The notes: generated by a model from the sequence alone, not told the origin. A stretch of DNA of 64,000 nt from a virus (IMGVR_UViG_3300037358_000003:1-64000), one strand, 5' to 3'. Positions 1 to 64,000 are shown, counted from the stretch's first letter. Numbers and translations are program-made.

Positions 1-1706
1 GCTGGCAGCGTGACCGAAGACGAATCAACAATCATTGTTTTGTTGCCGGTCATGTCATTGCCAGTAACGAAGACCGAACCGTATGTGCCAGCATTGAGTG
101 TCAGTGCGACGGTGTTGACGGAGGCTCCACCGATGGCGCCCATGTCGTTGCCCTGAATGACTGGCTGCGTATAACCACCAGAAACGGGTGAAACTATGAT
201 GCCGTTTGTCCATCCGCCAATCTGACAATTGGTAATGTCAAAGTCGGCAGCGGCGGTGACACTAGCGCCAGTGCTGCTGCCCTGTGCGCCAGATACGTTG
301 ATGATCCAGCAACCGACGAATTCGATACCACTATGAACTGATGATCCGCTTGTGGTAATGGCAATCGCCGCAGCATTCAACGATGCTGGAGATAGCGTAA
401 ACCAACAACCAACAAAGTGACAGCGAACGGCTGTGCCGGGTCCAGAAATCAGCAGAGAGTTCGTAACGCCTTGGTCAAAGAAACAATTGGTGGCGAAAAT
501 GGACGCCGTTACGTCGCCATTGGTCACGGTAAGGTTGAGGTTCACTAAACACTGAACGATCCCACAGTCCACCATGAGGACCGCACCGCCATTGGGACAG
601 GCGATGCCGTTGGCAGAGTGTCCAGTGCCGGGGAGACCAGCTGCGTTACCGATCATCTCTAGATCAGAAAAGTACGGACTGGCATTCAATCCATTGACGT
701 TGATCGCAGTTCCAGTCCAACCCTCAAAGAAACAGGCTCGCACCACCGCACCGTTACCGCCGTTGGTGGCGTCAGAGAATGTGATGCAACCGGCGAACGG
801 ATCGCCTCCACCAGCGGTGAAGATGCATCCCTCAATGAATGTGTTGATATTGGCGCCGCAGTCGATGACGTAGTTACCGGTCATGGTGACGAACGTCTGA
901 AACAACATATCGCGAATCGACGTATACGTTGACGCCGGGTCACTGCTGTAGAGCGTAATCAAATTGGTGCTGGTAATCGGCGTGTTGACCCAAATGAGTC
1001 CAGACGACCCGTGCACGCCCTGAATGGCGAAGTCCTTGGTAAATGCGGTTAATGCTGCACTCACGTACACGTTGCCCGGTGGGAAGTAGATACACGATCT
1101 GTCCGGAGCGTCAGCAAAAATAGCATTCAGCGCCGTAACATTGGCGGTTGCAGCCCCAGTCGTGGCGTTGTTCATGATGACGTTTGCGTATTGGTTGTTG
1201 CTAACGTCGATCCAGCCATTGGTCAGGGTGGATACAATTGAACCAATGGATGCCGCCGTCCACTGGCTCGTGACGCCATTGTAGACTAGAAATTCATCAT
1301 TAGTCGGGGTTGTGCTCGATACGGAGAACCCCTGGAGAGCCACTGCGTTCTGCTGTATTTGACCGACGCCATCGTACAGCGTCCAACCCGCCTGCGTGTA
1401 CTCCAATCGGCCACCAGCTGGAATGGTGCAGGTAGCGACGCGCGTAGTCGTGCCATTCGCAAACACGCTTGCGGATGTTGACGTGACCGCAGTATTGGTC
1501 AGCGTGACCATTGACACCAGAGCGTAGTTGCCACCGCCTGGAGAGTAGATCGTCGTGGCGCCCGTTCCGAGAACGACAGCGCCAGAAGACGGCACAAGGT
1601 TTTCGTAGGTTGAACCGTTCAGACGGCCCCACGCGGCCACATTGATTGCTGATCCAGCACTAGCAAATCCGACGAGAGAGTCTGTTCCGTTAAGAGGAAT
1701 CGTCAT
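1..1706 (-). CDS. Fibre/spike-like structural protein with probable right-handed beta-helix; 3' end runs off the window
   Basis: Not in the ORF track because it is truncated. ATG at 1706-1704 overlaps the upstream TGA. N-terminus MTIPLNGTDSLVGFASAGSAINVAAWGRLNGSTYENL is a paralog of 2380-3144, followed by a CIYFPPGNVYV pectate-lyase-like motif. Confidence 0.7.
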   Translation of the reverse strand, partial: MTIPLNGTDSLVGFASAGSAINVAAWGRLNGSTYENLVPSSGAVVLGTGATTIYSPGGGNYALVSMVTLTNTAVTSTSASVFANGTTTRVATCTIPAGGRLEYTQAGWTLYDGVGQIQQNAVALQGFSVSSTTPTNDEFLVYNGVTSQWTAASIGSIVSTLTNGWIDVSNNQYANVIMNNATTGAATANVTALNAIFADAPDRSCIYFPPGNVYVSAALTAFTKDFAIQGVHGSSGLIWVNTPITSTNLITLYSSDPASTYTSIRDMLFQTFVTMTGNYVIDCGANINTFIEGCIFTAGGGDPFAGCITFSDATNGGNGAVVRACFFEGWTGTAINVNGLNASPYFSDLEMIGNAAGLPGTGHSANGIACPNGGAVLMVDCGIVQCLVNLNLTVTNGDVTASIFATNCFFDQGVTNSLLISGPGTAVRCHFVGCWFTLSPASLNAAAIAITTSGSSVHSGIEFVGCWIINVSGAQGSSTGASVTAAADFDITNCQIGGWTNGIIVSPVSGGYTQPVIQGNDMGAIGGASVNTVALTLNAGTYGSVFVTGNDMTGNKTMIVDSSSVTLP

Positions 1707-2380
1707 CAGATCACCATCGCTATTGGATTACCCGTTGGCGTTACCCATGTGATAATGATTTGACCGGCAGATCCCGCTCCACCAGTGGTGGTGCCCGTAC
1801 CGCCGCCGCCACCGCCACCGGCGCCAGGAGAACCACCGGCAACACCACTGCTTCCGTTAGAGCTTCCACCACCCGAACCACCCGCGGCGCCACCAGGACT
1901 ACCCGTCCCAGCAGTACCACCTGCACCAGCAGTACTGCCCGTACCCGAACCGCCAGCACCACCAGCACCAGTTGATCCACCAGAACCACCACCACCACCA
2001 CCAGCGTTACCGGCACTGACAGCAGAACCACCAGTGCCACCACTTTGAGCACCCGATGACGGGGTACATGCCGCAGCGGTACCCGCGGTAACGCTATTGG
2101 CTGTAGCTGCTTGAGCTATGACATTGACAGCATCGCCAGGGAAAGTCGAGTTGGTTCCTGAGTTACCAGCACCAATGGTCGCAGTGTAGGAGCCAGATGC
2201 ACCTACGACAACGGCTACGTTCTGAGTGTACGCACCACCACCACCACCGATGCCACCAGTAGCAACACCGTTACCAGCCGCACCCGACGCTCCAGCACCC
2301 CATGCTTCGACTATCAGTGACGTGACGCCAGCGATGCGAGTCCATGTAGGGGCGGCAACAGTGAGTGTTTGACTGGGCAT
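1706..2380 (-). CDS. Glycine-rich virion/tail protein
   Basis: VEAWGAGASG...GGGGGAY and a long G/A/S/T tract ending GSAGQIIITW, typical of phage Gly-rich domains. Confidence 0.7.
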   Translation of the reverse strand: MPSQTLTVAAPTWTRIAGVTSLIVEAWGAGASGAAGNGVATGGIGGGGGAYTQNVAVVVGASGSYTATIGAGNSGTNSTFPGDAVNVIAQAATANSVTAGTAAACTPSSGAQSGGTGGSAVSAGNAGGGGGGSGGSTGAGGAGGSGTGSTAGAGGTAGTGSPGGAAGGSGGGSSNGSSGVAGGSPGAGGGGGGGTGTTTGGAGSAGQIIITWVTPTGNPIAMVI

Positions 2381-3144
2381 TACGCTGTCACCTGAAATAC
2401 AATCGTCACGGTCAGTCCAGCGGGTGTTGATGCTGGCGATGTAATGACAATCTGGAAAATATCGCGAGCGTTCACAGTCGGAGTGCCCGTCGCCGCAGTC
2501 GTGGTTGGTGTGGTGGTAACTGCAATCGCACTCAATCCCGTGACCGCTGAAAAACTGGGGGTACTAGCGAATGTGGCCTTGTTCACGGCGACCGTGCATG
2601 TGCCAGTAAGCATTGAACAGTTCGCTTCTTGAATTGTTAGCGTTTGACCTGCCGCAAGTGGTGGTGCGTAGAACCACGGGACTGGAGTGGTAGCAGATGC
2701 GACAATGGTGCCTTGTAGCGCGAACGTTTGGCTGATGTTGAACGGAAAGGAGCTTGCTGGCAGACCCTGAATGCCCTGTTGTCCCACTGTTTGCAAGTTG
2801 CCGTTGCCATCATAGAGATGCCAACCCTGTTGCGCATATTCGGCGCGACCACCAGGAACAATCGTAAACTGAGCGATGCGAGTGGTTGAACCGTTGGCGA
2901 ATACGCTAGCGGACGTGGTGGATGTGCTGACATTGGTCAGTGTGGCGTACGATACGACTGCATAATTCGTGCTGGTGGGTGAGTAGATCGTGCCGACTGA
3001 TGTGCCAAGCGTGACGGCACCGCCAGATGGTACGAGGTTTTCGTATGTGGCACCATTGAAGCGACCCCACACTGCGCACTCGATAGCGCCAGCAGCGGAT
3101 GCGTTGCCCTGAATGGAGTCAGTACCATTGAGCGGAATCGTCAT
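2380..3144 (-). CDS. Structural protein sharing its N-terminal module with 1-1706
   Basis: Start re-set to MTIPLNG (ATG 3144, TAATG coupling). Short collagen-like GQQGIQGLP linker. Confidence 0.7.
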   Translation of the reverse strand: MTIPLNGTDSIQGNASAAGAIECAVWGRFNGATYENLVPSGGAVTLGTSVGTIYSPTSTNYAVVSYATLTNVSTSTTSASVFANGSTTRIAQFTIVPGGRAEYAQQGWHLYDGNGNLQTVGQQGIQGLPASSFPFNISQTFALQGTIVASATTPVPWFYAPPLAAGQTLTIQEANCSMLTGTCTVAVNKATFASTPSFSAVTGLSAIAVTTTPTTTAATGTPTVNARDIFQIVITSPASTPAGLTVTIVFQVTA

Positions 3145-3389
3145 TAGCCCGCCAAAAAGAATGCGTAGTCTTCGGTAGCGCCTGGGGGCGTGGTCCACTC
3201 AAGTCCAGATGGATCAGCGCCTCCGACCGTGAGTACAGTATTGGCTGAACCTTGGGCGAGAAGTTCGCCAGTGCCAGAGCCTGTGCCGACGAAGATTTGT
3301 CCAGCAGCAGTGAACTGCTTTTCAATTTGCGCTGCTGTCAGTTTGTACGGAGCAGCACCGAACGGAGGGATTGGAATTTTGATCGCCCC
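3144..3389 (-). CDS. Small tail-fibre-like ORF with no canonical start (in frame after the TAG of 3390-5141)
   Basis: Translates GAIKIPIPPFGAAPYKLTAAQIEKQFTAAGQIFVGTGSGTGELLAQGSANTVLTVGGADPSGLEWTTPPGATEDYAFFLAG*; its TAA is coupled to the next ATG. Confidence 0.55.
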   Translation of the reverse strand, partial: GAIKIPIPPFGAAPYKLTAAQIEKQFTAAGQIFVGTGSGTGELLAQGSANTVLTVGGADPSGLEWTTPPGATEDYAFFLAG

Positions 3390-5141
3390 CTAGAGAACTG
3401 TCCAGCACACGCCGTCGCCGCCAGTGCTACCGATGATGTAAATTTCGTTTGCGTTAGCGCAGGTGAACGGGACCGCCTGACCAGGTTGCAATTGATATCC
3501 GGTTGATGTAGTAACGCCCGATGGTCCGACCTCAACGCTTGTCCCAGTATTACCGACGAGTGCCTGAACAAGTACGCCGTTGGTTACTGGTGTCGATGAG
3601 GCTGTGATTTGAACTGCGGCGCCACTTGTCCACGTGGTTTGTCCAGTGATCGGACCCGTTGTCGTTAATGTGCCGACATCCCATGTCCCGCTTTGTGAGA
3701 CGCCCTGCACTCCATACGGAATTGCAGTAACGCTACCGCTGACGACTTCGGACCATGCTCCAGCCTGTACAACAGACACGCTGCCCGACACGACTTGGTT
3801 GGCGGGAAAGTTCGATACTGAAGCTCCCCAGTTTCCCTGCTGGGCGGCATTGACCGTACCGGAAACAACCCACGGTGATGTGCCTTGTGTGACAGACGCT
3901 CCCCAGTTGCCAGACTGCGCCGCAGTGACAGACCATGGGGCGCCAGATTGACTAACGGATTGGACTGCTGGGAAGTTCTGTACAGAGACAGAGCCAGATA
4001 TGGTATCAATAGTGAAAGGGTTTAATACGCTAACGGAGCCTGCCACATTCTGCGTGGCCGGAAAGTTGCTAATCGAAGCGCCGTAGTTACCCTGTTGCTG
4101 TGCATTGACAGTTCCCGACACAACCCATGGACTTGTGCCCTGAGTCGTGACGACGGTTCCCTGGACTGATGCGCCCCACGGACTGCCAGACTGGCTGACG
4201 AGCCAGGGCGATGTCGCTTGCGTGACTGGCAACTGACCTTGAACAGATGCGGTCCATGCGCCTGATTGCGATACTGGCTGCACCGCAGGGAAGTCCGTGA
4301 CATTGACGGAACCAGTAACGCTGACAGAACCGCTGACGGTCTGGTTGCCAAATGGAATTGCGGTGACCGATCCGCTGACCGCCTGGACTGCGGGGAAGTT
4401 TTGAACGGAGACCGAACCAGAGATTGTGTCTATGGTGAATGGATTCAGAACCGACACAGACCCGGCCACAGTCTGTGTGACTGGGAAGTTGTTAACTCCG
4501 ACCTCGCCAACAACGGACACGCTGCCAGCAACGGACACGCTGCCAGCAACGACTTGTGTCGCAGGGAAATTCGATATGGACGCGCCATAGTTGCCGACTT
4601 GCTCGGCACCGACAGTCCATGGTCCACCCTGGAATGCGGTAACGCTGCCAGCAGTGAACGTGACCTGCTCGACATTGAGCACCGACACAGAGCCGCTGAC
4701 GGCCTGAGTGGCTGGAAAATTCTGGACGCTTACCGAACCACTGATTGTGTCGATCGTGAACGGATTGAGCACCGAGACAGAGCCGGATGTAACAGTATTC
4801 CACGTACCCTGTTGAATCGCACTGACTGAGCCTGAAATCGGCGTGGGCTGAGTGGTAAAGTTCGGATCGGTCGGCAGTACGTCGTAGATGATCTGGAGTT
4901 GGTCGGTGCTCGACAGACCGCTTGGCAACGACGTGAGGTTGATGACATTGCCGGGTCCAGACACTGTAGCTTGCGCCAATGTGGGAACTGCAAAGTTGTA
5001 AATGATCTCGTTGTTGGTAACGTCCGTAATGAGGTACAGACGTGACAGGTCAACAGATGCGGCAGCGTTGCCGTATGCAGATAGCGTGACAGTTTTGGCG
5101 CTAACGCTGAAGACGTATGGCTCAATGATCTGCTTGCTCAT
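3390..5141 (-). CDS. Repeat-rich (SGSVSV / NFPA) fibre-like structural protein
   Basis: Three copies of VLNPFTIDTISGSVSVQNFPA, plus many SGSVS and QGTSPWVVSGTVNA repeats. Confidence 0.75.
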   Translation of the reverse strand: MSKQIIEPYVFSVSAKTVTLSAYGNAAASVDLSRLYLITDVTNNEIIYNFAVPTLAQATVSGPGNVINLTSLPSGLSSTDQLQIIYDVLPTDPNFTTQPTPISGSVSAIQQGTWNTVTSGSVSVLNPFTIDTISGSVSVQNFPATQAVSGSVSVLNVEQVTFTAGSVTAFQGGPWTVGAEQVGNYGASISNFPATQVVAGSVSVAGSVSVVGEVGVNNFPVTQTVAGSVSVLNPFTIDTISGSVSVQNFPAVQAVSGSVTAIPFGNQTVSGSVSVTGSVNVTDFPAVQPVSQSGAWTASVQGQLPVTQATSPWLVSQSGSPWGASVQGTVVTTQGTSPWVVSGTVNAQQQGNYGASISNFPATQNVAGSVSVLNPFTIDTISGSVSVQNFPAVQSVSQSGAPWSVTAAQSGNWGASVTQGTSPWVVSGTVNAAQQGNWGASVSNFPANQVVSGSVSVVQAGAWSEVVSGSVTAIPYGVQGVSQSGTWDVGTLTTTGPITGQTTWTSGAAVQITASSTPVTNGVLVQALVGNTGTSVEVGPSGVTTSTGYQLQPGQAVPFTCANANEIYIIGSTGGDGVCWTVL

Positions 5142-5608
5142 AGTGCCGTCGCCATAGCTATAACAAATCCTTCTGAGACACCTTCGATGTCAACGATTGG
5201 TCCAGTGGGATTTGTGACGGTGATTGAACCATCGGGCGATGCAATCTGCAATATGGTCGTGCCAGAGGGAAACAACTTGAAGCCGCTGCCGTCTTCATAG
5301 TTCAGCGAACCATTGTTGGGGATCGCAGTTGGCGGAACGATGGGGACGTTGTTGATGTAGAGTTCAATCGTCTGCACCGAACCGCTGGTGTTCGGGAAGT
5401 ACGCGCTGGAGATGAGTGCGGAGACGGATGCGGCGTTCGTATAGATGGTGCCGATACTCGTTGGCACGTAGCCCTGTGCTGGAGTGTCATACGATTGTGC
5501 TACGGGCGGCGTGGCCGTGTTCATCACAAGGCCAGTGACGGTGTAGAAAACCACGCTGGCGGATGCCGTCTGTCCCTGGAGCGATTGGTTCGGACCGAGT
5601 GCGATCAT
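5138..5608 (-). CDS. Structural protein; distant paralog of the MTIPLNG module
   Basis: QGYVPTSIGTIYT resembles TLGTSVGTIYS; C-terminal FVIAMATAL tag. Confidence 0.6.
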   Translation of the reverse strand: MIALGPNQSLQGQTASASVVFYTVTGLVMNTATPPVAQSYDTPAQGYVPTSIGTIYTNAASVSALISSAYFPNTSGSVQTIELYINNVPIVPPTAIPNNGSLNYEDGSGFKLFPSGTTILQIASPDGSITVTNPTGPIVDIEGVSEGFVIAMATAL

Positions 5609-5979
5609 CCGGCTTGCACCGTGTAGTGACCTACGTCAAAAAATGCGCTAGCACCAGCGGCAACCGGACCAACTACAGCAATACCCGGCGTGCCGATCTG
5701 AAAGTTTCCACCAGACAACGAATCCCAGAATCCGGCATATAGGTCACCGCCGACAGCCGGGAGGCCAGTGAACGTCTGCGTATTCGTGGAACTCTGGACG
5801 TAACTACTTGCGCCGCCAAACGTTATTGGCTGACGTGCATACGGTCCAGTTCCACCGGATATCTCATTAGCGCCATTGTCGCCAGGTGCGGCGAAGTGGA
5901 GTGACATGAAATATGTCGTGGTCGGTGTTGCACCACCGTCTAGTGCGTTATCCGCGTAGACCGAACTCAGGTCGGGCAT
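5605..5979 (-). CDS. Small virion protein (paralog of 62421-62801)
   Basis: YFMSLHFAAPGDNGANEISGG..YARQPITF motif of phage minor tail proteins. Confidence 0.65.
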   Translation of the reverse strand: MPDLSSVYADNALDGGATPTTTYFMSLHFAAPGDNGANEISGGTGPYARQPITFGGASSYVQSSTNTQTFTGLPAVGGDLYAGFWDSLSGGNFQIGTPGIAVVGPVAAGASAFFDVGHYTVQAG

Positions 5980-8699
5980 TACGAATCATCTCTAGCAATC
6001 GAAATCGTGCCGTCATCGTTACGACTTACGACGCTCTTTTGCGGCTGCGTGTGGACGTGGATGTCTGGTGTGTCCTGCTTCGGCACCTTGACATTGACGA
6101 TTGGCTGCTCAACGTGGATCTCAGGGTTTACCGTGACTTGCGGCGGGTCTGATTTCTCCACGGTGATCGAATGCGTACTCGTCGCATCAATCGGGGCGTC
6201 CACTTGGATGTGATGGACCGGATTGGTCGTCGCATCTATGTTGTGAGTTTGCGAGGCGTCAATGTGATGCGTGCTCGTAGCGTCAACGTCCACCTTTGGC
6301 TGGAATTCTGCGTGGAGATGAATGTCTGGGATGATCGGCTTTGGCTGCTCGTTGTGGATCGTGATCTGCGGGGCGTTGTCATTCTTGCCCTTGGTCAGAT
6401 CACGGACGGAATCGAGCAGGCCATACGTGAGCCGCAAACGTTCCAGGTCGTCCCGTAGGTTATCGCTAACCATCTTGGCGGCAATGAGTGCGGTAGGTGG
6501 TTCGGGGGGCGTGTAGGCGACTACAGCGGTGTCTGGTGCCAGTTTAGCGACAGGCTCTAGCGTGACTTCGGTAGGGACCGGAGCATCGTCTTTAACCACG
6601 TCAGGATTCGGTGCAGCATAGGGTGCCTCACGAACGTCAGCAATGACGGATTTGACAAACTCAAAGTCGCCGGTACGGAGCGAGTCGTTTAGCAGGTCAG
6701 CCCGTACTGCGCTTTGATGGCTGAACTGAAACTCTCTGGGCGATGCCTGCCCCATATGGGATCTGGCGTACTTTTGGAACGCTGCGAGTTCCTTCTCGGC
6801 GTCGGTGTCCGGCTGGCGTGCGTCGTCCTTGGGCGTGACATCGGGCTTTGAGTCGGGGGCGACAGATGCGCTGGATGATTTTGGCGCAACGCTTGCACTA
6901 GTTGATCCGACACTTGCAGACGTTCCCACACTTGCGCTAGTCGCGTGCGGCTGCGTTCCGTCAGGGTTGACGGCTTGGCCTGTGGTGGGATCGGTGTGGG
7001 TTCCATCGGGGTTTGCGACGACGACCTTTGGTGTGGGTGGTTGGGCGGCAAGTTGCTGTTGAGTCTGTTGCGCTTCAAGACCGCCAGTCAGGTACGATAC
7101 GCCAGTGGCGGTCGTGACGCCCAACTGATCTGCCTCTGGGGTCGGGTCAAGAGGCACCCCACGCTCAGCGCGAATCTCATTGCGACTGCGAATGCCAGCG
7201 TTCACGTCGATCTGATCGGCCTGTGCGCGAGTCAGGTCATCGTCATCGTTTCCACCGCCAGTGGCCGTCATTGTCAACTCGGGACCAACGCCCATGAATC
7301 GACGCGTGAGGTCGTTGATGCAGTCAATGATGTGTTGCTTTAGTGCGTCAGTGGCAAACTGCTCCGACTGGTCGCCCTGTTGCTTGCCCTGTGCTCCCCC
7401 GCCAATAGACGAGTGCATCTGAATACCAAGCAACGATTGCGGAACGCCAAACTTCGCGCCAATTTGTAAAACGAGCATATCATCGTACGCCCCTTGATAA
7501 CTGTGCTCCAGCATGTCCATCTGATGTGCGGTCATGCCTGGGCGCAGTAAGAGCGCTTGCTGACGACGCTGGATCTGACCGGACAACTGATCGTTCAAAA
7601 TCTGGCTGTAGTAGCCGACTTGCTCGGGTGTCCAGCTGTCAGTCTCTGCCATCTCAATGATGAGTTGCGGCAAGATGCCATGCGAGTATTCAGCGTGCAA
7701 CCATGCTTGACGCGCTTGATAGATGGTCGCAATGTTGATGCACTCTTCAACGGGAGAGAATCCGTAGACAGTGTGCGGGCGTGGCCTGCGCAAATAGTAT
7801 GCCAGTTGGTCGCGAACGAATTCACTGGGAACGTTACCGTCGTAGTCAACGTCTTCAGCTTGAAATTCTCCACGAGGAAACCCGTACAGAATCTGCTGAT
7901 ACGCGGGCGCGGGCGGACGCGGCGGAAACCCTTGATTGTCAAGTAGAATCTTAATGGTGGGCGTGTCGATTTGCGACAGCGACAACAACTCTCCGCCGAG
8001 TGAAAATTCGGGAGCTACGGCCACACCATCGTACGTTAATGTTGACCATATAAACTGCGTCAGCCAGGGCGCGAATGGTTGGTTGGATCGCTTGTCCGGG
8101 TACTCCCAGAATTGCTGAACGCGGTTTAGCTCGTCACCATACTTCTCACGCGCGAAGGCGTTCGCCTTTGCAGTGTTCGTCAGATTCTGCTCTTGCATGA
8201 TTTGCTGCAAGATTTGCTGAGAGAATCCCCACGACCAATCCAGACCAGAGAGGGAATCTTGAATTAGCTCGATACACCTCGACACGACATCGCACTCAGA
8301 TGCCAGGCGTGATAGCACATACCAAGGAGTGTTGCGAGATAGGAGATTGACATTTTCGGTAACGCGGTACTGTGATCGCCGTGGCTGCGCTCTACCCTGA
8401 TCGTTAAGCGCGTCCAGTGGAGATGGTATTAATGGGTAGCCCGGTCCAAAGAGGGACGCAAACGTATCATCGGGACGCGGGAGCGGTGCATACGAGTCGC
8501 CAAATCCACCCTGTTGTGTAAACGGATTGGATGGATTGGCGAGCGGATACGTGGCACCAGAACTGGCGACAGTCTGAACTCCGGTCTGAGCAGCCATAGC
8601 GACCGCTGGAGAAATGGCCTTCTCTATGGCGTTGCCAATAGTCGTGGCGAGTTCAGTCTGGCGACGTTCCTTCCGTGTCGTGAGAATCGGTACTCGCAT
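5979..8699 (-). CDS. Portal protein with a ~350-aa low-complexity C-terminal extension
   Basis: Portal motifs VVSRCIE, YGFSPVEE, FGVPQSLLGI and SRNEIRAERG; lies downstream of terminase. Start set at MRVPIL. Confidence 0.9.
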   Translation of the reverse strand: MRVPILTTRKERRQTELATTIGNAIEKAISPAVAMAAQTGVQTVASSGATYPLANPSNPFTQQGGFGDSYAPLPRPDDTFASLFGPGYPLIPSPLDALNDQGRAQPRRSQYRVTENVNLLSRNTPWYVLSRLASECDVVSRCIELIQDSLSGLDWSWGFSQQILQQIMQEQNLTNTAKANAFAREKYGDELNRVQQFWEYPDKRSNQPFAPWLTQFIWSTLTYDGVAVAPEFSLGGELLSLSQIDTPTIKILLDNQGFPPRPPAPAYQQILYGFPRGEFQAEDVDYDGNVPSEFVRDQLAYYLRRPRPHTVYGFSPVEECINIATIYQARQAWLHAEYSHGILPQLIIEMAETDSWTPEQVGYYSQILNDQLSGQIQRRQQALLLRPGMTAHQMDMLEHSYQGAYDDMLVLQIGAKFGVPQSLLGIQMHSSIGGGAQGKQQGDQSEQFATDALKQHIIDCINDLTRRFMGVGPELTMTATGGGNDDDDLTRAQADQIDVNAGIRSRNEIRAERGVPLDPTPEADQLGVTTATGVSYLTGGLEAQQTQQQLAAQPPTPKVVVANPDGTHTDPTTGQAVNPDGTQPHATSASVGTSASVGSTSASVAPKSSSASVAPDSKPDVTPKDDARQPDTDAEKELAAFQKYARSHMGQASPREFQFSHQSAVRADLLNDSLRTGDFEFVKSVIADVREAPYAAPNPDVVKDDAPVPTEVTLEPVAKLAPDTAVVAYTPPEPPTALIAAKMVSDNLRDDLERLRLTYGLLDSVRDLTKGKNDNAPQITIHNEQPKPIIPDIHLHAEFQPKVDVDATSTHHIDASQTHNIDATTNPVHHIQVDAPIDATSTHSITVEKSDPPQVTVNPEIHVEQPIVNVKVPKQDTPDIHVHTQPQKSVVSRNDDGTISIARDDS

Positions 8700-9450
8700 T
8701 AGCTCTCCGTCGTTCCCACCTAGCACTCGCACCAGCACTACGGCGGGAGCGTTCTTCTTCCGTCATATCTTCTCTACGTCGCCTCTTTTGGGGTTCGCGT
8801 AACCCGAGTTCGACTAGACGTAAGTGTTCCAGAGCGCCCTTGCGCTGATTCTCAATCCACTCTGGCGTTCTTGGGATGCCCTTATGGGCTGCGCTCATGT
8901 TTGCTTTAGCTTCATCTGTATGTTTGTAGCCCAGCGTACGTTGATTGCCTTTATGCGCCGCACTCTGTTTGGCACGAGTCTCCGCAGTGGCCTTCTTGCC
9001 GGTGTTGCTCGGATTGCCCATGTGTCCGAGACTCATGCGAGCACGTTGTTCATCTGTGAATGTACGACCCTTGCGCTGTTCGCTCAGCAACGCTTTGGTT
9101 TCTTCCGTATGCTTGAATCCAAGATTGCTACCAGCAACCGGCGCAATGTTGAAATCGTAAGTGATGTCTATGTGGAGTTCATCGAACCACCACTGTTCGG
9201 CAGCAGCCAGCACTTCCGCAGCCGCCTTGCGATCTGATGGTGTCTGCGTGCGCTCCATGACCGTAAACGTAAATGCATCTTCGCCGTATTCATTCCAAGC
9301 TTCTTGAAGGCGCTTGTTGCGGTGACGATTATTGCGCAGATCGCTCCTGTGATTACCGAAACGATTTTTGATGTTAGCGCTGCTACCCGCGTACCGTCGA
9401 TCGTCTCGATCGTTGGTAATAAGATATACGCCGCCTAGAAATTGTTCCAT
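8653..9450 (-). CDS. GIY-YIG homing endonuclease with NUMOD3 repeats
   Basis: GVYLITN..RYAGSS..RFGNH, LQEAWNEYG, and repeated HTEETKA/HTDEAKA motifs; GGAGGG RBS. Confidence 0.9.
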   Translation of the reverse strand: MEQFLGGVYLITNDRDDRRYAGSSANIKNRFGNHRSDLRNNRHRNKRLQEAWNEYGEDAFTFTVMERTQTPSDRKAAAEVLAAAEQWWFDELHIDITYDFNIAPVAGSNLGFKHTEETKALLSEQRKGRTFTDEQRARMSLGHMGNPSNTGKKATAETRAKQSAAHKGNQRTLGYKHTDEAKANMSAAHKGIPRTPEWIENQRKGALEHLRLVELGLREPQKRRRREDMTEEERSRRSAGASARWERRRANASTDSHDTEGTSPD

Positions 9451-9537
9451 GTGCCCTCCCGATAAAAAGGGGTTTATATTTAGTTGATCGGCCAACGCCG
9501 CAAGTGTTATCGGGCACTCACGACGTGGCCGAAATCT

Positions 9538-10311
9538 TTAGCCAATGATGGACATCGCCCATTGATGTAAGGGCGCTTCCGTTCCAAACATTGTATCAAA
9601 CGTTTCTGGCTTGTTGTCACGCCAATAAACTAGCGATTCTCTCACCGATGACGCCCAGTCGCTCCGTGGCCGAATTGACGACTTCTCAATGCTGCCCGGA
9701 ATCTCTTGGATAAGCCTGGCGCTATTAGCGATGTCGGGGAACCGATGCGGCAGAACTCCTAACCGGATCTCGTGCTCCACGTGCTCCATTGAATTGTGGA
9801 ACTGTTCATCCAACAACCCGTACTCGTTCAAATCGTCAGCAGTAAACATCGTCCATGCGCCAACCGAATGCCCGTAATACTCAACCTCGCCTACAGTTTC
9901 AACTGGACCGCCAATGTTGGCGGGTCCGTGGTGAGCGAAAGCGAAGTGTGACACGCCGGTATCTTGCATGACCCGCAGATACTCCGTCACAGCATCACTT
10001 GACTGAATGATCAGGTCGTCCTCCATGACGAAGATGACATCGCACTTACGCTCATTGAGCAAGTAGCGGATGCCAGTGTTCTTAGCCTTGGCAACGCCGC
10101 CGTTCACTTCAAGCGGCACATAGTTGCCACCGAATGATTGCACTGCCTTCTCGACACGTCGATACGCGCCATTGTGTTTGGCGTCCGATCCATCATTCAC
10201 CACAACGATATGATCGACAACTTCGGTCAAGTGTTTACGCACGCTCTTAACGGCACGCTCACAATATTCTGGCCGATTCATCGTTACGATGCAAAGTCCG
10301 ATGGTGCTCAA
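9538..10311 (-). CDS. Glycosyltransferase family 2 (GT-A)
   Basis: IVVVNDGS, NGGVAKAKNTG and FVMEDD motifs. Confidence 0.9.
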   Translation of the reverse strand: MSTIGLCIVTMNRPEYCERAVKSVRKHLTEVVDHIVVVNDGSDAKHNGAYRRVEKAVQSFGGNYVPLEVNGGVAKAKNTGIRYLLNERKCDVIFVMEDDLIIQSSDAVTEYLRVMQDTGVSHFAFAHHGPANIGGPVETVGEVEYYGHSVGAWTMFTADDLNEYGLLDEQFHNSMEHVEHEIRLGVLPHRFPDIANSARLIQEIPGSIEKSSIRPRSDWASSVRESLVYWRDNKPETFDTMFGTEAPLHQWAMSIIG

Positions 10312-11138
10312 ATCGTCAATCCACTCACAACGCCAGATGCTTGCGAAATATCGCTGGCAGCATACCCGGCCGTAGTTTGAGGACTTGAATGTCCCATGAG
10401 TTCTTGGGTGAGCCGCAGGTCTTTCGATGACCGATAGACCATCGTTCCATAGAAATGTCGAAGTGTGTGCATGGTCGATTTGATACCAAGCGAATGTAGG
10501 TAACGGTTGCCCTTGCGACTAACGCTTGCGGGCGTCTCATCCCACAACGGACCCGATGACTTCATAGGCAACGCTCGCAGGGCGTTCAGAACGTCTTGGT
10601 GCAAAACACCCCAACGCTCTTTATCTCCTTTGCCAAATCGCACCTGAAGTCGCATGGACTCAGGATAGATATCTTCCGCCGCAATGCCAGCGACCTCTTG
10701 ACATCTTAGACCCGCCAAACTCGCAAGCAATAGCCAACACGTCATCTGTGGCGTTGCATTCGCAAGTGCAAGTTTCAGATCGTCATTCGGGATTGGGCGT
10801 GGTTGTCGTGGATGCATACGCGGCTTGCTGATTCCGGCAATCGGATTGAAGAACGTTCCATCCTCATTCTTCGGAAATACCGGCTCGCCATTGTCGCCCT
10901 TGTAGCAAAACGTATACAGCGAGTTCAGCGTACTCAGCCACATGTTCCTCGTCTTGGCGGAAATGTCACGACCTCCGAGCCAGGCGATTACGTTCTGTTC
11001 TGTCGCTGTGGCGAACCCAACCTCACGGCTAAATTTGCGAAGATACCTACGGCGAGTGGATATTGTCGTAGGGAGAAGTGCACGAAACTTCATGTCGGCC
11101 TCGTAGGCGTCCATGATTTCTTCGTCAGTCATTGTCAT
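10308..11138 (-). CDS. Tyrosine recombinase (XerC/D-like, no arm-binding domain)
   Basis: Full catalytic set: AGLRCQE (R), GKGDKER (K), HTLRH, LMGH, TTAGY (Y); 276 aa. Confidence 0.95.
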   Translation of the reverse strand: MTMTDEEIMDAYEADMKFRALLPTTISTRRRYLRKFSREVGFATATEQNVIAWLGGRDISAKTRNMWLSTLNSLYTFCYKGDNGEPVFPKNEDGTFFNPIAGISKPRMHPRQPRPIPNDDLKLALANATPQMTCWLLLASLAGLRCQEVAGIAAEDIYPESMRLQVRFGKGDKERWGVLHQDVLNALRALPMKSSGPLWDETPASVSRKGNRYLHSLGIKSTMHTLRHFYGTMVYRSSKDLRLTQELMGHSSPQTTAGYAASDISQASGVVSGLTI

Positions 11139-12292
11139 ACGGTGTCAACCTGAAAGAACTGACGATACACAGTGTCCCAATCTTTCCAGCGATCTTTTAT
11201 GTCGTGCCCTTCCGCAACTGCACGATTCTGCTTGCCCTCAATGCGCCGCACTTCAGGATCGAGCAAGTCATACAGGTGATTGATCCATGACGACGGCTTG
11301 TCATTGCGTGCCACTCGTCCAGCGGAACCTTCGTCAATGAGGATCTGTTGCTCAGGGAATCCGGCACTCACGATGTAAGGAACGCCACACGCACACGCCT
11401 CAAGCGACTTCAGGAATGACTTAGCCTCATTGAAACGGCATCGCTCAAGCGGCACCAACGCAATCGCAACGGGTTCCCACAACTTGGGATACTCTGCGAT
11501 GTGTGTCAAAGGCGCCGAATCGTAGCGAACTTTCGTAGTGTCAATGCCAATCTGATCAGCGGCGGTTGGCACTCCCGGCACATTGCTATGACCACCATGC
11601 CAAAAGGGTACCTGATTAGCCTCAAGCCACTGCGGCAATCCAATAGCACGGAGCACAGGCAGGTCGGCGGCTCGCCACTGAATTCCGCCCACCCAGCTTA
11701 CGTAGCCTTGGCCGGGATCTAACTGCGGCCAGTGATCGAGTTGAATGGCGTTGCGCACAGTGAATGCAGGAACGCCGAGTCGCTCCATTTCACGTCGCAA
11801 CGGATCTGTCGATGTCGTTACGAAGTCACACTCCGCAAGCATTTTCCAGTAGTGGTCACGGTTAAAGGATTTGTTATTTTTAGCGTCGGTGGTTTGCGAT
11901 GCGATGTTCGACTTCGGAAGCGCGTTAAATGCGTCATCGAGATCAGCGATACATAATTGCCCAGCAGCACGCGCTCGTTTGATCTGATCCGCACCGTCTT
12001 CATGCATCCATCGCTGCGACCAGAACACGTCGGGATCGTGCCAGTTGCCTTCAAGATCAAGGGTTTGGATATGACCATCGGGTGCGACCTGGAATCGCCA
12101 CGCAAGATGATTGTCGTAGCCATGCTTGTTGAGTTCCATCGCTGGCATTGCGCCACGTTGCAGAAAAGTCCCACCGAATGACATCTGCTTGACGCCAGGC
12201 TTGAACACTTGCTTACCTTGGATCATTGACTGTTCTTCGTCAATGACGGGCTGGCTACTAAAATCGGTACTGAAGTACCCGATTGATGTCAC
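11135..12292 (-). CDS. Glycosyltransferase (GT-B-like)
   Basis: DLDDAF, VTTST..L, NAI and FNEAKSFLKSLEACACGVPYIVS motifs. Confidence 0.85.
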   Translation of the reverse strand: MTSIGYFSTDFSSQPVIDEEQSMIQGKQVFKPGVKQMSFGGTFLQRGAMPAMELNKHGYDNHLAWRFQVAPDGHIQTLDLEGNWHDPDVFWSQRWMHEDGADQIKRARAAGQLCIADLDDAFNALPKSNIASQTTDAKNNKSFNRDHYWKMLAECDFVTTSTDPLRREMERLGVPAFTVRNAIQLDHWPQLDPGQGYVSWVGGIQWRAADLPVLRAIGLPQWLEANQVPFWHGGHSNVPGVPTAADQIGIDTTKVRYDSAPLTHIAEYPKLWEPVAIALVPLERCRFNEAKSFLKSLEACACGVPYIVSAGFPEQQILIDEGSAGRVARNDKPSSWINHLYDLLDPEVRRIEGKQNRAVAEGHDIKDRWKDWDTVYRQFFQVDTV

Positions 12293-12319
12293 ATGCTCTC
12301 CCGTTTTTTTCGGAGCGTG

Positions 12320-12565
12320 TTACTGCTTAGATGCGTCGTATAACTTTCCCTGCTCCGGCAACGGCTCATCTGCGAACACTTCAGGATACTGTTGTCGTAA
12401 CTCATACACCTTGATCAACTCACGGTCGTTCTCAAGTTGTTTGCGAGGTTTGGGAAACTTGCGCCACCACGGTTCCAACTCCCACGACGTGACGAGCACA
12501 ATGGTTGGACATGCAAACACAACGATGATGGCGACATAAAGCAGGATTTCTACGAGTTCCTTCAC
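12320..12565 (-). CDS. Small membrane protein
   Basis: N-terminal hydrophobic helix. Confidence 0.5.
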   Translation of the reverse strand: MKELVEILLYVAIIVVFACPTIVLVTSWELEPWWRKFPKPRKQLENDRELIKVYELRQQYPEVFADEPLPEQGKLYDASKQ

Positions 12566-12686
12566 GATCCATTCGCTTTCGTATGCGCTGCTGCGATATC
12601 ACTCGACGTAATGTCACCAGTTGACGCCATACCGCGTGACAGGTAACCGGATCTGCCGTCACCGACGACTACGACAACGATGTCCA

Positions 12687-12950
12687 CTACAGTTCGACGC
12701 GAGTTAAGTCATTTCGTTGGCAACGAGGACACGAGTTGATGGCACTCTGCCAACCACATTCGCACTCCCAGTACTTGCCGAGTTTCGGCATACCACCCGT
12801 TGCCAGGTAGCCGCCCTTTTTGAGAAACGCAGCATCCTTGGGGTCGTCAACGTGAATGAATCCTTGACGATCGGCCTTGTAGGTTCGACCCGAATATTCA
12901 GATGTCACCCCTTGACACCCAGGAGCATCAAACATCAGTTTCTCACTCAT
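12687..12950 (-). CDS. Hypothetical protein with C-terminal zinc ribbon
   Basis: CECG...CPRC. Confidence 0.6.
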   Translation of the reverse strand: MSEKLMFDAPGCQGVTSEYSGRTYKADRQGFIHVDDPKDAAFLKKGGYLATGGMPKLGKYWECECGWQSAINSCPRCQRNDLTRVEL

Positions 12951-13714
12951 GCAGCCACCTCCCAGTTTGCCGCAACGTACGCTTGAAATACTTCAAGATG
13001 TACTGGACCGTTCCTACCAACACCGAATCCGTTGGCAACTCCCCACGCCCTCACCTCAGCAGTAGTAACGCCAGATTCCTGAATGGCTTTCTTCTCTGCC
13101 TTATCCCTGCGACGTTGTTCCTTGTCCCACTCGCTTTTACAGATTCGACAAAATCGAGCGACAAGCCCCGATCCTTTGTACTTGCCAGACTTCGGACGAT
13201 GCCCGACGTTTTTGGGGTCAGTAAGATCGTGACCATTCCCGCAGAACTCCCTCGCAGCAACAGTTTCGGCGTGGCGCTCCCATTGTTCTTCTGTCCAGGG
13301 AGCTATCACCTGATTCTGTCGTGTAATCTTTAGAATGGCGCGTGTTTCTGGTGTGTGATTCCATCCTTTCGGACGACCACGACCTCCGCGATTTCCATCT
13401 TCTTTGCGACGAATCGGGGGGTTCTCGCCGCCATCGGTTCCGTTGACCAGATCATCTCCGCATTCACGCAGCAAATGAATCCACTCACGCTCCAGCGAAA
13501 ACCGATCCTCATCATATGGACAATCTTCAAGTAGACGGATCATTGGATTGACGCCCTGCTTCCGAAGACTCCGAATCCAGTTGGCTCTGTGATTCTTTTC
13601 TTTTTTGGCGTCATTGACATGACCATACAGTCGCTTATGGAGCGGTTGGATCGTCACACCAACGTATCGAATGCGACCATCTCTCGGATCGTACAATCCG
13701 TAAATGCTTGCCAT
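12947..13714 (-). CDS. GIY-YIG endonuclease fused to a Zn-finger and an Lsr2-like DNA-binding domain
   Basis: IYGLYDP..RYVGVT; HTPETRA; CGNGH..CRIC; TAEVRAWGVANGFGVGRNGPVHLEVFQAY; AGGAGG RBS. Confidence 0.85.
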   Translation of the reverse strand: MASIYGLYDPRDGRIRYVGVTIQPLHKRLYGHVNDAKKEKNHRANWIRSLRKQGVNPMIRLLEDCPYDEDRFSLEREWIHLLRECGDDLVNGTDGGENPPIRRKEDGNRGGRGRPKGWNHTPETRAILKITRQNQVIAPWTEEQWERHAETVAAREFCGNGHDLTDPKNVGHRPKSGKYKGSGLVARFCRICKSEWDKEQRRRDKAEKKAIQESGVTTAEVRAWGVANGFGVGRNGPVHLEVFQAYVAANWEVAA

Positions 13715-13893
13715 ATTGCCCTCCTGAGAAAAGGGGTAGTTGGAATAACTGACAGAACACAACCAGTGTTCTCAGCAAAGGTCGCGCTCTGTCAGACTTT
13801 GTTAGTCGCCACAGCAATGGTGGCGAAATCCGCAATGGGGACATCTCCACTTCGTTGCCACGGGATCGAACTTTTTATCGCAGTTGATACAGA

Positions 13894-16647
13894 TCATCGT
13901 CGCCACCCTTGGCGAGAAAATGGGTCGAACTGCTGGTTCGGACCGTAAGTTTTTATCGCGTCCAAAACGGCCTGATTCGGGTCTACGCCAGAGTGCTGAT
14001 TTGCGGCATTAGGCGCAGATACCCCAGAAGTTAAACTGAACGCCTCTGGCGCAGTTTCAGCCGTGTCTGATGGCACATCTAGCTCGGCCTGGCAGGTCGC
14101 ACAATGTGTAGCCGTAAGTGGATTCGGAGTGGGGCACCCTTTCGGACACATAATGCTTTGACTCTCCAACCAAGCCCTCGCTTGCCAGCCGCCACCGCCA
14201 TTGTAAAACGCAAGACACGCGGCATCAGCCAAGTCCGGCGATGTCACGCCACGCTTCTTCGCTTGCTCTTTCGATTCCACCTTGATCCGTCCACGCATGT
14301 CGTAGTCGTAGAACAACGCAGACATCTGCGAACGCAAGATGGCAACTTCACGATCTATGCAGTCGGGATTGATCGTCAATGATTGATCGCGGAAACGGTC
14401 ACGCAATGACCACCACAACTCATCTCGCAACATCACGAAATCTTCAGGGTGATTGGTCTTGCTGCCAGCGTTCACATCGACAACGCTCAGACCAGCCGTA
14501 CGCATGAAGTCGAGCACCGGACCGCCAAGTCCGCCAGAGTCACCCCAGATACGAGTGACGCCATATTCACGCGCACGATTCGCAGCCCAGCCGCCAACCT
14601 CTGGACCGCTCGCACCGTGCATACGCTCTAGGTGAATGATCTGCGGTCCACGACGAATGCACATGGCCGAATCGTCATTACCGAAACGGGCAATGTCCAG
14701 TCCCATTTGCGGACGATCCGTCTTGTCAAACTCAATCGGCTCACGCTTAATGCGATCAAACCACGCAAGCGGAACGATGATGCGAGTGCCAACGTCAGGA
14801 AACTGACCGAGCACTTTGGAGATCCAACGAGGATCGTCTTCGCCCCACTCGTCGCGACGTTCCTCAACCCATTGCTTTGTAACGAGCTTCGGGTATGGAA
14901 CCTCGCCGTCAGGTGCTTGCAGATTCGGCGTATCAAACGCCGAGATCGGTATGCACTTCCAGCGAGGATTTGACGCCGCTTCGTAGAACGGTCCAGACGA
15001 TTCAATCGGGTTACCAATGAGCAGGCAGGCGGAATCGCCACCGGCCAACAGACCGTTGATCGCTTCGTAGATCGGCGCTTCAACGCCAGCCGCTTCGTCA
15101 ACGACGACGAGCACGCGGCCTTCGTGATAACCCTGCAAGTTTGTCGGGTCAACGACAGAAAGACCACGCGCCCAATTGGACGGTGATATCACCCATTCGG
15201 GAGCACGCGGCAATAGGCGACCAGGAAGCGACGGTTGCCAACCCTTACGAATCTCGCCCCACAGAATCGTTTCGACCTGATTCCAAGTCGTTGCGGTCGT
15301 GATGGCGATGGCGTCAGGTGCGGTCGCTACCCACGCCATGACGACACGAGCGGCGGTCCATGAGTTATGTGTCGGTATGAGCGATTCGCCAGCCAGGAAT
15401 AGGTGACGTGGTGAGTCAACGCTGATGCACTGTGTCGGAACTGATGGAATCTCAGTAATAGATGTAATCGTATGGAGCGACGATCTGCCGGTTCGTGAAT
15501 TCTGTGCTGATGCCTTGCGTTCCATTTTGAACACTGGCATATCCGGCGTAAACGTCATGCGCCAACGAGTGCCGACCACGCGGCCGTCCATGGTAGCGGG
15601 ACGTTCACGAATACTGATCTTCCAACCAAGTGACCGAACCAATTCAGCTACATCGTAGGACAGTTGCTTGTCACAGAGATCAATACTGGCGGCACTCTTG
15701 CTTACGGTACCGTCTGTGTCCATCAATCCTTGCAACAACGCAAGCCGCTGAGCGACAGATGCACGCATATATGCAACGGGAATGTGCTTTATCCCGCCAA
15801 GCATGCCCAGCGATCGGAGATGTGTTTTAACCCCGCGAACGCTTAGTCGCGCAATGTGTTCACGTCCACGAATGCCCGACACCGTTGTGCCGATACCTTC
15901 ACGTTCGATATATGTGGCGACCTCGACAGCATCCACAATTCCCATGGTAATTTCAGCACGAGACGTAGTTCCATCACCGAGCCACACGCCTAACGTGTAC
16001 GGTGGGATGGGCAGATCGGCGGTAGTTCCGAGAACTGGACGGGCTAATGGAATACACCACTTCGCCTGTCGTGTCGTCGTGAACTCTCGCCACAAACCAT
16101 CGTCAGCAATATCATGTGTGCTAACCGTGCGCGCAGAATCCCAGTGCTCACGCCAATCGGAAATACCGCCAGAACTCCCCTGTGTCAGCGAATGACGAGT
16201 ATTCCACGCAAGGGCGGTCCACTCGTGCTCACCTGAAACGACTAGCGATGATCCGTCATCAAACTCGACGCGGAACGACGGCAAATCCCAGACTGGTGAT
16301 TTCGCGGCCACTCTACACGGTTGACCCAACTCGTCATAAATCCAGTCGCCAACGGACAGTGCGCCCATTGTTGACCAGCCATCTGACGTGGCTATGGGGG
16401 TGTCTAGTGCGAGCGCCTTGCCGCTAGCGAAACATGACGGCACAACGACACGACCACGATCCCACAGTTCAGACATGATCTCACGTTGAACTTGCCACGG
16501 TTCCTCGTGCAGAATCTCGTCAACGAAATCAATGGGTCGATCCCTGTACGAATACAGGCGTCGATTTTCAGCCGTCGCTAGTTGTTGCTTCAGATCCTTC
16601 AGCCGGGCCAATTTCTCCGGCGGCGCTTCGATCCTGACGTTCGGCAA
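13894..16647 (-). CDS. terL: Terminase large subunit containing an intein
   Basis: Walker A SCFASGK|S split by the intein, Walker B VVVDEAAG, LIGNP, nuclease GLDIARFGND and SPDLADA. Confidence 0.95.
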   Translation of the reverse strand: MPNVRIEAPPEKLARLKDLKQQLATAENRRLYSYRDRPIDFVDEILHEEPWQVQREIMSELWDRGRVVVPSCFASGKALALDTPIATSDGWSTMGALSVGDWIYDELGQPCRVAAKSPVWDLPSFRVEFDDGSSLVVSGEHEWTALAWNTRHSLTQGSSGGISDWREHWDSARTVSTHDIADDGLWREFTTTRQAKWCIPLARPVLGTTADLPIPPYTLGVWLGDGTTSRAEITMGIVDAVEVATYIEREGIGTTVSGIRGREHIARLSVRGVKTHLRSLGMLGGIKHIPVAYMRASVAQRLALLQGLMDTDGTVSKSAASIDLCDKQLSYDVAELVRSLGWKISIRERPATMDGRVVGTRWRMTFTPDMPVFKMERKASAQNSRTGRSSLHTITSITEIPSVPTQCISVDSPRHLFLAGESLIPTHNSWTAARVVMAWVATAPDAIAITTATTWNQVETILWGEIRKGWQPSLPGRLLPRAPEWVISPSNWARGLSVVDPTNLQGYHEGRVLVVVDEAAGVEAPIYEAINGLLAGGDSACLLIGNPIESSGPFYEAASNPRWKCIPISAFDTPNLQAPDGEVPYPKLVTKQWVEERRDEWGEDDPRWISKVLGQFPDVGTRIIVPLAWFDRIKREPIEFDKTDRPQMGLDIARFGNDDSAMCIRRGPQIIHLERMHGASGPEVGGWAANRAREYGVTRIWGDSGGLGGPVLDFMRTAGLSVVDVNAGSKTNHPEDFVMLRDELWWSLRDRFRDQSLTINPDCIDREVAILRSQMSALFYDYDMRGRIKVESKEQAKKRGVTSPDLADAACLAFYNGGGGWQARAWLESQSIMCPKGCPTPNPLTATHCATCQAELDVPSDTAETAPEAFSLTSGVSAPNAANQHSGVDPNQAVLDAIKTYGPNQQFDPFSRQGWRR
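15364..16416 (-). mobile_element. Class 3 intein (351 aa) with LAGLIDADG endonuclease, inserted in the TerL P-loop
   Basis: Begins ALALDTPI (Ala1) and ends IPTHN|S. WCT signature: GEHEW, TQCISV, PTHN. LAGLIDADG motifs LGVWLGDG and LQGLMDTDG. Confidence 0.92.
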
Positions 16648-17143
16648 GTTGCATCTCCAAACGACTGATTTCCTCGTCTACCAGATCCTCGGTAATGACC
16701 TGAACCGTTGAGCGTGTCGGTGCGTCCAGACCCATAAGTCGTGAACGCCGTTCTTGAACACGCAACAACGAACCGGCAGCAGTGACGCCAGGTCCATCGT
16801 CCAGTAGTCGCTCGCCATTCTCATCGTCACGAATAATCTTGCCGTGATCGACCTTGACGTGTGCTCGCTCCATTACGCCAAGCAAGTGCGCTTCGATGCG
16901 ATTGAGTTTTTCCAACTCAAGTCGGCGCGCTTCTTTTGCGTCCTCCGTTGGAATCATCGCAAACGCACGTTGCGTGGCTTCGTATGCGGTCGAAACAGAT
17001 ATTCCGAGCTTTGCTGCGATTGCCGGGAACGTCATGGAACGTGATCGCATTTCTGCGATTTCCATGTCTCTCATTGCAGTTTCGATTGATCGCATTGCAC
17101 GTCCTCGTCCGTCACGCGCTTTGATGTTATTTCCGATGGTCAT
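16568..17143 (-). CDS. terS: Terminase small subunit
   Basis: HTH FPAIAAKLGISVSTAY and RRSRLMGLDAP motif; directly upstream of terL. Confidence 0.8.
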   Translation of the reverse strand: MTIGNNIKARDGRGRAMRSIETAMRDMEIAEMRSRSMTFPAIAAKLGISVSTAYEATQRAFAMIPTEDAKEARRLELEKLNRIEAHLLGVMERAHVKVDHGKIIRDDENGERLLDDGPGVTAAGSLLRVQERRSRLMGLDAPTRSTVQVITEDLVDEEISRLEMQLAERQDRSAAGEIGPAEGSEATTSDG

Positions 17144-17213
17144 AGCGTTTCGCTTATTTGGTCCCCATCCGAGTGAATCGCACACCCGCTAGTCGCTTGC
17201 GATGGGGTGATGT

Positions 17214-17399
17214 TCAAACGTCTCTCAGCGAATCAATCTCAGCCTTGATGCTCTCCCAATCGTTCGCCACGACCTCGCATATGAATGCGACGATGACGAT
17301 CGCTAGTCCGAGCCACCAAAGTGCGATGAGGTTGAGAGCGATGCCGATGGTTGCGAGTGCAGCAGCCGCCAACGCAATGCGGAACGGCCACTGTCGCAT
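17214..17399 (-). CDS. Small two-helix membrane protein
   Basis: Hydrophobic segments; translationally coupled. Confidence 0.5.
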   Translation of the reverse strand: MRQWPFRIALAAAALATIGIALNLIALWWLGLAIVIVAFICEVVANDWESIKAEIDSLRDV

Positions 17400-17590
17400 C
17401 AGACGAGCTTCAACTCGGGGATGCCGTACGAACCCTCACCGCTGCCATCTTCTAGGACGACTGTCGCATACGTCTTCGGGCGTCCACGCTGACCAGGCAG
17501 GCGCAACGGAACGAGTTCCTTCACGACTCCAAAGTTGCCAGTGGACTTGATGGTCACACGATTGCCGGGTGATACCTTAATGCTTGCCAT
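17399..17590 (-). CDS. Small SH3/KOW-like protein with AT-hook-like RGRPK
   Basis: PGNRVTIKSTGNFGVV; GQRGRPK; GGAGA RBS. Confidence 0.55.
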   Translation of the reverse strand: MASIKVSPGNRVTIKSTGNFGVVKELVPLRLPGQRGRPKTYATVVLEDGSGEGSYGIPELKLV

Positions 17591-17626
17591 GCTTGTGCTC
17601 TCCTTTTTTCGGAGCGGTTATTGTCT

Positions 17627-17869
17627 TTAGTTCATGCCCATACCAGCGAAGTAGCGAAGGCCGGTAATACCGATCCCCGTTGCCTTCCACGCTGACATGT
17701 TTTTACTGTACGCCGGATGCAACACATGCACATCCTCTTCGCCCATCACGTTGTCGGCAAGGATTACCCAATCCACGGTGATCAAATCGCCATAGAGCAC
17801 CCGCATCAATTTTTGAATTGACTCGTCAACCTCACGTTGTGCCCTGGCAATCAAAACATCATTTGCCAT
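17627..17869 (-). CDS. Hypothetical protein
   Basis: AGGAGA RBS before MANDVLIA. Confidence 0.5.
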   Translation of the reverse strand: MANDVLIARAQREVDESIQKLMRVLYGDLITVDWVILADNVMGEEDVHVLHPAYSKNMSAWKATGIGITGLRYFAGMGMN

Positions 17870-18041
17870 CGTAATCTCCTGGGACGGATCTGGACTTCCA
17901 CCGGTCATATCTGTTTGGGTTTCCGTAACTGCGGCATCCGGAACAGTTGAGCCAGGTGCACTGGTCGTTTGATTCACAGTGGGGTTGGAGTAATCCTCCG
18001 CACGACGGGCAAGCCATCGCCACAGATCCACTAGCCACAAT

Positions 18042-18437
18042 TCAACATTCCTCGGCTTCGCCACGTCCAGCATGATCAGAAAAGTCACAACGATCAAACG
18101 CGTATTTATCAGCAATACCACGCACCGCCGACCAAAGTTCCATCGCCTGTTCAAAGTCTGACTCGTCAGGACCGTCATACATTGGACCGCCGCAGTCAGG
18201 GCAGGTACCATCGTCGTGAACCGCTGAGATCCGAGCGGCTTCTAGCGCCGCCTCTTCGTCTGGGTCGTCGTTGAAGAAATCCAGCGCCAGGTCAATGCCA
18301 GCTTCCAAGCACGGCAGATCGTCATCAGTGCAAATCTCTTTTGCGTACTCACAGAACGCTGCGATATTCTGAGCATCGTCCCAACTCAGATTCTTCGTTG
18401 CGACCAAAGCACCAAGCAACGCAAACTCCTGAGCCAT
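18042..18437 (-). CDS. Acidic hypothetical protein
   Basis: CPDC motif; abuts neighbouring ORFs. Confidence 0.55.
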   Translation of the reverse strand: MAQEFALLGALVATKNLSWDDAQNIAAFCEYAKEICTDDDLPCLEAGIDLALDFFNDDPDEEAALEAARISAVHDDGTCPDCGGPMYDGPDESDFEQAMELWSAVRGIADKYAFDRCDFSDHAGRGEAEEC

Positions 18438-18744
18438 TTAAACCTCTTCTAGTTCGATCCCAATGGAGGTAATGTAGAATCCGTCTTTAATATCGTCGGG
18501 GTCGATGTCGTGAATCGTCGGACCCCACCACTCTTCCATCGTGGTATTGGTCTTGCCAAACACCATTCCGCTTAAAGTGACGGCACGTGCGTGTTCGTAT
18601 TCACAGCACAAACAAAGACCGATTGCAGACGTATCTTCAGCGAAATCTTCAAAGCAATGTAGACACCATCTGCGCACTGTCACGTTAGAAAGTCCTTCCG
18701 AAAAGTGCGTAAGTGTCGCTATATTTAGTATACATATCGTTCAC

Positions 18745-19056
18745 TCAAGTCCTAGTAGTGGACTTTTTGATAACGTCCATCAAATCATCCGTAGGTAGAA
18801 ACCATTCTCCGTGCTGGCGACTGTCCGCAAACTTTTGATGCAAACGTGCTTCGGTGATAGGTCCACCTAGAATGCGTCCTAGCAAAACACACGGCCCAGC
18901 GCCAGTTTGGATGCTAGTGATTCGATCTGTGATGTTGGTCGTGGTGCCGATCTTGATAAACCCATCAATATCTCGTTGCAAGAAATAAACCATCGGTTCA
19001 TGATTCTTGCTCCGCGATTTAGGTTGACGGGACTCGATCTCCAAAGCTTCATTCAT
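18745..19056 (-). CDS. T5orf172-type GIY-YIG-like protein
   Basis: VYFLQ..IKIGTT..R..LHQKF..GEWF. Confidence 0.85.
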   Translation of the reverse strand: MNEALEIESRQPKSRSKNHEPMVYFLQRDIDGFIKIGTTTNITDRITSIQTGAGPCVLLGRILGGPITEARLHQKFADSRQHGEWFLPTDDLMDVIKKSTTRT

Positions 19057-19084
19057 ACCGCCTTCTTGCATCCACACAGACAGA

Positions 19085-19591
19085 TCACGCATCGGCTTCC
19101 TCAGCCTCCTTCTGCACCCTGGATGCCTTTGTGGCATTGATAAACACAGTTCGATCTGGGCGTCCGGCCCTCACGAATCGTTGATAGCATTTATCGTCAA
19201 ATCCACTGACCACGCGTGTGAGGCACGGATCGCCACATGCCAGACAGTCGGGCACTGTACGTTGAGCACGAGCAACCACATCGACGGCAGACAGATCACG
19301 AATCCACTTCGCCATAGTCAACCATTGATTTATTGAGGTAGCCATCTTGGTAATCGTCTTACCGATGTCTTCGCTACGCTCCGACCAACACGCCTCTTCG
19401 CCAGTCGGATCACTGGTGTATGGCGGTGGAGTGCCTTCCATCTCACCCAACTCGCCCTTCAGGTGAAGGCGTTGACCAGACGTAAAGTGGTCACGCAATA
19501 TCACATGACTTGCGTCTTCTTCAAAATCTTGGATAGTCGCTACCAGTTCTTGAAGGTCTTTAATGGCCTTGTTTTGTTGAGAACGATTCAC
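19085..19591 (-). CDS. Hypothetical protein with Cys motif
   Basis: CLACG..C..KCYQRF..GRPD. Confidence 0.55.
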   Translation of the reverse strand: MNRSQQNKAIKDLQELVATIQDFEEDASHVILRDHFTSGQRLHLKGELGEMEGTPPPYTSDPTGEEACWSERSEDIGKTITKMATSINQWLTMAKWIRDLSAVDVVARAQRTVPDCLACGDPCLTRVVSGFDDKCYQRFVRAGRPDRTVFINATKASRVQKEAEEADA

Positions 19592-19603
19592 GGTATCAAC
19601 AAA

Positions 19604-19840
19604 CTACACCGATGAAACTTCCCCGTCAACCTTTGCCAACGGACCCCATCCATCGTTGCTATCGCTTCGCTCATAAATACGCTTCCCCCTAGTCACTCGC
19701 ACATCCGTGAACTTCAATCCAAGCATCTGTGCCAAGCTGCGCCCAATGTCGTCTGGATGCTTGGACAGCTTTCCCCAAGTCTTTATTCGCACGTTGTAGG
19801 TGAGATCCAAATCCTGCTCTTGGTCAGCTTTCTTTACCAT
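19604..19840 (-). CDS. Hypothetical protein
   Basis: Abuts the helicase stop codon. Confidence 0.5.
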   Translation of the reverse strand: MVKKADQEQDLDLTYNVRIKTWGKLSKHPDDIGRSLAQMLGLKFTDVRVTRGKRIYERSDSNDGWGPLAKVDGEVSSV

Positions 19841-21070
19841 TTATCTCCATTCCCCCACGAAGGGCCACTTTGACCCACTCACACTTCCGCGCTCAATATG
19901 TGTCGGCCAGTCCGTATGCGTACGGCTCCCCTTCCAATGCTTGAGATTAAACGAGTCATAGCAATCTTCCTCGGTCGGTTCCAACCCGATTCCAATGTCC
20001 AGCCACCTGCGCCACATGGATGACCCGTACGGTCGCAACGGTCGTTTACCGTGACTGTCCGCTTGTGGCATGTGATCCTCCAGCATCAGCGCAAAATCGT
20101 ACCGCACCATCAACCGTTTCAGCGTGCGTTGCACCTCAAGTGCTGGACCTTCCCATGACTCGCCCGGCTTATTCTCGTACGCGCAGTACATCGGGCCGAG
20201 ACATACCAAGTCTGGACGCCGCGTCTTGATGACATTCTCCAATGCAGCGACATCAGCACGGTTACGCAGATTGATGCCAGCAGGCTTCCACCACAGACGA
20301 TTGACAGTTTCGGATTGCGGATTGAAATCGGTCACTTTGCGCAGGATCATCTCAAACGTCTCAAACAACGCATCCTCTGGATTCTCAAGGTCCACGATGA
20401 GCGTACGGATCGGCTTCACACGATCGTGTCGAAACGGTTGTATGCCGTACGCTGCACATACAGCGATAAACCTTAAAGCGACCGACTTTCCGGAACCTTC
20501 CGGCGCGATTAACATGAGCTTATGTTGGCGCCGGATCAGTCCATGAATGACCCACTTGGCAACGCTCTCGCGTTCTCGTTGCATGAACTCTTCGACGGAC
20601 ACGTCATCAGGCTCGCTATCAACGATCGCTGCGCCCATTTCAGCCACCACTGCCTGATGTGTCTCAAGTACATCGTGGGCGCTATAGGTCACGTTGTACG
20701 CCTGTTCAACCCATTCCTGACCCTCAGTGACCATACGGCGCCGCAGAGCGTGCTCCATGATGATATCGGCATAATGACGACCGTTGGCAATCGACGGAGT
20801 GTTGGCTTGTAGCGAAATGAAGATTGACGGATCGCCAATCATGTCCAGCAATCCCTGACCTTGAATTTCATCCATGACGGTTACAGCATCAATGCCACCA
20901 CCCTTTGCACGTAAACGAGTAATCGCATCATAAATGATGGCATACGATGGTTTGTAGAAGTCTGACGCTAGTACGGATTCACTAACAACATCAATAACGT
21001 TGGCGCTTAACAGCATGGCGCCTAGCAATGACTCTTCAGCTTCTAGGTCATGTGGCGGCTGCCTAGCCAT
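19841..21070 (-). CDS. DnaB-like replicative helicase (DnaB N-domain + RepA/AAA_25-type ATPase)
   Basis: PPHDLEAEESLLGAMLL; Walker A APEGSGKS; IVDLEN; YGSS. Confidence 0.88.
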   Translation of the reverse strand: MARQPPHDLEAEESLLGAMLLSANVIDVVSESVLASDFYKPSYAIIYDAITRLRAKGGGIDAVTVMDEIQGQGLLDMIGDPSIFISLQANTPSIANGRHYADIIMEHALRRRMVTEGQEWVEQAYNVTYSAHDVLETHQAVVAEMGAAIVDSEPDDVSVEEFMQRERESVAKWVIHGLIRRQHKLMLIAPEGSGKSVALRFIAVCAAYGIQPFRHDRVKPIRTLIVDLENPEDALFETFEMILRKVTDFNPQSETVNRLWWKPAGINLRNRADVAALENVIKTRRPDLVCLGPMYCAYENKPGESWEGPALEVQRTLKRLMVRYDFALMLEDHMPQADSHGKRPLRPYGSSMWRRWLDIGIGLEPTEEDCYDSFNLKHWKGSRTHTDWPTHIERGSVSGSKWPFVGEWR

Positions 21071-21920
21071 CTAGTTCGACTTTACCTTCACTAAACTGCG
21101 CATAGAATGCTTCACGTTCCTCTTCTGTTTTGAACATCGGCCTAGCATGATCCGCAGACTTGCTAGTGCTAGTTGATGATACGCCGCGTTCGCTATCCCA
21201 ACCAACACGCTTACGAATCCAGGTTTGCCATGCTCTATCCCAATCGACAAACCTAGAACCGCGGCTAGCGTGGTGGTCTAGAAATAGTTGGGTTTGATTC
21301 TCTAAGTCCAATCCGTCGAACTTGTTTTTAATCGCCCATTCTTTTAAGTGTGGGGTGACCTCAAATGACTCAGGCGTTGCGGTCCCCAACTTTTTGCGGC
21401 GCGCACCACTAGATTCTTCTGTCTCTGTCTCTGTCTCTGTCTCTGTCTCTGTCTCTGTGTTCAACGGTTTGGCAAGCACTTGCTTCGTGTTTGCTTCAAG
21501 CACTTGCTTCGGTTTTGCTTCGTTTTTGCTTCCCTGACGCCGTGACCTGCCACTATGTAGGCCGCCGATTCGTCCAGCCTCGACCTTCTTGCGGTACGAC
21601 TCTTCGATTTCGTCGGCAGTCTGATTCCATTCTGACCAACTTGGTACCGTCATCCATCCGTGAATGTCGTCGGGCGCGTCGATCAATCCGACACCCATAA
21701 GTTCGTGAATCATGTCCACAATGTCGTGATCTTCGTCGGCCAAATCGCCGCCAGCCTGTCGAATCTGACGCAATGAGAGCACGCCATCGGTCATCATTCG
21801 CTTGCATGTGCAAAGGCATCGGACGTACAAAAGTTCCGCTAGCGGACTGATGTCGGCAACCTTAGCATCTTGGTAGTAGTTGATGTCTAGTTGTAGATAG
21901 ATACGCCCCGCTTTAGCCAT
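21063..21920 (-). CDS. Phage replication initiator protein
   Basis: N-terminal wHTH-like region, (TE)n linker and FLDHH..DWDRAWQTWI C-domain; upstream of helicase. Confidence 0.75.
   Translation of the reverse strand: MAKAGRIYLQLDINYYQDAKVADISPLAELLYVRCLCTCKRMMTDGVLSLRQIRQAGGDLADEDHDIVDMIHELMGVGLIDAPDDIHGWMTVPSWSEWNQTADEIEESYRKKVEAGRIGGLHSGRSRRQGSKNEAKPKQVLEANTKQVLAKPLNTETETETETETETEESSGARRKKLGTATPESFEVTPHLKEWAIKNKFDGLDLENQTQLFLDHHASRGSRFVDWDRAWQTWIRKRVGWDSERGVSSTSTSKSADHARPMFKTEEEREAFYAQFSEGKVELDG
21418..21458. repeat. Hexanucleotide tandem repeat (TCTGTC)x~7 encoding poly-TE
   Basis: Read directly. Confidence 0.9.
21473..21532. repeat. Iteron-like TTGCTTC repeats (candidate origin)
   Basis: TTGCTTC at 21480, 21491, 21504, 21515, 21526. 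Confidence 0.55.
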
Positions 21921-22030
21921 TCAGATCCTTATCTTTGCAACGTATCCGTACTCTTTTGCGCTAGCCACTATGCGCTCAACAAAGTGACGATAGGCGCTAG
22001 ATTCGCCAGCGAACTCGGGCCACTCACGGC

Positions 22031-22345
22031 TTAGGCACTAGCAGACCTGGCTATCCACGACTGTTGCGTAGAGCGTTGCATACGCCGCCAAAACAATCGA
22101 CGCTCGTTAGCCGTCAAACCACCATACACGCCCAGCCAATCGCTAAACGCATTGGACCGATCAAACGGTAGCTCGTACTCCAGGCATTCCTGCACGACCG
22201 GACACTGAGCGCACACGGATTTCGCCTCAGCAATGATCTGACGGTCCATGCTGTGAAACATGTCAGGATCTAGTCCACCGCACGCTGCTCGCCGCTTCCA
22301 TGCGCCCGGATCGTCTCTGGTGTCGATTGGTGCGTCCATTTCCAT
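22031..22345 (-). CDS. whiB: WhiB-family transcription factor
   Basis: AAC..DPDMF..AKSVCAQCPVVQECLEY..GVYGG. Confidence 0.92.
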   Translation of the reverse strand: MEMDAPIDTRDDPGAWKRRAACGGLDPDMFHSMDRQIIAEAKSVCAQCPVVQECLEYELPFDRSNAFSDWLGVYGGLTANERRLFWRRMQRSTQQSWIARSASA

Positions 22346-22432
22346 TCCTCCATATCAAAATGACTGACCGGTAGTCGGCAAACAAGGCAGTGAATACGTC
22401 CGCTGCGTTCCCATTCTGGCTCTACTTCGTGG

Positions 22433-22765
22433 TCACTGTCTGTCACGTAGCATCTCGCATAGTTGTTCCAACGTCATGACGGCGTACGCTTCGCTGGTTG
22501 ACTTGTTGCGACGCTTCACAATCAAGAATCCGTACCGTGTCTGAGCGTTCTCGATCTCTTGCTTCAACTCGTCCACGCCTCCAGCCAAGTCGATAGCTTT
22601 GGTCGCCTTAGCCTCCCACGTGTACGGTCCAGCGTTGATGATGTCGCCCTTGTCAGTACCGCCAGCAAGTGCCCGACGTTCGGCTTCAGGCCATCCTTGC
22701 ATCTTCAGAAAGTTGACGACATCAGTCTCAAAACGTGTGCCCTTAATCTTCGGTCTATTGACCAA
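22433..22765 (-). CDS. Holliday junction resolvase (PD-(D/E)XK)
   Basis: KGTRFE..ERRALAGGTDKGDI..WEAK. Confidence 0.8.
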   Translation of the reverse strand: MVNRPKIKGTRFETDVVNFLKMQGWPEAERRALAGGTDKGDIINAGPYTWEAKATKAIDLAGGVDELKQEIENAQTRYGFLIVKRRNKSTSEAYAVMTLEQLCEMLRDRQ

Positions 22766-22955
22766 CGTGACGCCTCCGGTCAGCGGTATGTCCGTTGTGC
22801 CAGCGTCCACAATGCGGACACCGATACGTGGTTAATTTACCGCCGCCATGTTCTGCCATCGCACGCTTGGCGTACTTCTTGGCATCATGCGAATTGTCGT
22901 AAGAGCACTTGCCTTGGCATTGTCGCTCGGCGTCCGCAACGTATGATGCGCTCAC
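22755..22955 (-). CDS. Small Zn-finger protein
   Basis: CQGK..YRCPHCGRWH. Confidence 0.6.
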   Translation of the reverse strand: MSASYVADAERQCQGKCSYDNSHDAKKYAKRAMAEHGGGKLTTYRCPHCGRWHNGHTADRRRHVGQ

Positions 22956-23305
22956 TGCGTCTTCAGTGTTTCAGACCAGTAGCCCTGACAGTTGAACATG
23001 ATGCCGCCAAGTGCATCCGCAATCGTCACTTGTTCACCCGATTCTGGCCGCGTCGCTTCGTGGCCTTCGTGGATCATCCATAGATCCATAACGTGTCGCA
23101 ACATGGAACTGACGTAAGAGTCCAACGGTATGCCGTTCTTCCAGTTTCCACCTGATCGCATTGATCCGTCAGGAAGCTGGCGGCAAGAGTGCATGTACGC
23201 AGAGAACGCTGTCAGTACCGCAGGATCAAAGAACCCCGCATAGTCGTACTTGTCATCGTCAACGTCGCGGTTGGCACCACTATCGAACTGCCGGACCTTG
23301 GACAA
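22952..23305 (-). CDS. Putative dNTP diphosphohydrolase (DUF5664-like)
   Basis: RQFDSGANRD..NWKNGIP..SMLRH..IMFN. Confidence 0.65.
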   Translation of the reverse strand: MSKVRQFDSGANRDVDDDKYDYAGFFDPAVLTAFSAYMHSCRQLPDGSMRSGGNWKNGIPLDSYVSSMLRHVMDLWMIHEGHEATRPESGEQVTIADALGGIMFNCQGYWSETLKTQ

Positions 23306-23524
23306 CGTAACCTCGGGCTTTCATAATCTCGCTGTAACTGAATGTGTCTATGCGCTCGCCACGATCACCCATCCGACCATGAGTGCCCCAACCCTTCGGT
23401 TTCCTGTTCTTCTCTTTGCGTGCTAGGTCAGCAATCTTGCGGCACGTCATACAGCGCCGACCACCGTCCTTTTCGATTCTCCAGTCGGCGTGGCCTTTGC
23501 TGCACTTCGTGGACGTGCCAGCCA

Positions 23525-23881
23525 TTAGATGACCGGCGTGTATCCGGTGGCCCAAACGATGACCTCGTTCTCATCGTAGAACACTTGGATACCGTTGTGC
23601 TCAGCGAAGTCCACCTCATCATCAGCACCAACACTTTGACCTGGCATACGCAATAGAGCGTCGCAACGGACGAGGAACGCGAGATCGAAATCGTACCAGA
23701 ATTCATTTGAATGTTGGTGAAGAAAGTCCCACAACATGTTCAAATGAGGTACGCACGCAGTGATCAATCCCGTCTGTTCAAGACGCTCAGCGACATTGAT
23801 GGCATTGTGCGTATTACCGACAGCTTCGCCGCTGTATGGGCCAGCGATATACACCAAAGGTCTTTCAATGTGTGCCTTCAT
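23525..23881 (-). CDS. Nucleoside deoxyribosyltransferase-like (DUF4406-type) protein
   Basis: VYIAGPY..PH..RCDALL..SVGADDE. Confidence 0.7.
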   Translation of the reverse strand: MKAHIERPLVYIAGPYSGEAVGNTHNAINVAERLEQTGLITACVPHLNMLWDFLHQHSNEFWYDFDLAFLVRCDALLRMPGQSVGADDEVDFAEHNGIQVFYDENEVIVWATGYTPVI

Positions 23882-24136
23882 TCATTCCCTCTCCATGAAT
23901 ACATCGCCGTTCTGAGCCTGCTTTTTGCGTTCGTACGGTGTAACGATACGAGCGTATACCTCCTGCAAACAGCACTCCAGCACGCCAACGGCACTATTGA
24001 GTCGATCATAGTCGGGAACCAGTCCCACGAATTGGTCAACCAGGTCGCTGACGATAAAGTTCAACTCTCCAGTTGTGATACCTGGCGGTAACGTATATGC
24101 GATCTCCGCACGTCGCAACGGCTCGATGTATGGCAC
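23882..24136 (-). CDS. Conserved phage hypothetical protein
   Basis: MPYI..GELNF..PYE..K..NGDV pattern. Confidence 0.65.
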   Translation of the reverse strand: MPYIEPLRRAEIAYTLPPGITTGELNFIVSDLVDQFVGLVPDYDRLNSAVGVLECCLQEVYARIVTPYERKKQAQNGDVFMERE

Positions 24137-24137
24137 G

Positions 24138-24497
24138 TTACGACTTCTGCGTGCGAGTCACCACCGCTGTCGCCCACTTCAAGTCAGGCCCGATTGCGTC
24201 AGCTATGACCTCAATTTTGTTGCGGCGCTCGCCATCCTTCTCCCACGACTGGTAGTTCAACCGCCCGGTGACAACGACGCGTGTGCCCTTCATGATCGTC
24301 TCTGCCACGTTCTCTGCAAACTCACCGAACGACTTGACCTCGTAGAACTGCGGATCTCCGTCAACCCACTCACCGTTGACTTGCTTGCGACTGTTGATCG
24401 CCAAGCCAAAGCTGGTGATGGCTGTACCCTGAGCGGAGAAAGAAAGGTCTCCGTCACGGGTTGCGTTGCCCACGAGTGTCACATGATTTTCGGCCAC
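24138..24497 (-). CDS. ssb: Single-stranded DNA-binding protein (no acidic tail)
   Basis: VTLVGNATRD..AENVAET..KGTRVVVTGRL..IGPDLKWATA (actinobacterial type). Confidence 0.92.
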   Translation of the reverse strand: MAENHVTLVGNATRDGDLSFSAQGTAITSFGLAINSRKQVNGEWVDGDPQFYEVKSFGEFAENVAETIMKGTRVVVTGRLNYQSWEKDGERRNKIEVIADAIGPDLKWATAVVTRTQKS

Positions 24498-25222
24498 TAG
24501 AACGGCTCCATTCCTGGTTCGTATTCTGGTTCATTGGTTTGTTTCGGTGATGCGATTGCTTGTTCCTTGGCTGTCTTCTTCAGTAGCGTCACGTCCTCGT
24601 CTGTCAGCATTGTGAATGACTCAACGTCACGTCCGAGAATCACGCCAGCCCACTTGTGTCGGTCGGCATCATCCGTGGGCACGATACTTTTACCGTCCCT
24701 GCCTTTGATCGCAAATAGGCCAGCGAGATTGGGTCCAGCGTCGTCGGTTACCGCAGGCTTTGCTTCAGCCTTCGGTGCCGCACGCTTTGTAGTTGTACCG
24801 GTTGCTTTGGCTGTGGCCGGTTGTGCCGACACTGACGCACTGTTGCCGTCATCATCGTCGTCTGCCACCAGTCCGAGAATCGCCATGTACGAGTACCGAC
24901 GCGCATAGGTGGTGGCACTCCCCATTCCCTGCGAATCCTTCTTGGTCAAGTACAACCGCATCATGTCTTCAATCCACTGGCCGCTTTCGTGCAGCAGTCG
25001 AGTGGTCAGCGTGTCGTCATCCTGAAAGTAGCCAAGCGTCTGCACGATGGACAGTCCGTTGGCAGCAAGGATCGGTGCAGCAGCTTTCACAACGGCTGGC
25101 AGGTCTGCGTACTTGCTCTTGAAGAATGGGTTGTTCGCATCCTTCGGCACCGACTCAAACTCGCCTTGCGCTTTCGATAACGCCTTCGCCAGTTCTGCGA
25201 TCTCCGCTGAAGTGTCCATCAT
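24497..25222 (-). CDS. erf: ERF-family ssDNA annealing protein
   Basis: NPFFKSKYADL; GSATTYARRYSY; DDDGN. Confidence 0.92.
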   Translation of the reverse strand: MMDTSAEIAELAKALSKAQGEFESVPKDANNPFFKSKYADLPAVVKAAAPILAANGLSIVQTLGYFQDDDTLTTRLLHESGQWIEDMMRLYLTKKDSQGMGSATTYARRYSYMAILGLVADDDDDGNSASVSAQPATAKATGTTTKRAAPKAEAKPAVTDDAGPNLAGLFAIKGRDGKSIVPTDDADRHKWAGVILGRDVESFTMLTDEDVTLLKKTAKEQAIASPKQTNEPEYEPGMEPF

Positions 25223-25923
25223 CGTCCCATCGCCTCTTTCTTGAGTGCCTTCATGGTATCAGTCCTCGTCCACTTGTACGCCTGCAACAGCGCACAGAAT
25301 ACCTCAAACGTATCACCATCGGCGGGATAGCGGTCCAAGTTGTACGTTCCGTCCTCTTTCACGTATAAACACCCGCACCAGTCGATCGGTGGCATTCGTC
25401 GCAACTCAGTGAGATTGCCGTCATTGTCATAGCTCGCCATGCCGTCAGCGAAGCGATACGCAGACAGTTGGAGCGCATGTTCAGCCGGGTATGCGCTGCC
25501 TGTCTTTAGATCAATGAGTGCCGTCTCGGCGTTGATCTCAGCAATCAAGTCGAACCGCCCGCCGTAGCCAAGATTGGACAGCACGATCTCTTCCTGTGCG
25601 ATGACCTTCGTGTTGTAGTCGAGAATGAACTTTTCTAGCGCATCCACGAATCCCTTTTCATCGTCGGCCTGGTCGATGTCCTCGCCACGCAGAAACGATT
25701 CCAGGTGACCATGCACTCTGGTCCCACGATCCGCTTTCGCCTTCCAGACCTCTCGATAGTTCAATCCCTGGTCGCGCAGTTTCATGGCGGCACCAGCGAA
25801 CGCGCCGGACTTGCCATCATCCATCAGTCCAGAGATGGCTGTCACGTTGATGGCGATCTCGCCAGACGGGAGGCGATACTTGTGCTTCTCCGCTAGTTGA
25901 CGGTCTGTGTCACCTTTTGCCAT
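25219..25923 (-). CDS. PD-(D/E)XK exonuclease
   Basis: RGTRVH..YGGRFD..IDLKTG..QLSAY. Confidence 0.85.
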   Translation of the reverse strand: MAKGDTDRQLAEKHKYRLPSGEIAINVTAISGLMDDGKSGAFAGAAMKLRDQGLNYREVWKAKADRGTRVHGHLESFLRGEDIDQADDEKGFVDALEKFILDYNTKVIAQEEIVLSNLGYGGRFDLIAEINAETALIDLKTGSAYPAEHALQLSAYRFADGMASYDNDGNLTELRRMPPIDWCGCLYVKEDGTYNLDRYPADGDTFEVFCALLQAYKWTRTDTMKALKKEAMGR

Positions 25924-26663
25924 GTTGTCCCTTCGGTTCGATTGCCCTCCGCCAAGCGTAGTCGTCCAGCTGCCGGATTTCGCGCACGGTATATCTGGTG
26001 ATGACGTTGAGCTTGTCGGTGAAGAACGCGAGCGCGGCCCAGTGTTTGTGATGGACCTCTTCTGCCCACTTCTTGCCGAACAAACTCACTCGTCGTCCTC
26101 GGCCATGCAGCGGTCGGCGTCAATGCACGCGTTATGAGATTCCTTGAGCGTTCCCAATTCCGCCAAAAACGCGCACCAGTCGGAATGGTCTGGGTACTTG
26201 TAGCCGCTCGTTGTCATTGCGCTCCTGTCATCGTTCGTTTACACAAAGTGGGCATCGTCAGCCGGAAGTTCCTCGTAGTCGCCGTCCCACTCGCCACCCG
26301 AAATCTTGTTGAGATACGCAGCGAACGCGGTGGGCAGTTCCTCATCCTTGATTCCGAACTCTTCGCAATAGTCATCGAAACTCTGCATGCTATGCCTCCT
26401 GTGGACAACTAGGTTGAAATCTGTTGCTTTCGGCCATCACCATTCCTCATACGGTTTCGTCGTGCAGCCGATGCCATTCTGGCAGATACACGGATCGTCA
26501 GTGCACTCCGGCTCCAGTAACGATTTGGCACGAATCGTCAGTTGCATGTTGAATTCGTCGCACAGCAGTTGGAATATGCTCCACAGCGTGTCGTGTGTCC
26601 GCTGATAACTCTCGCGTTCTTGTTCCAACTCGGATGTCAGTAGCTTGATCTGCTTGCGTTTAT

Positions 26664-27161
26664 TCATGTTGGCACTTGTTCATGGTTTCCGTGAACTTCT
26701 GCATACTTGGCTCGCAGATTCTTGCTGACCCGCTGGAAAGTGATACCCTCAGAATCAGCCCACTCTCGCACTGTCTGATCGTCCACCATTGGTGCCTCAG
26801 ATGGCGCAGGAGCCGTTGGAACATCTGCGGGCGGCAACGATACCTCCGAATTAGCAGGGCTAATCTCAGGCGCTTCATGGGCGATTCGGTACTGCTCTTT
26901 CAGCGCCCTGGTTATGTGCCCACCCGGTTTAATCACGATGCCGACACGCATGCACCAGTTTCGGACGGTCGCATTATGCAGATCGTCCTCAGATTTGGGC
27001 TTGCGATCAGGTGCGATCTCCTTGGCACCCTCTACGATCATGACCATCGCTTGCCGATGAGCTTCCTGCAATAACTCGATGCCACGCCGATACGATCTAT
27101 TGCTGTCCTGAATGGACCTGCACTCGGTGAATAAGTCCATGAGGTCGGCGGTCGTGGTCAT
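26664..27161 (-). CDS. Protein with two Lsr2-like DNA-binding domains
   Basis: NATVRNWCMRVGIVIKPGGHITRALKEQY and DQTVREWADSEGITFQRVSKNLRAKY. Confidence 0.7.
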   Translation of the reverse strand: MTTTADLMDLFTECRSIQDSNRSYRRGIELLQEAHRQAMVMIVEGAKEIAPDRKPKSEDDLHNATVRNWCMRVGIVIKPGGHITRALKEQYRIAHEAPEISPANSEVSLPPADVPTAPAPSEAPMVDDQTVREWADSEGITFQRVSKNLRAKYAEVHGNHEQVPT

Positions 27162-27172
27162 TGGGCGGGATC

Positions 27173-27787
27173 TTACAGAGAATCGTCGCCAGAGTCAAGG
27201 TCTTGATCGACTGAATCGTTCTTGCTGACATTGCAACCGAGATGACTGGCTTGCACGTTGGCCCTGATGTGGTCCCCACCTTTTGAGATGGGAATAATAT
27301 GATCGAGCGATACGGAAAGCATGTCGTGTCTTCCGTTTGGAAGATCCCTGCGTCGATCTGGATCAATTGGCTCCTGACAGATACCACAGATCCACTGATC
27401 ACGGTCAAAGATTTCTGTGTGGGTAAAATTTTCTACAATACCACCAGCCTTTTGTGCACTACGTTTGGCGTTGCTCGCCCTGGCGTAAGCTCGTCTCTTC
27501 TCAAGATTGGCAGCTACCCATGCCCTATTGCGCTCTCGCTCTGACGGACGAGCCGCCTTGCGCTCCTCCCTGGCTGCGGCTTCGATCAAACGCTGCGGAT
27601 CATTGGCATATCGGTCTCTGTGATATTGTCTGCTTTTCTCAACATCTCTATAATAATCTGCCTGTTGGCGCGCCCTCACCTTATCTGGATTGGCGGCGTT
27701 CCACTCTTTCTGATATTGTGCATTAATGGCCCGTTCTTCTGCGTTCTTGGGCTTGTTGATTTTTCTGGGTTGGTTTGATTCAGTCAT
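27173..27787 (-). CDS. HNH endonuclease
   Basis: RDQWICGIC..SLDHIIPISKGGDH..NVQASHLGCN. Confidence 0.9.
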   Translation of the reverse strand: MTESNQPRKINKPKNAEERAINAQYQKEWNAANPDKVRARQQADYYRDVEKSRQYHRDRYANDPQRLIEAAAREERKAARPSERERNRAWVAANLEKRRAYARASNAKRSAQKAGGIVENFTHTEIFDRDQWICGICQEPIDPDRRRDLPNGRHDMLSVSLDHIIPISKGGDHIRANVQASHLGCNVSKNDSVDQDLDSGDDSL

Positions 27788-27824
27788 TTTGTAACCCTTC
27801 AGTGTAGCAGGAAAAAAGAAATGG

Positions 27825-27853
27825 TTGACAATGGTAGCGCCATGTGGTTCAAT
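27825..27853 (+). promoter_or_regulatory. Sigma70-type promoter at the strand switch
   Basis: TTGACA-17-TTCAAT-7-ATG(27861). Confidence 0.55.
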
Positions 27854-28166
27854 CTCAACCATGTTCGATTGCCAAGCCCGTGCGGCGGGTGAGAAAGAGT
27901 GCGACTACGCCACGCCGGACGAGATTCGTGACTACTGGCTCGCACGCTGTCGTGAGGTCATTGACGAAGCCACGAAGGCGAAAGCGTTGTTGCTGGCCGA
28001 ATTGAGGCGACATGGAGCTGCCTGACACGTGGGAAGAACTCGACATGCGCTATCTGGCGAGTAAAGATCCGAAGCACCCGGCGAACTGTCTGTGCATGTT
28101 TTGTGTGCAGATCAGTCATCCGTGCGGCAACCCAAGATGCACCGATCCAGACTGTCTAGTGATTGA

Positions 28167-28541
28167 TTGGAAGAAGTAATGATCGAAATCGACCGATACG
28201 ACGCCATGCTTGTCGCAGACGGTGCTGCCCATATGGACGCACAGGTTCCTGGTTGGGAACGGCATGTGGACGTGTCGAAAATCGACATGGCGTCTGGCTG
28301 TCAATGTGTGCTTGGTCAGGTGGGACAAGTCATCATGGAAAAGCAACGTGCGGTCTGGTTGAGTGATCATTGCATGCAGATGCCAGATGGGGAGATCAGT
28401 ACCCCGTGGTCATGGATGAAGACCCACTTTGACTTTGACATCGTGGGTGCATTTTCATCGACCAGCGTACACGACGCATGGGTGGCGCTCATTAAAGAGC
28501 GGTTCGATTCCGGCATCCTCTCAGACGCAAATTACGACTGA
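28167..28541 (+). CDS. Hypothetical protein
   Basis: GA..MD..PGW..IDM..CVLGQ pattern; ends at a junction site. Confidence 0.6.
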   Translation: MEEVMIEIDRYDAMLVADGAAHMDAQVPGWERHVDVSKIDMASGCQCVLGQVGQVIMEKQRAVWLSDHCMQMPDGEISTPWSWMKTHFDFDIVGAFSSTSVHDAWVALIKERFDSGILSDANYD

Positions 28542-28870
28542 TGGGCGAAAGTTGTGGTTTACGACATGAATGAGGAAGTTTACGACTGGTTCAGGGTGTC
28601 CACCGATGGCACTCGTCCGAACATTTGGTGCGGACATTGCGGCCCGACAGTCGATCTAGGTGACCTTGCGATTTGGGAAGCGTGCATGGGTCATTTGTAC
28701 ATCTATCCCGGCAACCGCTGGTATTCCCGAGTGCTTGGAGATGACGTGCATGTGTGCGCCGATCCCGGCCCGTTGTGGGAGTTGGATGAGTTCGGTGCTC
28801 TGTATCAGGTAGGTGCATCAATGGGTCCGAATATCGTGGGGAATTTACGACAAGAGTTAGCAGGTATCTA

Positions 28871-29557
28871 ATGCCTTTTGGGAGGAAAAGTGACAGCAAT
28901 CGGAAAACCGCGTCGAGTGGTGCAGATTCCGAAGCCAGAGGAGATGCCGGACACATGGGAAACTCCGACGACCACGCCGGTACAGCAGCCACAACAAGTC
29001 CCCGTGCCAGCGTAGGTCAGCTAGAGCCAATTAAGGCATGGCGTGGCGTCCAGTTTTCTGCCACCAAATCTACGGTTCTGATTAGTGGTGGCGACGGCCA
29101 AATGGTTTCTGGCGAGCAACCAAGGGCAATGTGCAGAAACGGCCAAGATCACCGCGCACCCGATTGGAAATGCTCTTGCGGTTATTACGCAGTCAAGAAA
29201 CGGGAGGACACTGTTGGGTATGGCATGCTTGCGGAGGTGGATCTGTACGGAACTGTAATTGAGCATGACGTTGGTTATCGTGCTGAATTCATGCGAGTCC
29301 TGGCGCTCAGATTTCCCCGCAAGCATTGCGAGGGTGGTAAGTTCTTGTGCTCTGGCACTCCCGAGATGCTTGCGTTTCCCGATCCAGTAGAAATCCAGAT
29401 GCACTCTGCTGCGTCCGTTTCATACGGCATGCAGACAACTCAATGGTCGCCACCACCTACGGCGGTTTGCACAGAGTGTGCGACCATGTTTGATAGAAGC
29501 GCATCATTGCAGCAAGTGGCAGCACGAATTGGGTGCGAAGTCCGCTGGGATGACTAA
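28871..29557 (+). CDS. Cys-rich hypothetical protein
   Basis: HRAPDWKCSCGYYA..YGTVIEH..GYRA. Confidence 0.65.
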   Translation: MPFGRKSDSNRKTASSGADSEARGDAGHMGNSDDHAGTAATTSPRASVGQLEPIKAWRGVQFSATKSTVLISGGDGQMVSGEQPRAMCRNGQDHRAPDWKCSCGYYAVKKREDTVGYGMLAEVDLYGTVIEHDVGYRAEFMRVLALRFPRKHCEGGKFLCSGTPEMLAFPDPVEIQMHSAASVSYGMQTTQWSPPPTAVCTECATMFDRSASLQQVAARIGCEVRWDD

Positions 29558-29607
29558 CTCTGTGGATAACTTGTTTAGAAGTCCATACTTTCAAACGAAG
29601 GAGTAGA

Positions 29608-29919
29608 ATGAGTGCATCTGAGGCTACTTACGCAGTGAGGCAAACGGAAGAGTGCTACCCTGATCGTGATGCTGGTGCTGTCATGATTCAGATGAACGTG
29701 CTGGAAGAGGTCTTTGAGTCGGTGCTGTCAACCGTGCGTCAGGTTGAGCATCGTTTGGAACACGTCATCAACCCCAACTCGTTTCCAACGGGTGTAGCCA
29801 AGTTGGGCGAAGCACAGGAAAGTCTCAGTCCGCTGGCAGATCGCTTGCGGACGATCAACGATAGGATGCGCGACTTGCGTACCGAAGTCGGAGCATGGAC
29901 CGAGAGGATTGAGCTTTAA
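29608..29919 (+). CDS. Hypothetical coiled-coil protein
   Basis: AAGGAG RBS; bounded by junction sites. Confidence 0.6.
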   Translation: MSASEATYAVRQTEECYPDRDAGAVMIQMNVLEEVFESVLSTVRQVEHRLEHVINPNSFPTGVAKLGEAQESLSPLADRLRTINDRMRDLRTEVGAWTERIEL

Positions 29920-30129
29920 TGAATCAGCAGACATTAGAACATGACTAGCGAGATACCGGAAATTGCTGGATACACTCTAGACGACGCGGGGTGGCGTAGA
30001 TTTTGTGAAGAGCGCGGGATGGACCCTGATCGGATTGATCTGTTGGACCCGCATTCGATTAACGCAGAAGTTGACCGAGTGTATGACGATAGCGGCGATC
30101 TACGCGAAGGAAAGTAGGACTATTACGAC

Positions 30130-30447
30130 ATGAGCAAAGACGCATGGAAGCAGGAGCACGACCTGCACGAAAAGTTCACCAAGGAATGGGACGTTCGACC
30201 CGACCTTTCAGTGGTTGCGTTGGCGTGTGATCGTACTGTACGCTTTGATCTGCGGTATTCAGATGACGGTCCACTGAAAATGGGACGTTGGCACTCGACG
30301 CAACGAAACGTGGGGACGATGAGAGAACTAGCCAACGCACTTTTGGATGCTTGCGATTTTGTGGAGGCGTCAAATCCGAAGTGGACCGCACGCAAGGGTG
30401 AACCTGACGCCATCGAACGCGTCTTGGCCCAATGGAACGCCGAATGA
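30130..30447 (+). CDS. Hypothetical protein
   Basis: ATG begins at the last base of site 30105. Confidence 0.6.
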   Translation: MSKDAWKQEHDLHEKFTKEWDVRPDLSVVALACDRTVRFDLRYSDDGPLKMGRWHSTQRNVGTMRELANALLDACDFVEASNPKWTARKGEPDAIERVLAQWNAE

Positions 30448-30576
30448 GCAAGCGCAGTCTCGGCCCCGCAGCATCCATCAAAGCTGGCAAAGAGATCCAG
30501 CGCAAGCAACGTATCCGCCATCGTGAGAAGGTGGCGGCGAAGGCCGAACGTGAAGCAACCGAACAAAAGGAGCAAG

Positions 30577-30897
30577 ATGCCGTTTAGTTTGCACAGTGAT
30601 CGAGTCGCTGTAATCGCTGACCCGTTGGAGTCCAAGACCGCCAGCGGTCTGCACATTCCAGAGGGCGCTCAGGACTATCAGGAGCCACGCTACGGCACCG
30701 TTGCGGTAGTTGGCATCGGACATCGCTCGGAGCAGACTGGCGAGCTTGTGCCGATGGATTTCAAGGTCGATGATCGCGTGTTCTTTCACAAGGCTGCTGG
30801 CGAGGTGTGGAAGTTTGATGGGACTGAGTACCTTGTGCTCGGGCCACGTGAGATAATTGGCAAGGATGATGGCAAGAAGTTGAAGGCGGTCAAGTAG
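30577..30897 (+). CDS. groES: Co-chaperonin GroES
   Basis: LHSDRVAV..KTASGLHIP..GTVAVVGIG..VDDRVFF; AAGGAG RBS. Confidence 0.92.
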   Translation: MPFSLHSDRVAVIADPLESKTASGLHIPEGAQDYQEPRYGTVAVVGIGHRSEQTGELVPMDFKVDDRVFFHKAAGEVWKFDGTEYLVLGPREIIGKDDGKKLKAVK

Positions 30898-31130
30898 GTG
30901 AAGGCGTTCTGGACGTTCCTATTTCTGTTTGCTGGCGGATTTTTCGTCTTTGACGTGATCGAGTCCGTCCACTTTTCCAGTCTGCACAATACGGGTCAGA
31001 CAGTATTCTTTGCCCTGTGTGCCATCGTGGAGTGTCTGATCGTCGGATTTGCGGCGGCGATGTTCTCACGAGAGTTTTAGTGGCCGAAAGTATGAGATTT
31101 CGGGGATTATCCCTTCATGGTAGGTACTAG

Positions 31131-32177
31131 GTGAGTTACCCTAGTAGTGCCTGCGACCGTCCAGAATGGGCGCGACGGACCATGAACAGGGGACTTATGC
31201 CGCTCGACTACGGGATGCTGCTCACGGCGGTCCATCTTTCCAACGGGCGTAAGGCCCTTGGAACTGGGTTTTTCGTCACGGTTGAGAGCGAGGTGCCTGA
31301 GGGTGATCCCCACGGATATCTGGTGACCGCTTATCACGTCATTCACAAGGTGCCGAAGGTCTACGCCCAGGTGCCCAACGCCTTTGGCAATGGGGAGATT
31401 TACCCGCCGCGGCTCGTAGACAACTGGAAACGACCGCTAGGCGGGGTTGACATTGCCGTGGCGTCGTTTGAGGGTCCAGAGGATCACAACTACGTGGGTA
31501 TCCCGTTCGATCACATCATGCCCACGGCTGACGGGCTGATTTACCCCTACCTGGGTGCCCATATCTACTACCTCGGCCTCTTTGCACCAGCCCAGCGCAT
31601 GATGGCTAGGTCTGGCACTATCGGCGCTCTTGAGCAAACGGGATTGTCTGAGTCAATGGGCGACGCAAAGAAGGGTCTCAAGTACGGGGACTACCCCGTC
31701 CACCTAGTCGATTGTCGGTCTTATGGTGGCTTTAGTGGGTCGCCCTGCTTCGTAGAGTCGGGTCGTCCCGGTCTGCTGGTCGAGCCTCCACCTACCAACG
31801 CTCCCAAAGGCATTCAGTATCCCCCAATGGGGGTCATGCACTATTTCGCAACCCTCTGCGGAATGTTCGTTGCTCACTATGACGATGTTGGGAACAAGGT
31901 AACCAACCCCGCCGACGTGGTGAGCAAATACGGCGTTGGCATCATGTTGCGGGGTCAAGAGATCAAGGAGGCATTGATGGTTAAGGATTTCCAAACCGAA
32001 AGGCGCATCAAAGACGCCAAGGCTCGGGTCGAAGTCGAGCGGAATACAGTAAAGCCCAAGTTGGCAAGTGCGAATGATGGCGACGAGCTGACGGTCGGTG
32101 CGTTTGATGACGCCCTGCATCGCTCCACTCGCATCACAGCGCCGGACGAATCTGCTCCAGAAGGCTCAGGAACATAG
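31131..32177 (+). CDS. Trypsin-like serine protease (IS passenger)
   Basis: Triad motifs VTAYHV, VDIAV, GGFSGSP. Start uncertain. Confidence 0.8.
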   Translation: MSYPSSACDRPEWARRTMNRGLMPLDYGMLLTAVHLSNGRKALGTGFFVTVESEVPEGDPHGYLVTAYHVIHKVPKVYAQVPNAFGNGEIYPPRLVDNWKRPLGGVDIAVASFEGPEDHNYVGIPFDHIMPTADGLIYPYLGAHIYYLGLFAPAQRMMARSGTIGALEQTGLSESMGDAKKGLKYGDYPVHLVDCRSYGGFSGSPCFVESGRPGLLVEPPPTNAPKGIQYPPMGVMHYFATLCGMFVAHYDDVGNKVTNPADVVSKYGVGIMLRGQEIKEALMVKDFQTERRIKDAKARVEVERNTVKPKLASANDGDELTVGAFDDALHRSTRITAPDESAPEGSGT

Positions 32178-33150
32178 GGTGAGCCTCCCCACGTCGGTTG
32201 TAACGCCAGGTGTATTCGTTGACGTACCCCTGGAGCCACTTGGTGCTGACGTGGTGGTGGGTGCCCACGATGCCAGTTTTCATGTTCGCCCAAAAGCCTT
32301 CGATCTGCTGGGTGTGGATCGCTCCATCCACGTAGATGCCCTTGGAGTGGTTGATCGTGTGGTGAGTGAACCCGTCGCTCTCCAGGCGGTCGTAAATCCG
32401 AGCGTCGTCGGTGTAGATCATGGTCCCATCTTCGACCTGATCGGCAATGTGCTCCATGATCGCGGCTTGGGGGTTCTTGGGGACCACGTAAGCGGCAACT
32501 TTGCCGTAGCGGGTGATCTCAGGCTTGGTCTTACCGTCCCGCAGGATGTGGTTGTTCCGCTCCACCATGCCAAACACGGGCACTTTCTTGTCATGCGACC
32601 ACTTGATCGCTGCCGACTGGCGACCGGCAGGAGACTTGCGAAACTCAGCCTTGTCGGAGTTCCGGGGCTTGCCGCCGATGTATGTCTCGTCCATCTCGAC
32701 CCGGCGCCCAAGCGACGTGTCATCCGGCCCCATGAGTTCGTTTCGGATCTTGGTGAACATCCTCCAGGCGGTTTTGTACGTCACCCCAAGGTCACGCTCC
32801 AGCTGCTTGGCCGAGATGCCGCACTTGGTCTGCGCCATCAGGAAAATGGCGTGAAACCAAAGCTGGAGCGACGTAGACGACTTGTGCATGATCGTCCCTG
32901 CCGTGGGGTGGATGTGATGCCCGCAGGAGTCACAGGAGTACGAGGGACGACTGGCGACCCGGTGGAACTTGCGAATCTCTCCACACTTGGGACAGTGCGC
33001 CCGCTCGGGGGTGTCCAGGGCGTAATGACGGCGCCACAGGTACTCAAGGCAGGCCGCATCGTCGGGAAAATCCCGCATGAAGTCCATAATCGTGTAGGTA
33101 GAGGTGCTCCCACCTGCTCTTTTGGAGTTATTCCGGTTACCTGGTGCCAT
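32134..33150 (-). CDS. tnp: IS1595-family DDE transposase
   Basis: Zn ribbon CPKC..CDSC, HTH GISAKQLERDLGV, VEMDETYIGG, IYTDD, IEGFW. Confidence 0.95.
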   Translation of the reverse strand: MAPGNRNNSKRAGGSTSTYTIMDFMRDFPDDAACLEYLWRRHYALDTPERAHCPKCGEIRKFHRVASRPSYSCDSCGHHIHPTAGTIMHKSSTSLQLWFHAIFLMAQTKCGISAKQLERDLGVTYKTAWRMFTKIRNELMGPDDTSLGRRVEMDETYIGGKPRNSDKAEFRKSPAGRQSAAIKWSHDKKVPVFGMVERNNHILRDGKTKPEITRYGKVAAYVVPKNPQAAIMEHIADQVEDGTMIYTDDARIYDRLESDGFTHHTINHSKGIYVDGAIHTQQIEGFWANMKTGIVGTHHHVSTKWLQGYVNEYTWRYNRRGEAHPMFLSLLEQIRPAL

Positions 33151-34223
33151 GGGATAAGAATACCATGAAATCTACCTACCGTCAAGGGATAATCCCCGAG
33201 ATTTCAGACGTGAGCGAGGGGGAGTCAGAGACGTTTGCCGAATGGCAATTCAGGGTCAAGCCGTTTCTGACTGCTCGCAACAAATGGATTGACGAAAACA
33301 TCCACTACATTTCTGGTCCGATTGAGTACAAATCGACATCTCCGTCAGTGTCGTTTCACATGCGTCCAGCGTTTTGGTTAGATGAGAATTGGGAGGCCCA
33401 TTGGGATGACGAATGAAACTTACGATCCAATGTGCGGGCCAGTCTTGAGATAATGAGTGTGGATAGACATGTCTGACGGGCTTTCAGACGAACGGATCGT
33501 AGTGGGCACATCGTGGATTGACCAAGTGTGTGTTGACTGTGGCGAGCAAGCGTATTGGGTCTGTGTCGCTAATGGTTTCAATGAGGGTATGATTAAGGTG
33601 TCTCAATCACAGTACGACCATGAGAAAAAACAGCACGTCGTGGAGCAGATACCTGGTCGGTCGTTCCTGCACTTCAAGTGTGAGACGCATTACGTTGAGT
33701 GGATCGAACATATGACGCGTGGTGTAGAATAACTAACGGTGGTCAGAAAAGAGACTGACGAGTCGTAAAAACGGAGAATGGGACATTGGGGTCATTCCTG
33801 CGCTTGACGAATGGGCAGGTCACACCTGGTTGATACCTCACCCGCCACCATATTCACTTTTAACAAACCAAGGAGAACCAAGATGACGCTGTCGGCTAAT
33901 CGAGTAGAGGGAACGCAGAACATCAAGGTCCGCACCACCTATGGACCCGTGACCAACGAGGTTGATGAGAACTTCCAGCATGTGCGAGGATTCCATACGC
34001 AGCTTGGTCAGATTCTTGATCAGATGGACGCGGAATACGCCCCGAAGCCTCCCGACTCTGTTTGAATATTGATGCTTTCAACCGTGACCAATCAGGCACT
34101 GTCCCATCAAATAACGAACAGTGCGGACATTACGGATATGCTAGTCGGCTTCTGTACCATTATACTTATTTGGCATAACTGGTATTTGCGCAGGGGAAGA
34201 TAATAAAGTGTTGGATTTCCTTC

Positions 34224-34781
34224 ATGTTTGATGGACTCACGCCGCCCTACTCAACCATCGTGGCCGATCCTCCGTGGCAATACGGGTCGTGGGGGAAGCC
34301 GAGCAATCGACGGTTAGCGAAGTCGGCGGACACGATTTATCCACTCCCGTATCCGTCTATGACACTAGACGAGATCAAGTCACTTCCAGTGCAATCGCTA
34401 GCAGGTGATGACTGCGAGCTGTATTTGTGGACCACGCAGAAGTATCTATCGAACGCCTTTGACGTTCTTGGCGCATGGGGGTTTCGGTACTGTCAAATCC
34501 TGACGTGGTGTAAGCAACCAAGGGGTCTTGGGCAAGGTGGCGTTTACTGTCCCACCACCGAGTTCGTTTTATTGGGCAGACGGGGATGGATGCCCAAGGT
34601 GCGTCGTCAAGATTCGACGTGGTATCTCTGGAAACGACCAAATAACGCACACTCAAAAAAGCCACCAGAGTTCTTTGATCTCATTGAACAGACAACGACA
34701 GGACCGCGAGTTGAACTATTTGCCAGAGAACGCAGGGAAGGGTGGGACGCCTGGGGCGATGAGATAGAGTGTGTGGCATGA
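34224..34781 (+). CDS. MT-A70-family adenine methyltransferase
   Basis: IVADPPW, LYLWTT, HSKKP, VELFAR..GWDAWGDE. Confidence 0.92.
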   Translation: MFDGLTPPYSTIVADPPWQYGSWGKPSNRRLAKSADTIYPLPYPSMTLDEIKSLPVQSLAGDDCELYLWTTQKYLSNAFDVLGAWGFRYCQILTWCKQPRGLGQGGVYCPTTEFVLLGRRGWMPKVRRQDSTWYLWKRPNNAHSKKPPEFFDLIEQTTTGPRVELFARERREGWDAWGDEIECVA

Positions 34782-35122
34782 ACGATGGTCACGCATCCTG
34801 GTGTTCTCCCGATGAAGAGTGTGATATGCCCATCCACGAGTGGACACGGGGATATGGGCACGAACCAATCAACGTGCCTGGTGGTCAGATGTGCGGCAAG
34901 TGCGAAGAGTCGTGGCCGTGTAATAATGTTGCCCCAATCCTGTTGCCGAGCAGTCCCGTGATAGTCGAACTAAACTCGGCGATTTTAGACATGACCGATC
35001 AAAATAAACGACTACTTGATGTATTGGCGGTCCTTGCCAACAGAACCGACAGTTTGCCTGATTGGGCTGAGCCGATGTTAGCCCCATATAGGCGGTTTGA
35101 ATGAAAATCGTTATTTTACGTC

Positions 35123-35659
35123 ATGGGTAAGCGAAACTGGCTGGACAGGATCAACAACCCCGAAGAGGGTGACCGTGAACTCCTGCACGCCAAACTGCAC
35201 AAGTATTACTGGGACGAGTGGCACGCGGCATTGAAGGCGTATCTCAAAGATCCTCGTGACCCGAGCAACGCCATCTATTTTTTGGAGATGCATCCCGCGA
35301 ACCAGCGCCACGGCTTCGGTTCACCTGATGGGGCGTTCCACGAGAACATGTGGTGGGCGTGCGTCAAGGTCGATCCGGCCAGCAAGCATGTTGAGAACGA
35401 CAAGAGCCGCAATACGTTGACGCAGTTTTGGGTGGAGTGGGGTCCACACATGGAGGAATCCGAGTTCACCGACCGTGATCGAGAACTGGACGCGGTTCCG
35501 AAGGGTGGTTGTTCATCCCATGACTACCGTGTGGATACAGGCGCCGATACGTTTGAGGGCGCCCTGGTGAATCTGGCGCACAACATCTGGAAACTGTACG
35601 GAGAGAACGCCAGATGCGAGCACGACGGCAGCAGGCTTAAAAAGAAGGACCGCTGGTGA
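35123..35659 (+). CDS. Hypothetical protein (bounded by junction sites)
   Basis: Sites at 35098 and 35662. Confidence 0.65.
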   Translation: MGKRNWLDRINNPEEGDRELLHAKLHKYYWDEWHAALKAYLKDPRDPSNAIYFLEMHPANQRHGFGSPDGAFHENMWWACVKVDPASKHVENDKSRNTLTQFWVEWGPHMEESEFTDRDRELDAVPKGGCSSHDYRVDTGADTFEGALVNLAHNIWKLYGENARCEHDGSRLKKKDRW

Positions 35660-35687
35660 CTCGTCTAGATATGCTCATTTTAAGACG

Positions 35688-36203
35688 ATGCGCGTAGCTG
35701 TTACTGGTCACAGACCACAACATCTTAAACTTGAGGATGGCTACTGGATTCAGCATGAGTTCGACCGACTCATTAAGAAGATCAGACCAACGATTGCTAT
35801 CAGCGGCATGGCGTTGGGCGCTGATACTTGGTGGGCAAATGCAGCCGTGACAATGTTGCCACCTTACGGTCCAGTTTCGCTCCATGCCTATGTGCCATTT
35901 CCAGGACAAGATGAGCGGTGGCGGGAGGACGACAGGATCTTTTATCGCCAAATGTTGGCGCAAGCCACCGAGATCATTACCGTCTGCCTAGAATATTCAC
36001 CTGCAGCATTTGAGTTACGAAACCGAGCCATGATCGACAATTGTGACCTTCTGATTGCCGCCTGGAATGGCAAACGATCTGGTGGTACGTTTAACGCTGT
36101 TACCTATGCCAAGAAAAAGGACATGGATATCGTGTATGTTGATCCAGTGCGACGGGTGACCACCATCAGTCGTTCGTCCGAAAGCGCTGACTTTACGACG
36201 TGA
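35688..36203 (+). CDS. SLOG superfamily YpsA/DUF1273-like protein
   Basis: VTGHRP, SGMALGAD, RNRAMID, SGGTFN. Confidence 0.88.
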   Translation: MRVAVTGHRPQHLKLEDGYWIQHEFDRLIKKIRPTIAISGMALGADTWWANAAVTMLPPYGPVSLHAYVPFPGQDERWREDDRIFYRQMLAQATEIITVCLEYSPAAFELRNRAMIDNCDLLIAAWNGKRSGGTFNAVTYAKKKDMDIVYVDPVRRVTTISRSSESADFTT

Positions 36204-36865
36204 TTTACTACGATCTAGACGGTATTACGATCCATCATGCGAACTGTGCTGATGTCATGGTGACTCCAAGCGATGTGGCTCTATTGCTCACTGATCCACC
36301 CTATGGAATCGCCTATAAGTCATCCGCTACTAGGTCTGTTTTGGCCACGTCCCGCGCAGCAGTCGAAATCGTAGGCGACGATAAACCATTTGACCCATCA
36401 TGGTTGCTGCAGTACCCACGAATAGTCCTGTGGGGTGCAAACCACTATGCTGATAAGCTGCCGCCGTCATCGTCGTGGGTCGTGTGGGATAAACTAAACG
36501 GACTCACTAGCGACAGAGACATTGGGTTTAACGACTCATCAGATTGTGAACTGGCGTGGACTAATATTGGTGGGCCAGCGCGTATTTTTTCGCATCGTTG
36601 GATTGGGATGTTACGCGATAGCGAGCGTGACAGGACTGGTTGGCATCCAACGCAAAAACCCGTGGCACTTATGTCTTGGATTTTGAGGGCGTGGACTAAA
36701 CCTGGGGATCTGGTGTACGATCCGTATATGGGGAGTGGCCCCGTAGCAGAGGCTTGCCATTTGGCTGGTCGTAGGTACGTTGGCGTGGAAATGAATGAGG
36801 GCTATTGCGAAAAGGCTGCCAGCAGACTAGCCCAAGGTGTGTTGGACATCTTCGCCAATGTTTGA
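36200..36865 (+). CDS. N4-C/N6-A DNA methyltransferase (beta class)
   Basis: TDPPY, HPTQKP, DPYMGSG. Confidence 0.92.
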   Translation: MIYYDLDGITIHHANCADVMVTPSDVALLLTDPPYGIAYKSSATRSVLATSRAAVEIVGDDKPFDPSWLLQYPRIVLWGANHYADKLPPSSSWVVWDKLNGLTSDRDIGFNDSSDCELAWTNIGGPARIFSHRWIGMLRDSERDRTGWHPTQKPVALMSWILRAWTKPGDLVYDPYMGSGPVAEACHLAGRRYVGVEMNEGYCEKAASRLAQGVLDIFANV

Positions 36866-36886
36866 AAGCTCCTGCTTTACTTCAAA

Positions 36887-37528
36887 ATGACAAAACCTCG
36901 CCTTCTCGATCTTTTTTGCGGCGCTGGCGGCGCCGCTATGGGCTATTCGCGTGCTGGGTTTGACGTAATCGGCGTTGACATTAAGCATCAACCTAACTAT
37001 CCGTTTAGGTTTCACCAGATGGATGCGTTACGAGCATTGGGGGTTGATGAATTCCGCGAGAACTTCGATGCGATTCATGCTTCGCCGCCGTGCCAGGCGT
37101 ACAGCTCTGCAACCGCAGACCACTCCAAGCATCCCGACCTTTACGAACCCACGAGGAAGAGACTAGAGGCCGTAGGGCTGCCATGGGTGATTGAGAACGT
37201 CATTGGCGCTCCGTATCGCCAGGGAATTGTCCTGTGTGGGTCCATGTTCGGTCTAGAGATTTACCGGCACCGCAACTTTGAGTCGTCGTTTCTGATGATG
37301 CCACCCCACTGTCGCCACTCCGAATTCGGGCGTCCATACACGATCACTGGGCATTTGAGTACGGAGCAGGAATACAGGCACTCCAAAAAACCATCTCGCC
37401 AACAGGCTGTCGAGATCATGGGGATGCCGTGGGCGACCTGGGACGAGGCCGTTTTGGCCATTCCGCCAGCGTATACGGAGTGGATCGGCACACGCCTGAT
37501 GGAATATCTGTCGCAAGTAGCCGTTTGA
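36887..37528 (+). CDS. C5-cytosine methyltransferase-like protein (short)
   Basis: LDLFCGAGG, ASPPCQ, IENV. Confidence 0.88.
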   Translation: MTKPRLLDLFCGAGGAAMGYSRAGFDVIGVDIKHQPNYPFRFHQMDALRALGVDEFRENFDAIHASPPCQAYSSATADHSKHPDLYEPTRKRLEAVGLPWVIENVIGAPYRQGIVLCGSMFGLEIYRHRNFESSFLMMPPHCRHSEFGRPYTITGHLSTEQEYRHSKKPSRQQAVEIMGMPWATWDEAVLAIPPAYTEWIGTRLMEYLSQVAV

Positions 37529-37544
37529 CCTGCATGTTTACCTG

Positions 37545-37573
37545 TTGACAATTGATGTGCCGAGGCGCATAAT
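37545..37573 (+). promoter_or_regulatory. Leaderless-type promoter
   Basis: TTGACA-17-CATAAT-6-ATG(37580). Confidence 0.75.
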
Positions 37574-37974
37574 ATGTATATGGCTACTACATACAAGGCA
37601 ACCAACGGAAGAACCTTCAGAGAGAACGCAGATGACAGTCTCGTTTGCGCCCATCGGGATCTGAGCGTCTGCGACGAGTGCGAGGCTCAGACCACAGAAC
37701 TGACGGAATGCTATGGTAACTACTACTGGGACCCCAACGGGGAACTCATGATGGCGTTGCAGTCAGATCTGACAGAAGATGACTGAATGCGAGTGGTTCT
37801 ACAAATGCCACGACGAAAGCGTGGCCGTGGTTGAGCATCCGACTGTTGGTGATGTAGAAATCTGCCATCGCCACCTTGATTGGATTCAGGCGGATTGGAG
37901 TCCTACCAAAATGGTACCACCACTAGCCGCCAAGCATGCTGCTCGCCTGGCTCAGAACTTGGAGAATTTGACCG

Positions 37975-38415
37975 ATGTCTGAATACGTGGGCTTTACGAC
38001 ACAGGGTGAAGAAACGTTCCTGCGAGACTGGGCATCCCGAAACAAGTCCATCTATGAAAACGAGGGCAGCTGTGGATTCGGACGTGATTGCGTGGGAATC
38101 ACCAGCGGTCAGGTGTGGATTGATCTTGGTCCAACGGTCACCAAGCAGTTTGAGGGTGCGTTGGCGTCGGACACCTACGAAGACCAAGAGATTGACGGGG
38201 ACGCTTGGCCACCAGAAGGCGTGGACGACGCGTATCACAAGCACGACTGCTTGGCTGTGCTGGGTCATGGTCCGGCCGCCGTTCATCAACTTTATTTGTG
38301 GGTTAAGAATCTGGACTCCCACGGATTTGTGGTGAAGAAGGCAACGCGCTCCACGAAGGACATTTACGACGCCCTGCTGCACGGTGGCGACTACGTTTAC
38401 TTGGAGAAGGCGTGA
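37975..38415 (+). CDS. Hypothetical protein (bounded by junction sites)
   Basis: GSCGFGRDCVGI, AYHKHDCLAVL; sites at 37976 and 38416. Confidence 0.65.
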   Translation: MSEYVGFTTQGEETFLRDWASRNKSIYENEGSCGFGRDCVGITSGQVWIDLGPTVTKQFEGALASDTYEDQEIDGDAWPPEGVDDAYHKHDCLAVLGHGPAAVHQLYLWVKNLDSHGFVVKKATRSTKDIYDALLHGGDYVYLEKA

Positions 38416-38614
38416 TGGCCGAAAGTAGCCCTATTCAGACGCCAGCGAAGGACATGCTTGACCTTTGGGATCGCCTGACTACCGCAAGATCAAAACTCAA
38501 CATGATGGCAGATGATGCTATCTTGGATGGCAGCGAGGATGTTGATCGACTACAGGGTAAGGCCGAGGGTATTGGACTTGCGTTGTCCTATCTGGATGAG
38601 GTGATTCGGGAACG

Positions 38615-38998
38615 ATGACGAACTTTTTGGTGGAGACGAAAGAAGCCATTAACCACAGCGGACATAAGCCTACTGACATTGTGTTTATCGGGTCGGTAGA
38701 TTCTGGCTATAACTGCAATTGGGACCAGTTCGTGAAATTGGCTGGATTTGAGTATGACTCTGGATTTGGCGGTCAACAGATCGCTTCGGATCTCATCATT
38801 GCATTCTCTGACGGTGCCAGCATGAAGCGTGGCGAGTATGACGGGAGCGAGTGGTGGGAGTACGCGATGCCATTTGTGATGCCAGAAAAGCAGATCCCGA
38901 TTGAAACTTTCATGGACCCTGGCGGTGCATCGTGGACGATGCTAGAAGAGATGCACCAGCCTGGCGGCAAGTACGGCTGGGACGACGAAGATGACTGA
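38615..38998 (+). CDS. Conserved phage hypothetical protein
   Basis: YDSGFGGQ..RGEYDGSEWW. Confidence 0.7.
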   Translation: MTNFLVETKEAINHSGHKPTDIVFIGSVDSGYNCNWDQFVKLAGFEYDSGFGGQQIASDLIIAFSDGASMKRGEYDGSEWWEYAMPFVMPEKQIPIETFMDPGGASWTMLEEMHQPGGKYGWDDEDD

Positions 38999-39438
38999 CG
39001 CGAAGGAAAGTACAGCTATTCCTCCAGACGTTTCTGTGAAGTGTCGCACCTGCGGCGAACCGTACGAGGAGCGGATGAGTCTGATCCACAGAAAGATGCT
39101 ATGGTTTCCCACCTGCAACCACATTGCTGGCAAGGATTCGGCGGAGATAACGCCCAATGTCTGAGCATCCATTCACCAATGACGAATTACGTGGACTGAG
39201 AGCATGGTATAAACCCGACCAGACGGGAGCCGCAGCGGTCCGGCAGTCTGACAATGCGGCGCAGGACTTCCCTATCCTGTTGGATATGGTGGAGTGTTTC
39301 CGGTCCCTAGTTGAACAAGCCCTATTCCTGCGGATGTACGGTGAACGCCCACCAGGCGCACCTAAAGATCCAGCAGGGGAGACATGGCGAGATTGGGACA
39401 CGCGTGCGGAAGCGGCCCTACGTGGGGACGTTTGACTT

Positions 39439-40095
39439 GTGAAATTATATTATGATCAAAACGGTATAACGATTTATCATGGAGATTGCCGCGACATTTT
39501 ACACAATCTGGACATGGCCGACCTTCTGCTGACTGACCCTCCGTACGGAATTAATAACGGGACACGTTGGCCAAAACGACAACCCACGCCTTGGAGTAAG
39601 GATTATGATCCGATAGTGGGGGATGATCAACCATTCGACCCTACCCACCTGCTGGGAATCGCCCGCCACCACGTTATCTTCGGCGGCAATCTTTTTAGCA
39701 ATAAATTGCCTGAAGCTAGTTGTTGGATTGTATGGGATCAGAAACGAAATCAACATCCAGACTGGAATACGGCACACGGAGAGATGGCGTGGACGGATTT
39801 CGCGTGTGGAATTCGCATTTTCCCGTATCTGTGGGACGGGTACAAGCGTGATGGAGAGGTGGGGCGGCACGTCCATCCCAACCAAAAGCCTGTGGCCCTG
39901 ATGGAATGGATCATAACCAGGTGGACCAAGCCTGGAGAATCAATTTTAGACCCCTACATGGGAAGCGGTCCTGTAGCAAAAGCATGTCAAACGCTTGGAC
40001 GACGGTATGTGGGTATTGAAGTTGAGGAAGAATACTGTGAAGCCACCATTGAACGACTTGCTCAACCACCCTTATTTTCACTTGACATTTTGTAG
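39439..40095 (+). CDS. N4-C/N6-A DNA methyltransferase (paralog of 36200)
   Basis: TDPPY, HPNQKP, DPYMGSG. Confidence 0.92.
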   Translation: MKLYYDQNGITIYHGDCRDILHNLDMADLLLTDPPYGINNGTRWPKRQPTPWSKDYDPIVGDDQPFDPTHLLGIARHHVIFGGNLFSNKLPEASCWIVWDQKRNQHPDWNTAHGEMAWTDFACGIRIFPYLWDGYKRDGEVGRHVHPNQKPVALMEWIITRWTKPGESILDPYMGSGPVAKACQTLGRRYVGIEVEEEYCEATIERLAQPPLFSLDIL

Positions 40096-40110
40096 GATCA
40101 GGGCCATAAT
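40082..40110 (+). promoter_or_regulatory. Leaderless-type promoter
   Basis: TTGACA-17-CATAAT-6-ATG(40117; 58-aa ORF to 40293). Confidence 0.75.
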
Positions 40111-41939
40111 GAATATATGACCAAGACACACAACACTACAGAGACCACTGACAGCTACAAGGCCATGTGCGACAGGGAGCGTGCCCGCAAGGACGCTCTC
40201 GACCTCCCTTGCGCCATCCGGGTTCGGATGCCCAAGTTCACCGAGGGCGAAGCCCCCAAGAACGTTGGCCGCTACGCTCGCCCCGGAATCTAGGGGCGGC
40301 TAGCGCCATGAAGCGATGCTCTCAGTGTCTTGCGCCGTCTGATGGTTGGCCAGATGGCGAGGGTGGCGAATTGTGTCAAGATCATTGGACGCAGCACCGC
40401 TGTGGCGAACCTCGTACTGAACATCCTGAATGGTATTGTCTGACATGCGGGTGCTGGAACGATGTGCATCCAGGCGCCTGCGCTGTGAGTGACTGCGTCT
40501 GCACGAATCTCCACCTTCAGGGATACCCAAGCAGAAAAGAATACGAGAAGGAGAGACGCAAGGCTAAGGGGCACTACATCGTTCAGGCGCCTCCACCCGC
40601 TAGCCACTATTGCGAGAAGCCGTCTACGTTCTATGCGCGTCCAGGAGAAATATGGCAGTGCGACATCTGTCATCAAAAATGGAAGTTCCGCAGGTCATTG
40701 CTTGATCGGCTCGCGATGGTCCAGGGTGATTGGAGTCCGACACGATGAGCGAAAGTACAGATATTCAGACACGTAGTTGCGCTGAGTGCATCCATGCGGT
40801 CTTTCAGGAAACCGGCTACTCCAACTACACGGTCGAGGGTAGGGATTTCTGGTGTAGCAAAAATCTCCATCCTGACGATGGCTTCGACGCTTGGTACGAC
40901 AGGGATGATCGCTTAAAGTTTGCGGAGGAGTGTCCAGAATACTGGCAAGGTGAACCTATCAGTATCGATGTTGACCAGGAAGAACTAGTGTCACTTAGTC
41001 CAGACCGACGTGCTATTTACGACGAGACAATGAAGCGGGCTTACGGTGACTAGCCCGTCTGAAAGCAACGCTATTCCTTCAAAGGTTTATCTTGCCGTGC
41101 GATCTTGGGATAATTGGGAGAGCGACATTGGTGAAAGATTCCTAGGAGCGTTTACAACGCTTGAAGGGGCTAAGCGATTTTGTGAGGAAAAATACAGAGG
41201 CGATGAACCCGTTTGGCGTGATTACACCTACGGGTCATCTTGGACACTAGATACACGGCGACAGGATTCGATAGATATTGAGCTGACGGAGGTCGGCCCA
41301 TGAGTCAGTGGATCCACGTAGACGGTCATCTCAACGGAGTAGCCAAAGACCTGTCTGATGAAAAGACGCCGGAGGGATCAGAGGGCGGTCACCCTCTTAG
41401 CAAGTACATGGCGCACAATTGGATGTGGCATGCCGACCTGCGGGATCGTGGCGAAGAGGACGCTTCGTCAATTCGCGATTGGTTCGTCTCCCTGTGTCAG
41501 CGAACCCAACCGCATGATGCGGAACTCACCATTGACGTGGAGTTCGGTGGTCGCTATGATTTTACTTGGGATGCGGGACATCAAGACCTGATTCTGGAAA
41601 TCCCACCGCTCTACAGGGACGCACTTGATGATGAGCACATGGAGCGTGAAACTAATGTCTGAAAAGACAAGTATTCAGCCACCCGACGAACTTTGGACCT
41701 TTGACAAGGCTGAAATCCATCACGGCGGTCTTGGACTTTGGGAAATCTTCTTTTTTAAAGACGGACGCTCTGGCTGGTCCCACGTTGAGTGCGTCAACAC
41801 AAAACGAAAGGCACAGCGGAGGGCGCGAAGGGTTTTGCAAGATGGATATCTGTTTCGCCCACCCAAGGAAACAACGGCAGTGGAAACCATTACAAAAACG
41901 AGGAATTTGGGCCATGTCTGAAAAGGATAGCTTTCTACC

Positions 41940-42578
41940 ATGAATCCTTACTACGAGGATTCGCTTGTGACGCTTTATTGCGGTGATAGTCGTGAGATCC
42001 TGCCGTTACTCAAGGCTGACGCTATTGTGACCGATCCTCCGTATGGCGTGAATCTGGACTACGACACTTTTGATGACTCGCCAGAGAACGTAGCAGCACT
42101 CGCCGCAGATATTGTGCCAATGATGCGTGACGCTGCACCAGTTTCGGCGCTTTTTACGGGTGTCAAGAATCTTCACAAGTGGCCAACGCCTGACTGGACG
42201 ATGTGCTGGTTTATGTCAAATGGCATCGGCGTGGGTCCGTATGGATTCTGTACCTGGCAGCCCATTCTGATTTATGGAAAAGATCCGTATGGAGGCAAAG
42301 GATCGCGTCCAGATGGCGTGTCTCTTCCGACTGCAGCTAGAGATATCGTCGGAGGTCATCCGTGCCCAAAGCCGGTCACCGTAATGACGTGGCTGATTCA
42401 GCGGATGATTTCAGACCCAGACGGTGTAGTCCTGGACCCGTTCACTGGCAGCGGATCAACGCTTGTAGCGGCCAAGCAACTCGGATATCATGCTATTGGG
42501 ATTGAACTTTCGGAGGCGTACTGTGATGTTGCGGTCAGACGGCTGGCGCAAGGGTCGTTATTTGAGGCGTTCGCGTGA
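41940..42578 (+). CDS. N4-C/N6-A DNA methyltransferase
   Basis: TDPPY, HPCPKP, DPFTGSG; exactly bounded by sites 41915 and 42579. Confidence 0.92.
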   Translation: MNPYYEDSLVTLYCGDSREILPLLKADAIVTDPPYGVNLDYDTFDDSPENVAALAADIVPMMRDAAPVSALFTGVKNLHKWPTPDWTMCWFMSNGIGVGPYGFCTWQPILIYGKDPYGGKGSRPDGVSLPTAARDIVGGHPCPKPVTVMTWLIQRMISDPDGVVLDPFTGSGSTLVAAKQLGYHAIGIELSEAYCDVAVRRLAQGSLFEAFA

Positions 42579-43538
42579 TGTCTGAAAAGATAAACTTTCA
42601 ACCATGGCTACCTGGTGGTGACGGTGACTTCTGCCGCGGCTTAGACGCAGAGAAGGACGCCGACCCTGAAAAGGTGTTGGATGCGTTTTTGTGGGATCTG
42701 GAAGGATTGACCGTTGCCAAGCTGACGGAGACCGAACGTGACGCGCTCATGGACTGCTTGACGTTCATGCCCATGTTTTCGGTTATCAAGATTGACTGGG
42801 ATGATCTGGGAGAGGATTGTGAGTGGCACACGGACGGGCACGGCAAGCGATGCCGTCCTACTTGGTGGTTGGAGTATCGTGCGGGAGACATCATCGAAGA
42901 CGTGGTGGATCGTCTTCAGTCTGAGTGCTCACATGCGAATATCAACGAATCAGGTCTGTGGTGTAATGATTGTGGATATTCACAAAACTTCAAGAAGGTG
43001 ATGGCGTGACTGAGGAGACTTGTTGGGCCATCCTGTCGGCCTATTCAATCGTGCCGCCGCATTGCATTCTTCCCAAGGGGCACGATGGCAACCATCAGGC
43101 CCACCCGCTTGATGATCTGACATGGGCTAATGATGACCTCACTGCTCGCCAGCGGCAAACGGAAGTGCGGGAGACTGGCAAATGAAACTGCGCTGTAGAT
43201 TGAGACATCATGACTGGCTTAGCCCCGAGCCATGGCACGGCAGCCCGTTTTACCTCCGTACGCGCTGTCGATATTATGCCGACTGCGGTGGAGTTCAGTG
43301 GTTCCCGAGAAAGCCGGGGGTTGGCGATGTCTGAAAATGATAAGATTCCGACGAGGTGGTGTGATCGCAGCAGTTGCCAATACATGCTGCGGGCGGCTGG
43401 CGGAACGTCAAGGGTCTTGATGATGAGGTACGCGGACGGGGAAGGATTAGACAGTGATGGCCGAGAATCCGTCTGGCGTGACATCGCCACGTTTCCAAGC
43501 TATAACGACGCCGACTCAGTCCTGCGGAAGTTGCGGTC

Positions 43539-43919
43539 GTGAGTGAATCCGTGTCAAGAAGCGAGAACTTTCAACCAAGGCGTGTACTGGTCTATGGCGG
43601 GCGTGACTTTATGGATCGAGAGTTCATGGGGTCTGTGCTGCGGAAGCACCTTGAACCGGGCGACGTGATTGTTCACGGCGGCGCACCAGGGGCCGATTCC
43701 CTTGCCGGGGACATATCGGGGCGTGTGCTTGGTCACGACGTTGAGGTTCATCCTGCCCAGTGGAGCAAGTACGGCAAGGCCGCTGGCCCTATCCGCAATC
43801 AGGAAATGCTTGACTCGGGTATTCAGTTCGCCATTGGGTTCGCTGGTGGTCGTGGGACTGATGACATGACCAACCGGCTCATCAAGGCGAACGTGCTCCG
43901 TATCGGGCCAGCGTTCTGA
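43539..43919 (+). CDS. SLOG DUF2493 (YspA-like) protein
   Basis: VYGGRDF, HGGAPGAD, AGPIRNQEML; sites at 43552 and 43920. Confidence 0.85.
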   Translation: MSESVSRSENFQPRRVLVYGGRDFMDREFMGSVLRKHLEPGDVIVHGGAPGADSLAGDISGRVLGHDVEVHPAQWSKYGKAAGPIRNQEMLDSGIQFAIGFAGGRGTDDMTNRLIKANVLRIGPAF

Positions 43920-43967
43920 TGTCTGAAAACCTCGACATCTAAACAAAAGGCATACAATAGTTAGCAC

Positions 43968-43996
43968 TTGACATTCTGACCATTGAGGCGCATAAT
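43968..43996 (+). promoter_or_regulatory. Leaderless-type promoter
   Basis: TTGACA-17-CATAAT-6-ATG(44003). Confidence 0.75.
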
Positions 43997-44849
43997 CTAT
44001 ATATGACCACCACAGAGACAGGGTTTTCCTTCCCAGAGCGGATCATGGTTATCTCCTCTGGACGCGACCACAATGCCCGCAAGACGGCGGGTGGTTGGGT
44101 GCTGGAATGCACCAATCAGATCATCACGCTTGCTCACGCTCGTCCGGTAAACCCTGACGTGGGTGCGGGTGGACGTTGCGCACACTGCGAGGTGTGGTAA
44201 TGATCAAGACAGAAACCCACGAAATGAAGCCCTCGCAGGGAACGCCAGTGGTGTTCACCAAGCAGGGTCGCCAGATCGTCGGCCACAGCACTTGCCCCAC
44301 ATGCGGAGAGGCTGTCGCCAAGGGTGGTCACGGTCCTAGCGGCTGGTATCACTCAAACTAATGGGTATCTGTCGATTGTTCCATCAGTGGGGTGTGTGGG
44401 CAACGTCTGATGAGATGGAGTACACACTGCGCAACCGGCATAGCTACGAGAAGATCGCCACGCAACCAGCGCAGGAACGGACGTGTGACCGGTGCGGACG
44501 ACGCCAAATGAAGAAGGTTCAATGACTCTCGTTAAGCGTCCAGACCTTTTTGATCAAGTTCTCGCAGGCCAGGACATCCACCAAGTGATTCCAGCGGATG
44601 GAGATGTCTTTGCCTTATCCACAATCTGCCAAACGTGCGATCAACTCGCCTACTGGCGGATCGGAATAGCGAAATGGGAACACGCATGATGCACCACTGG
44701 TGGGTCTATCGCTGGGGACACGGACGCATATCGTGGAGCTATTGGGGCATCAAAGGTTCAGAGCCGATCTATTGGCTATGGATTGGACTCGGATGTCTCG
44801 GATTGCTTCTGGCGATTCAGACACTCCGAATCTGGTTGGCGTGGAAACG

Positions 44850-45260
44850 ATGACTAATGCGAACGATTCGCATTTGAAGAGAATCCGGGAGATTCAGACA
44901 TACGACCGTGTTTTAGTCTGTGGTGGGCGGGATTTTAGGGACGCACTGTCGATGCAAGATCAGTTACGACGAGTGATGGAACTAGGCGCTCAGCAATCGT
45001 GCCTACCCACTATCATCAATGGCGATGCAGCAGGCGCTGACCAGTTCGCTGATTGCGTGGCCCAACTATTGGGAATGCCTACTGAACGGTATCCGGCAGA
45101 CTGGAAAACACACGGCAAGTCAGCTGGACCCATTCGCAACCAAGAGATGCTGTCCACCGGGATTGACTATGCTGTAGTTATGCCTGGCGGACGTGGAACT
45201 GAAGACATGGTGGGCAGACTCATTAAATCCCGAGTCGGAATGCAGGTGGTTGGCAAGTGA
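44850..45260 (+). CDS. SLOG DUF2493 (YspA-like) protein, paralog of 43539
   Basis: VCGGRDF, GDAAGAD, AGPIRNQEML. Confidence 0.85.
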   Translation: MTNANDSHLKRIREIQTYDRVLVCGGRDFRDALSMQDQLRRVMELGAQQSCLPTIINGDAAGADQFADCVAQLLGMPTERYPADWKTHGKSAGPIRNQEMLSTGIDYAVVMPGGRGTEDMVGRLIKSRVGMQVVGK

Positions 45261-46162
45261 CGACCGAAAAGCCCAATATTCAAACGAGCAAGTGGCAAGC
45301 GTTCAAGGATGCGATTGGTGGCGAAACTGGCGGATGGGTCGCTGGCGATAACTGGGAGTGTGCTGATTGCGATGCTGGGGGTATCAGTGAAACGGCCAGT
45401 ATCGCACTGTATGTTCACAGGCAAAAGGCTCGCCATTGGAGCGGGGGTGTGGGTGCTGGTGCGCAATAACTCGGCTAAGTGCGGGACGGGCGGCTCGGGT
45501 GAGTCGCCGCGGAGCCTGACAGCCCACACACTTAGGTTTGACCCTGCATTGGGGCCACTGCCGATCGGTTCTAGGCAAGATCCTAAGTGCAAGGCGTCAT
45601 GACCGTGGAAACCCCAGAGTGGATGAAGTACATAACGCCAGACGGCAGAGTGTTTTTGCCTACTGGTAGCGGATTCGCTATGGCTCGTATTGAGACAGAT
45701 CAGTACGGACGTACAGTGTGGTACGATCGTGGCGAAGACGGCGGATTCAGGGTGGTGGAGTAATTGGTCCACATTCAGACAGTCAGGCATGGACCCCTGC
45801 TGCGGCGTCCTGTCGGTTCTGCCATTGGCTGGCTTGTTGCACAATGCGACTGCGGATGGGAAAGTGGACACACCTGTTCTCAACTACAAGCGATTGAGTG
45901 GTATGGCGATCACCGAGCGGAGATGGGATTGACTGATGCTCCGACCAATATCTGCGAATGTCCCGAAGGGATATGTGTCGCATGGGAACCATTGAGCAGG
46001 TGTCGCGAATGGCGATCTTGAGACGTTGGCACCAATGTTCGGCTAAGTGTACGATGTCTGGTGTTCATTACCAGTGCGAGCGGTTTCGCGGGCATTCGGG
46101 GACGTTGCACTATTCGCTGATGGGTCGCTTGGATATGGTTCAGTGGCCAGACGGGTGGGACA

Positions 46163-46909
46163 ATGGCTGAATGGAATTTTCGATTACGCGCCAAATTGGA
46201 TGACGGCGGAAATGTGTCCAAAATGGTCACGGAGTCACTAGAAAAAGATTGGGCCGAGTGGGACGCCGAACATCCGTACGAGCCACATCCGCGCGACTCC
46301 AGTGGTGGGTCGGCACATGATGCACATGGAGATTCGGTTGACTTGCACCATGACGTGCCGTCAACCGTCAGCGGCGGCGTCAAGTTAGAGGGTCCAGGGT
46401 GGACGAAAGAAGCCGCAGACAATACGCAGTCTGGCATTGATCGAGTTCAATCAGCTTTTCCTGATGCGCCCAAGTTGGACAACGTGCGTGTTGTGCCTGA
46501 CCAACAGGCGACTGGCAATAAATCTAATACCAACATTACGGTAAGTCCTCAATTTATCGACGGCATGACTGCTCGTGATAAGGATTTCGCTGGACTAGAA
46601 GTACATGGTGGTCAAGAGGGAATCATCGTTCACGAATACGGACACGTGTTGGACAGCAATCTTGGGCGTGATCACCCGGACGAAGCGAAACAATTAACTG
46701 CCTACCTCAATGAAAAGATGGATGTCCCTGGACTGGGTACGATAACCAGGCTTCAGGATGGACTCGGTGCTCCTAGTGCGTATGGTGCAGAAAACAGATA
46801 CGAATACGTGGCTGAAGCACTGTCTGACTCCATATTTAATGGTGACAACGCTAAACCAACGAGTCAGGCTGTTGCCGCAATCTTCCATCAAGCGTATGGT
46901 GGATCGTGA
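46163..46909 (+). CDS. Zincin-like metallopeptidase-domain protein
   Basis: VHEYGH plus SAYGAENRYEYVAEA; N-terminal HPRDSSG motif. Confidence 0.65.
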   Translation: MAEWNFRLRAKLDDGGNVSKMVTESLEKDWAEWDAEHPYEPHPRDSSGGSAHDAHGDSVDLHHDVPSTVSGGVKLEGPGWTKEAADNTQSGIDRVQSAFPDAPKLDNVRVVPDQQATGNKSNTNITVSPQFIDGMTARDKDFAGLEVHGGQEGIIVHEYGHVLDSNLGRDHPDEAKQLTAYLNEKMDVPGLGTITRLQDGLGAPSAYGAENRYEYVAEALSDSIFNGDNAKPTSQAVAAIFHQAYGGS

Positions 46910-47746
46910 CCACGGGTCCAGCGTGGCCGCGCTATTGGGACAATAGCGATCCTCAAATTGTGGAAGCGATGGCGGAACTGGATCGTATCAAGGCTGGTCG
47001 GATGACATTGGACCAGCTGCAAAACGTCGTTAGGCTTTTCACTGGTTCCAGAAGTCAGGCGAACGAAAAGTGGGCGCTGGCGTGTCAAAAAGAACTAGAA
47101 AAGAGGCGTGTATAGAGATGTCGTGTCCTCATTTTCCAAACCTCAGAGCTTTGGCCAGCAGTGCTAGGTTCTACGACTTTGAAAGTTCTCAACAGGAACT
47201 CAAGGACGTTGTGCAATGGATTGATGCTAGTCAAGACCTACTAGACGCCGTAGGCGATGAGATGATGACACTGCGAATGGATTCCATGTTCGATGAGGTT
47301 GTGGATGCTTACGATCGCATTTCTGCGTTGGCGAAGATAGTCGGCACGTGACTAATGCCACCATATCGTTTCGTATCCGTGTATTATGAGAGCGCAATGA
47401 GTTCTGACGTGACAAATATCACCTGCGAACCATGTGCTGATAGCTACCACGAACTGTGTAACCGCGACTACTGCGCCTGCTCCAAGGACGGACATTTGAT
47501 GAGTGAAAACGATACAGCAATGCTTCGCAGACAGTGTGTTATGTCGCGAGGTGCCTATAAGGCGTTTGGCACGCTGGTGTTTACTCCGGATCAGGGGATT
47601 GCCCTGTGTGATGAGACTGACCATCTTCGATCACGACTAGCTGTCAATGACATATCCTATTGGCCCCTGGGATCTGAAGATCCTCCGGATGATCACGAAT
47701 GCGACGTGCATGGAATGTTCGTTGGTCAATGCACCTCAGAGTGTGG

Positions 47747-48073
47747 ATGAGACCTACTCTGACCATAGATCCTGGGTTGCAGTTTGGTGCGGTCTGCCTG
47801 ACGAACACCAGAGTTCCGGCAGATGCTGTCGCTGGCTGCGTGTTCGCTGGCGATTCGGTTGACTCGACCGCAGAGAACTACGGCACAGACAGGAATAGCG
47901 TCTTACTGGCATGTTGGTACGAAATCGAGCGATCACGGAGGATTCCCAAGTCTTACCGAACATCACGCGAACGAGACATGGTGAAGCGGTTCGGAAACTG
48001 GGCGACGCAAGTATTCGCCAGCTTGGCTGAGTATGATGGGCATCCTGATCCGTGGGACTTGAAGGAAAGTTGA
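47747..48073 (+). CDS. DUF433-like protein
   Basis: IDPGLQFGAVCLTNTRVP..AGDSVDSTAENYG. Confidence 0.7.
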   Translation: MRPTLTIDPGLQFGAVCLTNTRVPADAVAGCVFAGDSVDSTAENYGTDRNSVLLACWYEIERSRRIPKSYRTSRERDMVKRFGNWATQVFASLAEYDGHPDPWDLKES

Positions 48074-48484
48074 TATGTCTGAAAGTTCAGGTATTACGAC
48101 AACGCTGCATGACGACTTCAAACCAGACGCATCCCATCCGATAACTGTAGGCGAACTGATCGTGAAACTGAGTGCGTTGCCGTTTGACGCTAGCGTCCTT
48201 GTCTGTCCGTGGGAAGGTCACACCGCGTGTAGCTCCGTGACTGGCGTTGAGTATGACGATCATCACGTATTGCTGGAATCGGTCAAACCGTGAATCCACC
48301 TACGCTTTGGGCCAGTGAGAAGGATTGGAACCGAGTCCTGCGGAGAATGAATCGCATGGTGCGCCGACAGGAACGATGGTTGCGTCGCCGTACTCGTGGT
48401 CCTGTCATCACAATGACGTGGGAGCAGTGGGATAGCCTTCTGACCTGCACAAATACAAAAACCTAGAAATCTTTGGAAAATGTA

Positions 48485-48513
48485 TTGACATCTGCATGCG
48501 AGAAGCGCATAAT
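48485..48513 (+). promoter_or_regulatory. Promoter of the candidate ncRNA
   Basis: TTGACA-17-CATAAT with no ATG following. Confidence 0.7.
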
Positions 48514-48520
48514 GGGTTTT

Positions 48521-48751
48521 GTAAGGAAGTCGGTACCCAGGAGGTGCCCTCGCAAGTAAGCAGGTGAAGCGCCCTACGGCACTTAAGCACCGAGAGAAGT
48601 TTCTCGGATGAGCAGTGTTTATGAAGGTGGTGGATGCTGAACGGTAAGGGGAGCGAACTTGGAGAACGACCTGAAGAATCATTAGGGTAAGCTCGGAGTG
48701 GCCACGATGAGCCTAGAGTAAATGATTCGGACGGTCGGACCACTTCCTTAC
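48521..48751 (+). ncRNA. Candidate structured ncRNA (~231 nt)
   Basis: Terminal stem GTAAGGAAGT/ACTTCCTTAC and several nested stems; starts at the predicted +1. Confidence 0.6.
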
Positions 48752-49307
48752 GCTTTGCGTTACTGGAGGTTTTGTGAAGACTCGCAATCCACGGATCAAG
48801 ATTGAGAACTACGGCACAGAAAACTGGCGCACAGAGTGTCAAGATGATTGTGGCGACTGGGCGATTACCGGCCCACCCTACGCAACCAAAACGGAGGCAC
48901 TGTCAATGGTGTCCGAACTTGAGGAGACGTACTTCCAATGACGGACCTATCGCCATTTGAGGCTGCTGAGATCGCATTTGACAAGGCGCTGGCAAATGAC
49001 CGAGTGGCGTCAGCGCAACGCTTAGAAACGATTCTAGGCGGCAATGGCGAGTATTCTGCGCACGTAGCGTTTGAATTGTGGCAACAGGAAATGACCACGC
49101 TCGGATTTGCCAAAAACGCGCACGATGCCACTGACGAATCTGGCTGGTAATGTACTGCCCGAAATGCGGTCACCTCATGGGGCACGAAGAGGATTGCGTC
49201 CACACTGAGCGGTGGGACGAGTGGCCAGACAGAGAAGTCACGGTTCTACAACGAGACGAATCCGGCACCGTTGCCATAATCCACGGCAAAGATGCAGGTC
49301 AGAGTAG

Positions 49308-49335
49308 TTGACATATTCGCATAAAAGCGCATAAT
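49308..49335 (+). promoter_or_regulatory. Leaderless-type promoter
   Basis: TTGACA-16-CATAAT-6-ATG(49342). Confidence 0.7.
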
Positions 49336-50829
49336 AGAGATATGACCACCACCCAAACCACCGAAGCCCTTCAAATCCCCACCTACAGCGGCGTCATCAC
49401 CATTGAGTCGGGTGCTGCCCACCTGACCTCCAACGGTCGCCACGTGGGGTTCATTGACCTCACCACCCCCATCACCCACGCCGACCACGGCGACTGGGTT
49501 GCCGTTGCCCACAACTCCACCGGCGCCTTCCGCGTCTCAATGACCGAGTTGGCAGCGGTCATTCTTTCTCAGGCCCTTCACCTGGAGATGGGGGCGTGAG
49601 GTCCGAGGCTGATCAAATAGCGTTTCTAAACGATTGTTTAAACAAGGTGGACGCTACGGTGGAGAGAATCACGATGGAGCGAGACAAATGGCGACGACTG
49701 CTGGTGGATGCCGTAGGTGAAGACGTGGCCGAGATGAAGTACCGTTCGGATGCTTGAGATCCCAACCAGTCGGTGGGATGAACATGATGGGTCCGTAGAG
49801 TACGGATGGCGAAGTGACCACGGTATTGCATACATCGGTAGCCGAGAAAACGTGGTTGGGTGGGCTGCTGGACTCACTGACCATATCGTGGCCCTTGTGC
49901 CGCTGGCCGAGTACGATCAGATGATGAACGAGAGATGGCAGGACGACTGTGAGTGTGGCCATGGACGCTGGCAACACCGCCCCAAGTGCGGAGCGTGGCC
50001 CGTTGATCCAGCGTGTGGATGCGCGGAGTTTCGGGAGGTCATCATTACTGATGACTGAGATCCCAGACCGCGCACTCAACTACATGCCAGATATTCCGAT
50101 TCCGGTCGATTTTCGACACAAATCCGAAGTGTCTGCATGTAGTCACGATGAAGTGATCCAAGTGAACGTAGGCATTTGGAAGTGTCAAGATTGTTCTGTT
50201 CCGTTTGTCCCGGGCCAGACAGAAGAACTACCGTGGTACCAATGCCCGATCCACCCGGATCTTCTATGTTCACTTCATGATAACTACTGTATTCATTTCA
50301 ACGGAGAGGGCGGACCTGGGTGCGATTGCGCGTTGCCTCGCCGTCTGGCCGAGCATGTCGGGAATCTACGTGCAGAGCCGTTCGGCACCCCCGACCAACC
50401 CGAAGGCGATCCTGATTGGGGTCCACATCGTGTCTGAAATCCCAGACGGGGCACGGGAGAAAATGGCACGATGGCTATGCGACCGCAGTAGCCTCTCATT
50501 CGATGATTGCAGTGTTAGTGAGCAGGAGAAGTGGTTGTGGGAGGCAGAGTTCACGATCTGCAAGGTACTAAGGTTGTGCGATGAATTCTGAGGTCCAGTT
50601 CGTCGGGTTTCATCTGGACTTCTTTGTTGGCGAGCGCGTCACCGTGCGTATAGAATCAAATGGAGATGTCAGATATGTAGGGGGTGCCGTGACATCTAAG
50701 TCCGTTGACGGGAACTACTGGACGACGAGTGTAGATTGCGACGATGGATCGTCTGTGGATGTTCGTGAGTACGTCGTCATGGCACCCCGTGTCTGAAATG
50801 TCTACTATTAGTGCAAGTTGTCCACAGGG

Positions 50830-50858
50830 TTGACAGTTGGGGATTAAAGGCGCATAAT
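50830..50858 (+). promoter_or_regulatory. Leaderless-type promoter
   Basis: TTGACA-17-CATAAT-6-ATG(50865). Confidence 0.75.
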
Positions 50859-51246
50859 CCATATATGACCATTACAGACATCCCCATCTACCTGCGTAAC
50901 CCAATTCACCGCCCAGTCCATGAGATCGTTCCGATCCCAGGCCATTCGCGTGACGAGTACGGCTCCGGTCGGGCCAACTCCATCTGCGGTTGGTGCCACA
51001 GAGCGTCCGGCGTCTACAAGGACATTCAGACCTGCATCGACAGACTGGTAGAGCACCACCTGAACGACTGCGACGGAGAGCAGGTGCCCAGCGTCATGAT
51101 CGTGGGTCCGCCCGACTCCCGCAGGTCCGAATTCGCTCCCAACTACGAGATCGTGGACGGTCACGCCTGCCACATCAGTTGGTGCAGGGCATTCAACGAC
51201 TTTTACCCGCACGTCGGGGACGCCTACAACAGCTACGCCTAGCATT

Positions 51247-51293
51247 GCCACCACGGTTGGCGTATCGGGGATCGTTCCCCCGGCGTGGCACCA
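51247..51293 (+). other. tRNA-like minihelix (acceptor 3' strand + T-arm + ACCA)
   Basis: CGGGG-ATCGTTC-CCCCG-GCGTGGC-A-CCA, with upstream GCCAC pairing. Confidence 0.4.
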
Positions 51294-51619
51294 TGAGTGA
51301 AGACAACCCGCCAGTCAGCGACACGCTGGTCAACTTCTGCCAATGCGAACCAGACTCCCACTGGACGACTGGTTCAGATGGCGGTGATATGCGGACGGAT
51401 TGTCAATGTCGATGCCTTACCTGTCAGGAATTTTGACGAGATGACGAACATTGATCCTGACTACGTGATCCAATTGCAACGCGCAGCTTGGGTTGCTCGT
51501 GACTGTTTACGTTCGTACCTCAAATATGGGGATTGGGATGAGCACGCAGATTACGGAACGCAGGCCGCATTTGATGCCCTGTCTGACGCACTGATACCCG
51601 ATGACGAAAATGTAGAGAG

Positions 51620-51648
51620 TTGACAACCGTGTCGTGTGAGTATTAAAT
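51620..51648 (+). promoter_or_regulatory. Leaderless-type promoter
   Basis: TTGACA-17-TTAAAT-6-ATG(51655). Confidence 0.6.
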
Positions 51649-51917
51649 AGAGATATGACCAAAACGACCGCCACCCCAACATCGCACGACGATGAGTCTC
51701 CGTGTCAGCACTGCCAGTTTCCAGTTGAAGCTAACATGGGTCAGGCTGGTGGTCCGTTTCCTTACGTTCACTCCATGACGGGACAGGCGTTTTGCAAGGA
51801 CGAGCAGAAGTCCCTGAAAGATGCATTTCCTCCGAAGATTGAAGGCAGATCCCACGGAATGTCCGCCAGCGAGGTGCGGAAGGCCATTGCGACCAGCGAG
51901 CGCGCATACAGGAAAAT

Positions 51918-52286
51918 GTGATGAGTTGGGACGCGTGGCTGACAAAGGATTGCGGCATTCGTCCATGTGACGAACAATCTCACGTCTTAGGCGATTGGAA
52001 CTACACCCACAACACCAGCAAAATGATTTACGGGGTGTTGATGCAGACGAACGACTATGACACGACTCCCGGCCCGTGGTGGAATCTCCTGAATGGCATG
52101 AATGGTGCCGAAGGTGGACGCTATCTCGACACCATTATTCGTGGACTAGAGGCCGATCCGCAGAAGTTTGAGGCGTGGAATCCCGAGAACAAGTGGGGAA
52201 GTTACGATGGTTTGTTGGGCGTACTCAGAGAGATGCACAAGGCGTGCATCATCGAACAACCAACGATCTGGGGTGCCTGTGGATAA
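51918..52286 (+). CDS. Conserved phage hypothetical protein
   Basis: WNYTHN..NPENKWGSYDG. Confidence 0.65.
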   Translation: MMSWDAWLTKDCGIRPCDEQSHVLGDWNYTHNTSKMIYGVLMQTNDYDTTPGPWWNLLNGMNGAEGGRYLDTIIRGLEADPQKFEAWNPENKWGSYDGLLGVLREMHKACIIEQPTIWGACG

Positions 52287-53443
52287 CCCGCGGGAATATC
52301 AACCAATTACGACGCACCATCCAGTAGTGTGTGAATCTGGACTGACGTGGAGGGAACTGGCCTCACAGCCCAAAGACTTGCTAGTGGAAATGACTGACGA
52401 GCAAATCGAACAGATCAGGGAGCGGATGGCCGAGAACGCACCGTGTCGGTACGACCGTGACCACGGAGGCCATTGGGTTCGCGACCAGCAGGGAACGAAC
52501 CGTTGGTGTGACGGGATACGTCCACAGGAGGGCCAGTGAGAATCGAATGGTGAATCCCGTGGCCTTACTGCGTGATATGCGACGACGGGGACTCTCCCTG
52601 GTGAGCAAGAACGGACATTTCCGAGGTAAGACCTACATCACATTGGGTGGAGAGAGATGGCAAGGTGTCCACTCTCCAGATCGGTGTAGTGGCGACGTTT
52701 GTGTTATCCACAATCCGAGCCAGCACCACATGCGTCAGTGGCCCATGCACCTGCGGGATACTGGGTTAATTGAGCGGATTTGCGAACATGGAGTGGGCCA
52801 TCCGGACCCCGACAGTTGGCCGTTCTTCGATAGAATGTACGGTCATGAACCCGGCACATGGTCGATTCATGGATGTTGCGGTTGCTGTCGTGCCGACTGA
52901 TGATCCAACCACAGAGGCGATCAACAGAGTTGTGAAGCTGAACGTACTCTGGCACGAGGGTCGTATTCAGGCGAGCGACTATATCGGCTTGATTGATCTC
53001 ATCCATACGTGGTGGCGAAAGAGTCTGCGTGACTGACGAACCTGAGTCGTGTCCGGACTGCGGGCATCCGATGCAGGATGACGATGGCTGTTCATGGCCA
53101 TACTGTCCCGATTGCATCGAGGGTGAGTACCCGTGGTGAGTGGTGAGGATATCATCAACGAGTGGTTCTTGTACGCCATGACTGGCGACAAGGATGCGAC
53201 CGTGACGATCTTATTGAAACAACTGCGAGGATCTATGCCAACTGACGATTCCAATCTTGCGCGTGTACTGCGAGCGTTACTGTCTGCTGGTGACGTGACG
53301 ATTGAAGCTGTCGAAGCTGGCGGATTGGGTAATCGGCGCACAGGCTACAGACTGACCGTGAACTCATCGGTCGTCGTGGACGCTCAACATATTCAGGCCA
53401 TCAAGCACTATGGAATAGTGGAGGGTATGTAACGGATCACCCT

Positions 53444-53590
53444 TGGGCTTGAAAATCGCCCAGCATCTGACTGACGCCCCGAGCGTCACGGATCTGTCTA
53501 GTCGGGTAGACAGAGACCAGTCAGAGAGCGACGGAGGCGGTTAGTCCACCAAACTAATCAGAGAGACGTTCGACCAAGAGCGTCCGTCCG
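53444..53590 (+). ncRNA. Structured leader with three-way junction and kissing loops
   Basis: TCTGACT/AGTCAGA closes GACGC-CCCGA-GCGTC and TCTGTCTA-GTCGGG-TAGACAGA. Confidence 0.5.
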
Positions 53591-53601
53591 AAAGGGGAGG
53601 C

Positions 53602-54078
53602 GTGAATATCCGCGCTCTAATCGTAGCCGCTGCAATGGCTGTTTCCGTTATCTTCGTATCGTCTATATTGTCTAGTCCACTAGACAAGATCCACAAAGCA
53701 CCAATGGCACTCGTCAGAGAGGCTGACCTAGCGGATATCGTACCCACTACATTGGCGTCTACGCTCGATCCTCGCCGTAATGCGGGAATACAACAAAGCA
53801 GGAGTACCGTGACGCCTACGACGACCCTGGCGCCCTCTGACGCCACCTCAGTTGATACGTCAGACTGGGCGTGTATCCGATTCAATGAGTCCAGGGACAA
53901 CTATGGCGAACAGGGTGGCGGTGCGTATCAGTTTGAAGACGGTACGTGGCAGACCATCACTGGCCTACCTGGCTCGGCGGAGGACTATTCGCCAGCGATA
54001 CAGGATGCCGCTGCGCTGAAGCTCTACGCTGAACGTGGGTGGGAGCCGTGGACGACTAGATACGTGTGCGGGCTGTAA
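53602..54078 (+). CDS. Rpf-like secreted lytic transglycosylase
   Basis: Signal/TM segment; DWACIRFNES..GAYQF..TW..QDAAA..GWEPW. Confidence 0.85.
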   Translation: MNIRALIVAAAMAVSVIFVSSILSSPLDKIHKAPMALVREADLADIVPTTLASTLDPRRNAGIQQSRSTVTPTTTLAPSDATSVDTSDWACIRFNESRDNYGEQGGGAYQFEDGTWQTITGLPGSAEDYSPAIQDAAALKLYAERGWEPWTTRYVCGL

Positions 54079-54081
54079 CTC

Positions 54082-54110
54082 TTGACATTTTCGCCCCATT
54101 CCTATTTAAT
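54082..54110 (+). promoter_or_regulatory. Leaderless-type promoter
   Basis: TTGACA-17-TTTAAT-6-ATG(54117). Confidence 0.6.
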
Positions 54111-55425
54111 GGACTGATGATGAATCAGTCCCGCGCAGGGATACTCATGGTGGACCCTGGAAGTGATGATGCCAGGCGATGCCGTGACGAGATATTGGTG
54201 CTGACACTGCGGCTGCAAAACGAAAGGAACCCAGCTACAGCTGTCATTCTTGGTGCGGCGATTGATTCCCTGTTCGATGATTACTTCGGGGAGATGATGT
54301 GTTCGTAATGCTCGCTACAGCCTACTACTCAGACACGTTCGACAACTACCTTCGTGGCGTCGTTCTTTGTCTGGCAATCATTGCACTTGGTGTAGCCATT
54401 GTTGTGTTCGTGCGACTCAAATACCGCAGGGACAACAGACCGCCGTTTAAGCAGCCGTCACACGTTGCGTCCGTCAAGATGCCATACGATCAGGACTTCG
54501 GCCATAGTGTGCTGGACTGGGATCATGTTCCCGTCGAGTGGTACGCACAACACGCCAAGAGCGAGTCGTGAGCGCATTAGAGATTACCGCAAGAGCGCTG
54601 TACGCGTGGGATCTGCGACGATACGCAGGAATTGATGTGCCCGACTTTTCCTTACTCAATGACGGCGGTAAGGAGCAATATCGCGAGCAGGCATCAGCAG
54701 TGTTGGACGCCATTCATTTTGAGAACGTGCTGCGTGGAGCGCAGGAGTTGCTGGACTCAATGGACGTACTTGATGAAATGGGGATTCTGTGAGCTATTAC
54801 CCAGCCGGATCAGACACGAAAATGGCGCCGTGGAATGAAGAACAATCGGAGTCGCTGCAAGACGTGTACTGCGATACGTGCGATCTGACGTGGCCCGATA
54901 TGGAGATAACGTGGTCAAATCAGAGCGACTATGGCTACACTGATTGCCCGGGCTGCGGGACTGAACTTGAGATAAAACCGCTGGAAAGGGACGAGGGCTG
55001 GTGAGCAAGTTGCGGTGGTTGCGACTCAAGATATTCGGCATCCCGCGCGCTGACGTGAGGCGCGTGCGCGAGACGTTAAAGAAGCGTGACCCTGTTGCGA
55101 TCTTGATCGACCTGGAGCCAGTCGTGCAAGATGCCGTCACATTCAGGGTACACGACGTAACTGCGCCCATTGAGGAGTCGCCGGAGATGGTACGGTGGAA
55201 CGAGTACGCCATTCGCAAGGAGATACGAGCGGAGATTGTGCGACAGTTGGTGCCCGTGGTGATTGAAGTGTTGGAATGGTGACGTAGTGGTCATGCTTGG
55301 TACCAGTGATCAGTGTTGGGCTGCACTTGAGTCCGAGAAGAGTTTGATGTGTGGTGCGCCTGTCGTGAATGATCTTGGTTTGTGTCAGCGTCATTTGGAT
55401 GAGATGGCTGCGGACGCAACAATGC

Positions 55426-55455
55426 CCGGTCCCCAACAAGAGAGTCAGGGACCGG
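55426..55455. terminator. Hairpin where the + and - transcription units converge
   Basis: CCGGTCCC/GGGACCGG stem; no clear U-tract. Confidence 0.3.
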
Positions 55456-55484
55456 GCTAATCGCTTGTCTTTGATGCGTGTGTG

Positions 55485-55700
55485 TTACTTGGTGAAAACG
55501 GCCTTCAGCTTGGCGCTGGCGTAGGGTTGAATTGCCTTAACGATGGCTGTGACAATGGCACTGGCACCGATGATCCAACCAATGTAAGGTGCGCCGAGGT
55601 GGACCGACGTAGCAACGTTCAGGACAACGGCCAAAACCGCTGACACGGAAACCGCCACGATCAGTACGTCCGTCAGTAGTGTTTTCAGGTTGATCTTCAT
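55485..55700 (-). CDS. Holin-like two-TM protein
   Basis: Two hydrophobic helices and a basic C-terminus; last gene of the late operon. Confidence 0.5.
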   Translation of the reverse strand: MKINLKTLLTDVLIVAVSVSAVLAVVLNVATSVHLGAPYIGWIIGASAIVTAIVKAIQPYASAKLKAVFTK

Positions 55701-56083
55701 GCGCTTCCTTTACTTAGTAAATGACTGATGCACCTGGCGACATTCTCCGTAGCCAACTCGTTGAGTTTTGCATAGCGGTCCTGCTGCTTGGGTGACATCG
55801 ACAGCCATATGCTTGCGTTGAGACAGTGTACGAGTTCATGCACTGCTGCCAATTGGAGATCAGCATCAGTCATGGTGGCTGCTTGAACAAGGCTCCACTT
55901 GAAGGATGCTTGGCGATATTCCCAGTCGCAAACGGTGGTGCATATCACGCGATCTTCGGTGCCAGTGTCGAACGCATTCGTGACCTTGAGCCAACCAATG
56001 TCCATCTGCTCGACTAGACGATCCATTAGGTCGCGTATGCGCTGCTCGATTTCGTCCTGGTCGCGAATATGTGACTTGCTCAT
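55697..56083 (-). CDS. HExxH metallopeptidase-like protein
   Basis: VHELVH..E. Confidence 0.65.
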   Translation of the reverse strand: MSKSHIRDQDEIEQRIRDLMDRLVEQMDIGWLKVTNAFDTGTEDRVICTTVCDWEYRQASFKWSLVQAATMTDADLQLAAVHELVHCLNASIWLSMSPKQQDRYAKLNELATENVARCISHLLSKGSA

Positions 56084-56919
56084 GCGTCTTTCATGAATCT
56101 GCTAACTGGTGCGCCAGCGTACCTGCGCGCAAGGAAGTCTAGCGATACTTCCATGAGATCAAAGTTGCCTGCACGCACCTCATGGAACACGAGGATGCCA
56201 CGCCATTCATCCGTCGCCTGTGGACCGCGATAGTCCTCGTTGTGCAAGTAACAACTCCCAGCGATGATCGCACGTTGACGACCACCCGCTACGGATCTTT
56301 GTGCTGATTGCAAACCCTGCTGATGGCCTTGAACGAAGGTATGGCCCACGGACTTCAAACGAGTCTCAGCCATGCCCGAATACGCACGCCCAGTGTTCGG
56401 CTGATAGAAGTAGTGACTATATGCTACGCCATCAAGCCACAGAATATTGAGGAAATCGTGAACTTGCCAGCCGTGTTGCTTGTAGTTCAAATGATCCAAA
56501 CTCAAGATGCCGTCTAGTTTCGGTTCATCCTCAATGGCGCGGGTGATGCGGTTCTCGTGATTGCCGATCAGTATGTGTCGCTCCGGCCACCACTGACGCT
56601 CCTTGTTTTTGCGACGCTTTTCGTTGAACTCAATCAGGGGAGCATTCAATTTGTCAAATGCTTTGTTAGCAGCCTCAAGGTCGGCAAGATAACGCTTGCC
56701 CTCCATCGTCTTGCTGCCCTTTTTGTCGTAGCTGCTCAAGCTGGACATGTCAGCGTGATCGCCTAAATGGATGATGCGAACGTTGTTGTCGTCGTGCCAA
56801 CGGTCTACGATATACTGACCGATCCAGTCAAAGTGTTTGGTCGGCGTTCCGACAGCCACCTGAGTGTCTGGGATGACAACGTGAGTTACGCTACCCTGAT
56901 CTGCCAATGGGACTCCCAT
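56080..56919 (-). CDS. Calcineurin-like metallophosphoesterase
   Basis: IPDTQ, LGDHAD, GNHE, YSHY, QGHQQ. Confidence 0.88.
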   Translation of the reverse strand: MGVPLADQGSVTHVVIPDTQVAVGTPTKHFDWIGQYIVDRWHDDNNVRIIHLGDHADMSSLSSYDKKGSKTMEGKRYLADLEAANKAFDKLNAPLIEFNEKRRKNKERQWWPERHILIGNHENRITRAIEDEPKLDGILSLDHLNYKQHGWQVHDFLNILWLDGVAYSHYFYQPNTGRAYSGMAETRLKSVGHTFVQGHQQGLQSAQRSVAGGRQRAIIAGSCYLHNEDYRGPQATDEWRGILVFHEVRAGNFDLMEVSLDFLARRYAGAPVSRFMKDA

Positions 56920-57002
56920 CGCTCATAAATACACGCTTGTAGTTCACACTAGCAAGTGCTATGATGCAGCGCAACCTTTGGATTTGACGAGAGGATCATT
57001 TA

Positions 57003-58076
57003 ATGCTAGGCGGACATGCTCACCAAGGACAGAAGCGCATTCTGCTTGCAATCGTCATTGCAGGCGCTCTCGCAATAGCAGGTGTCGTCGCACTCACCAT
57101 AGGCTACGGAGTACCGCCTAAAATGCCCCGTACCGTCACGACTTCCACGATGGCTACCACAACTCTGCCAACGTCTATTTCTGCGCCCACAACGACGACT
57201 GGCACGAGCGAAAGCCAGCCTATTACGACGAGCCAATCAGGTCACGTCAACGCGTCAAAAGTGACAGAAACGACGGTCCCGAGAACACCAGCCACGGTGA
57301 CGAAAACCGCAGTGAGCGTGACGCCCGCACCACCGCCCGTTCTCTCGGCACCGACCACGACGACGGTGTCGAACGCACCCGTCATCACTTACAGCGCCTA
57401 CGTCGATCCAAGGTACACGCAAAGTGCGACGAACCCACTTGCGGCAACGTTTAGTTACAGTGCTGGAGCGTCAACTAGCGACAATGGTGTCAACGTTGAA
57501 CTCGCATCATTGCCAAGTGGCACGTTGAGTCTGATGAGTGATGGGAGCGTTGAGTGCACCATGAATGTCGGCGTGCAGGTGAGTGGCAGCAGTTGCCCCG
57601 TGACGTACGCTACGTTTGGATCGTATGTCATTACGGCGGAGTACACCGAGGAGTCCAACGTGTATACAAGTGCGACGGACACTGACGCTATCGCTCCGTA
57701 CTCGACTACCACTGTTGCGGTCATCAAAGGCGGCGGCTCAGAGGGCGGATTGTTGTTCGACGCCGACGTGACCGATAGCAACGGCAACGCTGTCACGACA
57801 GGCACGGTATCCATGACTGTTACAGATGTAACGCAAGGATGGTCGTATGTCGTGACTGGCGCTCAGGGAATGGATGGAGCCGACCAGACTGCGTTCAGTT
57901 GCATCTTTATCGAGAACTACCCGAAGGTCGGTGATTATAGTGGCTGCGGCCTACAGGGACAGATTCAAGTCACGCCGGGAACGGGCGATGAACTCACGCT
58001 TGTTGCGACGTACGTCGGAACTGTGGATTGGACCGGATCAGCGTCGTCAACCACCACGTACACGATGCCATCATAG
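57003..58076 (+). CDS. Membrane-anchored T/S/P-linker protein with Ig-like domains (moron-like)
   Basis: N-terminal TM, Thr-rich linker, beta-rich domains; antisense to the tail operon. Confidence 0.7.
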   Translation: MLGGHAHQGQKRILLAIVIAGALAIAGVVALTIGYGVPPKMPRTVTTSTMATTTLPTSISAPTTTTGTSESQPITTSQSGHVNASKVTETTVPRTPATVTKTAVSVTPAPPPVLSAPTTTTVSNAPVITYSAYVDPRYTQSATNPLAATFSYSAGASTSDNGVNVELASLPSGTLSLMSDGSVECTMNVGVQVSGSSCPVTYATFGSYVITAEYTEESNVYTSATDTDAIAPYSTTTVAVIKGGGSEGGLLFDADVTDSNGNAVTTGTVSMTVTDVTQGWSYVVTGAQGMDGADQTAFSCIFIENYPKVGDYSGCGLQGQIQVTPGTGDELTLVATYVGTVDWTGSASSTTTYTMPS

Positions 58077-58078
58077 CA

Positions 58079-58597
58079 TCACTGCGAACCGACGAAGAAC
58101 ACGTGCAGGAACGTGGAGTAAGCATTGTTCTGCGTGGACAGTGTGGCAGACGCTCCCTGGACGGCGACGAGGCCCAACGTATCGCTCGCGGAACATGCCA
58201 CCAACCCGCCGCCGGATGAACCGGGAAATGTGGTTGCGGTTGGTACGGTGGACCCCTGGATCACGACACTACCGTTGTGATATACGGAGCAGTTCATGTC
58301 GTTAGCGCCGGGGCTGCCGGAACCGCCAACTTGGACCGCAAACTGAACAGAGTAGACGCCTGTGAGTGGGACGATCACATTGTTGCTGGACACGGAAAAG
58401 CCGTAACCGTCAGCGGTGATGCCGCCAAGGGAGATTTGTGTTGGCGTGCCGTCTGTGAGTGAGGTACTGACTGAGTTGTATGCGAGAATATACGGCACTT
58501 GATAGAGAAAGGTCTCATTGTTGGCTACGCCATTCCAGTCCGTTACCGAGAGCACGTCTCCCGAAACATGAGTTACCGGGGATGTCCATGATGCCAT
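58079..58597 (-). CDS. Minor tail protein (C1q/TNF-like C-terminus)
   Basis: MASWTSPVTHVSGDVLS..WN..NETFL; VPLTGVY. Confidence 0.7.
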   Translation of the reverse strand: MASWTSPVTHVSGDVLSVTDWNGVANNETFLYQVPYILAYNSVSTSLTDGTPTQISLGGITADGYGFSVSSNNVIVPLTGVYSVQFAVQVGGSGSPGANDMNCSVYHNGSVVIQGSTVPTATTFPGSSGGGLVACSASDTLGLVAVQGASATLSTQNNAYSTFLHVFFVGSQ

Positions 58598-58606
58598 TTT
58601 TTTCTC

Positions 58607-61600
58607 CTAAAGTGTAAGTACCGCTTCAGACGCTGATTCGCCAAAGCGCCAAGTTCCTAATATCGTCGGCTCCAGCAATATCTCATACGGCGATAATGAA
58701 AAAACGGTTGTCCATGTAGGACCACTCATGTCCACAGTGTGTTGAATCTGTTCCACTAGGGCATCTTGCGCGAACACGCTCCCTGGCGTTTGCCCCTGAT
58801 ACTGCACCGTGAGCCGATCATACAATCCCCGCTGTAACATCTGCGAAATGTTATTGCCACTGTTACCCTGAGAATTCAGAGTCAGTTGTGTGACGCGCTG
58901 GATCGGAACGCCATACCAGTTGAAGTAATTTTGCGCAATAGAGAGCGCATCAGAATTATATGCCATCTGCAAACTCGTAAGTCCCTGAAGTGTCCTACCC
59001 CCATAGACCGAGGCCGACTGCGCCGCAGCCGCAGACTGCGCTGGTCCCCATTCTTGTAACACACCAATCTCAACTTGCCCAGTTGTCGCAGTCGCCGGAA
59101 TCCCGCTTTGTACCTCTATGTCGTTCCACGTGTCCAAGTCATCACTCGTAATCTGCAATGACGGCCCATCAAAACGATACGCCGCAGCACTCGTATCACC
59201 AAAGATGCCCTGACTCACGATGCTCGTCGGATTGAGGTACTGATACTGGCGACTGTACGCGTTGATCATCCCGTTTGGCGCCTGAAAGATCAGCCCCGGC
59301 TCACTCTCTGTTTGCGTTTGTAGATAGTTCAACGCTGACGTTGTAGTGACCGCATCTTGTTCGGCGTACAGGAGCGTCCTGAATTGATAGGGCACATTCA
59401 AAATGGTGGACGGATTAAGTTTGGCAACTTGCAGCACCTTGTTGAAACGGCCAGCCAACGGACCGCCAACAGACGCACCGAACTCCTGAGTCTGGAACCA
59501 TGTGAAAGTGTGATAGTCGCTTATGATCTGCGTCCCAGTCATCAGCGTGTCGTACAGTGCCACCTCGTCTATGACGCCAGGAAATCCATTGGTCTCCTCT
59601 GCTTGCAGCAGCGACTCAACCGCACCACCCGTCAACACGCCATCGGCCGCTGGCTGACCAAACTTCCACGTTCCCAATATCGTCGGCACAAGAGATTCCG
59701 CTGACGTGGTAGCCGACTCAATGCCGATTTGAATACCGTACGGACTGGACCCAGTGAGCGTAACGAACGCGCCAAGGTTCAGCTCCACGCCATCGACCAC
59801 CGGCACCACCGCATTGAGGCTATCGTCGTACACAACTACGAGATGGTGCCACCCTCCGTCCATGAGAACAGTGTTGGGGACGATGGCGCTGAAGTTGGAG
59901 AAACAGAGCCATTGGATTGCACCATCGGTCGTAATCGCTCCAATGGTGGTATTCCACACTGGTTGTGAGCTTCCCGACGATCCTGTCGTCACGTCCATAT
60001 AGAACAAGAAGCCACTGGCACCAGAGGGGCAAATAAGGGTGCCTGTCGAGTACGACGTGCTGGCTTCCCATCCATTTCCACACCATCCAGGCGAAAGAAT
60101 GAACGCATCGTTGAATGTGTTGACAGCCGAAACACTGGCACCAGATGGATTGGCTACAGAGACGAGTCCCTGACCAACCTGAATGGCGATCTGTTCACCG
60201 CTGGCAGCGGTGGCATAAAAGACGGTGCCCACGCCACCATCGGTCACCGCGGCAGTTTGTGTCCATTTCAGCAGACACTCAAAGCTCCAGTTGGTGGCCG
60301 ACTGTAGTGGGTTATGAATCGTGGGCGGTTGCGTCGTGTTGTCAATTGTGCAAAACCCACCGTTAGGGCCGTTCGTGCCATTCGTGCAGTCGAGTGCGGT
60401 GTTCGGATCGTACAACATCGCACCCGCGCTACCGTAAGCTGGCGTGCCCGAGATGCCCGATATCAGACTCCCGGTATACCCGTTACCAGACGAATCCAAT
60501 GTCGTGTAAGTAGCGGGCTGATCGCCAAGACGATAGTACGCTACTGGACCATTCGATAGCACCGACTGCGCGTAGTTATTGTTCGCTAGATATTGCAGCG
60601 ACAACATTTGGAAGATGTCCACGCAGGTGATCTCGGCGTCAACGTTCAACGCGTCCGTGATCTGTGGCACAACTGCTTGAATGTACCCGTAGTATTGCGG
60701 CGACGTAACGCCATCCCACGCAGCCGTGACTTTTACTGGATTCATCGGCTTGAGTCCGAGTCCGTTATTGTAAAGATAACTAGACGTGTTCCATGTATTA
60801 AATGAGCCGTCACGGTTGTTGGCAATAATCTGAGCGCTGGCAGCTTGCACGCGGTCAAGTTCGTGCTGGCGACCGAGCGGGCCGAGCGTCATGCTGCGCA
60901 TGTAGCTAGACGCGTTCGTCCACACGCCAGTGCCCTCTAGTGGCGCAAGGAAGTTGTTGGTCGTGCTGATCTCAACGAGCGTTTCGGGGAACTGAAACTC
61001 TGGGTTGAGTCCAGCAACGCCCGCAACGAAACATGCCTCAACCGCCGCCCACGCTTGCGATGACCCCATTCCCCAATCCATCGCAGAGGCAACAGAACCG
61101 CTAAGAACAGAATACGCTGCGACGGTATTAGCCCCAGGCATTGGCAGCGCAGTAAAGCCGCCTGTTGGTAAACCAATGGTCACTGAGTCCGTAGTGCCAA
61201 CGGATATGACCAAATCACGGTCCGCTCGTGGCTGTACGGTTTGCGGAATAATCGACTCGGACGTTCCGAAGTTTTGACTCCACTGATCTAGCGGATCGAC
61301 GTACCATAAGCCAGACCACTCGGTCACATTGATTGCAGCGTATGCAGCGGTGGCGCATGTGATCGTGACCGACGCGCTGCCTCCGCTAATTCCGCGTGCG
61401 GCCCATAGTTCACAGCCGACAATCATGTTAGACGGATACGAATATCCGATCTGAATCCAACGTGATCCGATGGAGTCGGTAATGGACTCTACCGGTACGG
61501 TTGTTGCGATAGCGACTGTGAGGAGATCACCCGCAGCGGTGGAAGATGATAGAGGAACAGTTACGGATGTGGTATCTCCCAACGCCCCATCTGTGGTCTG

Positions 61601-62413
61601 CACCAGATTCGGATAGCCGGGTCGATAACTTGAACCAGTAGCAGTACCAGTGAAGGTGTATGACCCTACACCAGTCCCGTATGTGGTGAGAATACCGGCA
61701 GCGACTCCGGTGAAAGTGTACGAACCCGTTCCAGTTGCAACACCCGCAGAAATGGTGACCGTAGTTGCGATCCACTCCGCCGAAGTTCCAAGCGTAGACG
61801 ATGCTGCCTGCGCTGTTGTGGTCGCACTGAGCGTTTTATAGCCAACACGCGTCGCAACTGTGTGCGATGCGATTGTGTCGCTAACCTGAGTGAGCGACGT
61901 ATAGCCTGTTGAAATTGTGCCAATGACACCATCGCCAATTTCAGAAATGACGCCAATAACGAAATCATTGGGCTGACTAAGTGTAGCGGTATTGCCAGAG
62001 TTTGCGGCGGTGGATGACCCCGTTGCGACAACAAACTTGTCGAGTGCGCCCGCCACCGCGCCGGTAATCTCCATTCCCTGAATGGCAAAGTTCAAGTTGG
62101 TTGGACTGCTTGACAGCGTAATTTGGATGGTCGTTACTGACAACGCGGCAGGACAGAACCACACGTCTTGTCGGCCAGCGGTTGCACCAGCGAACGCACC
62201 CGTGGAGAGTTGCGTCCAGCCAGCGTTACTCGCGGAGTCTGTGATGCCAGTAACGGTAGGCGCTCCGGTGCCAATCCTGGTGATGCACAGGATCAGTCCG
62301 TTGCCAGACACCGTTGTGGTGAGACTACTGTTGGCGTTAGTTAGCGTTAGCGGCGACGAGTCGGGATTTGACGTTGTGGCGTAGCTGAATGACTGCTTGA
62401 GTGACCAGGCCAC
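58607..62413 (-). CDS. Large tail/baseplate protein with LamG-like domain
   Basis: GRQHELDRVQ..NRDGSF, PVAYYRLGD, DGGWHHLVV, IDEVALY; 1268 aa. Confidence 0.8.
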   Translation of the reverse strand: MAWSLKQSFSYATTSNPDSSPLTLTNANSSLTTTVSGNGLILCITRIGTGAPTVTGITDSASNAGWTQLSTGAFAGATAGRQDVWFCPAALSVTTIQITLSSSPTNLNFAIQGMEITGAVAGALDKFVVATGSSTAANSGNTATLSQPNDFVIGVISEIGDGVIGTISTGYTSLTQVSDTIASHTVATRVGYKTLSATTTAQAASSTLGTSAEWIATTVTISAGVATGTGSYTFTGVAAGILTTYGTGVGSYTFTGTATGSSYRPGYPNLVQTTDGALGDTTSVTVPLSSSTAAGDLLTVAIATTVPVESITDSIGSRWIQIGYSYPSNMIVGCELWAARGISGGSASVTITCATAAYAAINVTEWSGLWYVDPLDQWSQNFGTSESIIPQTVQPRADRDLVISVGTTDSVTIGLPTGGFTALPMPGANTVAAYSVLSGSVASAMDWGMGSSQAWAAVEACFVAGVAGLNPEFQFPETLVEISTTNNFLAPLEGTGVWTNASSYMRSMTLGPLGRQHELDRVQAASAQIIANNRDGSFNTWNTSSYLYNNGLGLKPMNPVKVTAAWDGVTSPQYYGYIQAVVPQITDALNVDAEITCVDIFQMLSLQYLANNNYAQSVLSNGPVAYYRLGDQPATYTTLDSSGNGYTGSLISGISGTPAYGSAGAMLYDPNTALDCTNGTNGPNGGFCTIDNTTQPPTIHNPLQSATNWSFECLLKWTQTAAVTDGGVGTVFYATAASGEQIAIQVGQGLVSVANPSGASVSAVNTFNDAFILSPGWCGNGWEASTSYSTGTLICPSGASGFLFYMDVTTGSSGSSQPVWNTTIGAITTDGAIQWLCFSNFSAIVPNTVLMDGGWHHLVVVYDDSLNAVVPVVDGVELNLGAFVTLTGSSPYGIQIGIESATTSAESLVPTILGTWKFGQPAADGVLTGGAVESLLQAEETNGFPGVIDEVALYDTLMTGTQIISDYHTFTWFQTQEFGASVGGPLAGRFNKVLQVAKLNPSTILNVPYQFRTLLYAEQDAVTTTSALNYLQTQTESEPGLIFQAPNGMINAYSRQYQYLNPTSIVSQGIFGDTSAAAYRFDGPSLQITSDDLDTWNDIEVQSGIPATATTGQVEIGVLQEWGPAQSAAAAQSASVYGGRTLQGLTSLQMAYNSDALSIAQNYFNWYGVPIQRVTQLTLNSQGNSGNNISQMLQRGLYDRLTVQYQGQTPGSVFAQDALVEQIQHTVDMSGPTWTTVFSLSPYEILLEPTILGTWRFGESASEAVLTL

Positions 62414-62420
62414 GAGTTAG

Positions 62421-62801
62421 TTACGTAACCGTTTGGTTAACGGCACCGCTGTTGAACACCACGGACGAGCCGAGAGAGATGGCGCCAGACAGTCCGGTCG
62501 TTGTACCGCCGCCAAGATAAGTGCCCCCGGTTAAGACTATCCACAGGCCGTAATATGGAGTGCCCCCAGATTCAGCGGGCATGTTTGAGAACGTCTGGGC
62601 ATTGTTTGATGCCTGTGAGCCAGCGGACGGATTGGCAAAGGTGATCGCCTGGCGGCCATAGGCACTGCCGCCAGAGTTCGTTACCTCACTGGCGCCACCG
62701 CCGCCTGGGTTGGATGTGTGTAGGCTGAGATAGTACGTAGTTGAAGGCACGAATGCTGCGGTGAGCATCGTATTCGCTTGTGTTGCGGGGAGGTCTGCCA
62801 T
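62421..62801 (-). CDS. Small virion protein (paralog of 5605-5979)
   Basis: YYLSLHTSNPGGGGASEV..YGRQAITF. Confidence 0.65.
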   Translation of the reverse strand: MADLPATQANTMLTAAFVPSTTYYLSLHTSNPGGGGASEVTNSGGSAYGRQAITFANPSAGSQASNNAQTFSNMPAESGGTPYYGLWIVLTGGTYLGGGTTTGLSGAISLGSSVVFNSGAVNQTVT

Positions 62802-63019
62802 TGCGATCCTTTGTTCTTGACAATTGGAGTGATCGGGCGTAAGATGGTGCCCATGACCAAGTGGTTTGTGCTAGCGATAGTGGCGTACAACGTTTGTGCG
62901 CAGATGATTCTGGACTGGTGGCCCCTTGTGGCGCTACTGACCATTGGAATCTTCAATGGTGCATGGATGTTGCAGAACGTGCGGCGTTATCGCCTGTCTT
63001 AATATTGCAGTTTACGACG

Positions 63020-63274
63020 TTAGCGAGGCACGGCATTCGTGTTGATGCCTGTTGACGTGGCCTGTTGCGTGCCCCCAGCGTACTGGCCGAACGCGTTTCC
63101 CGTCGCCCGAGCACTCTTCAACACTTTGGATGTCACAGCAGTAGTCAGTTGTGACAAGAGAGTTGGATTGTTGACCAACGCACTGACCATGCGCGGCAAG
63201 AGTGCCGCAACCAACTGATCCCCGCTAACCGTCATCTCTATGCCTGATACATCCATATCCCCATCGTTAGCCAT
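63020..63274 (-). CDS. Hypothetical tail-region protein
   Basis: Position and RBS. Confidence 0.5.
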   Translation of the reverse strand: MANDGDMDVSGIEMTVSGDQLVAALLPRMVSALVNNPTLLSQLTTAVTSKVLKSARATGNAFGQYAGGTQQATSTGINTNAVPR

Positions 63275-63281
63275 GTTCGTC

Positions 63282-64000
63282 CTATCCGATTACGAGTTTG
63301 ATGCCGCCACTTGCCTTGATGCTGGTGTGCGGTAGCTGCGTGACCTTGATGCCCGTATTCAACTGACCCTTCAGCGCCGTCGTGTCTGTATTGATTTTTT
63401 GCATGGCCTCTTTCAAGTCTTCCAACTGACTCAACTTGGCCGTGTCTGTTTTGATTGACGCCTGAATGGACTTTTGGTCGGCGGCAGCGGTCTGAAGTGA
63501 TTGCAGCTTCTGATTAGCGTTGTCAACGGACTGCTTATCCTGTTGAATGGCTGCTGTGGACGCGTGCACGTCCTCAGCCTTGGCGAGCACGGACTTGGCC
63601 TCATCCACGGCAGCCTTGGCAGCGTCAATGTGTGCTGTGCCATACACTGAGTCGGCGTGTGCAGCGGCTTGCAGAACGTCGATTTTGTCCTTCAGACTGC
63701 TGATATTGGTGTCAACGGAGGTCAGTTTGTCCAACCCGCCGAGCTTGGGAAACCACTTTTGTTCCGTGGTGATCAGTGCGTTATCTGCGGCTTTTGCTTC
63801 TGCCGAATTCTTGCCGTACTCTGTGGCCTGTTGTGTCGCAGTTGCCTTCAATTGACTTAGAACTGCCATTTGCTTTTGTAGAGTGGAGTCCTTGGCGCGA
63901 TCCGTATCGAGCTTACTCTGTGAGCCAGGTGCCGCTGTTGGAGAACTGGGGGCTAGTGCATGAAAAAGACCCCCAAAGGCATGATTGATGTCATTATTGA
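63282..64000 (-). CDS. Probable tape-measure protein C-terminus (5' truncated)
   Basis: Frame is open to the window edge; A/K/Q/D-rich coiled coil directly upstream of tail genes. Confidence 0.6.
   Translation of the reverse strand, partial: NNDINHAFGGLFHALAPSSPTAAPGSQSKLDTDRAKDSTLQKQMAVLSQLKATATQQATEYGKNSAEAKAADNALITTEQKWFPKLGGLDKLTSVDTNISSLKDKIDVLQAAAHADSVYGTAHIDAAKAAVDEAKSVLAKAEDVHASTAAIQQDKQSVDNANQKLQSLQTAAADQKSIQASIKTDTAKLSQLEDLKEAMQKINTDTTALKGQLNTGIKVTQLPHTSIKASGGIKLVIG

Follow-up and report, generated by a model that had tools for sequence, protein, structure and literature searches.

A 26-bp dyad element repeated at gene junctions of a phage, with the phage's own Xer-like recombinase as candidate partner

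The DNA analysed here, a 64,000-nt stretch (hereafter the window) of the 101,772-bp genome of an uncultured phage, contains a rightward block of small accessory genes in which orphan DNA methyltransferases, SLOG proteins and ORFans are separated by a short inverted element present in about 25 copies (Table 1). Some cassettes of this block carry their own promoters. The element is confined to the block; structural and replication genes hold no sites except weak matches at 10000 and 80935, in agreement with the absence from structural and core replication genes described in an earlier interpretation of the DNA from its sequence alone (the sequence-only reading).

Searching the window with the pattern YG-N3-GAAW-N8-WTTM-N3-CR gave 30 strand-hits corresponding to 20 distinct places from 30105 to 57205, while dinucleotide shuffles averaged 0.17 and never exceeded 2. 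The whole-genome pattern search found no further exact site in the remaining 38 kb. A weight-matrix scan added 26411 and 43920 as degenerate copies, together with weaker matches at 29572, 29916, 31081, 35662 and 43552, making about seven degenerate copies besides the 20 exact sites. The sequence-only reading had counted 19 exact and 6 near matches, about 25 palindromic sites, and both this count and the excess over chance are borne out: the 26-bp repeated element at gene junctions is real. One of its sites had been reconstructed across the insertion sequence; we find the right arm only, at about 33201-33210, and the left half could not be rebuilt with confidence.

Each element consists of inverted 10-bp arms, with the consensus TGTCTGAAAG on the left and CTTTCAGACA or CTTTACGACA on the right, around a 6-bp centre. 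The right arms form two classes, TTCAGAC and TTACGAC. Because positions 10 and 17 are semi-conserved, and are a fixed G and C in the relative G005, we prefer an anatomy of 10-6-10 to one of 9-8-9. Information profile and consensus thereby display two-arm geometry, that is inverted arms of ~9-13 bp flanking a central region of 6-8 bp; the tyrosine-recombinase geometry proposed earlier stands, but its 8-bp core is better drawn as six. In difSL and difH, the inner arms likewise end in GAAAA beside the central region (PMC5357621). Every 6-bp centre is unique within its genome, and thus private to its site. Variable arm positions pair at frequencies of 0.30-0.48, compared to 0.36-0.48 with shuffled partners (three genomes), and this lack of covariation indicates that the element is not a hairpin.

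When open reading frames (ORFs) of 50 aa or more are considered, 19/20 sites hold or touch a stop codon, against 4.0 for random positions; the stop of a called gene falls within 13/20 (random 1.0), a count that depends on a crude gene call made for this analysis. The same overlap is seen in two relatives, with 25 of 30 sites in G003 (random 6.1) and 24 of 27 in G005 (random 5.6). By visual inspection 18 of the 20 adjoin a stop, the others being 43328, which touches a start only, and 57205, which lies inside a 357-aa ORF; the G003 orthologue of this ORF (57003-58076) carries a site at a comparable position, and protein similarity starts only downstream of it. Many sites also overlap a start codon, with the ATG on the left TG and a Shine-Dalgarno sequence of GGAG type ahead of it, and at 30130, 35123, 36200 and 41940 the start is found at the right end. 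Both the junction location and the two kinds of start are as the sequence-only reading described them. Its statement that the arms follow transcription applies to nearly all sites: a single direction is common to the window except at 45756, which is reversed.

The block also contains a promoter family, TTGACA-N17-CATAAT, whose five members are distinct from the 26-bp sites. Only two of the five have a site nearby (43920 and 50790), and about 18 of the 20 sites lie away from any family promoter. A DnaA-box-like 9-mer abuts several sites (boxes at 26400 and 29561; also by 50790 and 52289). The two promoter-abutting sites and the 9-mers hint at a regulatory side and count against a role in recombination.

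Table 1. The 26-bp sites and associated genes, in window coordinates.
Feature	Coordinates	Strand	Remarks
Arm-less (simple) tyrosine recombinase, 276 aa	10308..11138	-	PF00589, 2.7e-13; candidate enzyme for the sites
Degenerate site	26411..26436		Score 13 on both strands; divergent point of leftward and rightward blocks; DnaA-box-like TGTGGACAA abuts, box at 26400
Degenerate site	29572..29597	+	Score 10.4; TGTGGATAA abuts, box at 29561
Site, centre TAGGAC	30105..30130	+	Upstream stop inside centre; ATG at right end; centre equals that of G003 39539
Degenerate site	31081..31106	+	Score 10.3
IS1595-family transposase	32134-33150	-	Neighbours right-arm remnant at about 33201-33210
Right arm only, ATTTCAGACG then GTG start	33185..33210	+	Beside IS1595-family element; left half not recovered with confidence
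Site, centre TTGATG	34059..34084	+	Left arm holds stop of 33811-34065; centre equals that of G003 31191
Site, centre TCGTTA	35098..35123	+	ATG at right end
Degenerate site	35662..35687	+	Score 9.0; ATG at right end
Site	36175..36200	+	Precedes N6/N4 methyltransferase 36200-36865
Site, centre CTCCTG	36859..36884	+	Centre also in G003 (28997) and G005 (9246)
Site, centre CGTGGG	37976..38001	+	ATG on left TG
Site, centre TAGCCC	38416..38441	+	ATG on left TG
Site, centre TACAGC	39001..39026	+	Near-duplicate of 40746
Site, centre TACAGA	40746..40771	+	With 39001 brackets 1.7 kb including methyltransferase 39439-40095; one slot here in G003
Site, centre CAACGC	41056..41081	+	Exact pattern match
Site, centre GACAAG	41656..41681	+	ATG on left TG
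Site, centre GGATAG	41915..41940	+	Encodes 9-codon mini-ORF; ATGA end on start of methyltransferase 41940-42578
Site, centre GATAAA	42579..42604	+	Centre also in G003 (24021) and G013 (8731)
Site	43328..43353	+	ATG on left TG
Degenerate site	43552..43577		Minus-strand score 10.5
Degenerate site	43920..43945	+	Score 14.9; 22 bp upstream of -35 of promoter at 43968
Site	45261..45286	+	Exact pattern match
Site, reverse orientation	45756..45781	-	Score 22 on minus versus 13.5 on plus strand
Site	48076..48101	+	ATG on left TG
Site	50790..50815	+	Followed by TTGTCCACA, then promoter at 50830; 14 bp upstream of -35
Site	52289..52314	+	TGTGGATAA directly before
Site	57205..57230	+	In frame inside ORF 57003-58076 (357 aa)

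The array recurs in relatives: 27-30 sites in one related uncultured phage, about 29 in a second, and 10 in a 19.6-kb fragment. The motif is sharper in G005, where GAAAG-N6-CTTTC occurs in 27 copies against 0.07 expected. The complete relative G004 has no sites, even though its portal is closer to that of the window phage (53% identity) than the portal of G005 (45%). Presence of the sites follows the recombinase instead: the window genome, G003 and G005 each have exactly one PF00589 gene, while G004 has none and is also the only relative that lacks the 276-aa recombinase. This co-occurrence, which supports the enzyme named by the sequence-only reading, is drawn from three complete genomes with sites, a pair of fragments that come from one sample, and a single complete genome without sites. 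The recombinase gene occupies different backbone places in different phages; here it lies among the late genes and far away from the sites, which counts against a role for it in recombination there.

The 276-aa protein combines PF00589 with a weak SAM-like N-terminal domain and has no arm-binding domain. Among NCBIfam models it comes nearest to XerA (3.5e-21) and XerC (8e-18), with every match far under cut-off, and its closest solved relative is Brujita gp33 (5vfz, 5e-23). The R-(E/D)-K-H-R-(H/W)-Y set of a simple tyrosine recombinase is complete, and R145, E148, K170, H224, R227, H250 and Y259 are invariant across 10 homologues. No helix-turn-helix (HTH) regulator among the compared phages has the same phylogenetic profile as the motif. 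Dyad arms call for a binder, and the recombinase alone combines a matching profile with a suitable fold.

The centres are conserved between phages slot by slot. Eleven window sites have a 6-bp centre in common with a G003 site, all collinear and in the same orientation, where 0.2-0.5 would be expected; reverse-complement matches between the two phages number zero. Four centres are shared by G005 and G013, and four by G003 and G005. For nine of these pairs, variable arm positions are 33-67% identical and flanks 21-28%; these pairs were chosen by 8-bp spacer similarity, so that centre identity within them is partly by construction.

Flanks of 150 bp are unrelated on both sides in 21 of the 23 pairs matched by centre, and the genes between paired sites have no homology by tblastx or blastp and occupy intervals of differing length. 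Between G013 and G005, similarity ends or begins inside a site. Sites thus coincide with points of gene-content difference among related phages, as had been predicted for breakpoints. Gene 33811-34065 precedes centre TTGATG in the window, and its G003 homologue precedes TCTGAG; one cassette lies behind TCTGAA in G005 and behind CTTCGG in G013. The same gene beside different centres in two phages implies that not every move respected centre identity. Adjacent sites whose centres differ by one base in eight bracket short segments in the window (39001/40746) and in G005 (88119/88439), the footprint that would be expected from a site duplicated by insertion.

We hypothesize, with a probability of about one half, that the sites are heterospecific dif/lox-like targets at which the phage's own Xer-like recombinase would exchange genes in register. 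A recombinase monomer would bind each 10-bp arm; two like-centred sites, namely equivalent junctions on a co-infecting relative or a sister copy, would pair; and Tyr259 would cut at the edges of the centre. Matching centres are a classical requirement of tyrosine recombinases, and strand exchange would depend on them here as it does for dif, loxP and FRT. Because every junction has a different centre, the sites of one genome would not recombine with each other and deletions would be avoided. Like-centred junctions of two related genomes could in turn cross over in register, and two such crossovers would swap the genes lying in between. The need to fit a gene-dense block would explain why sites overlap the upstream stop and the downstream start, often encoding the first nine codons. 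Centres kept in order and orientation while the flanking genes are unrelated point to such exchange between like-centred genomes, which we infer to be co-infecting. The earlier proposal, in which single genes are inserted and excised inside one genome 'possibly without spacer homology', fits this result poorly, as centres are unique per genome and ordered across phages. Also counted in favour is the absence of a lysogeny signal: a search of 185,579 species genomes turned up no prophage relative, and a Pfam scan of 40 proteins of the small-gene block revealed no repressor-like family.

The main rival, already raised by the sequence-only reading and in our judgement unlikely, is an operator or roadblock network, in which a phage DNA-binding protein, possibly the recombinase itself in a mainly regulatory role, would shut off or pace transcription or translation of the small-gene block, much as mycobacteriophage stoperators or MrpR on the SPbeta repeated element do. 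The sites would then be mosaic joints only as the sole conserved sequence between fast-turning genes. Such a network would suit sites that lie within one co-directional transcription block, follow its direction, overlap start codons, abut a DnaA-box-like 9-mer in several cases and, at two of five promoters, precede the -35 by 22 and 14 bp. There is a precedent in a tyrosine-recombinase-fold master repressor acting on about 10 repeated phage elements (PMC10516654), but in that protein, MrpR, four of the seven catalytic residues are gone, whereas R-E-K-H-R-H-Y is intact in 10/10 homologues here. A regulator reading arms gives no reason for ordered conservation of centres when identity at the variable arm positions is only 33-67%. 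The distance of about 18/20 sites from any promoter, the lack of lysogeny signs in the phage and of an HTH regulator with the motif's profile also speak against it.

Homology- or break-driven shuffling appears a weaker contender. Here ERF-type annealing of the 16-20 identical bases formed by inner arms and centre, together with a PD-(D/E)XK nuclease, would move genes at sites that have some other function or that a phage nuclease cuts, with no conservative site-specific reaction. The phage does encode an ERF-family protein (24497-25222), a PD-(D/E)XK nuclease (25219-25923) and many homing-type nucleases, T4-type phages move genes at repeated promoter/stem-loop motifs (PMC2839356, PMC4122927), and cross-slot cassette moves would be easier without a strict centre rule. 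However, 16-20 bp is short for annealing-based recombination, and ERF and nuclease do not track the motif: G004 has an ERF-like match and no sites, G003 sites and no match. Dyad arms would still need a binder, for which the recombinase alone fits profile and fold, and the T4-type motifs are near-identical copies without private centres. Highly improbable, finally, is an RNA hairpin of the inverted arms that hides the start codon for translational coupling or as the operator of a translational repressor. Overlap with a start codon, or a location between stop and start, would suit it, and perfect copies could form an 8-bp stem; yet arm pairing is no better than with shuffled partners, an A stands opposite G6 in half of the window sites, and nothing in a hairpin would call for its loop to be kept slot by slot.

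Several known systems resemble parts of this arrangement. The stoperators of cluster A mycobacteriophages are asymmetric 13-mers without private centres, to which an HTH immunity repressor of these temperate phages binds. Like the sites described here, they number in the dozens, lie at gene junctions and are oriented with transcription, but the phage sites are dyad-symmetric with private centres. Among 40 block proteins scanned there is no match to a repressor-like family, an absence that is weak evidence, and no prophage relatives turned up in the species genomes searched. With integrons the phage shares a tyrosine recombinase and a series of short genes that have imperfect palindromes between them. 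The elements are nonetheless 26 bp long, compared to 57-141 bp for attC, have no GTTRRRY and show no folded-strand covariation, in line with the earlier statement that they are not attC. Nor is the recombinase an IntI: NCBIfam integron-integrase models match only its C-terminal 55 residues, scoring 51 and 31 bits where the cut-offs are 265 and 435, and the phage has no attI/Pc platform. Recombinase-site geometry, gene turnover and the link to the enzyme remain from the earlier interpretation, but not its integron-like cassette picture.

MrpR and the SPbeta repeated element (SPBRE) likewise pair a phage protein of tyrosine-recombinase fold with a short DNA element repeated over the genome. MrpR, which lacks four of seven catalytic residues and shows no recombination, maintains lysogeny and binds ~10 sites in promoter regions (PMC10516654). 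The window phage does not match such a repressor, having an intact catalytic set, most sites off promoters and no lysogeny signal. The promoter-early stem-loops (PeSLs) of T4-type phages, near-identical composite promoter/terminator motifs used by homologous recombination (PMC2839356, PMC4122927), are similar in that a gene-boundary motif in hyperplastic regions marks the end points of insertion, deletion and replacement between relatives. The sites differ from PeSLs in their separate promoter family, absent stem covariation and private centres.

A further parallel is offered by the dif modules of Acinetobacter plasmids, whose pdif sites are acted on by host XerC/XerD (PMC6449649, PMC13141974, PMC7399989). 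Both systems have many short Xer-type sites, with inverted arms and a 6-bp centre, in the accessory region of one replicon, and in both the site-bounded modules vary from one related replicon to another. Some insertion sequences are known to target pdif-type sites (PMC10132070), and an IS1595-family element sits in a site of this phage. In contrast to the plasmids, the replicon is a virulent-looking phage and the candidate enzyme a single phage recombinase rather than host XerC/XerD. While pdif sites alternate between C/D and D/C, the phage sites share one orientation but for one; their centres are private to the slot, their order is kept across relatives, and they overlap start and stop codons. 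Heterospecific lox/FRT cassette exchange is an engineered system in which common arms carry different spacers and only like sites recombine. It is a laboratory design with two sites, compared to a natural array of about 25 here, and it shares with our proposal the swapping, in register and without deletion, of a segment between two different sites.

The pattern YG-N3-GAAW-N8-WTTM-N3-CR, which the sequence-only reading had described at gene boundaries, is indeed in excess: it occurs at 20 places against 0.17 expected and is absent elsewhere in the 101,772-bp genome. Its information profile has fixed positions at G2, GAA at 6-8, TT at 19-20 and C25, together with strong preferences for T1, T3, C4, T5, A9 and R10 on the left side and T17, W18, M21 and R26 on the right. 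Because these preferences reach R10 and T17, the 26-bp unit is better described as two 10-bp arms around a 6-bp centre. A matrix scan blind to the centre and its lower-scoring matches added further sites (table).

The position at gene junctions also holds: 19 of the 20 sites contain or touch a stop codon belonging to an ORF 50 aa or longer, compared with 4.0 at random positions, and 13 of the 20 do so under a conservative gene call (1.0 at random). ORF stops likewise lie under the sites of two related uncultured phages, G003 (25 of 30) and G005 (24 of 27). At about half of the sites, an ATG that follows a GGAG-like Shine-Dalgarno sequence ends in the left TG, so that the first nine codons are encoded by the site; in others an ATG or GTG is placed at the right end. 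Site 41915 (sites are named by their start) is a complete nine-codon mini-ORF, MSEKDSFLP, with its own Shine-Dalgarno sequence, and stops in an ATGA overlapping the start of a methyltransferase gene, which suggests translational coupling. The mini-ORF arrangement is repeated in G003.

A 357-aa ORF contains an in-frame site some 70 codons after its start, as does an ORF of G003; identity between the two proteins is 49% from residue 112 on, with no relation before it, and the pair may reflect an N-terminal module swap. The phage genome also contains an IS1595-family insertion sequence, whose right end abuts a solitary right arm, ATTTCAGACG at ~33201, as if the element had inserted into a site. 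Insertion sequences targeting pdif and dif are known (PMC10132070).

Relatives were found by portal-protein alignment (A1), which gave 29 IMG/VR loci, and the records were then examined whole. G003 (86 kb, complete) has 27-30 sites of the same motif. G005 (89 kb, complete) has about 29, in a sharper variant, TGTCTGAAAG-N6-CTTTC(A/T)(A/G)CA, which overlies start codons too. G013, a 19.6-kb fragment, has 10; a tyrosine recombinase gene is not on this fragment and is present on G014, a contig from the same sample. G004 (82 kb, complete) has 0 sites by direct pattern count and 0 tyrosine recombinases; an exact spaced-palindrome search detects the array in G005 only, and at k=4 it placed GAAA-N8 top in G003 with 7 copies and missed the window array. 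Scans of IMG/VR with the consensus site returned mostly chance single matches and yielded L131/G013. Slot-specific scans, a slot being a junction defined by its own centre, made one addition, an AT-rich, otherwise unrelated 5-kb viral contig (L241, IMGVR_UViG_3300025083_001645). At its position 1167 (reverse complement), 21 bp are identical to the site at G005 7749 and G013 5470, GCAGAAAGTGTTGGCTTTCAA; this may be chance, or a slot common to a different phage.

Centres are never repeated within one genome and are kept in order between genomes. With G003 turned to the window orientation (G003-rc), 11 window sites share their 6-bp centre with a G003 site in strictly collinear order, against 0.2-0.5 matches expected by chance and 0 found with reverse-complement centres. 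Four centres are common to G005 and G013, collinear, and four to G003 and G005, with one block rearranged; CTCCTG is common to the window, G003 and G005, and GATAAA to the window, G003 and G013. The sole near-duplicates differ at 1 of 8 bases and are neighbouring sites bracketing a short segment: 39001/40746, with 1.7 kb and a methyltransferase between them and a single slot in G003, and G005 88119/88439.

Around the shared centres, the sequences are mostly unrelated. Nine window-G003 pairs were compared position by position; they had been picked by 8-bp spacer similarity, and their 100% centre identity is thus partly by construction. Their variable arm positions are 33-67% identical, and the 30-bp flanks on each side are 21-28% identical, which is the random level. 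Among 23 centre-matched pairs from four genomes, both 150-bp flanks are unrelated in 21, one is related in 2 and both are related in 0; two pairs only were informative as to whether the arm travels with the flank. No protein similarity was detected between the window and G003 in the intervals between paired sites, and interval lengths differ: from 41915 to 42579 the window encodes a 212-aa methyltransferase, and the equivalent G003 interval is 275 bp. Between G013 and G005, nucleotide similarity of 80-90% ends or begins within a site.

The candidate enzyme is a 276-aa simple tyrosine recombinase (PF00589). Its best NCBIfam matches, XerA and XerC, are far below cut-off, and among solved structures the closest is that of gp33, an arm-less integrase from mycobacteriophage Brujita, with XerC-like, XerA, IntI4, XerD and XerH next. 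Ten homologues, with identities as low as 39%, all keep R145, E148, K170, H224, R227, H250 and Y259. The window genome, G003 and G005 each carry a single gene of this kind; it is absent from G004, the portal of which is nearer to the window's than that of G005 is. Two glycosyltransferase genes flank it in the window and G003; its neighbours in G005 are two structural genes that adjoin each other in the window. Because its place in the backbone varies, the recombinase appears, from these gene orders, to behave like an accessory gene moving together with the arrays. It is also carried by metagenome records L203 (130 kb) and L204 (102 kb). No comparable arrays were found near its distant homologues (38-40% identity, contigs of 65-70% GC), which look like ordinary integrases. 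Other window genes present in G003 and G005 and not in G004 encode a DUF4406 protein, N6/N4 methyltransferases, a 124-aa ORF of the structural region and Lsr2-like tails (partial matches); all of these are unlikely readers of the dyad site.

The window covers the opening 64 kb of the virus record, which is complete, with direct terminal repeats. Minus-strand genes, among them portal, large terminase, DnaB-like helicase, ERF-type annealing protein and PD-(D/E)XK nuclease, extend to ~26 kb, about 50 small genes form a rightward block at 28-56 kb, and the rest of the genome runs leftward again. No close cultured phage was found: megablast with 10 kb of the region gave 0 matches to cultured phages, and tblastn with the portal protein gave remote relatives only. 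A scan of IMG/VR with the single portal protein gave no match, portal alignment found no prophage in species genomes, and the relatives are known only from metagenomic contigs. The large terminase ORF (917 aa) has N- and C-terminal terminase matches parted by an unmatched middle, which may be an intein or inserted domain. A phage-encoded Cpn10 (GroES-like) co-chaperonin (PF00166, 1e-16) is kept in G003 and G004. Weak Lsr2-type DNA-binding tails on two proteins and an HNH nuclease hint at an actinobacterial host. Orphan DNA methyltransferases crowd window 34224-46000; with three SLOG-family proteins, they probably form an anti-restriction or anti-defence arsenal borne as cassettes, that is as genes between two sites.

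Coordinates of sites and other features (window positions unless a relative is named)
Feature	Window	Relative	Remark
Site pair, equal centre	30105	G003-rc 46760	
Site pair, equal centre	34059	G003-rc 55108	
Site pair, equal centre	35098	G003-rc 55851	
Site pair, equal centre	36859	G003-rc 57302	
Site pair, equal centre	37976	G003-rc 57687	
Site pair, equal centre	38416	G003-rc 58088	
Site pair, equal centre	39001	G003-rc 58856	
Site pair, equal centre	41056	G003-rc 59981	
Site pair, equal centre	41656	G003-rc 60523	
Site pair, equal centre	41915	G003-rc 62003	
Site pair, equal centre	42579	G003-rc 62278	
Sites from centre-blind matrix	26411, 43920		
Sites from lower-scoring matrix matches	29572, 29916, 31081, 35662, 43552		
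Mini-ORF at site	41914-41943	G003-rc 47167	
TTGACA-N17-CATAAT	37545-37573, 40082-40110, 43968-43996, 48485-48513, 50830-50858		
TGTGGAYAA abutting site	26400, 29561, 50818, 52278	G003-rc 40637, 41913; G005 80850	4/6 window copies, 2/2 G003 copies
Tyrosine recombinase	10308-11138 (-)		
Lsr2-type tails	12947-13762, 26664-27161		
Large terminase ORF	13894-16647		
HNH nuclease	27173-27862		
Cpn10	30523-30897		
IS1595-family element	32089-33184		transposase 32134-33150 (-)
MT-A70 methyltransferase	34224-34781		
N6/N4 methyltransferases	36200-36865, 39439-40095, 41940-42578		
C5 methyltransferase fragment	36887-37528		
SLOG-family proteins	35688-36203, 43539-43919, 44700-45260		
357-aa ORF with in-frame site	57003-58076	L041:689-1762 (minus strand), G003	

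Several readings of the element were rejected. Neither a hairpin nor an RNA-level element agrees with the absence of arm covariation in three genomes: pairing at the variable arm positions, 3-5 and 22-24, does not exceed that with shuffled partners, and A21 stands opposite G6 in half of the window's sites. A conserved N-terminal peptide is rejected because the sites are read in different frames and centres outside translated sequence are conserved too, as at window 30105 and G003 39539, where the upstream stop lies in the left arm or centre and the next start at the right end. The promoter reading is countered by a separate sigma-70-type family in the block, TTGACA-N17-CATAAT, with five exact copies (0.24 expected), mostly with GCG before the -10, of which 2 are near a site. 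The family appears to comprise the early promoters of the small-gene block; tblastx matches around G003-rc 62689-62760 contain promoter-related sequences.

In tyrosine recombinases, the arms bind protein and the centre must match between partners. The geometry, private in-register centres, unrelated flanks and intact enzyme most likely fit this classical logic, and we put the probability that the sites are recombination sites at roughly one half, judging from sequence comparison. With different centres throughout one genome, internal deletion would be barred; two genomes with equal centres at equal slots could cross over in register, and a pair of such crossovers would exchange a cassette. Because the left arm often bears the ATG and the frame is constant at such sites, the incoming gene would stay in frame after the resident translation start. 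The earlier interpretation is supported in part: the sites look like joints of recombination, though addressed and in register where an integron-like system had been proposed, and integron membership was rejected on test. Two observations speak against a strict centre rule. The gene at 33811-34065 precedes TTGATG in the window and its homologue precedes TCTGAG in G003. The cassette after centre TCTGAA in G005 stands after CTTCGG in G013; there a decayed site comes next, and after it the gene found directly behind the CTTCGG site in G005. The latter case looks, by its gene order, like a one-site circle inserted into a slot, with one copy later decayed, and would imply that unlike centres sometimes exchange or that another route is sometimes used.

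Foremost among the rivals is a regulatory network, for which the SPbeta master repressor MrpR is a precedent: it has a tyrosine-recombinase fold and binds a repeated element, SPBRE, at ten promoter regions (PMC10516654). Two of our sites abut promoters, and a DnaA-box-like 9-mer, TGTGGAYAA (complement TTRTCCACA), lies exactly 2 nt off the outer end of four sites in the window, two in G003 and one in G005; at 50818 it is between site and promoter. This 9-mer may be bound by an accessory factor or a regulator, and some site copies may be regulatory or have a dual role. However, four of the seven catalytic residues are missing from MrpR, which does not recombine (PMC10516654), whereas the catalytic residues are kept here; most sites are away from promoters, and regulation leaves the private centres without a reason. 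Annealing or breakage could instead drive the shuffling, as happens at the PeSLs of T4-type phages (PMC2839356, PMC4122927); against this second rival, the phage ERF and nuclease genes do not follow the motif.

More tentatively, the recombination reading could extend to a lytic lineage with natural recombinase-mediated cassette exchange, in which one Xer-like enzyme serves about 25 heterospecific sites with private 6-bp centres as addresses, and diverged co-infecting phages trade accessory genes slot for slot with gene order and reading frame kept. Phage genomes are mosaics with joints often exactly between genes, usually accounted for by random illegitimate recombination followed by selection or by relaxed homologous recombination. 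If true, a third route would exist that is programmed, by crossover sites both encoded and addressed; this undescribed mechanism of ordered mosaicism would account for the retention of gene order in very diverged phages which trade anti-defence genes, the five DNA methyltransferases of this phage among them. The 276-aa recombinase and the 26-bp sites would form a directly testable pair, and naturally orthogonal sites of one small recombinase could be of use in multiplex laboratory cassette exchange. No account of such a phage-encoded array of heterospecific recombinase sites came up in the literature searches. Closest among described systems are the dif modules of Acinetobacter plasmids (PMC6449649, PMC13141974), which differ in being plasmid-borne, in using the host XerC/XerD and in the alternating orientation of their sites.
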